Origin: Ophelia neglecta
Taxonomy: Eukaryota
Assembly (NCBI GenBank): GCA_965285935.1
Contig: OZ260661.1
Span: forward strand, 111,600,001-111,664,000
Direction: 5' to 3'
Length of the DNA: 64,000 nucleotides
Below the pieces are notes generated by a model. It had not been told where the DNA came from and did not search any database. It saw only the letters and a program-made list of their open reading frames with translations. Of the stretch, positions 1 through 64,000 are shown one piece after another. The translations under genes and the position numbers were made by a program. Position 1 is the stretch's first letter, and each line of letters begins with the position of its first letter.

Positions 1-22
1 AATCATACAAAAATCAATTTAC

Positions 23-30
23 CTGCTCAT
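23..30 (-). CDS. First coding nucleotides (Met-Ser-Arg/Ser...) of an unidentified minus-strand gene continuing off the left edge; exon 73..23
   Basis: Minus strand reads ttttacttctttag|ttgcattg...gagcaccATGAGCAG|gtaaatt: polypyrimidine acceptor, strong Kozak (gcaccATG) and GT donor. Only 8 coding nt visible. Confidence 0.5.
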
Positions 31-985
31 GGTGCTCTTCAAATCTAACTTTTTCTGTTTTCTTACAATGCAACTAAAGAAGTAAAAACAGTATTTATCA
101 TTTATAATAAACTAAACATGTAAAAACAGCATTAACAATACAATTTTACCCCAACTGCAGGCCAGCAAAGCCCGAAAATCCTGTACTCAGGAGGCAGTCA
201 ACCAGACCTAGAATGTCCCCTGCTCTTCTTCAACATCTAAAAACTCCCTTCCATATTCGGTATAGGGCTATATATATTTTTTTTGGGGGGGGGGGGGGGG
301 GAATATTTATCAAAATGGATATACAGTGCTGCAGACCAGCCAGAGATACTTAGGGGCCAATCTGGGCCAAGAGCAATTTTCAGGGGCCCACGAAATAATA
401 TTCAACATTGTATTTCTTACAAAAAGAATTGGTAGACAGCATTTAGGACTTTTTACCCAATGACTCAACTCAAGGCAAAATTGCCAAAATTGATGACTTC
501 GCCAGAAGCTGTTGGAAAGCTGGAAAAGTATCCAATGAGACCAGGCCCATGTCAAGCAGCGCAAAGCACACACCAGAACCTCAGAAGTTCAATTCAGCCT
601 GGGATTTACTCCAGAATTTGCCTTAGCATTTTCCCATAATGAAGATATTTGCCTAGAGGGTGTGAGACCAGCGGCAGATTGCACAGAGACCAGAAAATCA
701 CAACCTTAAAGGGTGAGACTTGCGGGTTAGCCCGTCCAACACAACCAAAAACTGCACCGATTGGCAATGAATGGATGAGTGTCAAGGGTGTTACCACAGT
801 GATTTATAATAAGGCCATTTAATTATACAAGGAGACATGGGTGAGATGACTCAAGCAGAACAACTGGTTCTTTTTTATGCTAGTGAACCATCTAGGTGAT
901 ATGGGACTTGAATGATAAAAGTGAGTGCAAAAAATTATCACCAACTTGTTGCTACTCACCAAAGGAAATGTCAGTGTTCAAAGTT

Positions 986-2103
986 CGGTGGGGTTAGCTA
1001 ATCAATGGTATGTGGGAACGTGCCACTTACAAGGGTGGATTATAGTGCATGGCATTTTTTTGGCAAACCCTTATATACCGGTACATTGTATGTATGCAAA
1101 GGATCCTTTCTGTCAAACCCTTATATTGGTGTGTCCTTTTGGCAAATCATTACATGGGTGGGTGCTCCTTCTGCAAACCTCTACATAGGTAAATTATCAA
1201 GAGCTAGGATTTTCATTTTTGGGTACATATCAGGGACTGGCACGATTCCGAGGTGACGATTTCGATTGCGATTTCGAAAATCGTGGAATCGGACGATTTC
1301 GATTCTTTTAGATTTCATAGATCGGCGATTTCAATTACGATTTCGATTCCACCACAACGATTTCGATTACGATTTCGATTGCACAACAATATAGTGACAA
1401 CAGATCCTCGACAATACCCGAGACTGGGCGATTGCAATTGTGCCATTGTCACCCAATTGAAGCACACATGTCAAAGGGAATTCCCCCACACATGAAAGCG
1501 TGATGTCATTTCAAGTAGTGTACACTACAATGTGAGGGCAAATGGCGGCGGCAAAACCATCATGGCGGCCGGCGTAATACTAACATGTTCGTCCTTTTGG
1601 CCCGTGATTCCTTCGTATTCGGCGTAAATGAACTAAACTTCTTAGCATAAAAGATATTTTTAGGTAATTGGGTCGAATTTGCACCGGTGGACCGGCCGAT
1701 AAGACGGGAATTTAGTATAGTAGAGTGGATAATCTGTTGAAATCGCACTTGAATGCGTTTGGAATCGTCTGCTGTGGCGATTTCATATGAACTATTTCGA
1801 TTGCGATTTTAAATTTAATTATCAAATGAAATCGCCTGAAATCGCCTGAAATCGTTTGATGTGACGATTTCAGATGGACGATTTCGAATACGATTTCAAT
1901 TTCAGTGACGATTTCAGATGGACGATTTCGATTTCGATTGTGGAAATACGATTTCATTTCGATTACGATTTCGATTTCAAATCGAAATCGTGCCGGTCCC
2001 TGGTACATATTTATAAGTATGATTTACATGCATGGGTTGGGCATTCAGAACCTTATTCCAACTTCCCAGTCTGAGTAAAATTGAGCTAACCCCCCCCCCC
2101 CCC
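986..2103. mobile_element. Older non-autonomous DNA element with G-run/C-run ends, split by the nested hAT MITE
   Basis: Left ggggttagctaat (990-1002) vs reverse complement of right end ggggttagctcaat (2080-2093); diverged ggcaaaccctta-like subterminal repeats at 1058-1190. Boundaries approximate. Confidence 0.45.
1231..2002. mobile_element. Non-autonomous hAT-type element (MITE) with CGATTT subterminal arrays
   Basis: TIRs cagggactggcacgatt / aatcgtgccggtccctg; perfect 8-bp TSD gtacatat (1223-1230, 2003-2010); dense cgattt hexamer repeats at both ends. Confidence 0.9.
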
Positions 2104-2299
2104 AAAGATGTTTTTCTGCCACACGAGTACATCTTGGAAGGCATTGACTCTCAAATGATAGAAACGCTATTTTCCTCATAATTATCCCTTTCCTATTAGG
2201 GACCCCATCAAATGCTAGATTCAATGCTGAGAAAGCAGTTATGGATGAATGGTGCTTGATGTGGCGTTTTGCTTTTCACCAAAATAAATCAGAGCAAAT

Positions 2300-3445
2300 G
2301 CGGACCCCCTTGCTGTATCAAAAGATATGGTTTTAAAGAAATGGAAATCACTTAAGATTGACAAATCCCCAGGTCCAGATGGATTCGATACAAAAATTCT
2401 CAGGGATGTGTTAGATGAGGTAGCTGGCCTTGTCTGTTATCATGAGTGGATGTCTTATGTAGGGCAAGGCACCACATTACATTAAAGAAAGGTGGCAAGC
2501 CAAAACCTGGAAATTACCGCCCAGTCAGCCAGACAAGCATCATGTGCAAGATGACTGAGTTGGCAGTGAGGGATTGTATTCTGAACCATGTAATGAAAAA
2601 CTATTTCCTCACTAGTTGTCAACATTGATTTGTATCGTCTAGGTCATGTTCAACCGACCTCCTGGGGGTTCTGGATACTGAGGCACTTGTCACGGGTATC
2701 AATGTTGATGCTATCTATCTTGATTTTGTAAAAGCTTTTGACACAGTTCCCCATGAACATTTCCAGGGGGGCTAGTCCTGTGTTATTGAGGGGAGCCTTC
2801 CCAGATGGGACACAGGTTCTAAGTGGTGTCCCACAGGGACGTGTTCTGAGACCTTTGCTTTTTTCTAGCAGAAATAAAATATTTGCCTGAGGGGGTTTAC
2901 ACGTTTGCAGAAATCTTTGCTGATAACACAAAGGTGTTCACTGCAAAAAACTAAGAAGCAAATTGCAACTTACTTCAGGCTGATCTTGACAAATTGGTGG
3001 TGGAGTGGGCTGCCACAGGGCAACTCCAATGTTACACAGGCAAATGCAAGGTGCTACACTTTGGACGCAGCAACCCTGGTTATAGCTTCCTTATGACAGA
3101 CAAATTCCACGGTGACCTTGAATTGATGTTTGCTATACCATGTTGAGATTTAAGTGAACAAGGCCAATAAGATACTTAAAGGAGATTTTTTGAGTTTCTG
3201 AATGAGGATGCATTAAGACAGCTGTTTGTGTCACTGGTGCGCCCCCACCCTGAGTACTGCAAGGAAGTATGTCACCCAAGATTTATTAAGGATGGGCTTA
3301 TATAATGGAGAGAGTATTGTGTAGAGCAAAAGAAAATGGTCGACTCAATTAGCAAACTACCTTACAGGTCAAGACTGCACATTGAAACTACCTAGTAGGG
3401 TGTAGCATAGGGTATGTGGGGACATGATTGAGGTCTACAAGAACA
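2300..3445 (+). mobile_element. Degenerate CR1-type LINE ORF2 (reverse transcriptase) fragment
   Basis: Frameshifted motifs KSPGPDG, PGNYRPVSQTSIMCK, DAIYLDFVKAFDTVPH, SGVPQG, KCKVLHFG, LVRPHPEYC, GDMIEVYK. Confidence 0.85.
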
Positions 3446-3954
3446 ATCTTGGCTTAGGCTATACATGTAAAAGTTCGGCTTTTACCACCGGGACCAGATG
3501 TCAGCACAGCTCTGTGGTCCCAAGTTAACATATCAAAGCCAACCAATATGACATTTGAAATGGATCCAAGAACTAAGAAACTTAGAGATACAGAGATATA
3601 TATGTTCTCGTGTTTGCTTTTGATATAGGCGGGTTTAAAGGTAAATGGTCTTATGAACACATATCAGTATCAAATGCAGCGGTTAAACCATCGCCTGGCA
3701 CTAGGTTTAACCAGTGTTCGGCTGCCGCTGTCTTGTCTATAGCCGACTGATGGGAAAAGTCTGCTACGAAAGTTCATCATCTCACCCATCCACATCACTT
3801 TTGACTTGCACTTTGTTCCGTAAAAGAGAGTTAATTATGCACATAAGAAGGTTTATGTGAATCATTGACAGTTGAAATGATACCACAGTTAAGATATTAA
3901 ACCAAAGATTCGTGTTACACAAAATAAACAAGTAAACGGGCATACATGTTTTAC

Positions 3955-4300
3955 CCGCGGAAGAAAACAGTCCGACATGTGCTAGGTTGTCTTGCCTGCG
4001 CGCGCAGGGAAATTACTGATTTCCCAATTTTCCAAATGTTGGTATGAGCAGCGGCTAGATCATGACCATATGGCTCGGTTTCAAAAATAAATATCAAAAC
4101 AGGCCATTTAAGTTTCAACAATGATAATAACTTATTTTATCTTTATATATCGTTAAATATCGCCCTGTGGTCACATGATCCAAGGTTTACATTCGCCATT
4201 TTGTTTTGTTGGCAGTCCGCTGTGTTTATTGAGCTGTCAACCGTTGTTTTTCTGTGGCTTCGTGCTTAAGTTAACCATTAACGTTTATGAAGGTGTGTAT
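3955..4300. promoter_or_regulatory. Probable bidirectional promoter with non-coding first exons (CCDC186 on +, unidentified gene on -)
   Basis: Locally CpG-richer; palindrome cctgcgcgcgcagg (3995-4008, NRF1-like); YY1-type CGCCATTTT (4194-4202); candidate donors: minus cgg|gtaaaa at 3954, plus aag|gtgtgt at 4293. Confidence 0.45.
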
Positions 4301-4996
4301 GATTTAAACAAAAATGATTCAGTGCATAGTTCATCGTTGTGGTCACCCAATTTATTGAATTATTTGAAGCGTCCATATTGATAAAACTTGCAACCCGTAT
4401 TCATATCCAGAACGCATATACATGTATATTGGGGCTAGTATTCATGTATTAAAATCTACATCATACGTAGCCCCTAGTCCAATGTCATGTTCGTAAAGTC
4501 AGGCATGGTGCTCAGCCACTTACAAACGCGAGTGACGGTCTCCGTTGTCCAGCGCTCGGTGAAGTTGCCCACGTTGAGTTGGTAATTTTTCTATGGTATA
4601 AGAGCTAATAAGAATTACTCTGTAAGCAGTTAACTCAACCAAAATTAAATATGTTTTCACCTGTCATGTACATTTTGTCACAAAGAATCTAAATCACATA
4701 ACATTCCCCTTTTATTTAATATTTATAGTTAAGATGCAGTCTCGCGCTGAGAATGCTAATATTGACATATAACCAGTGCCGAGTCTGTGGTGTTTTACCT
4801 AGTTAAGTAGTAAAAAACCAGCCGTGATGACATTAGCCCTACTACAAGAGTAGGTAGGGCTCCAAATAATTCTCCCCTGTCTTCTGGAATCGGTCACTGT
4901 TAGATTGCGATCTGCTGGATTGTTTTTGGCTTTGTAATTTAAATCACATGAAAAAAGGTTACATGACTTTAAATAGTGGGCAATCTACTGTTTGCA

Positions 4997-5512
4997 CGGT
5001 CCCGGGCCAACTCGTGCGGGTGCCAACTGGCACAACGTTCTATGCCAACTCGCGCGGCAGGCAACTCGCGCGGGCTTGTTTTAATATAACGTTAGTTTAG
5101 TTTGTTTGACATGTTGACAAGACATCCATAACTCCCATTATGATTTGTAAATATGAAAGGATTAAATAGAAACCATTACTCGCCCCTAAACGTAGTCACC
5201 CTTTATTCAAGTCGGCCTGTTAGCCGACGAAGCCCTATAATGACTAGCGAACTCGCCTTCGAGTGCCATACGTAGTCGCCCTACATATTATATCTGAGTT
5301 TAGAAAGCACTGTGAAATGGGAATGAGCAATAATATATATATTTAATTAAGATCTCGCGATCTATCTGGCAGTAAAATGAGCACAAGTTAGTTTTTACGC
5401 CCTCGACGACCACGGCAATGTAGTTAACCATCCAACACAATAACTGTGAAATTTACCTCGTGCGACTTGGCACCCGTGCGAGTTAGCACCCGCGCCAGTT
5501 GACTGGACACCG
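4997..5512. mobile_element. Non-autonomous DNA transposon with CGG..CCG ends and 6-bp TSD
   Basis: Imperfect TIRs cggtcccgggccaactcgtgcgggtgc / gcacccgcgccagttgactggacaccg; repeated caactcgcgcgg units; TSD tttgca at 4991-4996 and 5513-5518. Confidence 0.75.
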
Positions 5513-5829
5513 TTTGCACAGATGGGCGACCTCATCGCTTCTGGTTTGTTACTACTATAGGTGTCCTCTATGAAAACCGCTGGCTTAGCACTGTCAATGT
5601 CAACTTAGCAATGTTATTGGTCGACAACTTCAAAAAATTTGATAGATTTTTGTCTTACTTAAGGCCAAATGTACTTAACCCTTTTGAGAAGGAGATTTGA
5701 CTGGTTCCATGAAATATCACATATAAATTTGAAATGGATAAAAAGCCCACTGAGTTCATGCATGGAACTTTAAGTTAAGGTAGAAGATGAGTTGATGTGT
5801 TGGCTGGGGCTGCTAGGCTAGGTAGTAAT

Positions 5830-6270
5830 TTAACATTACATTTTTGTTATGAGAAAATGCAACTGAATCGAATACTGTAATTTTTGTCATCCTAAGTAAT
5901 GGAAGTTCTGCATTTAGAAATTACTCCCTGTCAATTGGCCCTGCCAACAATCACAAACACTAAATGACCCACATGGTGTCTATGTGTCGTTAAGCCCCAA
6001 AAATCCAAATCCAGCCAACAATCACAAAGAACAGTGCTCCTAGAACAAACCCTGTGGTACCCTTTGTGATTGCTCTCTGCTTAGAAAACACTTAGACAAC
6101 CACTATCTGTTCCTTGTGGCTTGAATAACCCTCTATTCAGTCCAAATAATCGACCCTTGAAGCAAACGCCTGTGAGACACCTTGTCCGTCATAAAGTCAT
6201 GTAGTTTGGGACCTCTACAATGTCACCAGAGTCCAACATTTTCGTCCAGGCATCAATCACAAAAATGCCA
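5830..6270 (-). mobile_element. Degenerate CR1-type LINE RT fragment
   Basis: Minus strand gives DAWTKMLDSGDIV, DKVSHRRLL, VPQGFVLGALFFVI in shifting frames. Confidence 0.6.
5958..6013 (+). mobile_element. Very short 5'-truncated retroposon 3' tail with CCAAAT-type end
   Basis: Flanked by 15-bp TSD gccaacaatcacaaa (5943-5957, 6014-6028); similar to the copy at 41633-41702. Confidence 0.75.
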
Positions 6271-6719
6271 AAACAACTCGGTTCCCTAAGAATTCTAATA
6301 TTAAACATAAATTTATTATCTGTTGATGGAAACTTTTTATCATCAGATTTCCAGCCTCTTATTCAGTGTCCATGTATACCAGTATCTTTAGCAATTGGTA
6401 TAACTTTTCCCCTCGCCTCGGCCAGAATATCCCGGCCTGGGTTATGCACAAAGAAGACACAGGATAGATAAGTTTCACTTTTATGGTGCATGGTGCCTCA
6501 GCTTGAATACTGAATCTAATATTCATAAAGTCAGTGTTAAAATTACATTTGTATAATTTGATATGGCAGTGTTCATGAAGTCTGTGTAAAAATTATCATT
6601 TTATAATTTTATTTGGCACTAAGTACAATATTGTAAACACTTTGATTATTAATTTCAAATTGTCCCATTGTTATTCAGATGGAAAATGACTAATTTCTTC
6701 ATGATAGTAAAGACACAAG

Positions 6720-19915
<13,196 letters not shown>

Positions 19916-21049
19916 TCTCCTAGGGAGGCAGAGCTACAGGAGAAAAGTAAAGATACACATCTCGTGGAAATGATGCCTGAACGTAAAAGATTAGTTTCAG
20001 GTGGAGGTCCTGGGGTTGCAAGGAGAGATAATTTAGTAACCTGGAAAGAGTTAGTACTGAAACGAAAATATTCACACCATGGGGGGAAGGGGGGAGGGGA
20101 TAGGGGTGCTACAGGGGAAATAATAAAGCCCCCAAGGAGATGGGAATAAAGCTATATGTTTGAAATGGTATATTCAACTGGTGAATGGATAGCTAAACTG
20201 AAGGGACCTGATGGTCCCTGTGGTAGTGGAGATTGGGAGGAGGGGGGGGGGGGATAAAAGGGAATGTTGTCCTTGAAGGAAAGCAGATAGCCTGCCAGGG
20301 ATATGAGAACAGGGAGGGGGGATTGGGGGAGGGGAGCATAAGAGGCGCTGCTTCCTTGAGATAGGAAAGACTGCATTCTGGTCACTGTGTTACTGATGTT
20401 ATACTGTCTACTGGAAGGATAAAAATAAGCCTATATTTATATACACATTCCGAACATGCTACAGAAAATAATCTCAATAAAACAATACTAATTTATCAGT
20501 GATACCAACTGATGACTGGTTCATTGAATCTGGTATCAACCAATAAAGTGAATTATTTGTCTTACGCCTCAATTTCTCACATATTCCATGCCCTGTAAGA
20601 TAAATCAACACCTGATTAGTTAATTATAATGTACATGTAGTTTCTTTAGTTAGTATAAGATATGAATAAGCCTTGACTTCTTTCTCCAATGTATGTGATA
20701 TGGTTCAAATGACAGGCCAGTATTAAAGAAATCCAGACAGAAATTTTCAATTCCATTTTCTATGTTTGTGTTTAATAATGGATGGCCATTTCTTATACCA
20801 GGTAAACAGAGCAGTGGTTTTCATAGGGATGACTCTGAACATTGCCAGCTATTAAATTTCTCCAATTCTTTCTCACTGAAATGGAACAAATAATGTCAGT
20901 CAGAAAGAAACTCATTTATTTAACATGATTACACATGGCAGCACCTATTTTATTCTTTGATAAATATGACTGGTGTACATTTCAACCATGAATAGCTCTG
21001 GTGTCAGTCCAAGCATGTTTTAAATTAATCAAACAACTCTGATCAACTA

Positions 21050-21227
21050 CAGTGGTCCCTGCGATGTAAGGCCACCCCTATATCCAAGGAAAAGTGGCCC
21101 TACATTGCAGGTGGCCCTTCAACGGAGGTACTTTAACATGGTAAAGATAGGACATGGGAATTCAAAAACTGACCTGCCATCGCAGGTGGCCCTTCATTGG
21201 AGGGGCCCTACATTGCAGGGACCACTG
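21050..21227. mobile_element. Tc1/mariner (pogo/Tigger-like) MITE
   Basis: TIRs cagtggtccctgcgatgtaaggcc / ggccctacattgcagggaccactg, TA on both flanks. Confidence 0.9.
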
Positions 21228-21534
21228 TACTATCTAAATTGGAATGTACAATTTATCATTTAGCTTCAAAGTTAGTTTCACCAGAGATGTGATATACTTG
21301 TCTCTGCTTTCACCACTACACTGACCTTTCTGAAAGATTTACATGTTATAAAGGTATACATTCCAATGTCTGTGTCAGGTTTGTTATATTAAATTAAAAT
21401 TAATGAGCTTTAAATGTAATTTGGATCAGCATTGGTCACAAAGAATGAAGTGAACTGAATGGTAAATGGCACTGCAACATTTCATTTTCTCAAAAGGTGT
21501 TAGATTGGCTGAGTATGCCTGCATGAGCCAGTTA

Positions 21535-21756
21535 CCGTATTTGTTCTAGTAGAAGACTCACATTTTTCATATTTCAAGTGTAGAAAATAAGAAACTTTAG
21601 TGGTAAACTTGGGGATGAGTTTTTTATTGAGATAAAAAAAATTCCTTTATAGAATTTTTTAATATAAAAATCCAATTAAAATCAATGGCACAACCTTTTT
21701 TCTTAAAATTGGGGCATCTTTAATTAGAGATGTGTCTTCTATTAGATCATTTACAG
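21535..21756. mobile_element. Degenerate Tigger-like MITE
   Basis: ccgtatttgttctagtagaagactca vs reverse complement of right end ctgtaaatgatctaatagaagacaca; TA flanks. Confidence 0.7.
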
Positions 21757-23039
21757 TAACACTCACCAGCGTATTAAGTTATGCTTTAACTTTCATTTAT
21801 TAAATGTGTTCAGACTTGTATCTGTTATATTAATGTGTGAATTGTGAAAGGCCATGATTATAGTCAGTTTTGTTCTTATTAGCACAGTCAATTGATATTT
21901 TTTATGATTAAATCCTCTTTAATATAAGCCCATGATGTTAATTTGAACTGGTTCAAACCCTTAGTACATATCATTCTCATTTTATGTGAGTAGTTATTGA
22001 TTATAGCCATCGTTATGTATTTATGTATGTTAGGATAATTATTAATATGCATGATAAATGGGATAGAAGTAAATCTGTGTGGAAGATTTTGAGCATTCAT
22101 TCGTTTAATTGATAAACACTTTTTCAACCTGGATATTAGTAGGCTCTAAGTGTGAATTATTATAAATGTGTATATTTGGTATACATTCCAACTAAACTGC
22201 CCAAGCTACATAGGTGCACAATGAGGCAAATTCACTTTTGTATGATATTGTGTGCATGTCTATTTGACACGATAATTGGCTGTCCTTGGCACGTGATTAA
22301 GTTTTACAATACTGGAAAAATATTCAACCGAATCTGTTATTAGTACAAAGTACATGTTAATGTATATGCTTGCTGCGAGCCCTGTGACATCATTTACATG
22401 GAAATGGAAATCAACACATGCCTAAACTGATAGTATCATCCAGGCATCAACACAATAATGTTAAACAAAATATGTTTGCATTTTTTGCCACTGCCCAGAA
22501 TTAGCGACAGTTTTCAGAATAAAAATAAAGCATTAAGAAAGGTTGGTCATTTGAGGTCATTCAACATTGAAGGCCAATCTGCAAACATGTCATTTGCTAA
22601 AATTTTGGCTAATTCAGAAATTACAAACTTTTCCTGTCATGCACATATCTATATTTACAGAAATGATTCATATGTTGCAGGGAATTTCTGAGTGGTCATT
22701 CTGCAATAAATTGGGGGATCATCCTGAGAATAATTTTGATTGTAGGTTTGCAATGTTTGTGTGAATCTATTTAATTGATGTATGATCATATTTTATTCCT
22801 AGGTAGGGTCAAATATCCTTAAAATGGTCTCTCACCCTAATGTGGCAATCCTGCTGTAGGGAGGTATCTCTCTCCTTGTTCTTCTTTTAGAAAATTTCCT
22901 TGAAGTGTCATGTGGTTTATGTGACTGCAAATTTTGGCCTAAAGAGTTATTGTAGAAAATGTACTGTGTTGTGGGAAAGTTGTGATATATTTGAACAAAT
23001 GAAATGCACATGTAATTACTTTGTGGTTTGCCATATTAA

Positions 23040-24813
23040 GGGTATACCGAACCCCTACTGGATGTTAAATTTCATAATTGGGTGATTTTTGAAAATGTAC
23101 TGTTTTAGATAGACCTTGATCTGCTCTATCCATTGGTGTGTTTATTTTCATTCTTAGCATTTTATATTTTACTCAAAAAAGGATTTTTATTCATACCCAT
23201 CAGCTAATTGTTTGTTTACAAACAAGACATGTTATGGTATTGTTAGCCACATGACCATAGTGATCAGCCATGCATGACCAAGCATTAGGCAATGGCAATT
23301 AGGCTCCTCCCCACTTTCACTGGATCACTGGTAGTTGTGATAAACTGAATAATATGACAGGTGGGATACCTGTACATAATATGTTAGTGTGCCCAAGAAA
23401 TCACTAATAGAACTCATGTAAAATGGCTCCAAGGAAGAGGCTGTGTCCGAATTTTCATATGACAATAAACTTGTCAATAATAGTATATAATAGGTCTACA
23501 GAATGTATAGCAAGCTTTGACATAGAGCCCGATGAAAACGACGACAAATACAGATAATTGCGCTTCATGTACATGTAGTCTACGTGCTTTATTATAGAGC
23601 GTGTGTCAGAAGGCATGTAGGCCTACATGTATGTGAGCGATAAAACGTGAAACAAACGTTCCTAACTTACTAGATGTATATTTATCGCCGAGAATTTCAC
23701 TATATCAAATTCAACAGAGGCTAATCCATTACTACAGGCACAGACCAGAGTTTATCCCACATTTGGCCGCAATCTAATTACAAATGTTTGAAAAGGGTCT
23801 CTTTTTCCGTCCCATCCTTTAGGAATATCCCACCATCCACAGTTACTTTGCATATGAAGTACACGGTATTTGCAATAATCAATCGATGTCTGATGATGCA
23901 TGATTTATATTTGACAAAGTCGCTAAACTTATATAAACAGATGATCTGTCTGATACCACTAATCTCCCCTACTTGACTCCGCCCATAAGGCTGAGGGCTG
24001 ACGCGACGGCATCACAGCCAATTAAAATGTGTCCGTGTGGCTCACCACGTGGAACTGAACGAGTGACATTTCAACCGACTAAAACTCACCGACTAAACTC
24101 TCAAAATTACGCTTTTGATTGGAAGAAAGTAAATGACAGTTTGTGGGATTGTAGGGGACAATACTGCCCTAGTGGCTAGTGAAAAGGTGAGAATGCATCA
24201 AGCCAAATCCTGGCGTCCAAGTGAGAAAAACAGTGTCCCGGCGCCTTCTTTGTTGATTAGCCGCGAAGATGAGTTGGTGTAAATTGCAAGCTATTCATCA
24301 TTTTCAAACAACGTTGGCCTCGTCAAACTTTAACCGAATTAAAATCCGCAAACGGTAACTTGTCAACAAGAGTTAGATCTAGTAAACGGTCATTCAGATT
24401 TTTTATAAGATTTTCCATCAATTAGTAATCAATCGCCAAAGTTGAAATAGCCAATAATGAGTACTATATTAGATGACTAGTTACAAAGCCTATTTAAATC
24501 ACTGGTTAGGAGAGGAATTTTGAAAATCTGAATGACCGTTTACTAGTTTACACTCTTAGGAACACATTGGCACAACTGTCACACTTGTAAATAATGTCAG
24601 TGGTTCATGGCAACCTTTGAAAAAAATACCTATATTTTCTGACAAAAAGTGCTACAAAGTCACAATTTTCAATTATTTTTTCAGAAATTTCCACTCATAG
24701 GCCTTATGGTACCTAGTGGGCACTATATATTATGAAAAATTTGTTGTATATATTGTAATCGTCGACAAAAATCAATTATAACACTTTACATCAACTAGGG
24801 GTTCGGTATACCC
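23040..24813. mobile_element. Non-autonomous DNA transposon with TTAA TSD and GG..CC ends (Kolobok-like)
   Basis: TIR gggtataccgaacccctactggatgt / acatcaactaggggttcggtataccc (first 18 bp perfect); TTAA at 23036-23039 and 24814-24817; no transposase ORF. Confidence 0.85.
24368..24557. repeat. Internal 35-bp inverted repeat (nested MITE or internal palindrome)
   Basis: aagagttagatctagtaaacggtcattcagatttt / aaaatctgaatgaccgtttactagtttacactctt. Confidence 0.8.
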
Positions 24814-27800
24814 TTAAGCTCAAATCAAATATTAGTCTCTCCATTGTCATTTTCTGAGAACCCTGTCAAAACATTATATGTTATAGAAATTCCTGCCTGT
24901 ACACTAGTGCAGTGATATTCCTGCAAATGCATGTAAGTTGTAATTTTTCCTTTGAGTAAAATGGTTAAAAAATAGAACTCTAGGTTTGGAAATTTAATTT
25001 ATGAATCATATTTCTGAAGTAATTTAATATCAGTGGATCACTTTCACCAATTGTTGTATATCTCTTACTGTTTTAATAGTTAAAATGTAAATATGTATAG
25101 ATAGCCCGGAAGATGCACTGTTTGAATGTGAATAACACAGAAAGGATCAAAATGGGAATTATTATGCGGTAACATAATGATTTGTAAATTCAAGTGAAAA
25201 AGATGTGAATAATGAACAATGTGTACAAATAGGTTTTGGTGTACATAAAGTGAGCGAGAAATTTAGAGAAGTGTTGTTTTAATTTCTTTACACAGCAAAT
25301 TAGTATATTTAAATAGAGTATATGGGAACAGTAGGCTCACAGTCACAGCTCCTATCTTGGATTATACTGTGAAGATTTCTATGTATTCTCTGGCCCTATA
25401 CATTGGTAATATGTGGCCTTTGTTTTTATTTACCATAAAGTTGATTTATGACACCAATATTTGCCTAAATTTTGTATAGCTGGACTATAGTGACTGAAAT
25501 ATGACTTTAAAATGTCTCATTTTTAACTGTTGATGGCAACTGAGGGTTTTAATGGTGTCATTCATGCACTTGGCAAGAGGCATTTTGAAACCTTTTCAGT
25601 GTTTAAAACGATTGACTGAGATCCTTGTATTAAACCCTGACTTGGATTCCTAAACTACTTTCCAAAACTATAGGGACAAAAAGTGGGCAGTAATTATAGA
25701 CTCCAACCAAATTTCTTGGGTAAGGACCTAGAAAAAGGTTTTAACATTGGATGCCATATTTAATCATTTCTAATAGATGCTTAATTAGTCCATCCGATCT
25801 AAGAAACTAAAAAGAAAACCAACAATAAAGGAAGAAACTTTGGTGTTGCAATTTGACTTTTATTAAGCCTTCGAATAAGTAACTGGTAAGGAATTTGCAT
25901 CGTTACAATTTACCAACTTACAGGGCATGAACGGACTCTATTTCAAAGCCCATTAAGTTGTTTAATTGCTTTTACGATGCAAAAGCAAAACAGAAAAACC
26001 AATATAATTTCCTCCATTGCGATTGTAGTGTGATTTTCCGAAAATAAGATAAAAATTCAAAACCCATTTGAAATCACATGACATGAATTTCCCAAATAAT
26101 GTTGGCGACTGCGTGGGGTGTGGGGGTGGGGAAGGAGATGGTGAATCATAAAATTTTGCAGGGGTTTCCTTTATTTATGGCCTAGTTATCGTTAAGATGT
26201 AGTATGACGTGTGAACAAGTGTTCTGAAAGTGTTACTAGTAATAGGTAAAATCTGGATTAGGCCTAAATCCCGGGTATAGAAGTTCTGTTATCGTCGCGG
26301 AGGGAAGCAAGTAAACATCACTGTTTAATTCTCATTATTTATTACTTTGACAACCATCATAGTCAATCCTGAAGTTCTGAATAGTTCGGGAGTCGACATA
26401 ACAATCCATAGATTTAAAAAGGCCACAAACCGCGATGTAATAACAGGCGGATAGTGGTTTATTTTTTTAAAGTCATACCGCTATAGCCCTTCTTCCATAT
26501 TCAATAATTATTTGACGATAAGTACAGTAAAGTGAAAGAACATTACGACAAGGAAACTGCCAATGTCTAAGGGACAATGTGTAAAATTACCAGTTCCCTT
26601 GACATCGGCAAACACTGGCATTCAATGCTGAAAATGTAGAAATCTTTGCAGTTTTTTTCAATGGACATTTAGAATATCTAGGAGTTTTTCCTTTAGTGTT
26701 TGAAGCGCTGGAGGCTCGCATGTAATGATTAGGAGTTAACTGCACTGGGTTGTATTCAATCTGCTGATGTAATGTTACATTGGCAACCCCTTGGAATTTC
26801 TAGTCGGAACTCGTGATTCGCAGTGACAAAATGGACATGTCTCAAGCAAATTATATCTTGGTGTCAGAGAAATTTCAAAAATATTTCTACTGTCACCTAT
26901 GGGGTTTGTAAAGAGGTTGTACCCGCTCACCCATATATATAGGTTTCATGCAAATTAGGTTTAGTCTTATATTATGCCCACGCGTACTTGAACCTATCCT
27001 AGACAAGGGGTGGGGGGCAACGTGGTAACCATACTGTTTATATGGTGTCTACATATAGGGCCTAGCCTATACACCATATATACAGTATAGTACTGTTTCG
27101 TCCCCCCCCCCCTTTTGTGGGATAGATTCAAGATTCAAGAGCGCTTGATTATGCCTACCGCCCACACCGGAGCTGCCCAATTGCAGTGATGTTTTTCCGA
27201 GTGGCAAACTCGAGGAAATTTTGGTGGCCGAGTTTAAGCGTGCGTTTATATGCCGGTTCATTTTTATTAGCTGTCTTTCATACACCAGCCAATAGTAAAT
27301 AGTGCGCCCAGAAATAACCAACCAACCTTATACAAATCAGAATACGCTTGCGGATAGACCTAAGCCCTACTGTACCAATTAACTCAAATGGTTGTAAATG
27401 CAATATTGAAACATAATATATCAAATTATGACCTTTTCCGCTCAAAATATCCACTTTAGGCCTATGTCTATTTATGTGAGCATTGGCCGGGTACAGTAGG
27501 GTGAAATTGATGGGAATCACACAATTTCACATAAATTTATAGGCCTAGGTTTATAGTAAAACTTTGCTGATAATGTTACATGCATATTGGTAGAAACTAT
27601 ATGAAAAAACCTTATGGGATTTTCGCACATGGTAATATATAATTATGCCAACTTACTTATGCACAATTCCTATGAATCCGAGAATTTATGTATTAATTTT
27701 CTTGGAATTCCGCCAATTTCCTCACAAAAATATTAATTCTATCATTCCGCCAATTTCCTCGCAAAACCAACGTATTCCGCCAAGCGCCACTAATAGAAAA

Positions 27801-30800
27801 TGCCTTACAATAATTTCACCAATTTCCCTGATTTTCATGAAAAAAGAATCTGGCCATAGAAAAAAAATTGCCGAACTTATGTTTGCGGTTTTTGGCGGAA
27901 CGTCCATGAGATACTCCCTATGTAAAGGAGAAATATTGCCCCCCCCTCCAAAGTATTGCTTGTGAAAAATGGTATTTGAGACACCCCCCCCCCCCTTTAG
28001 GTTTCCAAAATAGATGGCCCCCATCCTGACAAACTGCAGGTACAAAAACAGTTTCAAGGATTTCATTGAATTAAAAACTGAAATCATCCTTTATGGTTAA
28101 AACAGAATATTCTTTAGAAATAGGGATACGTGCCCGCTTCAACTGTTTTCCATCTATCAACGATAATTTATCAAGCTGGAGAGGGTTTTCTGGACACTCC
28201 GAATATTTAAATGACCAACCGAGAAACTCCATTCGAATACCAAAATCATTGTATTTTTGATAAATAACCATTGAATAATTGCCATTGAAGGGCTAAATCA
28301 GACGTGTTGTTTTTTATAATTGGAAGTGTATATCTGCCGCGAACAAATGAGAATTTATTTTAACATTATGAATTTATGGGCCAAATCATTAATGAACCTT
28401 GCAAGCTTTTATTTTTACATTAAGAATTTATTGGCCAAATAGCATATCTTGCAAGCTTTCATTTGATAACTTAGATTCATCAACAGACTCCTGTTAAGGT
28501 GAAAGAAGAAAGTCCGAGTCTTCAATAAATTATAAAAGGAATGATATCTGCCTAGCGCACAGAACATAAACAGGTATGAGAGCCACGCTCAGTGTTTATT
28601 AAATATAACGATACAATCGGTTCTGCCAACTGCCGGAAAACAGTTACCATGCACGAGTACGTCACTCGTACGAGCATCTATGTCTAAATGTGAATCGATT
28701 GTAAAAGGAACCCGTGCAGTGTTTTCTGCGCTTAAATTTTGTATTGTTGAATAATGAAATTACATACACCCACCAGAAAACCATCGAAACGGGCGAAGTG
28801 GTGCTTCATAAATTAAAACAAATGAGACAAAGAAATTGAGAGTTGATTACAAAACAAAGATTCACCGGTAACGAGAAACCTCGTGAAATGATCATTAGAA
28901 AAGATGAAATAGCCTATAGGCCCAGACCATAATCGGATGCCAGTCGTAAACAAATGCTAGACCTTTATACAATGCTAAGATCACGTGTCAGTGTATTCTG
29001 GGCCTATCGTAAGGCTTTTAATTTATCGACTTGTTATAATGTAGATATTGATAGTGAAGTATATCGGTTATTGATCGAAAAAGGTTTTAATAATACTTTT
29101 CGCGGAAAATGTATTATATTCGTTATTTTTTTACATTGTACTTAAATGTATCTTTAATGTTCCGCATTGTAGGCCTATTCAGTTCAGGTTGCAGTCGTTG
29201 CTCTGTCTATCATGTTTTAAGTGAGCCTACATGAGGTACATTGCCAAATTAAAAACATGACATATACCACTTCACCCAAGGGCAAAGAGTGTGTTTACTT
29301 TGTTCCCCTTATATATTCTATTCCTACGTAGGTACATGAGCAATGAGCATATTTATAAATCTAACAAAAAAAAATCAACTCTGAAAAAATGCGATTGATT
29401 CATGATATGGCATATCACCAAAATATAGTCCCCATGGCTAATTTTCGAGACTGGGTTCTCGTATTTTGTTTGCCAGACGCGATGATAAATGCAAGGGAAA
29501 ATAAATGTTTTAGTGCACTGCATGGCAATTTGCCCATGAATTTAATAGAATTTTCGGTCGTGTAGTTCCTGGATCCGCCCCTGAGGCGTATACTGTAAAA
29601 AAGGATTTATGCTTGGTTGTATTGATTAAAATTTGCGATTATCACATATCACATGGGATATTAAAATTCAAAATGTACATAGATAAACCTATTCACACCT
29701 CAGACAATTTAGAGTTTTTATACTCAAACAGCTATTTGTCCTATAATAAATAACCTAACATGGGTTTCCCCTAGCTCGGATACTTTAATTGGCAAAATAT
29801 TTTGTTATTAAAGAAGCATATAGGCCTATTTTAATGTAAAAGATAAGCTCCATTTAAAATTTAAATAAAAAAAATCTTCCCCAAGTCCTCTTTGGTTGAA
29901 AAACTTCAGTGAAAATCAAAGAAACTTCAAAGTTTACTTCGTAAGTCGGAAAGAGATCATTATGACCAAATTACTTTAACAAAACAGAAAAATCTTATTC
30001 GTAAAAAGATACCCAGTATAAAGTAATTGAGAGCCATGCCACTCTCACTACATTCACATTATTTATAGATATAAATTACACACGGACATAGGTGCTTATG
30101 CTACTGAAAACCAATTATTATTTCCAACCGAATAGGTTTAAAGCGAACATAACACGCTCTCCGAACACCTACTCCAGTCATATAATAGGACTTTACCATA
30201 GTCTGTCAGATATCATACATATTAAATCAATGGCTAGACTGACAACAGTAAGTGAAATGTGGTTACCTTTAGATTCCCAGTGTGTTATCTGTACATTCCG
30301 AGTAGCTGATCAAACAAAGGCAGAAATCAAGATTTTTGTCATTTGGTCTTAAAATGGACACCAAGGACAAATTTGAGATTTAAGGTCTAAGTGTCATAAT
30401 AAAGAAGTTAGACTGCATATAAAATATGTCATTATTGAATTATTATTATTATTTCAGGGATCATTATCATTATTATCTCAGGGATGTTATTCCTATGTAT
30501 ATATAGATGTGCGACATGTGAAACTTACATCAGTGGGTTTTTTGCCGATCATGAATTTACATGAATGGGGTGCAATTTTGAGCTTTTCTTACATGAAAGG
30601 GTGGGTTTCAATGTTCATTTTCAGAAATGGCAGAAAATGTTCTCAACAATGGCTGTTTTCAATGAAAAAAACAACTAAATACAAGATTGTAGGCATATTC
30701 ATGCAGAATCGTCCATATATTTCTTCTAAATTTGCATGGCTCCCTTCATAGCTAGCACATTTCATTCGATATTGATCGGGTCAATTCTCTTTGCCTTATA

Positions 30801-31676
30801 TTTACATGTATGGGTCTATATTTTGAAAGGATATTTACAGGATTGGATCCACTTTCCAAAACTCACAGTACCCTATTCGACCCTTCGGAAAAAAATGCGG
30901 TGTGTGAAAGTGTGTTGGTCTGTGTATGTGTGAACAACAATTAATAACTTTAGGCTAAATATACACCCTTAGCTGGAGTCCGAATGGAATCTATAATGTT
31001 ATGATTTCACATTTTTTGATACTTAAGGGTACACCACTAAAAATAGAGGTTTACTTGGTCACTTGGATTTATTCCGGTAGAGAGATTGGGGGGGGGGGGG
31101 GGGGCGTTAAAGAATCAGCGGGGTCTCTTGATACCTAGGAGTGATTCCAATGGCGAAACTGAGCCTACATATTTAGGATTTTTAGGTGGAATCCAAGCCT
31201 AAGAAAGTTGTTTAGTCGATAACTTAGTTACGGGCACTTTGCCTGGAAACATACCCTTATGCATTACTAATGTTACGAATAGCCAGTTATAGAGATGTTT
31301 CCCCTATAACATTAGGTATCGGTTACAACTATTGCGTGCAGTAAATAAATGATTAGGCCTATGTATATCTAATAAGATCTTGTTTATGTAATAAGCCCCC
31401 ATCATGCCGTCTTATATGCAGCTTATATCGAACGTATCGTAGGAAATTTACCACAAATTTGGAGTTAATTATATAGTTGTCATTGTCCCCAATGGTTTAC
31501 TGCTCTCTCTCCTTATCCCTGTCTCTACTCGTTCTTGTCATGTCAAACATAATACTAGCCCTTAATTTTAGATCGATTGCCGGTAATTGCAATTTGCACT
31601 CAGTTAATCCTATTTGAAGTCACCAGTCATTGGTCAGAACATAATATTATACTGGATTGGAGAGGATTGCGGTAGG

Positions 31677-31816
31677 TATAAAACATTGTTTTCTCATTAA
31701 AATAAACTAGCTTAAACTTGCTTGGTTCATGAAGGCTTGAAAGGTCCAGGAAAACACCATAAAACCACACCTCTCGACATATTTTGCCATTCTTCACCAG
31801 ACTGCACTTCGTCCAG
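31677..31816 (+). promoter_or_regulatory. Candidate TATA box and non-coding exon 1 of EGF-peptide gene A
   Basis: TATAAAA at 31677-31683; consensus donor cag|gtaagt at 31816/31817; acceptor tttcag| at 33381 precedes the ATG exon. Confidence 0.55.
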
Positions 31817-33408
31817 GTAAGTTTCCAGTTTAGCTCCTTATTCTACGCTCTCATTATTAATACCGCATTTGAAGTTCAGCTTTTCTGGGAATTAACCTAT
31901 GTAGGCCTACAGTAAAAACGTTTATGTTGATGGACAGTGAAGTTGTGAAGTGTAAGCAGGCTGTGAAACATGCTCGAATGTATTGAAATTGGGGACCCAA
32001 AATGTAAAAATATCTGGCATGGGAAGATTTCGTGTTGAGCTCGGGCAAAACAAATATTGTTGCAGACACGTGTAATTCGGATGGATATACGTTGGACGGA
32101 TACTTATTAACAGGCTGTTATTTTAACGGAACACTGCATGGTTAAAAGAATTGTAATTTGGCCGGAAAATTATCTTCCGACTTTTATTTTGCAGTGAGCC
32201 TATATTCTAGCATACAATCCTAGTTGAAATTTTAAGAATGACAGTCATGCACGATATATAGTATATAGGCCTATAGCTTTTAGAGGTGCTTATAATGTTT
32301 GTCTTAGAAAAATCGACACCTAAATTATGCTCACCCCTTATGTGTGTTTAATTCCATTAAATTATATAAATGATATATAACAGTTATTTATCTAGTACTG
32401 TAAGTCATAAGATCCTTTAGGTATGCAGGATAAAACAATTTAATTTGAATTGTGAAAGATTTCAAGTCGCCATATTTAGTCGGAGTAATGTTACTTTAAT
32501 CATGGTTTTATGGATGTCTAGACGACCAGGGAGAGGATATATGATTCATAGTAATAATATTGCTTATTGAAAATAACAATCCAGATCACGTGAGAGAAAA
32601 GAAACATCAAATTCTACAAATATAAACCTAGTTTTTGGTCATACATGTATGCTATGGATCTCACTGAATAGTCTACCTGAACTAGATATCAGTGATTTAA
32701 AAATGTTTTTAGAAAACGCACTAGAAAGTTTGGTTCTCACAAACTTGAACTTTCGCGTGTTTGCTAGTAGGCTTTTATGTTACGGAGCTCCTATATCTGG
32801 AAGTATTAGTCATTTTTATCGGCGAGCAATCATGATTAACATACTTCTTTTTTGGGCTTTTCCATTCCATTTCGCATATACCATTAAAGTTCTCGGGTAA
32901 GATCAGAATTAACTTGGAATCTGGTTAACGTGTCCGATATATAATTAAAGGATCTTCTTGCTCCGCATTTGATGTCAGAACAAGCTATGTTTTACCTTGC
33001 GTAGGTGTGGTCATTGTAGGGCTGATACTCATGGAACCCATTCCACTGCTTTGCATATAACCGGTAGCTCACAATGTCTTTTTCATTATGTAGTCATTTT
33101 AATTTTTCTTCCGAGCATAAATTACATCAAATAATTAATCTTCTTCCAGCTTCAATAAGCTATTGTTTTCTTCCTACAAACTGAAAAAATACCTTTTTTT
33201 TTCTAATTTCCTCCCCCCACCCCCGGGATATAAAATGGCCCGTCCCTAAAAGCTATCCTCAAGGAAAATAATATTACACCATAGAACAGTATATCTTGCG
33301 GCACATCAGACGGGCTGTTAAAATGCTGACTTTTGTAATAAGAATAATTAGACATGATCGATGCATATATTCCCATTTCAGAGATTCCTAGCCATATTAA
33401 AATACGTC

Positions 33409-36054
33409 ATGCAGCTGACTACGTCGATTGTACTCGCCCTAGTGGCCATGTCCATCATAATTGCTCAAGGTAAGGAGACAAAACATAACGAAGCGGTATT
33501 AAGAGCCAATTTCTTATCGCGTTGAAACTTCAAACAAGCGATTTGGGAAAACTAAGACTTGCAATGTTTGCACGGTGATTAAAACACTTCAATTATGACT
33601 CAAGATTTCCAAAGTAGTAGGTCTAGGTCTATACTAGTACTGATGGAATTCAAAAATGCCCTTTCTGTGATTATTAAACTAGTTCTGAACGTTTCAGAGC
33701 TCAGTTAGATATTGGAAGCTTTTTCCAATAAACTTCAATGTACATGGCAAAAGTAAATAAACGAAGGTTTGCTTTTGATAACCATGTCAAGGAAAGGTTG
33801 TGAGATTATCACCTGAAAGTTAGCACATTATTATGGAAAGGGTCTGTGTCATAATAAGACCTGTGAGTCAATACGTACCCGAGCCACTAGTAACCATTAA
33901 TTGGCCACAAAAAAGGCAAACACGACTGTTAAATGAATTCTCTAGATTCAGCCATAGCATTTACCGGATATAAAGTGATTTGAGTTCAACAGATGTGTAC
34001 CTTATTAATGGATTGATGTATTTTTTTCAGTTGCGTCTCAGACATCCCCGTGTGTCTCGGCGCCGTGCCAAAACGGAGGAAGGTGCAGTACATCTGAAGA
34101 CCCGTATGGCTGGGGATATTACTGTATTTGTTCATCGCCGGCAGGAGGCAGGTCATGCCAATATGGTAAGTGTCTCTGCCGCTCGTGTTACCTGTAACGA
34201 AGAAACTAAAACACTATAAAAATAACAGGGAACCGTTAAGTTGTGTAGCTTACCGAAATAGATGCATTTAACAGTTTAAACACAATTAAACATCATGCAC
34301 ATGTCCATGAATTTCTCAGTGGCATGCCAGTAGTCATGGAACCATATTAAAGACTTTAATTTTAATATGGTCAATTCGGGAGAGGGCCATTATTAAAGCC
34401 TGCCTGAAAAATAAACAATCAATCAATTATAAAAGCCTGCCTGACCTTTGCCACACCTTTTCAAAATGACCTTCATTTGACAGAGAAATGTACAAATATT
34501 GGCTAGCTGAGATAGCGTTATGCATCTGTATTGGCCTGAAGCAGTGAGGTTTTTTGTTTTATGAAAGCGTTGGCTTTCGAGAAAATATCAATTGCTGCAG
34601 GCTTGTATAGCTCCGATTGCTTCCATAAATCAAGCCGTTTTATATATAGTTTATTGTTTGCAGACGACACCATCATCTGAATACTGAATAGTTTTACATA
34701 CATTTACATATTTTTTACTATTCAACTGACTATCTATACACATATGGAAAATAGCGTCGAAGATTTTAAATTATAGAATGTTTTTTTACAAAAGAGGGGA
34801 GCTTAACTTTGGGAGTTAATAGCCCCCCATATATTAGGGCAATAAACAGTAATTTTATAGTCCAGGGTGCATGCTGTGCACATGCAGTTGTATAAATAGC
34901 ATACAAAGGCAAAAGACAGCAACCCGGCAGCACAAGCCAGTAGAGTTACTGTTTTCCTCCCCTCACGGCAGACGTATATGATAATTATACGGCATAGGAG
35001 AAGTCAGATCACGGCCTTCTCATATTTTGAAATAGTTACTATTATACTGATACTAATCTGTTGTAGGAAGGTTGTTTTAAACCGATACATAGACCACATG
35101 TGAAACTTATAATTTCACAGAATGAATGAAAAACTGCAACTTCTTGGTTTCTAACAGTCCCGTGGATATTGGTTTTTAAACAATGATAGGCCTATATAAA
35201 ATTTGCTGGATTGCCTTGCAATTGTAAAGTTACTATGGACATCACTTTTTGGAACAAAGATTTAAATGATGAAATATATACACAGAAACAATTAATATAC
35301 AAACAATATTGGCCTTGTTAATAGGGAGAATGTTTAATTTATTACAAAATATGGTGCACTGTGAGTATATTTCTAAGCGCAAACTAGGAACAAGCAGATT
35401 GCCATATTACTCAAGTATTTAAAATTTGATGCCCCTCCGTGCCTTGGTATTTCTGTCAAGAGCTTCAAATGTGCATAGAAATGCGTATTTAAAATTGCCC
35501 GTGACTTTTATCTAGGTAATGTCTGGATTGTTCGAATTATTTAAGCGAATGGCATATCAAAAAATGCTATTCTTGCCACAACACGTGCTTTGAACGCCAG
35601 GTGCGGCGAGAATTGTGTCAGATATAAATCATCAATGTTCTGCCCGGGGTTAATTAGTGCCCTTATATTGTTCTCGACCAAAAACTTTTTGTTATAGCAT
35701 TCCATATACTAATTTTGATCCAAAGAACATTCAAAATATGATATTATTCAGCAAAAGGTGTATAAACTTTGCACACGTTTTACCGCATACTTTTCCAGTA
35801 AGACGACCGACTTAAGTTTAAAATTGGAATGTAACGTTATATGTCGTTCTATTAATTATCAAGAAAGAAATAACACGTTTATGTTAGGCCACATGTTCCA
35901 ATTATTTATTTTTGGTTTTTCTCCGATTGCAGGCAACGCGTGTGCCGACAACCCTTGTCCCCCAGCAGCAGTTCGCTGTATCCGTGCCCTGAATGACGAG
36001 GCTAAGGGTAGGCACTGCTTTGACCAAGACTGGCAGCTTGTCTTTGATCCATGA
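33409..36054 (+). CDS. Small secreted EGF-like protein A (signal peptide + EGF + 4-Cys half-EGF), 105 aa
   Basis: Exons 33409-33469, 34031-34165, 35933-36054, phase-1 GT-AG introns. MQLTTSIVLALVAMSIIIAQVASQTSPCVSAPCQNGGRCSTSEDPYGWGYYCICSSPAGGRSCQYGNACADNPCPPAAVRCIRALNDEAKGRHCFDQDWQLVFDP. AATAAA at 36320 and 36867. Same structure in the paralog. Confidence 0.9.
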
Positions 36055-39000
36055 AAAATTGAAAAAGAATTGTTAAGAACCATCCAACCCACCCGTGCAG
36101 GGTACACACCAACAGCTTTGTTCCAACCGTTCTAACCCGCGGCCATGTTTCTCATGTACATTGAAACCTGTGAATTGAGGCAACCCAAGGGTGGTCTGAA
36201 TATAGAGGTGGCCTTTAAAACAGGTATTTCTGTATGAGGTTGTATTCATATTTATAGGTTCCGGAGTTTCACTGAACTGTGTTAAGGCAAACAAATGTAC
36301 ATATGTACGGGTATATAATAATAAATACTATACCCCAACTCTTAACCATCTTGGGGGAGTCTATTTCACAATCAAACATGATTTTCATAACGCCAAATTG
36401 TATCAAACTATTTTTTGAAATGTATGCAATAACTATTTTTTGCTCTTCGTAGTAGAGAAAACTGCTCGGCACTCTCCGCCTGAAGTAAGGCGGTGAAGCT
36501 GTGTTAAGAGCATTTGCTTCGAAAGTAAACTATTTACAAGTAATTGCCATGTTTACAATCATTTTTAATAAGTTAATTTAATTTCATGGCAATTGTCCTT
36601 GCACGTTTTATTGTTGTATACTTGTGTAGCGTTTTCCGTCTAATAATGTGTTTGCATATTTGCAATGGAGTTTGTTAGGAACCAAATTGTATTTGATATA
36701 GTTTAACTGCTAATTAGTCAATATTAATGTTTAATAATACGTTTATGATTTTCATTGTTATCATAATTACTAGAGTAGAATTGATTAGTTATTAGAACGC
36801 TATACGATTTAAATTGTTTGTGGTCACATATAAGTGTCAAATGTTTAATTTATTTCCATTTTATCAAATAAAACAAATATCGTAATGGATTACCTTCATT
36901 AAATTTATATAACCCCTTTGCGGGATCTAGGACGGCAATGAGAGAATGTTTCATAAAATAACTCTGGACTGCTGTGTTTTAAAAAAGGGCGCTGATAAGC
37001 AGTATATTCCATAAAAATTATAATTGCCATTTAGCCTAATCCCAAAAAATAACGCAGAAAAATTAAGTCCTAATTATGGGAGGTTTTGGTTGAAAGGTCA
37101 TCGGGGCGAAATAATCTGTCCCCAAAATATCTTGACACTTGCAACAAAATATATATGGGCAAATATACAAAGTTCATTCTTGTAAAACGATGAAATAATC
37201 ATGGTTTGCGAGCCAACCATTAACGGGCTTTCCCAGCATCCGAAATGGTTGTTCAAACAACATTAATCACGTAATAGCGCGATACCACATTGCATATATA
37301 AAGCGAAAATGCAAGTGAAGTCATTTAAGTAAGTGTTCGGGTGACATATCACCCAGAAAACAATATCAACGCATTTTTACACAAAAATGAAACAAAAAAT
37401 TACGATATATAGGCAATAGTGTTGAACGGAAAAGCTTGAATAAAATAAAGTCGGCATCATTGGCACTCACTTGGTTATTCTCTACCTCCATTTGTAGGTT
37501 GTAGTGACACAATATATATATAAGACCCACACAGACTTGTATAAACTACCTATAGAGACTGTTATGTAATCCTATGCTAAGATAAATTGTGTATATATAT
37601 TGTGTTTTTTATGGTGCTGTAAATAAACTTTGTCAAAGTTGAGAACTAATCAACCTTGGCCTTTTCAAGCTTACCCTCTCTTATGTTTTAAGTCCAGTGC
37701 TACGATAAAAGACTTTAATTTCCCCATGCAGTGGCGCCTCCAAATATAAAGTTTTCAGGACCTACAAAATTCCTAGCTGGCATGTGATTGGCTAAGAAAG
37801 CCTAGCCATATATCATTCCAGAATATGTGTTTTTCATTAAATAGACACACTGTCTTGTTATTCGGGGATTATTCCAGACGCACACTGGTATTGTTGCCCC
37901 AATGGTGGCCATGCCAATGATAGGTCATACATTCTGCGTGGGCCATTTAAGGAAGCCCGGGTAACCGTAGGCTTATACACAGTTCCCTAAATATCTTGTC
38001 TCACGGACAATTGGTCCCAGAGATAAAATGTCCATCGGACATTTATAACCATAAAAATGTCACTCCCCTTCCGTCGGATATTATTACGCGGACAATATAT
38101 ATTTCGGGGGATATAATCTTAACAGGACATCTATGACTGGTATCTGGTGTCGAAGCGGAATGTCTAATCGGTTTAAACTGTCCTTGTGACATTTTATAAC
38201 AGGATATTATTAGGCCACCGACAAAGTTTACATTTTTTCTTGCTCACGTAGAAAAAAAATTGTCAACTAATGCTATGCTCAAACATGCAAACAAGCTGTG
38301 TTTCTTTAAGTGAAACACAGCAGGTTAGCCTGAGCAATATCACGAATAGTTGAAAAAAGACCAGCTATGCGCGCGTGTTAACATGTAAGATCTAGAGATT
38401 TTAATTACGTCCCTGCATCCTGCCATATGTCCATATATCTCGCAGTCAACTGCGAGATAATAAAACTGCATGTTTGCCCTCAAATCACCGACCCATATCT
38501 TCACAGGGATGTGATAAATGATTTTGCTGCGTCTGCCTCGTATCCCGTCCTTTTTATAATATAAAATAACTGGCTAGAATTCAGACTGACAACAGACTCG
38601 TCTGCGTTTGGTGGGATAGATAAATTTAATAACATTTTTTTCTTAAAAAGCTTAGCAAATGTGTCTTTAATACCCGAGAAGCTATGTAGCATATCACGAC
38701 TCATATTTCTAGTACACTACCTGCAGAACGTCAGAAATATTGTCGTTCCTCTTATTATCATTGCATCAGTGTGTCGCTATTATTGAAGTTACACGATACT
38801 GGTCTAATTTTTCAAACGTAGAAATTGCTCTAATCTAGATTGACATTTAATATGATACGTCTAGACGTAATATTATATATCATGTAGTAGCTCTATGATT
38901 ACCATATTTTTCAATTATATGAGATAAGTAATAAAGTATTGCCACCGTTTGTACTGCCCGAAGTAGCTTTACCTTTCTATAGTACATTTAATAGTGGTAC

Positions 39001-40464
39001 ATTCCTTTAAGCAAGAACAGCCCAGCATATACATGAGAGCGGGACCTTTTTTCAAAAAATACAAGACTTACGGGGCAAATGAAAGCAATGTTAATAGGTT
39101 CGGGGAGATGTTGCACAATCCTCACCAGCAGCTACACTTCTCAACTTGACGCCTTTAGTTATAATCCCGTATCATCTTGATTTGTGACCTTTGCAAATGA
39201 TCAAAACAAAATATCGGAGATGTTAGTGTCCAAATTATTGACCATAATTTATTGATATAATATCTAACAATAGTTTATACTCGCATACTCAATTGTATAA
39301 TAGTGATAATATATATTTGAAAACAAGTCTTATCTTAACATCGCCAACAAATATCTATGTACTATTATTTCAGTGTACCGTGCGCCTGTCTTACCTAAAG
39401 TACGTATGACTCACGTATAAAGTTAAACGCACCGATATTCTTAAGCAAGAAAAATATTTATTTTACTCAAGGAGAGCCAGTATACAATCAATGAATCTCT
39501 TTACGACTGTTTATGGCTGTGTAGGTTCTTGTTTCCATTGTTTGAACCACTACACAGAAAAATACTGTAATGACTTAGCGTGATATGATCCGCTCATTCT
39601 AAAGCTAATGGTCTAGTGCATCTGCTTCATACTGTAACATCGTTTGCTGTCACAATAAAAACGTTACTAGTCCACTTTGTTGATTTTAACATTTTTACAG
39701 GTAATTGGAATATACAAAGACCTTTATCCTCACACACCGTCCCCTTAACGTTTATTCACAGAAACGTTTACCATCTTAACACGTCAAAGCTAAGGTACAA
39801 AAAAAAAATGGCATGTCTCATATTGGCTACTGTACGCTAATTTCCTTATAACTTGCGCACTTTATGAAAAAAGTATGGCTTATATTGACTACTTTATGGC
39901 TATCGATAATTTAAATGCAGCGGCCAGCGCAGCAGATACTCTTAACAGTTACATCTAATTTACTAGAAATCAAAATAACTCAATTTGAACCTAGTGAACT
40001 CTACATCAGTGTTAACATAACACCTCCAATTAAACACAAACAGTCACCTGATAATACCCACACATTGTTTATTTGCTCATATATAATTACCTTGAAATAT
40101 TACATCTGCTGAATCCAATTGTATTCTTTAAAGGTAAACATATTATATTTACGCAATCCTGTATATGGCTACCATTTACACCATATAATTTTACATCCTC
40201 TATAGTGATAACTTAACTGAGAAGGGCAACTCCTGTACTTGGCAATATAAGGTCACAATAGCAAATAAAGTATTCAAATAAATAAAAGTTTGTTTTCCAC
40301 TCAACCTGAACCTTTCTGATACAACTATTAATAAAACATGTAATATTGTATAAATGTATTTGCAAATCTTGCAAACTTAATATCGACACATGATTTACAT
40401 TCATGTGTCCATATTTAATATTTCACTGAGAAATAAATGTGATACACAACTGTTCCAATTATAC

Positions 40465-41190
40465 GGTCTCAAGTAGAATTTATTTATGTATGGGCCGGTA
40501 TGACTTGGTTTTCACCCTGATTGACCTGACCAACCCATCATTTCAGGGAAAGTATCATGCAACGATGACTACTTGTGGCCAACTATTTCTAGGAACGCTT
40601 TCGTCAGCCACCAGAACTCCTTGCTGGAAATTTGGTGACTCTTTCTGCCATTTTTGGCTCAGCTGCAAAAATGGCAAATATTCACGTACCCTCCTTTGCC
40701 AAATAAACCGGTCATGAACTGAATCTGTCGCCACGTTCGTCTGCTGAAATGGGACTTGCTTTACAAACTGCTCGGAGGCAACTTTGCACCGGCAGGCAAT
40801 ACCGAAAGGTGATTGGGCTTTAAGGCTCTGAGTCTGCGGGGGCGTCCGACACCCTAGAAATTTCTCTATAAATAGCATGGCCTACGCCTCACACAACAGT
40901 TTCAGGAGACCCACATCATCCGAACTCTGCTCCCCGAGTATAGCATTCAACAATTTACGGACAGTTCTTTATCTGTCTCCCACATACTACGCCAGGGTGC
41001 GATGCTAAAGGATTGTTATAAATTTCATTTGTTTTCTCTCGTTGTTTGGAAAATCCTCTGTTTTCTTTTTTTTCCAATCTTTCATGACTTCCCTGAGCTG
41101 TTTCTCTCCGTTGACTTGGCTCGAAGCATTAATTGTCTCTTGGAATGTCCTCTGGTCGCCATGGTCGAGCTATGAATCGACTCAATATAT
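40465..41190 (-). mobile_element. Degenerate BEL/Pao LTR retrotransposon remnant (integrase core and C-terminal DUF5641-type region)
   Basis: RFIARPWRPEDI..DN, FIWQRRVREYLPFLQLSQKWQKESPNF..VLVADESVPRNSWP, DGLVRSIRVKT..RPIHK; stops and frameshifts; no LTR pair seen. Confidence 0.8.
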
Positions 41191-41632
41191 TAATGAATGC
41201 ACCAGTTTCTAGTGAACAGGTCAACTTTATTTTATCAGCATTACTGGGGAGGCAAGTAAATAAACAACCACATCACTTGTAAAGAGATTTGCTCGCTTAA
41301 TCAAAAAAGTACCGACAATAATTCAATGTTCCAATGTTCCAATGAATGGATACATATGATTTGTGTTTCCTGGTTACGATAACAATAGTATTTTAGTCTG
41401 GGTTTACTTATCCTACGACATTTTGCAAACGTTTAATACTGTGGTTGAGTGTTCTTTATTTTCTTTATATTTCTTTGTATTGATTATACAACAGTGATAG
41501 CCTTATATTCTCCGTATTTAGATTTTTTATCATTTGAGTTCATTTTACTTAAATTATTTAGGCCTAACAATGAGCCCTTTTGAACTGACTGTTTGTTTCA
41601 AAGTCACTTCTGTCAAGGCGTAGGTCACATAA

Positions 41633-41702
41633 GACAAAACACTAAATGGCCCACATGGTGCTTATAAATGGGTCGTTAAACCCCCAAATACAAGTCCAAA
41701 TC
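41633..41702 (+). mobile_element. Second very short 5'-truncated retroposon tail
   Basis: cactaaatggcccacatggtg...gtcgttaaacccccaaa...tccaaatc; 12-bp TSD taggtcacataa (41621-41632, 41703-41714). Confidence 0.75.
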
Positions 41703-43214
41703 TAGGTCACATAAATTACTTTATTTCAGACTAGATTTACTTATCTTACTATGTCTGGCATACATTGAATAGTTATGTTATATCTTAATGTAACAGGTAC
41801 TTGGCGTCATCAACAACGGCCGTATGGCTATTGATAGCGCCATGAGCATGGGCGACATAAAGTTATATTCAATTCAATTTAATAACTACTTTGTGTTTCA
41901 GCACACACTGTCAGACGCGTGCCTTTGGTTTACCACTTATCATTCATTTACGAGTTGTTGACATTTTCGCCTAGACCATATCAGTTTTCACTAAATGACA
42001 CATTTTTATGTTGAACTCGAAATTAAAGCTGGACAAAAGCTTTGGGAATCTTTTTTGTCAATCCATTTGAAGCAATAAAGACACTATGCGCATAATCATT
42101 TATCGTGAAAACAGTTTCATATGTCACATAGCTAGGCCTATGTAATAAATATGAGAGTTGGAAATATTTCGTGATAGGAACGGTATTTTTTTCTTTTCTT
42201 TTCCACTTTTCTGACTTTCATATTGACAGACCCAATTGATAGCTATATATGGCAGCCAGCAAAATTGCAAATAAGGGTGAATGGCACACACACTTGGACG
42301 AAAACTCTTTCAAAACTATTCAATTCGGGAAAAACTAATTATGTGCAATCATTAACTGAAAATATCCCTGCCGGCGGAAGCAAGTTGAAGAGTAGCTCGT
42401 GGGGTGGATATTGCTGTTTAATAGAACATCTTGTGCCGGAGTCTGGTAGCGATTTCTTTAGCAGGGGTCATTTTGTCAGAAAATCAGATCTTTACAAATC
42501 AACGTATAGCGGTACGCACTGAGCTAGACAACCAAGAAAATGATCTTCTCATGTGTAATGTCAACCACTGCTATAATATGCGATTTCTTTGTGTGTGTCA
42601 TCCCTTACTAGGCCCAATATTCACAGCATGAGAAAAAAGTGTCATTCACTGCAGTCAGTCAGTTTACCGCCGCACTGGTTTGTGGCTACCATACTCACAT
42701 TGCCTGGTATGTTTTTTATTCCTCGCCTTCAGCAGGCTGATACTTATAAGTGTCTGCACACAGCACGCTAGGTTTTTTTTATCGTTTGTCTTGCATATAT
42801 CAGGCATTCAATCTCTGTCCAAAAATGGTAGAATTACATTTAAAATACCTAAAAAGTCAATTAAGGGCAAAGAATACAACAATTGCAGAAATAGCGTATC
42901 GTGAGTCATGCAGATTACCTAGGCCAGATTCCCTAGGCGAATTGTTCGTTATTGCCGTATTATTGAATATTGTTGTAGAATTCCCACTGTCGAATAGTAA
43001 AACGTCTGACTTTCTTTTATATATAGGACATGTTATATCAAAAATACTGGGACAGACTGATTACTCAATGTTAAGAGGCTGTTGTTTAATACAGGTTGTC
43101 GTATTGTAAGGGACAGCGCTGGTCCTGTTTCGATATATGGGTTCATGTTTCCATTTTTAAAACGATGTTCGAAATGGGAAGTCATAGTATCTTAGAAAAT
43201 ATTCTTATAAGCAG

Positions 43215-43217
<3 letters not shown>

Positions 43218-43249
<32 letters not shown>
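43218..43249. repeat. (AT)n microsatellite
   Basis: About 16 AT dinucleotides directly left of the hAT element. Confidence 0.95.
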
Positions 43250-43253
<4 letters not shown>

Positions 43254-44695
43254 CATGGGGTATTCGTATATTCAGTATTCGTATTCAAATGTATTCGAAT
43301 ACAAAAATGCTGTATTCGTATTCGTATTCGAATACATTCTGAAAAAAGCCAATGTATTCGCATTCGTATTCGAATACATTTCAAATGTATTCATATTCCT
43401 GAACACATTCATGAATACAATGATAAATATTTATATATAAATTCCCCTTAGAACTATATAACTTCCTCTTAGAACTCTTTTAAAGAAAAACTTAATTAAT
43501 TTAATTCACTTCATGATCTTAGAATTTCCACATCTATCTTAAGTTCCATGCTGGAACCTAAAATAGATAGTTGAGACTGCTTTGTTAGTATGGTAGATTT
43601 TAAAGTCCCATCGATCAGTGTGATGTTTGGATTGAGGGAAGACAATGACTGACATTGTCTGACAATATGATATTTACCTGACTAATCAAGGGATCAGGTG
43701 AGACAGTGGTTGAGAGTATGATATTAAACAGGCCAATCAAGTGTCTTAAGTCTAGGAATTAGGGAAGGAGAGTGTTGAAAGACCGATGCCTTGTACCCTG
43801 GTCGCGTTGACAAGATCAGTTTCAAGTTTTACCAAGTGCTTCTGTTTCCTTTGTCACAGATTCAATTTCAATTAATACCCCTGATCTTGGCGCAAAGTGG
43901 AGACCAGTGAATTGGACTTGAATGTTTGTTTTCACACATACATATGGCACTTTTGTACATCCATAACACCAGAAGAGGTGTTGTGATTGGCTAAATTTGA
44001 TGAGTGACCATGTTCTTGAAACTGAATTTAGGCCTGAGCCATCTCATCATAATCAGTGTTCAACCTCCAAGACGAACAGTACACAATAGCTGACATTGTA
44101 GTCCTCAGGTGAAACCATGGCAGTATCTGTTGTGGCTAGCCACTTCAAACTTCGAGACAATACAACAGGAAGATACAAGGCACATGCAAAGTTTTCAGCC
44201 CCGAAAGGTGCAGATTGTCAGACAAAAACTTTGAGACCCTCATGTTTCTAAAAAGGAAATGCTAAATTTGTACAAAAGATGTAATTTACATTGGTAAAAT
44301 GCACTAATAACATGGGACAGAATATATGTAGAAAGCCAATGATATTTTATCATTTTAAAGTGTGTTTTTTCTCCTAGTACATTGCATAGTATCTGTACCA
44401 GTGTAATTTGTTAAGGCATTTAAGTTTTTGTTATACCTTCTATATCAGGTTGTGAAATCAATAATATATAGTTTAATTAATATTAAATTGTTATATTATC
44501 TAATTAACATATAATCCATTTATTGGCATACAAAACCCAAAGTATTCAGGACTGTATTCATGAATACTTTTGAAAGTATTTGTATTTGTATTCGAATACA
44601 TTTGCAAACTGCTGTATTCGTATTCGTATTCGTATTCATGAGATTAATCAGTATTCGTATTCGAATATACTTCAAGTGTATTCGCCCTATGTCTG
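43250..44695. mobile_element. Non-autonomous hAT-type element with GTATTC subterminal arrays
   Basis: TIR cagacatgggg / ccctatgtctg; atatatat on both flanks (43242-43249, 44696-44703); gtattc/gaatac hexamer arrays at both ends. Confidence 0.8.
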
Positions 44696-44931
44696 ATATA
44701 TATCTGGGTGAGCCCATATCTACCCCATGAACAGTTAAACCGTCCCCAGAGCTTCGCATGAATTCATGAATGTCCATGTACGGGGCAGAGTAAAAGAACA
44801 TAGAGAGCATGCCTCCCTGCTGTTTGCTTCGTGTTATAGGAAACTCATCTAAAATGGTTCCATTCATTAGTACAGCCAATCTTGACTCCATCAGCATCTC
44901 TCTGAACTAATGCCAGTTTCCCGGTGATCCC

Positions 44932-45138
44932 TGTAGAACTCTGACTCTACGTATTTAAACAGAACTGATCCGATGTATAACTTTAATATATGTTTTATTC
45001 CAGGACATTCCCGCCTTGCTTGGCTCGACCTGATAGTAATCTACTTCCGGCCCACTATACCGTAGTGCCCCTAATATATATGGCGTCACCACCACAGTAC
45101 CATACGTGCCTGAATAACTTACATGCTCAAACACTACA
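44932..45138 (-). repeat. 3' LTR of Gypsy element
   Basis: tgtagaact...acactaca, identical to 49462-49668; polypurine tract (minus aaaaggaggga) adjoins at 45139-45149. Confidence 0.97.
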
Positions 45139-45435
45139 TCCCTCCTTTTGTTAAAACTATAATAATATTGAAACTTCTTAATGAATACTCTATATGATAT
45201 ATATGCAAATTAAATTGTATCCTATACTAATAAATGTTCATATCAAAATTGAGTTTGCATCGTTATCCTGTTTAAACCAAATGTCACTTGCAGCTTGCTG
45301 TGTGCTGCAATGAATTATATGCAGTCAACAATAATGTACTGTCACACATATATAGAATGTCTCAAATACTAAATTAAATATATATCCTCTCTCAGGTAGT
45401 TAGGCTTAAACATACTTGTAGAACTTTAATTAATT

Positions 45436-48400
45436 TTAGATCATCTCAAAATCTTTATATTTTGCTGGTAGCCTTCTGCTTCTTGCGGACATCTCTCGAG
45501 CTGGTATTTGTTTAGGTGTTATAGCGGGGCTTGGTACTTTAACTGGTGTACCAACAGGTAAGTTTATTGTTTCTGCCGCTTGAGATGTCTGGCTTTCCAC
45601 TGTTTGTTCACCTTGTTCGACAAACTTCTTCTTATGTGCCACATTTCTCTTATACAGCACATTTTCTGGAGATTTAATTACCACGCTATTGCCCTGTTTT
45701 CTCATAACTTCATACGGATCTGTAGCATAGTGTGTAGAAAGTTTTCCTTCTTTTCTCTGTTCAACTAACACTTTATCTCCAACTTGAATGTCTCGTTCGA
45801 CAGCTTTTCTCCTACTGTCAGCATATAACTTTCCTCTCATTTTCATTTCTGAATCTTTGTCCCTGATTATTGTGTCAAATTCAGTGTCTCTAAGTTCAGG
45901 GAGTTTTGTCCTTATTTTTCTGCCAAATAAAAGTTCTGCGGGTGGTATTCCCGTCGTACTGTGGGGAGTTGTTCTGTAGGCTGTTAGAAATGTATTCAGT
46001 TCTTTTCTGAAGTCCTTCTTTTCTGCATGGCATATTTTCAAAAATTTTACCAGTGATTTATTTTGGATTTCTACTTCTCCATTTGCCTGTGCCCAATATG
46101 GTGTCACACGTCTGTGATCTATTCCTAAGTTCTCTAAATAGTCACTCATTTCTTTTGAAGCTAGCTGAGGTCCATTATCACTGGATAATGTGACAGGTAA
46201 TCCATGAGTAGCAAAAATGTCATCCAAAGCTTCAATTGTCTTTTCAGCAGTAATGGTTTTCATAACCTTGACCTCATAGTACCTGCTATAGTAGTCTACC
46301 ACTACAAATAAATTATGTCCTGAGGGCAATGGCCCTAAGAAATCCACACAAACGTCTTGCCATTTGCCAGGGGGCAGTTCAGTTCTCACCATAGGTTCTG
46401 GGATAGATACCTTTTCAGTTAATTGACAGCCATGACAAGCTTTGCACAACCTTTCTGCCTCCTGGTCAATGCCTGGCCACCAGACTTTAGTCCTTAGTCT
46501 TTGCTTAGTCTTTACTATCCTCTGGTGCCCTTCATGTGCTATTTCCAATACTCTGTTCCTCAGAGACTGTGGTATTACCAATCTTGTTCCCCTCAGTATT
46601 ACATGTTCACCAATCATTGTAAGTTCATCCTTCACCAACAAATATCTTTTGTCTGGCACTCTGTCAAAGTTTCCACTGCGGATACACATACTGAGCCCAC
46701 ACAACTCTGAATCTTCTGCCGAGGCCTCCTTGACCTCTTTTACGGTGACAGCTCGTGGCACTGAAGATTCTGCTATGAATTTTACATATTCTTCTGCTCT
46801 AAGGCTGGTTGATATAGGTTTACTTGCTGGCTCAGAGTTTAACAATCTGGACAATGGATCAGCAATGTTGTCCTTGCCTTTGATATATCTCACATTAAAC
46901 TTGTATGGTAACATTCTAAGCAACCATCGTTCGATTCTTGCTGATGGTTTAGAACTTGGCGAGAAAATCATTTCCAACGGTTTGTGGTCCGTTAGTAAAT
47001 CAAACTCTGTCCCTAGAAGATACATGTGAAATCTCTCGCAAGCCCATACCAAACCTAGAGCTTCTTTTTCTGTTTGTGAATAACGGCGCTCAATGTCTGA
47101 TAGGCTGTAGCTGGCATAGCATACTACTCGTTGCTGGCCATCTTGTTCTTGGATCAGGATACCACCAAGGCCAACAGGACTCGCATCAGCGATCACAGTT
47201 GTTTTACAACCTAATTTGAAATATGCCAATGTTTCTGCGGTACACACTCTGGCTTTTATTTCACTGAATGCCTTTTGCTGTTCCTGACCGAATTTGAAAC
47301 TTTCTCCTTTCCTGGTTAATTTCCACAAAGGTTCAGCAATGGTTGCCAAGTCTGGTATATATCTAGACAAAAAACCAATCAGTCCCAAAAAACTACGAAC
47401 CTCTTGAACATTCTTAGGTTCTCTTGCCTCTTTCACGGCTTTCACTTTACTTTCTGTTGGGCCTAGTCCTTTCTCTGATAACACATGTCCCATAAATACC
47501 AGTTTTGTCATTTTGAAAACACATTTTTCTTTATTCAGAGTAAGTCCATTTTCTCTAATAGTGTTCATCACTTTCTCTAATCTTTCATCATGCTCTTTTT
47601 CATTTTTCGCATGGACTATGATATCGTCTGAGATGTTCTTTGCACCTTCACAGTCTTGGAAGACTTCCTGTAATGTTTTCTGATAAATTTCAGGTGCTGA
47701 GCTTATGCCAAACATTAGGCGCTTATAACGAAAATTGCCTTTGTGTGTTGTGAAAGTTGTGATGTCTCTTGCTGCTTCTGATAACTCAAGCTGGTGGTAA
47801 CCCGAACGAAGGTCGAGTTTACTAAACACAGTGCTTTCGTTCAGATCAGAAAGTACTTCGTCCACTGTAGGAATAGGAAATCTTTCCCGTATTATGGCCT
47901 GGTTTGGTCTCCTCATGTCCACACATATTCTCACATCACCATCTGATTTGGGAACAACAACAATGGGGCTTGCCCATTTTGTAGGCCCTGATACTGGTTC
48001 TATGATGTCTAGTTTCATGTATTCATCCAATCTGGCTTCGATTTTCTTGCGCATGCTGAAAGGGGGGCGTCTATATTGTTGAACGACTGGTTTAATGTCT
48101 GGATTGACATGAATGTCAATCTGACGGCCTTTCAGTTTTCCAATGCCTTGGAATACATCACTGTAACTGTCAGATACAGAGTTCACAGACTTATTAGGGA
48201 GTCCTATACTTAACACTCCTAGTGCTTTTGCTGTCTTCCTTCCTAGCAACGGTTCACCTTTAGTGTCCACCACTACTATTTCTGCAAGAGTTTTCACGTT
48301 CGACACACGTAGTTCAGCTTTAAACACACCAATAACGGGTAGGGGAATTATTGAACCATAGGCAAACAGTTTCTTTGAACACTTCGAGGTTTTACACTTG

Positions 48401-49422
48401 ATATGCTGCTTCTTTAGATTTTTCCACATCTGCTTGTCAATAATGTTGCAGCTGGCTCCCGAGTCCACCATCATTTTCACTGGGATGCCTCCTAGACTTA
48501 GTGTAATTTTATCTGCCTGCTCAGTGTTTACAGCAAATGTGTAGGAACTGTCATCACTGTTTTCATACTTCTCTTCAGTACAATTGACCTTCTTTGTTTC
48601 ACTGCTAGAGTTTTTCCTACTGTCCCTTGTCTTACAACAGCGTGAAAAGTGGTCCTTCAATCCGCATTTTTCACAGATTTTGCCTCTCGCAGTACAATTA
48701 GGATCACTGGCTTTATGTCCAAGTCTCCCACACCGATAACACCGGGGACCTGTACCATAATTCCTTCCAGCATTACTATTTTGTTGTCTGGGGTTACTGG
48801 ACTTATTCCTGTGAGATTGTTTATTAGGTTTAGAACAAATTTTGCTTACACTCTCGGCTCTAGTGTCCCTTGACTCCATTTGGCTCATCTGGGAGTCAAC
48901 AGCCTCCACGGATCTTGCGATGGTCTGGGCCTGGGTTAGAGTCAAATCTCTGCCTTTCTCTAAAAGTTTCCTCTTAATGGTGGTTGACATACAGCTTTGA
49001 ATTATTTGATCCCTCACCTGATCGTCTTTGTCAGTAAAGTCACAGTATTCAGCCCTCTGCAGCAGCCTGCCAACAAATTGGTCCACTGATTCTTCCTTTT
49101 CCTGCTTTAGACCTCTAAACATGTGTCTTTCTAAGGGGACATTCACAAACGACTTAAAATAAATGTCCAATTTTCGAAGGGTTTTCCCAAGTTCACTTTC
49201 ACCTTCTACTGCAGGCGGCTCCGGTAAATTCTCGTATATGTCCTGTACATCTGATCCAGCACAGTGTAGCAGCCATGACGCTTGTTGAGCGTCCTCCGTG
49301 ATTCCTTTCCCCTTTATATAGTAATCAAAACCGCGCTTCCACTTTTTCCATCGTGGAGCAATTGTGTTTTGTTCCTTCGTGTCAAACACAGGAAACGATT
49401 CGCTGCTCACCAGTGAAGCCAT
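45436..49422 (-). CDS. Gag-Pol polyprotein (zinc knuckles, protease, RT, RNase H, integrase), 1328 aa
   Basis: CYRCGRLGH..C and CEKCGLKDHFSRCC knuckles; VDSGAS protease; RT ISDDII; RNase H ADASPVG..EKEAL..TDHKPL; integrase HEGH..CHGC, VDF, SDNGPQ, NGEVE; Gypsy order PR-RT-RH-IN. Confidence 0.97.
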   Translation of the reverse strand: MASLVSSESFPVFDTKEQNTIAPRWKKWKRGFDYYIKGKGITEDAQQASWLLHCAGSDVQDIYENLPEPPAVEGESELGKTLRKLDIYFKSFVNVPLERHMFRGLKQEKEESVDQFVGRLLQRAEYCDFTDKDDQVRDQIIQSCMSTTIKRKLLEKGRDLTLTQAQTIARSVEAVDSQMSQMESRDTRAESVSKICSKPNKQSHRNKSSNPRQQNSNAGRNYGTGPRCYRCGRLGHKASDPNCTARGKICEKCGLKDHFSRCCKTRDSRKNSSSETKKVNCTEEKYENSDDSSYTFAVNTEQADKITLSLGGIPVKMMVDSGASCNIIDKQMWKNLKKQHIKCKTSKCSKKLFAYGSIIPLPVIGVFKAELRVSNVKTLAEIVVVDTKGEPLLGRKTAKALGVLSIGLPNKSVNSVSDSYSDVFQGIGKLKGRQIDIHVNPDIKPVVQQYRRPPFSMRKKIEARLDEYMKLDIIEPVSGPTKWASPIVVVPKSDGDVRICVDMRRPNQAIIRERFPIPTVDEVLSDLNESTVFSKLDLRSGYHQLELSEAARDITTFTTHKGNFRYKRLMFGISSAPEIYQKTLQEVFQDCEGAKNISDDIIVHAKNEKEHDERLEKVMNTIRENGLTLNKEKCVFKMTKLVFMGHVLSEKGLGPTESKVKAVKEAREPKNVQEVRSFLGLIGFLSRYIPDLATIAEPLWKLTRKGESFKFGQEQQKAFSEIKARVCTAETLAYFKLGCKTTVIADASPVGLGGILIQEQDGQQRVVCYASYSLSDIERRYSQTEKEALGLVWACERFHMYLLGTEFDLLTDHKPLEMIFSPSSKPSARIERWLLRMLPYKFNVRYIKGKDNIADPLSRLLNSEPASKPISTSLRAEEYVKFIAESSVPRAVTVKEVKEASAEDSELCGLSMCIRSGNFDRVPDKRYLLVKDELTMIGEHVILRGTRLVIPQSLRNRVLEIAHEGHQRIVKTKQRLRTKVWWPGIDQEAERLCKACHGCQLTEKVSIPEPMVRTELPPGKWQDVCVDFLGPLPSGHNLFVVVDYYSRYYEVKVMKTITAEKTIEALDDIFATHGLPVTLSSDNGPQLASKEMSDYLENLGIDHRRVTPYWAQANGEVEIQNKSLVKFLKICHAEKKDFRKELNTFLTAYRTTPHSTTGIPPAELLFGRKIRTKLPELRDTEFDTIIRDKDSEMKMRGKLYADSRRKAVERDIQVGDKVLVEQRKEGKLSTHYATDPYEVMRKQGNSVVIKSPENVLYKRNVAHKKKFVEQGEQTVESQTSQAAETINLPVGTPVKVPSPAITPKQIPAREMSARSRRLPAKYKDFEMI

Positions 49423-49446
49423 CTCGGGTTCCTTGAATGATCTGAG

Positions 49447-49459
49447 ATCCTCGTCGCCA
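49447..49459 (-). other. Primer-binding site, probably tRNA-Ser(GCU)
   Basis: Minus strand TGGCGACGAGGAT 2 nt after the 5' LTR; complementary to ...AUCCUCGUCGCCA, which I recall as the 3' end of metazoan tRNA-Ser(GCU). Confidence 0.8.
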
Positions 49460-49461
49460 GT

Positions 49462-49668
49462 TGTAGAACTCTGACTCTACGTATTTAAACAGAACTGATC
49501 CGATGTATAACTTTAATATATGTTTTATTCCAGGACATTCCCGCCTTGCTTGGCTCGACCTGATAGTAATCTACTTCCGGCCCACTATACCGTAGTGCCC
49601 CTAATATATATGGCGTCACCACCACAGTACCATACGTGCCTGAATAACTTACATGCTCAAACACTACA
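49462..49668 (-). repeat. 5' LTR of Gypsy element
   Basis: 207 bp, identical to 44932-45138. Confidence 0.97.
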
Positions 49669-52600
49669 ATCCCTAATTTAGCCATCTTGAACAGCATGCC
49701 GTCCACCACACTCGATCAAACGCTTTTTCGGAGTCCAAAAAAGCAACGTAAACTTTACTTCCGTGTTCCACGAAGTGATTTATCGACTCCTACACCCCAA
49801 AGGATAACATCACATTGCTTGACTCCTTTTTGGAGTGCTGTAATTTATTAGGGAATCTGACATCATGAAGAAAAGGCTGGCATCTGTTCCAAACCAACTT
49901 TTCGTACAGTTTATTGACTGCAGGTAACAAGGTTATACCGCGATATGAATTCTGGTCGGTTTTCTCTTTGTATTTTCCTATGTAGAGTGGTAAAACTATT
50001 CCTAATTTGTACATTTTTGGAACATAAACGGCGGAAGTTATGGCATTAAAAAGTCTGTTCAACACCTCCGCACAGAGCGGGCTCGCGCACTTCAAAAGTT
50101 CATAGCACACATTGTCCCAACCAGGTGCCTTACCATTTGGTAGATTTCTTATAGTTGTCACAGTTTCTTCGACCCTGAATGGTTCTTGTAAGGGTCCGAC
50201 ATTATCTACGTTTTTGTCCAAAGAGTTCACCAATACTTTGACATCGGCACTAATAGTTTTTGCAAAGACTTCGTCATAAGTTCTTGCTTCGTCCGATTGT
50301 TCATTAAGCAATTGACAAAAATGGTGCTTTCCAAAATCGCCTAATTCATCTGGATTACGAAAAAACAGAGTCTTTAATTAAATGTAAGGATTCGGGTGAC
50401 TTTCGGTTTCGTCGCACATATCGCCAGAAAGATTTCAGGTCATATTCGCTCTGGTTCTGAGCTTTTTCATAGCGTACTTGTTGGCGACCTCTTGATTTCG
50501 AATATTGCATAATTCGGAACTTAGTTTAGGAGTTTTTATACTCCTTGAACGACGTGTATTCAGAACTCCTGGGTCTTCCCTTGCGAATCCACTGGGAACG
50601 CTTTTTCAACTGAAGCTTATGTGCTATTTCTAATTCAGTGCCCCAATAATCATTTTGAAACGACTCGGTGCAATATTTTTGCACTGCATGGTCGGCGGCT
50701 TTAGTTAGAGAGTCGCTTAAAATAGTTGCTAATTTGTCATTTCGTCCTTCGATTCACTCACGCTATAGTGGCTAAGTGATCAGAAAGAATAGAATCTAAG
50801 ACTAACACAAAGGCAGCTTTGTCAACCTTAGCCCAGTTTAAACGAGAAATCACAGCGTATTAAGGCAGGTCACATGACAATTCACAATATATAGGTAAGT
50901 GATCTGAAGTGTTTAACACTTCGCTTTCCATAATCCTGCACTTTACAAAATCATTTGCTAAATACAAATGTGGTCAATCAATGTACATTGACCTCCGTTA
51001 TGCGGTCGTTGGGTATGTTTGGCCCAGAACGATCAGGTAAATCACAAGTAGTTATCATTTTACAACAGTCTAGTAATGATTGAAAAGATGACACTCGCTT
51101 TGCCGTGTCACTGCCATTACTTTTATACAAAATCATACTTTGCGAGTTAAAATCACCAACAAATAATACCACACCAGTTTGCTCATAGTATGTCTGAATA
51201 TTACCAAGATCCCGCAGACATTCTTCATAAAAATCAGTCTTACAGTTCGTACTAGGCATATATATTATAAAGATCTTGTTTGTCAACCGTGTGTGACAGA
51301 CGAATACCTATGACCCTGTCATTACCTACATCTTGTAACTTAGAAACTGCGTAAGCTATATCTTTACGCCAGAAAATTACAACTCCTCCGGCTCTACCGT
51401 GGCTTAATGATTCCATTCTTCCATCAGCGAGGGCATATACATCAAATTCGGGGTTTGACGAAGTTAAGAATGACAATGAGGATTATTTGAGATGGTGATC
51501 CTGAATATATAATACATCACATAAGTCAAGTAGACAACACATTTACTTAGTAGACGCCATCGCGCCCCAACAATTATATGATATAATACGTAGAGAAGCC
51601 ATAATTGGATTAATAGAACACATGGTCATTATCTATACTGGCTTTCACCGTTCAGTTCGTATGACCAGGGTCCTATAGATACCCCCCTGGCCAAAACGAT
51701 TCTCTCCCTACTTCATCTGCGTCTTGGGGTTTTACATTTATCTTGGAAGACAGATATCGACCAGTACTTCGTAACATTTGGCTATATGTGACATTTATTT
51801 CGTGATGAGCTAAATAATTTTTAACCAGTGTATATGTATGATCACCATTTATTTTGAGTCTGATGCTTCCGAGGTAAAAAGCTACATTTCTTGCTTTTTT
51901 GCTCACAAGTCTATAACCCTCGAGATCCTTTCCTCCGTTAAGACCGATTGTGACCTGTTATTGGAAAGTCGCGTGTCATCAGAGGTGCCGAACTCGCTAG
52001 CTGTAGAAGCCGCTTGGCTGTAACGGGGTGATTATCGGTGGTCGGCTGTGTTCGCTGAGTCATTACAGAATGCCTGTCAGCTTCTTTGTCCTTTGCCACA
52101 GCACCTAAATGGGGTATTGGCTCTGCATGTGGAGACTGGTAAACTTTAGTGGCTACTGGACGATTGGCGTCCCCAGTAGCCGAGCGTGTAGCTTCGTCTT
52201 CTTGGTTGTTTATGGCTCTCATCAGACCCGTTATATTGCCATGAGCCATATCCACACCTATGTTAACTTTATCCAAAGTTTCCACGATGTTTTCTTGTTT
52301 TTCTTAATTGGTTCGATAATCTCTCGGGTTCTAGTTTCAAGATCCAGCATCAGATGTCTATTTTTCTCACTGAGCAGTTCCGTAGATTTCTCTAGTACAT
52401 CGACTCTGTGTTCTAGGACGGCGTTCACAGCTTTAATATCTGCTATCTCTCGCCTTAGTTCATTATTATTAATTTGGCTTGTTTTCATTATGTGTTTGCT
52501 AATTTCAACCAACACACCTAGCTCGGATTGGCTGGTTTTGGTTTCAATTGTTTTTGTTTTCTCTACAGATTCGGCTTGGGAAAAACTATCCTTATATACT

Positions 52601-53504
52601 GCGTCTTCAATATCATCTTTATCATCATTTTCTTCCTCGTCTTCAGTAAGCATTTCATTAAAACTGCTTTCTAAAGAACATTCTGGTTCTTGAGTGTTTG
52701 TTTTTAATATTTTCCTAGATTTTTCACAAAACATTTTTATTATATCTATGCAAGTGTCGCCTTGAGAAAAATAAAAGAGGTCGTAAACATCATGTGCAAG
52801 CTTCCCGGCCGCACTTTGGTGACCCTCTATATTCTTCCTAAGTATTAGTTTACCCCTAGGTGTTCCGTCAATATTTACTCTGCAGTAGTCATAAACTATT
52901 GGACTCTTCTCGCTTCTATGGATGTTCTAAGGAATTCTTTTGCGCTTCGAATAAAGCCATGAAAGTAACGTTACAGTAATTTTCGCAGTACATTGAGCTC
53001 TAGTAGCAATTGGGCAAATTTTACTTTGTCTACTGATCAATATTTTATCGAGCTGTTAACGTTGTGAAGAAGTATCAGAATTGTTAAGGTAATTAAGATG
53101 CACTTAGATGACATAATGTATTACTAATCGATGGATAATGTCTAAACTCAAAACACCACATGTTACCATACCGAGAGAGCGAGGGAGGATTGCATTCATC
53201 ATTTCTTATTGATCCCAACTATCAAAAAAATATGCATGCATCTGTGGCATTTTATCAATTTTATTGAATTAATAATATACTGATGTAAATGACTAGCTGC
53301 TGGTGGGTCGAACCATTTAATTATTATCTATAGGTTAACGGTTATTCGTTTACAATTCTAAATCAATTTATCGAATAATGTTTAGACTGGTTTATAAGCA
53401 TTAAAGTCATGACTTGGATATCAATAGCTGGTCAAAGTTGAAAAACACACACCACTTAATACATTTTTTTCTGGTCAGTCGTTAATTACACTAACATAAG
53501 AGCC

Positions 53505-56500
53505 ATGCGACACACGACTAAGATTCTGATCGCCCTTCTGGGAATATGTACCATTTTAGCCCAAGGTAAGGAACATTAATACAGCTTTTCAAAAGCAATA
53601 ATGATTCTTATAATTTGAAAAATTAAATTTATTGTGCGGGTATGTGTATGTACTGATCCTACACGCACTAAGGATCGAATAAAAATGAAGAAATAATCGT
53701 TAGTGTCATGACCAACTATATGAATGTTTTTCGATTGCAAGTGTTTAATACAGAATCATAATTTATTGAAATGCACATATTCTCAAGCATTAATTTCATC
53801 GATGCAGTAGGAATCAATATCGCTTACTTCTAAACCTCATACAGGTTTTTTTTATAGTTGTTGCCAAATCTCCTATGTGCACTACCGGTCCACCATTTAG
53901 GAATTTTTGAATGACACAAATTGTTACCGTTAAATTTAAAAAATGCACAATTGCATTTATGTTCTTGGCACTATTTGGTATAAAGAAATGTATGCTTCTG
54001 GAATGGAAAATGCTGCTTTTGACCCTAGAAATTTCTCAACAAGTCTGGAAACAGAAACCCACAAGAAAGTAAAAACACCTATAGATGGGCATCATTCTGG
54101 CCGACCGGAACCTCATATGCGCATCCTCCTGACTGGTTTAAACCAGCCATCTGCTGACTTATTCAATTTGTCTTATTTAGTAAATATTTTAAAGATGTAA
54201 GTCGCAATGTTGATATCACAACTTATTGTCACACGTAGAATGTATGCATTTCGTATGCACGCATTCTCGACCCATAGAACTCTGTCAAGGTTCTCTGTCC
54301 AGGACCTCTTTCCATACCTTAACACCCTTGTGATATGCTTAGTAATATGGCCATGTCTATTGACGATTTAACGCTGGCTACACTTTCAATCTTTCTATCT
54401 CGTCAGTTGCACCTCAGTCCCTGTGCGACTCGGCACCGTGTCAGAATGGAGGAGATTGTAGCACAGAGGAGGATCCCTATGGATGGGGATATTACTGTAC
54501 CTGTTACGACCCGAGTGGAGGTAGATTATGTCAATACGGTAAGATCAATGCTGTCCGAAAACTAGAAGGGATTGACTGTTTGTACATGTGCGCGAATATA
54601 CAGTTTCAGTATCAAGCTATTATGAAATAAATAAAGTGACTCATTTATTCTGAAGACATGTTGCGATATGAATTATTGTTGTGACGGAGGCGATGATCCT
54701 GTCACAGAGGAAGATACGATCTTATTGTGTCTTCTATTGGATGACCACCTTTTCTAACTACCTGAATTTGGCTGCAAGTGTACAAAACTGTACAAAACTA
54801 GCAGTAACCCGTTGAAACACCCACACCTGAGGCAGGCACGTGGAGCAAGAAATAAATGTCTAGATTCAAATGAACTTGATGAACATGTACAAAACAGTAA
54901 ATTGGAGGATCTTTTCATGCAACGGGGCAAAATCTAAAGTGGTAATGGCAGTTACATGTCAGGCATTTAACGCTGACTTGCAAAATGAGGCACCTTGACA
55001 TTATTTCGCTGTTTTATATATAGTTCAGGCTATGATTTGCTGGTCAAGTATGGAATGTCAGTCTTGAAGCCTAGCAGTGTCGCTTTCTTCATCATCAAGG
55101 ATCACATTGCAAAATATCCGGTGGCAGCATTTCAAAATCCTGCCCATCCACCCATCCCACCCCAGCCTACCGCCTACTGGTGCCCCCTTCGTCACACTCC
55201 GGCCTCATGTAAAATACCAGGCACATCAACTGCTAAAATACAGTCTCGATTTAGGACAAAAACGCTTGAAAATAAGTAAAACTCTTTTATTTCCAATGTC
55301 GACTTTTCTCGACATTTCCTCTCACTGCCAATGTCGACTTTTGCCGACTATATGATATTTTGCCATTGATGACGTCATACTAATTACCATAAAAGGTTAA
55401 GTTAATATGGCTACTGCCTGACTATTTCATAGTTAGCTAAGCACGTTACCTGTGGAATTTTCAAAGTATAATACCGATACCCATAGGTAAATTAATACCA
55501 AGTTGGCATTACATTGAGTTTACACATGTAAATGGACATAAATTGGCAGAAATAGGCATGTAGCTGGGACAACCTATAAATAGGTGGCACTGAAGTCCCT
55601 GAACTCTTGGTAATTCCGGAACCTTCAATGTTTTTTTTGTGCTGCCTATTGGTGCGTCCATATGTCAAATCTTGATTCCTGTTTGCTGTTGCGGGAGTTT
55701 TTGCGCTCTTGGACACTATGTGCTTCCTGTTGCTTCACGCCTGCTGTCCTGTCGGGTAAACTGGCCACAGCTAGAGCCATGGTGGGTGGTGCAACCTCAC
55801 TCCAACGAAGTATTAAACATTATACTGTTGACGGACTGGAAATTCATTTTTGTTTTACGCCTGTGACTGATGGTTCCAGAAAGATTTCGGGCCGATTGAA
55901 TAGACTAATCCTGGTTACTGCTTTTGCTTTATCTGCCTGGTATCCACTACCGCGTTTTGTCTCTGTTGATAACTGGTCGAAATTTCTTGTTCTCAACTTG
56001 ACAAAGAAATGAGTATGTATAGTCACCAGACTGACAAGTGAATATTCTGCCATTAAGGACACGAAAGTTAGGGCCACTTTTAATATACTTTTGTTAAATA
56101 TTTTATCTTCCACATTTACCAGATTGCATTTGAATATTATCTTACTTTTGAATTGTTTAAACAATTGTTTAACATAGCTAATTAATTATAAAACCCATAT
56201 TTAAAAACGAAACAAGGCAAGAAAGGTATATTTCAATGTTCATATAACAATTAATAAACGACTTAAGTAAAGATTAAAATGGCAAAATCTGAAAAGAAAA
56301 AAATATTTTAATACTATAGACAGGAAATTTTTCAATTTGGAGGTAAAGGGTTACATTTCTTTGGATTCACTGAGAAGGGGATGTGAGATGGACACAAACC
56401 CTGGTGCCAACTAGCATTTTACCCATAGAAAGTTGCACCTACAGCAAAGTACAGAAGTTTTAAGCACATCTATATTGTGACTATTGCTATAATTTGCATC

Positions 56501-56638
56501 TTCATTCCAGCTAACGCCTGTCAAGAACATCCTTGCCCTTCGGCAGATCATCGTTGCTTTCGCACATTGTCGGATGACAATTATGGCAGAAATTGTTATG
56601 ACCGAAATTGGAATTTGGTTGAAGAGCCTGCTTCCTAA
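53505..56638 (+). CDS. Small secreted EGF-like protein B (paralog of A), 106 aa
   Basis: Exons 53505-53565, 54407-54538, 56511-56638, phase-1 GT-AG introns. MRHTTKILIALLGICTILAQVAPQSLCDSAPCQNGGDCSTEEDPYGWGYYCTCYDPSGGRLCQYANACQEHPCPSADHRCFRTLSDDNYGRNCYDRNWNLVEEPAS. Acceptor at 53478; AATAAA at 56766. Confidence 0.9.
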
Positions 56639-58509
56639 AGTTAGGTTAATCCAGGGCACCAGTAAGGAGATGAAAGATTAAACCGCTCGGACGAATCCAA
56701 ATCTTAACTTTTTTAATGGAATGTCAAAAAAAAGGAAAACGTTTCGGACATTTCGCTTTGTCTCAAATAAAGGTCATCACCCTTTGCTGTGTATATATCA
56801 TTTTCTGTTTTAGTTTTCATTCTTAAAACTTATATTCGAAATTATTTTTATTTCCTCATGGACATCTTTACATAAAAACAATACATAATGAACTGCACGC
56901 TTTTCCTTTTATCAAAGTGTTAACCTATTCCCCATGAATTGATAAAGTTTTCCAATGTTTCTCTTTTTTAACTGCAATAATTATACATTTTAAAATTGCC
57001 ATTATTGAAACCATATGTAGAAAAAAACTGTTGTTATTGACAAAGTTTGATCTTACAGGTTGATACACGTATCGTTTTCCAATCAATAAAAGATCATTTT
57101 CAGCGTGGTGATCACGATCAGCAAGTTTGAACACTCAGAACAATATATCTTAATTGCTAAAATTAAATATTCTGTTATGTTTTATGAAATAACATGAGAT
57201 ACTCCTTCAATAAGTTTAGTAACAATCTCACATTCACAAGATGACTAATGTGTAAGAAAAAAACATAAATTCTAAATTAAAATATATTTAGTATCTTTTT
57301 TTTAAGGGCAAAGATACAAGACCATTCTTCCCATGATATCAAATTTCGTCGGTGCCAGTATGCCTGACCTGCTGGGCTGTTACAGATAAACTATAAAATA
57401 GTATACATATCCATGCAAACCTTTTGCTCATAAGACAAAGTGTCTATCTAGCCAAAGGTATATATTGTTTTTCTAAATTAGCCGTATATATAATATTAAT
57501 ATTTAACATTTTCACAAAGTAGAAAGCACGGATCTTTTCAGACATGATAAGTCCAGTAAGTTTATATATATTTCAAAGCCAATTGGCCACATGGACAAAA
57601 ACTACAGTCATTCTTAAACAAGTTATGAACATAAATTATATTGTTTGCATGCCAATGTTTGCTAAATACACTTTCTATTCCTATCTTAAACAAAGCGTTA
57701 TACAAAGTCAGTTATATACAATCGTAAGAAACAAACTGCGGCAAATTAATTTCTGTGTCTCTTATTGTAATACCTCTTGTAGCTTTGTCATGTTTAATCA
57801 AAAGGAAGAGTATCCTCGAACAAAAAATTAAACGATATGGCGGTAGCGGAATACCTATGCTAAAAAACCTTGAAATATGTCTACCCTAAGACACCGAAGA
57901 AGTAATATCGTGATACAGAGTAGAAAACACGCTTGAAAGGATGGTCTATAATTGAAAAAATCCAGTCCTGTATTAATAAACATCCAAGAAACCGAAACAA
58001 AAGTGCAGTCAAAGACAGAAAAGACACTACCAGTATCTTCTGCTATGTATCACAAAACCGGTCTGGTCCTAACTTATAAGAAAGTTAAGTGCACTTTTTA
58101 TTCTGTTTGCGATACACCTAGGAAAAAATTTGTATACTGTATTAGGGAGAGTATTACGTCTCAAGTTTAAAGTTAAAATTGCTTAGGTATGTCCTCTTAC
58201 GGTGGACAAATTATCAACACTTGGCGGCGGTAAGTTATGGACATTTTTCTTTGGCTGTAGCCATAATTTATTGAACGGACAATCAGATGTCCCATTCTGA
58301 TGCAAAACATTTTAAAACTTTGAGAAAAATGCATATGTTCCAAGGTTTAATTGCTCTTCCAGTCACCCAAGTAATAGTGACTAAGTAAAGATCTTTCGGC
58401 ACACGATTCATCCGAGGGTCTCGCTAAGAGATTGAGAGGATTCGTGTATCATTGATGAACCAAAATCATTTCACAATAAATGCCCACCACTGTGCACCAC
58501 TATGGACAT

Positions 58510-59160
58510 ATTGAGCACGGCATCCGAGGATGTGGTAAATTATTTGGGAAATCACCATTAACCACATGCTCCCTCGATCCAGTATCTACGTGGTTTTTCA
58601 AAGAGGCATCGTGCGCTTTAAAGGCAAATTTTACCCTGTGAATAAACTCCTCTTTTATATCTGGTGATGTAGGCCTACCGACTCTATGAAGATGGCTATT
58701 GTAGCTCCTCTTCCGCAGAAAACTGGCTTAGACCCAAACAACTTGAAGAGTTACAGACCTTCTAGTTATTTGTCTTTCATCTCAAAAATCCTTCAGAGAG
58801 TGGTTGCTGCTCGGCTCCAAGCCCACTTCTGTACTAGCAGTCAGCATACGCCTCTTCAGCCTGCATTCAAGCCTGCTGACTCTAGGAATGCGGCCCTGCT
58901 CCGTGTACAGAATGCCATTTTGACCACCATGGATGAGATGTGTATCGTTATTCTTATGCCCAATGATTGAGGCGCTGCCTTTGACATCATTGACCATACC
59001 ATTCTGATCGATAGAATGGAAACCATGGTGGGTGTCATGGGGGTTGCACTCGGGTGGTTTTGATCGTACCTCATAGACCGCCGACAGTCTGTTAAAAAGT
59101 TGTCGAATCAGATTCGATGCATGTTTCATTGGTGGGGGGGGGGGGGGGATCCCGCAGGGG
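58510..59160 (+). mobile_element. Degenerate L2-clade LINE RT fragment
   Basis: TCSLDP, KMAIVAPLPQKTGLDPNNLKSYRPSSYLSFISKILQRVVA, ALLRVQN, AAFDIIDHTIL, ALGWF*SYL.DR.QSV, GIPQG. Confidence 0.85.
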
Positions 59161-59182
59161 ATTATTATATATATTTTAAACC

Positions 59183-59416
59183 GGCTTTGTGTTAACGGCG
59201 AAAGCAAAAGCTGCGGCGAAAGCAACTGGGTCTCTTAAAATGAGCTAGCATGATCACAGTAATAAACCCCACCGTTAACCCCTTGTATCAAGAACAACAC
59301 CGAGATGTGTGGGTAAGGGTTTGGTTATAAAATGACTGATATTATAGATTATTGTGCTACTGACCAATGCTGTTTTCGCCGCACCTAGCTTTCGTTTTCG
59401 CTGTTAACACAAAGCC
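59183..59416. mobile_element. MITE with about 45-bp imperfect TIRs
   Basis: ggctttgtgttaacggcgaaagcaaaagctgcggcgaaagc vs reverse complement of right end ggctttgtgttaacagcgaaaacgaaagctaggtgcggcgaaaac. Confidence 0.8.
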
Positions 59417-60599
59417 TTTTAAACCACACTCATCCGATACTTGTAAGATTTGTAAACAGCAAGCTGATAATAAACCAATTCGTGCATTCAAAACAAATTT
59501 AAAAGCCGGACAAAATCAGCACATAATATCCACACAAGATTTTCTACATACATGAGCTCCTGGCACCCGAACGCAAGAAGCTCCTTAAAAAAACTAAACA
59601 AAACAAATATAAATGTCTTTGGACTAAGGACGAGGGAATACTGGCTCATATGGGTTGAGATTTGATTAATGGTTCTAAAGGCATGACTAATAATGAGCTT
59701 TTAGACTAATAGGCTGTCGGACTCTTGGACCGTTGGATCATCGGACCGTCGAATTAATGGGTGCGAATATAAAACCAATGAGTGCCAACATACGTAAGTT
59801 TCGCAGCCAAAATTTTACTTTCTTCAACTTTATTAATACGACAATAAATGTAAGTTTTGGGTTATTATAATGAATAAATTCATATACTATTAAATAATGC
59901 TAGTTAATCAATACAACATAGCACATAGTGTGTAGGCAGTGATCACTTCAGATAGAAAATAGGAATTAACTGCTGCATTGGAATCAACAAAATAGTGAGC
60001 TGACCTCTTATTCTGCAACAGGCAAACGTATATACAAATGATATATACAAGATGAACTAAACTATAATTAGCACCATTTATCCTGGAACAATCCAGGTAC
60101 GTGTATTCATATAAATTAAATATATAAGAGTATACACTTGTACCTTCGTAACCACACTAAAGCCAAGTACCCACAAGAGCAAAACAAAATAGTGCCAAAA
60201 GACACCATTTCTTTATTTATTCACATAGAAAAATACATGAAAGCAGGTTGAGTAATATTTAGAGTGAGAATGAGTAAGACTTACATCAAAACTTTAACAG
60301 GATGCTTACAAGTTGGCAGCTTGCATTATTGAGAATTAAATACTTAGGCCTATACAAAAGTCAAGCTTTCTTCTTAAGCTATCTTTGTCAGCTAAGACAA
60401 TTAAAGACGGTGATGTTTTCATACAGGCTAAGCATTTCTATATGTAAGTCGACGCCAATTGGCTTTGATTCATTACCCCAAACATTTTCGTTTTCTATGT
60501 GCGCCGTGTGGCAAATATCTGACAGCCGTATTCTGAGCATTTTTATACCGTACTAATGCAGTAAGTTAGTATGGTCAATAAAATGCTTTGTCAAGGCTA

Positions 60600-61412
60600 G
60601 TAGGATAAAACAGTCACTTATCAGACAATCAGTCGCATGGTCCTTCAATATGCAAATATATAGGGGTCATTGTTCAGGTCAGGGGTGTCACAAGAAATGA
60701 ATAATGAAGTAAAGTGAACATAGTAAGTAGTATTTGCATATTATGTGTGGTTTACAATTGTTCAATTTCAATTATTTTAAACTCGATAAAAGTTGTTTGA
60801 ATCTATATTTTTACACCATTTCTGCTATCATGCTTGTAGGTGTAATTTTAGCTTCCTCAAGGGTAGTCACTAGTTCCAGGTAAAATAGCAAAAACAAAGT
60901 TGCTGAAGTTACCTAATCCTTGATACCACATGGTCCGCTCTCCTAACCATGGGGTTCATTGGCCACTTATATTGAACAGAACAACCTCATACTTTTCTTT
61001 CTGCCAAGATGGCACTGCCATGGCTTTCAAAACTTTTTTTAACTAATTACACTAATTACTCGAGATGCGGTCAGAATTTGATGATTTTTTTCTTTCTTAT
61101 TCTAGGATAAAACATGTCAAGTGTAGCCAATCAGCCACACTGTCCTTTACTATGCAAGGGGTCAGTGGTCTGGTCAGGGATGACACAGGAAGAGAATATT
61201 TGAGTACTGAATATGGTAAATTGTATCTGCGTAGAATATTATATGATTTTTACGACTGTTTAATCCAATTTTTTTGAAATTAATAAAGATTTTTCTGATC
61301 TGTTTGTCAACACCATTTCTGCTACCGTGCTTATAGGCGTAATTTTAGCTTCCTCAAGGTGGCACAAGGGGGTCACTAGCTTCGAAGCTAAATAGCAAGA
61401 AAAAGTGGAAGT
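60600..61412 (+). repeat. Diverged direct duplication (about 300-bp units at 60600-60910 and 61102-61412)
   Basis: Shared blocks taggataaaaca, caatcag, tatgcaa, ggggtca..ggtcaggg, acaccatttctgcta, gtaattttagcttcctcaagg, gtcactag, aaatagcaa. Confidence 0.8.
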
Positions 61413-63808
61413 TGGTATACACTGTATTTCCAATTGCCACCGACCAGAAATTATAGAATAATGTGTCGATCTTTTTTATTGATGATGCCGACCATATGTT
61501 TTTGTGATACATAAATACAAAGGATATCTTTGGCATTATGACTTTTTGAAACAAAGTGGCTGAACTATTTCAATTTCAATGTGTTACATTTTGTTAGTAT
61601 CTTTGGATTGCAGTGAACAGAGTAACTTAATCTAACAAGTTTGCAAGTTCTATGCCAATTGGCAATATTTTTCTACTTGGCACTATTTTCATAAGGACGA
61701 ATAATTTTTCATACTGACGAATAATTTCATGTCAGTAAAAGTAGACACTGCGTCCACTGGGCACCTCTAGTGGACGTATAATTGAGGATGCTATATCTAA
61801 CTCTGCAATGACTCAGGCCTCCCAATAGTTCGACCTCTTTCCAGGTTCAACCCCTAAGGTCCGTCGTTTTTTTACTATAGCTAAAAGAAGCATTTAAGGC
61901 TGATAAGAAACGACCAATATCGATTGTGAACAGTTTCTGGATAAGATCCATATTGGCACCTCCAGAAAACCAGCGCTTACGTCCGAAAGAAAAAATGGTG
62001 GTCGTTGGCTCTAAAAACCATTATTCATTTAGTTTTTATTGACACATTTTCCCGAACATTGAGAGAAGTTGAATCCCGAATTAAAAAGATTTGTACACGT
62101 CTTTATAAGGCATGCACATATGTGTATGCAGAGAGAATTGATAAGAAATGTTCGTAAAATATCAGTTACTTAATAAAGTAAATAAATATCAATTGTTAGA
62201 GGATAGTTCAATATGAAAATATAGTGAAGATCGGCCGTATATGAATATAGGAAACTTTGATACTAGGAATTAAAGAAAGGTGCTTTTCATGATTAAGTTG
62301 CTTTAGAAATATTTAAAGACTAAAACCAATCCGGTGCGTTAATGATAGTTACAGTTAGGACGTGGTGCTGATTTCGAGTTAATTGGTGTAAATTTCCGCC
62401 CATCCCGATTGTTCTAACACGTTAGTTCACCCAAATATAAATCTGACCGATGTGAACTTTGTAACTTCCATATATGCAGCCAGCCAGTAGGCCCGTGTTA
62501 CGTGCAATACGAAAGTAGATAAGTACTTTTACGTTATTCTAGCACGGAGCGTCATAGACAGGATGCTGGTCAATGCAAAACTGGAAAACATAGAATTATT
62601 CATCCTTAGCTATGGCATTGGACAGATTGAAATACACAGAATGTCCCAGTCATTTGGCTGGTACACACTTAACTTCGTATTAAGAAACCTGCAATGTATT
62701 AGGCCACACTGATTTAATTAATAAATAAGATTTTTTTCCCAATTCTTATTCCCATTAATGGAATTAGGTTTAATTATATTAATCAGTATGCACTTAAAAA
62801 TAGCCTACCTTGTCTTAAAGATGGAATACGCAACAGTAATTCATCATATAAATATAAAGCTGATAAGTTTGGAAGAGACAAGAACTCTTTCATCAATGTG
62901 AGCATTTGACAGTCAAATCGCACAGCCCCATGCTAAACATGCAAAGGATTTATCTGGGTGAGTTATTTATCAAATCGACAAATGTCACTAATGAATTAAA
63001 CTTGACAGGGTATGGTGCGGTATGTTCAATGGCTGTATTGCCTGGAAAAGAGAGTCATTGAATCAGCTTTGGGGTCTGTACCAACTTTTAATGTGGGACT
63101 ACACGCCACATAGATGTAAATGAGAATTATTTAAAAAATAACACGCAACTATAAGGAACGCCTAATGTCTTTATACACGCTGTCCAATAACGACAGTAGG
63201 CAATTTTATTTTACAATTTGATTTGTCAAATCGGAAATTGGAAAGTCATTCATACATATTCACTCTTCTAGAAGGGGACAGAGGTGGTTTTCAATAAGTA
63301 ATGGCATATTATCGGCTTTGAAAATAATATCATATACGGTTTCCTTACCTGCACGAGTAAGGGAAGTTTTTAATTGGTACTTTTTTTATTATGTTCTGTG
63401 TGTAACTACTCTGTTGTTTAACATGTTCTTGGCGTAGTAAGTGTTTCCTCGGCTTAGTTACAAGTTACATTTTACATTTCGAAAGGACAATCAGGATTTG
63501 GAAATTTCCAGCAGTTTTTACTGTCAGGGGTGGGGGTGGGGGGGGGTTCGTAGGCGGAGGGGGGGGGGGCTAATTGGGGGAGAACTGATCCGAAGTAAAG
63601 AGTTGGCTTTCTACAGTTGGGTTTTAGGTGTTAGGGTTGAAGAGAAACTGAACACGAAATACAAGATTTGATGTCCTAAACTGGAACATGAGTGCCTCTC
63701 TCGGGGTTTGAGATGAGGGACTGATATGGCATATGTGAGAGTAACGATTAAAATATTCGATATTACTTTTAGAGCACACGTAAATATATATTCAATTTTT
63801 CATTTCAG

Positions 63809-64000
63809 CTATAATCTTATTTGGTCTAGTTTGCATTCCGAACAAAGCGAATGCATCGAAATGTCAGAACAAGGTGAACATTTACAAATTTTCTGATAAT
63901 GGAGAAGCATTTCTATCGTCTTCTATGCGGAGAGTTCCAGAATGGTTTCGCCCGTGTGGATCCAGCGCACATCTCGTCGAACCAGAGCACTCTTCCGGTT
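63809..64000 (+). CDS. Candidate partial exon of a secreted protein running off the right edge
   Basis: Acceptor tttttcatttcag|; phase-1 frame open to window end: IILFGLVCIPNKANASKCQNKVNIYKFSDNGEAFLSSSMRRVPEWFRPCGSSAHLVEPEHSSG. Start exon not identified. Confidence 0.35.

What the first reader, a model, noticed from the sequence alone, without database searches (positions are those of the whole stretch)
33409..56638. Tandem pair of hidden genes encoding ~105-aa secreted 'one-and-a-half EGF' proteins
Seen: two genes about 20 kb apart with identical three-exon, phase-1 architecture: signal peptide exon, full EGF exon (C-x4-C-x5-C-x12-C-x1-C-x8-C) and a terminal exon with four Cys. No transmembrane segment or other domain. 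The full EGF is 30/38 identical between copies, with many synonymous changes (e.g. GAC CCG TAT GGC vs GAT CCC TAT GGA), while I see no intron similarity, which suggests old duplication and purifying selection. The ORF track reads the EGF exons in the wrong frame. Knowledge: small free EGF peptides act as toxins (sea-anemone gigantoxin I) or signalling/matrix peptides (sea-urchin EGIP). Inference: a lineage-specific family of secreted ligands, decoys or toxins; I do not recognise this architecture.
Basis: partly seen in the sequence, partly recalled or inferred. Interest (0 to 1): 0.8.

Follow-up and report, generated by a model that had tools for sequence, protein, structure and literature searches.

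The report
Small secreted EGF-plus-cap protein genes
The window holds two intact three-exon genes for about 105-residue secreted proteins made of one EGF domain plus a truncated EGF "cap"; they belong to a small, uncharacterised family whose named members are all annelid, so this is a modest new variant of a very common protein type.

Summary
Gene A (33409-36054) and gene B (53505-56638) each have a 61-nt signal-peptide exon, a full EGF exon and a terminal 4-Cys exon. All introns are phase 1 with GTAAG donors. Between A and B, synonymous sites are saturated (pS 0.77) while pN is 0.24. DNA similarity stops at the exon edges.

The "pair" is part of a larger family.
- Four B-type partial copies lie just downstream of the window. 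They lack exon 1 and three carry frameshifts.
- Three distant paralogues lie elsewhere in the genome.

Relatives exist in Lamellibrachia, Ridgeia and Capitella, where they are named only "hypothetical" or "EGF-like". Others sit on unnamed contigs, including one apparently spliced mRNA with an extra Sushi-like module. The EGF-to-cap intron sits at the same place and phase in every copy examined.

The EGF is Notch/factor VII type, not EGFR-ligand type, and it fails the published DOS consensus. The cap matches no Pfam or PDB sequence.

No RNA run exists for this organism, so splicing and expression here are inferred. Function is unknown; I favour a soluble extracellular binding protein.

The parts
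33409..33469 (+). Gene A exon 1: ATG, 20 codons of signal-peptide-like sequence plus 1 nt (phase 1), donor G|GTAAGG
   Evidence: It is one of only two such sites on both strands of the window, and its similarity to B exon 1 is reached by 0 of 20,000 shuffles. Mean Kyte-Doolittle 2.66 over residues 5-18.
34031..34165 (+). Gene A exon 2: full EGF (6 Cys, loop EDPYGWGYYC), phase 1 at both ends
   Evidence: Pfam EGF 24.2 bits, above the 21.5 cut-off. Pattern confirmed. DNA similarity to B runs 34027-34170 only. O-glucose-type site CVSAPC.
34112..34112 (+). G/T variant in the DNA runs of the source sample: TGG (Trp) to TTG (Leu) in the PYGWGYY loop of gene A
   Evidence: table 3. T is carried by the long contig in all three runs, and G is also present in two of them.
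35933..36054 (+). Gene A exon 3: truncated EGF cap (C-x4-C-x6-C-x12-C-F-D-x-x-W-x-L-V), stop TGA at 36052-36054
   Evidence: No Pfam hit. A profile of this module finds 7 proteins or ORFs elsewhere, and in all three full-length models the match reaches within 0-3 residues of the C-terminus.
53505..53565 (+). Gene B exon 1: signal-peptide-like, 61 nt, phase 1, donor G|GTAAGG
   Evidence: It has no copy anywhere else in the 114 kb examined.
54407..54538 (+). Gene B exon 2: full EGF
   Evidence: Pfam EGF 16.1 bits, below the cut-off. 76% identical to A exon 2.
56511..56638 (+). Gene B exon 3: truncated EGF cap, stop TAA at 56636-56638
   Evidence: (51% identical to A exon 3).
54306..64000 (+). 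First unit of a tandem repeat of about 12.5 kb. It starts inside intron 1 of B and is repeated four more times beyond the window (copies C-F).
   Evidence: 81-95% DNA identity between units.

Best explanation
A and B are two old paralogues of a small family of stand-alone genes whose named members are all annelid.

Product (inferred, about 0.8). Each gene encodes a secreted protein of about 105 residues. It has a cleaved signal peptide, one Notch/factor VII-type EGF domain with three disulfides, and a C-terminal "cap". The EGF carries an aromatic C3-C4 loop (EDPYGWGYY) and, in A and B, a C1-x-S-x-P-C2 site of the kind that is O-glucosylated in Notch EGFs. The cap is the first two thirds of a second EGF. 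It keeps the four Cys expected to pair C1-C3 and C2-C4, and ends in C-[FY]-D-x-x-W-x-L.

Origin (inferred). All modules are bounded by phase-1 introns, the classic exon-shuffling layout. Other members add a Sushi-like module (copy G on contig C5 and the mRNA-like contig L031), an acidic Asp/Glu/Ser tail (copy I), or a Thr/Pro-rich linker with an RRRR site (tubeworms).

Shown: the gene structure, its conservation and purifying selection.

Mode of action (weak inference, about 0.3). The mature protein is a soluble extracellular binding module that docks onto another surface or matrix protein through the aromatic loop and the conserved Trp of the cap. That would make it a diffusible ligand or modulator rather than an enzyme or membrane receptor.
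For: - Exon structure and consensus splice sites.
- The two first exons are unique in the window and similar to each other.
- pS 0.77 against pN 0.24, Fisher p 9e-15. A-B DNA similarity is confined to exons.
- Nine loci in the same genome share the EGF-to-cap intron position and phase. So do Lamellibrachia, Capitella and an unnamed Logan contig.
- The cap profile finds P0001-P0007. In all three full-length models the match reaches within 0-3 residues of the C-terminus. P0008 from Ridgeia is 79% identical to P0001.
- L031 is a 1470-nt contig with an uninterrupted ORF for signal, Sushi-like module, EGF and cap, with stops in all frames upstream and a 460-nt 3' tail. It looks like a spliced mRNA of a stand-alone gene.
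- The EGF type is Notch, Delta or factor VII.
- The AF2 model of P0001 aligns over residues 14-91 with two consecutive Notch EGFs.
Against: - No RNA run exists for this organism, so splicing, expression and secretion of A and B are not observed.
- One haplotype of A carries Trp to Leu in the conserved loop.
- The B-type copies C-F are decaying.
- In Lamellibrachia an annotated astacin-MAM gene model ends in a copy of the family's EGF exon, so some members might be tails of larger proteins.
- The AF2 model is only moderate (pLDDT 70; the other four models 49-56) and the VIA Z-scores are at most 4.6.
- Nothing here tests binding.
Confidence: 0.6

Rival explanations
1. The genes and products are as above, but the protein is a structural component of a secreted material (cuticle, chaetal or tube matrix, mucus, adhesive), not a diffusible ligand.
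For: - Family members carry matrix-like additions. Copy I has an acidic Asp/Glu/Ser tail of about 50 residues. The Lamellibrachia EGF exon has a Thr/Pro-rich mucin-like linker.
- Small EGF-only proteins serve as adhesives in molluscs: Pvfp-5beta (PDB 7qab) matches P0001 weakly at E 0.009 (PMC9314366).
- Tandem duplication with decay is common for such genes.
Against: A and B are not Tyr/Lys/Gly-rich and have no repeats or low-complexity region. There is one EGF plus a cap rather than a polymerising array. No proteomic evidence exists.
Confidence: 0.2
2. The EGF and cap exons are the 3' end of a larger transcript, for example an astacin-CUB-TSP1-MAM protease, and the proposed first exons are not used.
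For: - In Lamellibrachia the 890-aa astacin-MAM model ends by reading through a copy of the family EGF exon.
- In this genome, copy G lies 20-35 kb downstream of an astacin-CUB-EGF-TSP1-MAM gene on the same strand.
- All exons are phase 1, so they could be joined to other modules.
Against: - A and B each have their own conserved signal-peptide exon 560-840 nt upstream.
- No MAM match is listed near the window (6 of 156 matches were not shown), and no protease-like ORF lies in 14-33.4 kb.
- A-B similarity is limited to the three exons.
- L031 shows a stand-alone mRNA in a relative.
Confidence: 0.08
3. A and/or B are unexpressed relics that are still intact by chance.
For: No RNA data. Copies C, D and F have frameshifts and all of C-F lack exon 1. 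There is a Trp to Leu allele in A. B against E shows 7 non-synonymous changes to 1 synonymous.
Against: A and B diverged to synonymous saturation while keeping frames, all ten Cys, the splice sites and the stop position. That requires long-term selection on both lineages.
Confidence: 0.08
4. They are toxins or defence peptides of the EGF type, like gigantoxin.
For: Small, secreted and disulfide-rich, in a tandemly duplicating family.
Against: The EGFR-ligand cysteine spacing is not met. The nearest solved relatives are Notch and factor VII EGFs. The family is conserved at about 50-60% identity across distant annelids, which is unlike fast-evolving venom genes. No gland expression data exist.
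Confidence: 0.04

Closest known systems
Uncharacterised annelid proteins: KAI0240337.1 (Lamellibrachia satsuma), NP493_954g00077 (Ridgeia piscesae), ELU09642.1 / CAPTEDRAFT_202252 (Capitella teleta)
   Same: Same family. EGF with the EDPYGWGYY-type loop, followed directly by the 4-Cys cap at the C-terminus. 41-58% pooled identity to A and B. The phase-1 intron is at the same place in Lamellibrachia and Capitella (Ridgeia's gene was not examined).
   Different: Their annotated N-termini differ and look incomplete, with no signal exon in the tubeworm models. Tubeworm genes have a Thr/Pro linker and an RRRR site in the EGF exon. None has a described function, and no paper in the library cites their identifiers.
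Notch / Delta / factor VII-type EGF repeats (Pfam PF00008, hEGF type)
   Same: Cysteine spacing, the PCQNGG motif and the O-glucose consensus. P0001 matches Notch1 EGF arrays at E 2e-15 and factor VII EGF1 at 3e-6. The first module superposes on factor VII EGF1 and Notch EGF12 at 1.6-2.1 A.
   Different: There is one complete repeat only, on a free protein of about 85 mature residues. The C3-C4 loop is long and aromatic. The second repeat stops after C4 and is replaced by a conserved [FY]-D-x-x-W-x-L end.
C. elegans DOS-motif proteins (OSM-11, OSM-7, DOS-1 to DOS-3) and DLK1
   Same: Small secreted proteins whose defining motif is one EGF plus the part of a second EGF that precedes its C-x-C. 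That is also a one-and-a-half EGF, and they act as soluble Notch co-ligands (PMC2504490).
   Different: The published DOS consensus is not met by any family member or exon. The spacings differ (C1-C2 of 4 against 3, C3-C4 of 12 against 2-5) and the Trp lies after, not between, the last cysteines.
Secreted EGFR ligands without a membrane anchor: Lymnaea L-EGF; sea-anemone gigantoxin I
   Same: Small secreted EGF-fold proteins of invertebrates. [quoted passage not shown]
   Different: The EGFR-ligand spacing (C-x7-C..., quoted from my own knowledge) is absent. Neuregulin matches only at E 0.2-0.7. Those proteins have no cap module.
Mussel foot protein Pvfp-5beta (PDB 7qab)
   Same: A secreted lophotrochozoan protein of about 80 residues built only of EGF motifs (PMC9314366). 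Weak sequence match to the EGF of P0001, E 0.009.
   Different: It has two complete EGFs and a Tyr/Lys-rich adhesive composition. A and B are mildly acidic and not Tyr/Lys-rich.

Membership tests
EGF-like domain (Pfam PF00008) | Six cysteines with C-x-C and a score above the curated cut-off of 21.5 bits | tested here: met
   A exon 2 scores 24.2 bits. B exon 2 scores 16.1 bits, below the cut-off, but has the identical cysteine pattern and is 76% identical to A.
Annelid EGF-plus-cap family (unnamed; P0001, P0002, P0003, P0008) | An EGF followed after five residues by C-x4-C-x6-C-x11-12-C-[FYL]-[DST]-x-x-W. The protein ends 4 to 10 residues after the Trp. | tested here: met
   Alignments A1 and A4 and the profile hits. 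Copy I is an exception, with an added acidic tail.
Annelid EGF-plus-cap family (unnamed) | Phase-1 intron two codons plus one base after C6 of the EGF | tested here: met
   A, B, G, H and I. Lamellibrachia, Capitella and the Logan contig L033.
EGFR ligands (EGF / TGF-alpha / neuregulin, L-EGF, gigantoxin) | Spacing C-x7-C-x4-5-C-x10-13-C-x-C-x8-C (consensus quoted from my own knowledge) | tested here: not met
   No exon or relative matches the pattern. Neuregulin E 0.2-0.7 against Notch 2e-15.
DOS-motif proteins | The DOS consensus as printed in PMC2504490 | tested here: not met
   The regular expression, whole and in two halves, matches none of A, B, G, H, I or P0001-3 and P0008. For A and B it was tested exon by exon.
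Calcium-binding EGF (EGF_CA) | Match to the Pfam cbEGF models (the acidic Ca-binding motif before C1) | tested here: not met
   No EGF_CA hit at E up to 10 for either exon of A or B.
Secreted protein (classical signal peptide) | N-terminal n/h/c regions and no later hydrophobic segment | tested here: inconclusive
   There is a hydrophobic core (mean KD 2.3-2.7) and both exons end in A-Q. No dedicated predictor was available and no protein data exist.
Expressed, spliced gene in this organism | Reads or contigs joining the exons | not testable with these tools
   Only three DNA runs of one sample hold the locus. No RNA run was found.

The most novel reading that the evidence does not exclude
The EGF-plus-cap unit is an annelid counterpart of the nematode DOS proteins. 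It would be a diffusible one-and-a-half-EGF co-ligand or antagonist for Notch or another EGF-repeat receptor. The minimal genes A and B would have arisen by exon shuffling from a Sushi-EGF-cap gene that sits next to an astacin-MAM protease in two distant annelids, and the family might be functionally tied to that protease.
Probability: 0.08. Interest if true: 0.7.

Novelty: new variant of a known kind. Interest (0 to 1): 0.38.

Why it matters
If the models are right, annelids have a conserved and so far unstudied family of very small secreted proteins. Its second module is a defined truncation of the EGF fold that no domain library describes. That offers:
- a clean natural test of whether the C1-C3/C2-C4 half of an EGF can fold and function on its own;
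- a new C-terminal module to add to domain databases;
- candidate soluble ligands or matrix factors in a phylum with few characterised signalling peptides.

It also shows how such three-exon genes are missed or mis-joined by annotation, as in the tubeworm models. It is not a new kind of system. EGF modules, phase-1 exon shuffling and lineage-specific cysteine-rich secreted proteins are all familiar.

Tried and rejected
- RNA evidence. The look-up of sequencing runs returned only three DNA runs of one sample. Read laying therefore confirmed only the DNA and one variant.
- Word-index protein searches were blank for the cap of A (open frame 35719-36051, region 72-111) and for the EGF of B (open frame 54364-54627, region 15-59). 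The tool's length window and 5-mer requirement limit what these blanks mean.
- The joined (spliced) protein of A or B was never built, searched or folded. All searches were exon by exon, by reference. The contiguous relative P0001 was folded instead.
- Cap profile against PDB sequences gave only chance hits, E 0.6 and above. Pfam gave nothing for the cap.
- ESM Atlas with the cap of P0008 scored 0.84 at best, with only generic EGF clusters.
- Literature searches for the accession numbers and run ids of the relatives found no paper.
- The EGFR-ligand and DOS consensus patterns were not met.
- First exons for copies C-F do not exist in the 114 kb examined. First exons of G, H and I were not identified convincingly.
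- A first alignment that mixed whole proteins and cap pieces (A2) mis-aligned the start of the cap onto the start of the EGF and was discarded. The mis-alignment itself shows how EGF-like the cap's first eight residues are.
Full report
**Observation**

The window is G000:C1:111600001-111664000 of a 762-Mb genome.

Gene A:
- Exon 1 is 33409-33469. It starts at an ATG, runs 20 codons plus one base, and has the donor G|GTAAGG.
- Exon 2 is 34031-34165. It follows a pyrimidine-rich ...TTTTCAG acceptor and ends G|GTAAGT.
- Exon 3 is 35933-36054 and ends in TGA.

Gene B:
- Exon 1 is 53505-53565.
- Exon 2 is 54407-54538.
- Exon 3 is 56511-56638 and ends in TAA.

The coding lengths are 318 nt for A and 321 nt for B including the stop, which gives 105 and 106 residues.

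Exon 2 carries the spacing C-x4-C-x5-C-x12-C-x-C-x8-C in both genes. Exon 3 carries four Cys. Pfam sees an EGF in exon 2: A scores 24.2 bits, above the 21.5 cut-off, and B scores 16.1 bits, below it. Pfam sees nothing in exon 3.

**Is it more than chance?**

- *First exons.* I scanned both strands of the whole window for an ATG followed by 15-30 open codons, one extra base, a GTAAG donor and a hydrophobic core. Exactly two sites qualify, and they are the two proposed first exons. The two peptides are identical at 9 of 20 positions. None of 20,000 composition-preserving shuffles reaches their score.
They give pS 0.77, which is saturated, against pN 0.24. That is 52 of 68 synonymous sites changed against 58 of 238 non-synonymous sites, Fisher p 9e-15.
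- *DNA similarity.* blastn between the two loci finds only 34027-34170 against 54403-54543 (73% identity, E 4e-18) and a weak collinear hit over exon 1. The introns show nothing.

The duplication is therefore old, and both copies have been kept in frame. Both retain all ten Cys, the splice sites and the stop position.

**The family in this genome**

Six-frame searches of the whole genome with exon 2 and exon 3 show that the "pair" is the upstream end of a row. I call the four further B-type copies C, D, E and F. They lie at C1:111.667, 111.680, 111.692 and 111.705 Mb.

They belong to a tandem unit of about 12.5 kb. The unit begins at window position 54306, inside intron 1 of B, so these copies have no first exon. 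B's exon 1 region has no other match in the 114 kb I assembled.
- Copies C and D share a 1-nt deletion in the EGF exon that leads to a stop.
- Copy F lacks one G of a GGGG run.
- Copy E has an intact EGF exon and an altered exon 3 acceptor.
- B against E shows 1 synonymous and 7 non-synonymous differences, which is consistent with neutral decay.

I read C-F as pseudogene fragments. The frameshifts rest on the assembly alone.

Three distant paralogues also exist.
- **G** is on contig C5, with its EGF exon at 36026627-36026758 and its cap at 36027355-36027468.
- **H** and **I** are on C1 near 98.57 Mb, on the minus strand.
- I carries an extra Asp/Glu/Ser-rich tail of about 50 residues after the cap.
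- G has a Sushi-like exon (four Cys and a Trp in the CCP pattern) about 300 nt upstream of its EGF exon, also phase 1. Pfam did not confirm the Sushi call on the related P0003, so this is my reading of the pattern.

**Relatives elsewhere**

Two word-index searches by reference were blank. Because the claim rested on absence of relatives, I ran the exhaustive profile search with an alignment of six cap exons (A1). Seven proteins or ORFs pass E 0.001. In all three full-length models the cap match reaches within 0-3 residues of the C-terminus (residues 56-92 of 92, 163-197 of 199 and 158-190 of 193).
- **P0001** is KAI0240337.1 of Lamellibrachia satsuma.
- **P0002** is ELU09642.1 (CAPTEDRAFT_202252) of Capitella teleta.
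- A further search with P0001 found **P0008** of Ridgeia piscesae, 79% identical.
- All three are named only "hypothetical" or "EGF-like domain-containing". No paper in the library mentions their identifiers.
- **P0003** lies on a 1470-nt Logan contig (L031). Its ORF is uninterrupted and encodes a signal-like start, a Sushi-like module, the EGF and the cap. Stops in all frames lie upstream and about 460 nt follow the stop. This looks like a spliced mRNA of a stand-alone gene with the same architecture as copy G.
- The other four hits are cap-exon ORFs on genomic contigs of unnamed sources.

The intron between EGF and cap lies two codons plus one base after C6, in phase 1. This holds in A, B, G, H and I, and in Lamellibrachia (L032), Capitella (L036) and contig L033. 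Pooled identity of A or B to the relatives is 41-58%, against 62% between A and B. The named relatives are all annelids.

**What the modules are**

The EGF is of the Notch / Delta / factor VII type.
- P0001 matches Notch1 EGF arrays at E 2e-15 and factor VII EGF1 at 3e-6. Neuregulins match only at E 0.2-0.7.
- An AlphaFold2 model of P0001, built with the family alignment A4, has mean pLDDT 70. The other four models score 49-56.
- The first module superposes on factor VII EGF1 and Notch EGF12 at 1.6-2.1 A over 38-43 residues.
- Residues 14-91 align with two consecutive Notch1 EGFs at Z 4.6 and rmsd 6.3 A. This is weak but consistent support that the cap occupies the place of a second EGF.
- The cap's first eight residues (N-x-C-x-x-x-P-C) are so EGF-like that MAFFT aligned them onto the start of the EGF.
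- The cap alone matches no PDB sequence and no Pfam model.
- A and B carry C-x-S-x-P-C between C1 and C2. From my own knowledge, this is the consensus for O-glucosylation of Notch-type EGFs. Some relatives instead carry the O-fucose consensus.

**Tests against known small-EGF families**

- The EGFR-ligand spacing is not met.
- The DOS motif of C. elegans OSM-11 and of DLK1 is conceptually the closest known thing. It is defined from the first Cys of one EGF to the Cys before the C-x-C of the next (PMC2504490). Its printed consensus matches none of the family.
- Pvfp-5beta, a two-EGF mussel adhesive (PMC9314366), matches only weakly (E 0.009) and has a different composition.

**Could A and B be tails of a larger gene?**

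In Lamellibrachia an 890-aa astacin-CUB-EGF-TSP1-MAM model lies immediately upstream. It ends by reading through one of two 99.7%-identical tandem copies of the family's EGF exon. In this genome an astacin-CUB-EGF-TSP1-MAM gene lies 20-35 kb upstream of copy G, on the same strand. That conserved neighbourhood is notable and unexplained.

For A and B the evidence points the other way.
- No MAM match is listed near the window (where 6 of 156 matches were not shown).
- The ORFs of 14-33.4 kb show nothing protease-like.
- Each gene has its own conserved signal exon.
- L031 shows a stand-alone transcript in a relative.

I put this rival at about 0.08.

**Limits**

No RNA run is available for this organism. 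The three runs that hold the locus are DNA of one sample, probably the assembly's source. They confirm the sequence and show one variant inside gene A, 34112 G>T, which turns the Trp of PYGWGYY into Leu on one haplotype. Splicing, expression, secretion and function of A and B are therefore all inferred. The spliced proteins of A and B were not joined, searched or folded; work was exon by exon, by reference.

**Verdict**

These are real, old, constrained small secreted EGF-plus-half-EGF genes. They are not unique to this genome and are not of the EGFR-ligand or toxin type.
- They belong to an uncharacterised family whose named members are all annelids and whose cap module is not in domain libraries.
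- Function is open. I favour a soluble extracellular binding protein (about 0.3), with a matrix or mucus component as the main alternative.
- Novelty: a new variant of a known kind.
- Interest: moderate to low.

Noticed in passing
window 44932-49668 (minus strand): LTR retrotransposon between genes A and B. It has two identical 207-nt LTRs (44932-45138 and 49462-49668) and one intact 1328-aa ORF with protease, RT, RNase H and integrase domains, so the insertion looks very recent. Observed only.
   Followed up: partly
window 49790-52734 (minus strand): Several ORFs of 100-170 aa that look by eye like pieces of a non-LTR retrotransposon. Pfam gives no hit at E 0.001.
   Followed up: partly
window 36152-36191: A 40-nt stretch about 100 nt after gene A's stop has summed contig word depth of 36,000-76,000, against about 12-30 for its surroundings, with many divergent flanks. 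It is the end of a very high-copy repeat.
   Followed up: no
G000:C5:35990900-36005330 and 36026132-36027468 (loci L039, L037, L026); L032 1-11227: An astacin-CUB-EGF-TSP1-MAM gene lies upstream of the Sushi-EGF-cap copy G on the same strand. The same neighbourhood is seen in Lamellibrachia satsuma, where the protease model ends in a copy of the family's EGF exon and a 360-bp tandem duplication (99.7% identity) holds two copies of that exon. This could be conserved synteny or one larger gene; it is unresolved.
   Followed up: partly
L030 about 6800-7078 (minus strand; G000:C1:98576800-98577078): Paralogue I extends past the cap with about 50 residues that are almost entirely Asp, Glu and Ser. 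It also has a longer C5-C6 loop in its EGF and an intron of only about 110 nt.
   Followed up: no
L032 5562-5693 and 5941-6048: In Lamellibrachia the EGF exon starts with a Thr/Pro-rich stretch and an RRRR site. The RRRR site is conserved in Ridgeia (P0008). This suggests a mucin-like linker and a possible proprotein-convertase cleavage that A and B lack.
   Followed up: no
window 6720-16850 (plus strand): The upstream neighbour appears to be an unrelated gene with a 323-aa Ser/Glu-rich ORF and coiled-coil-like ORFs. No Pfam family passes its threshold.
   Followed up: no
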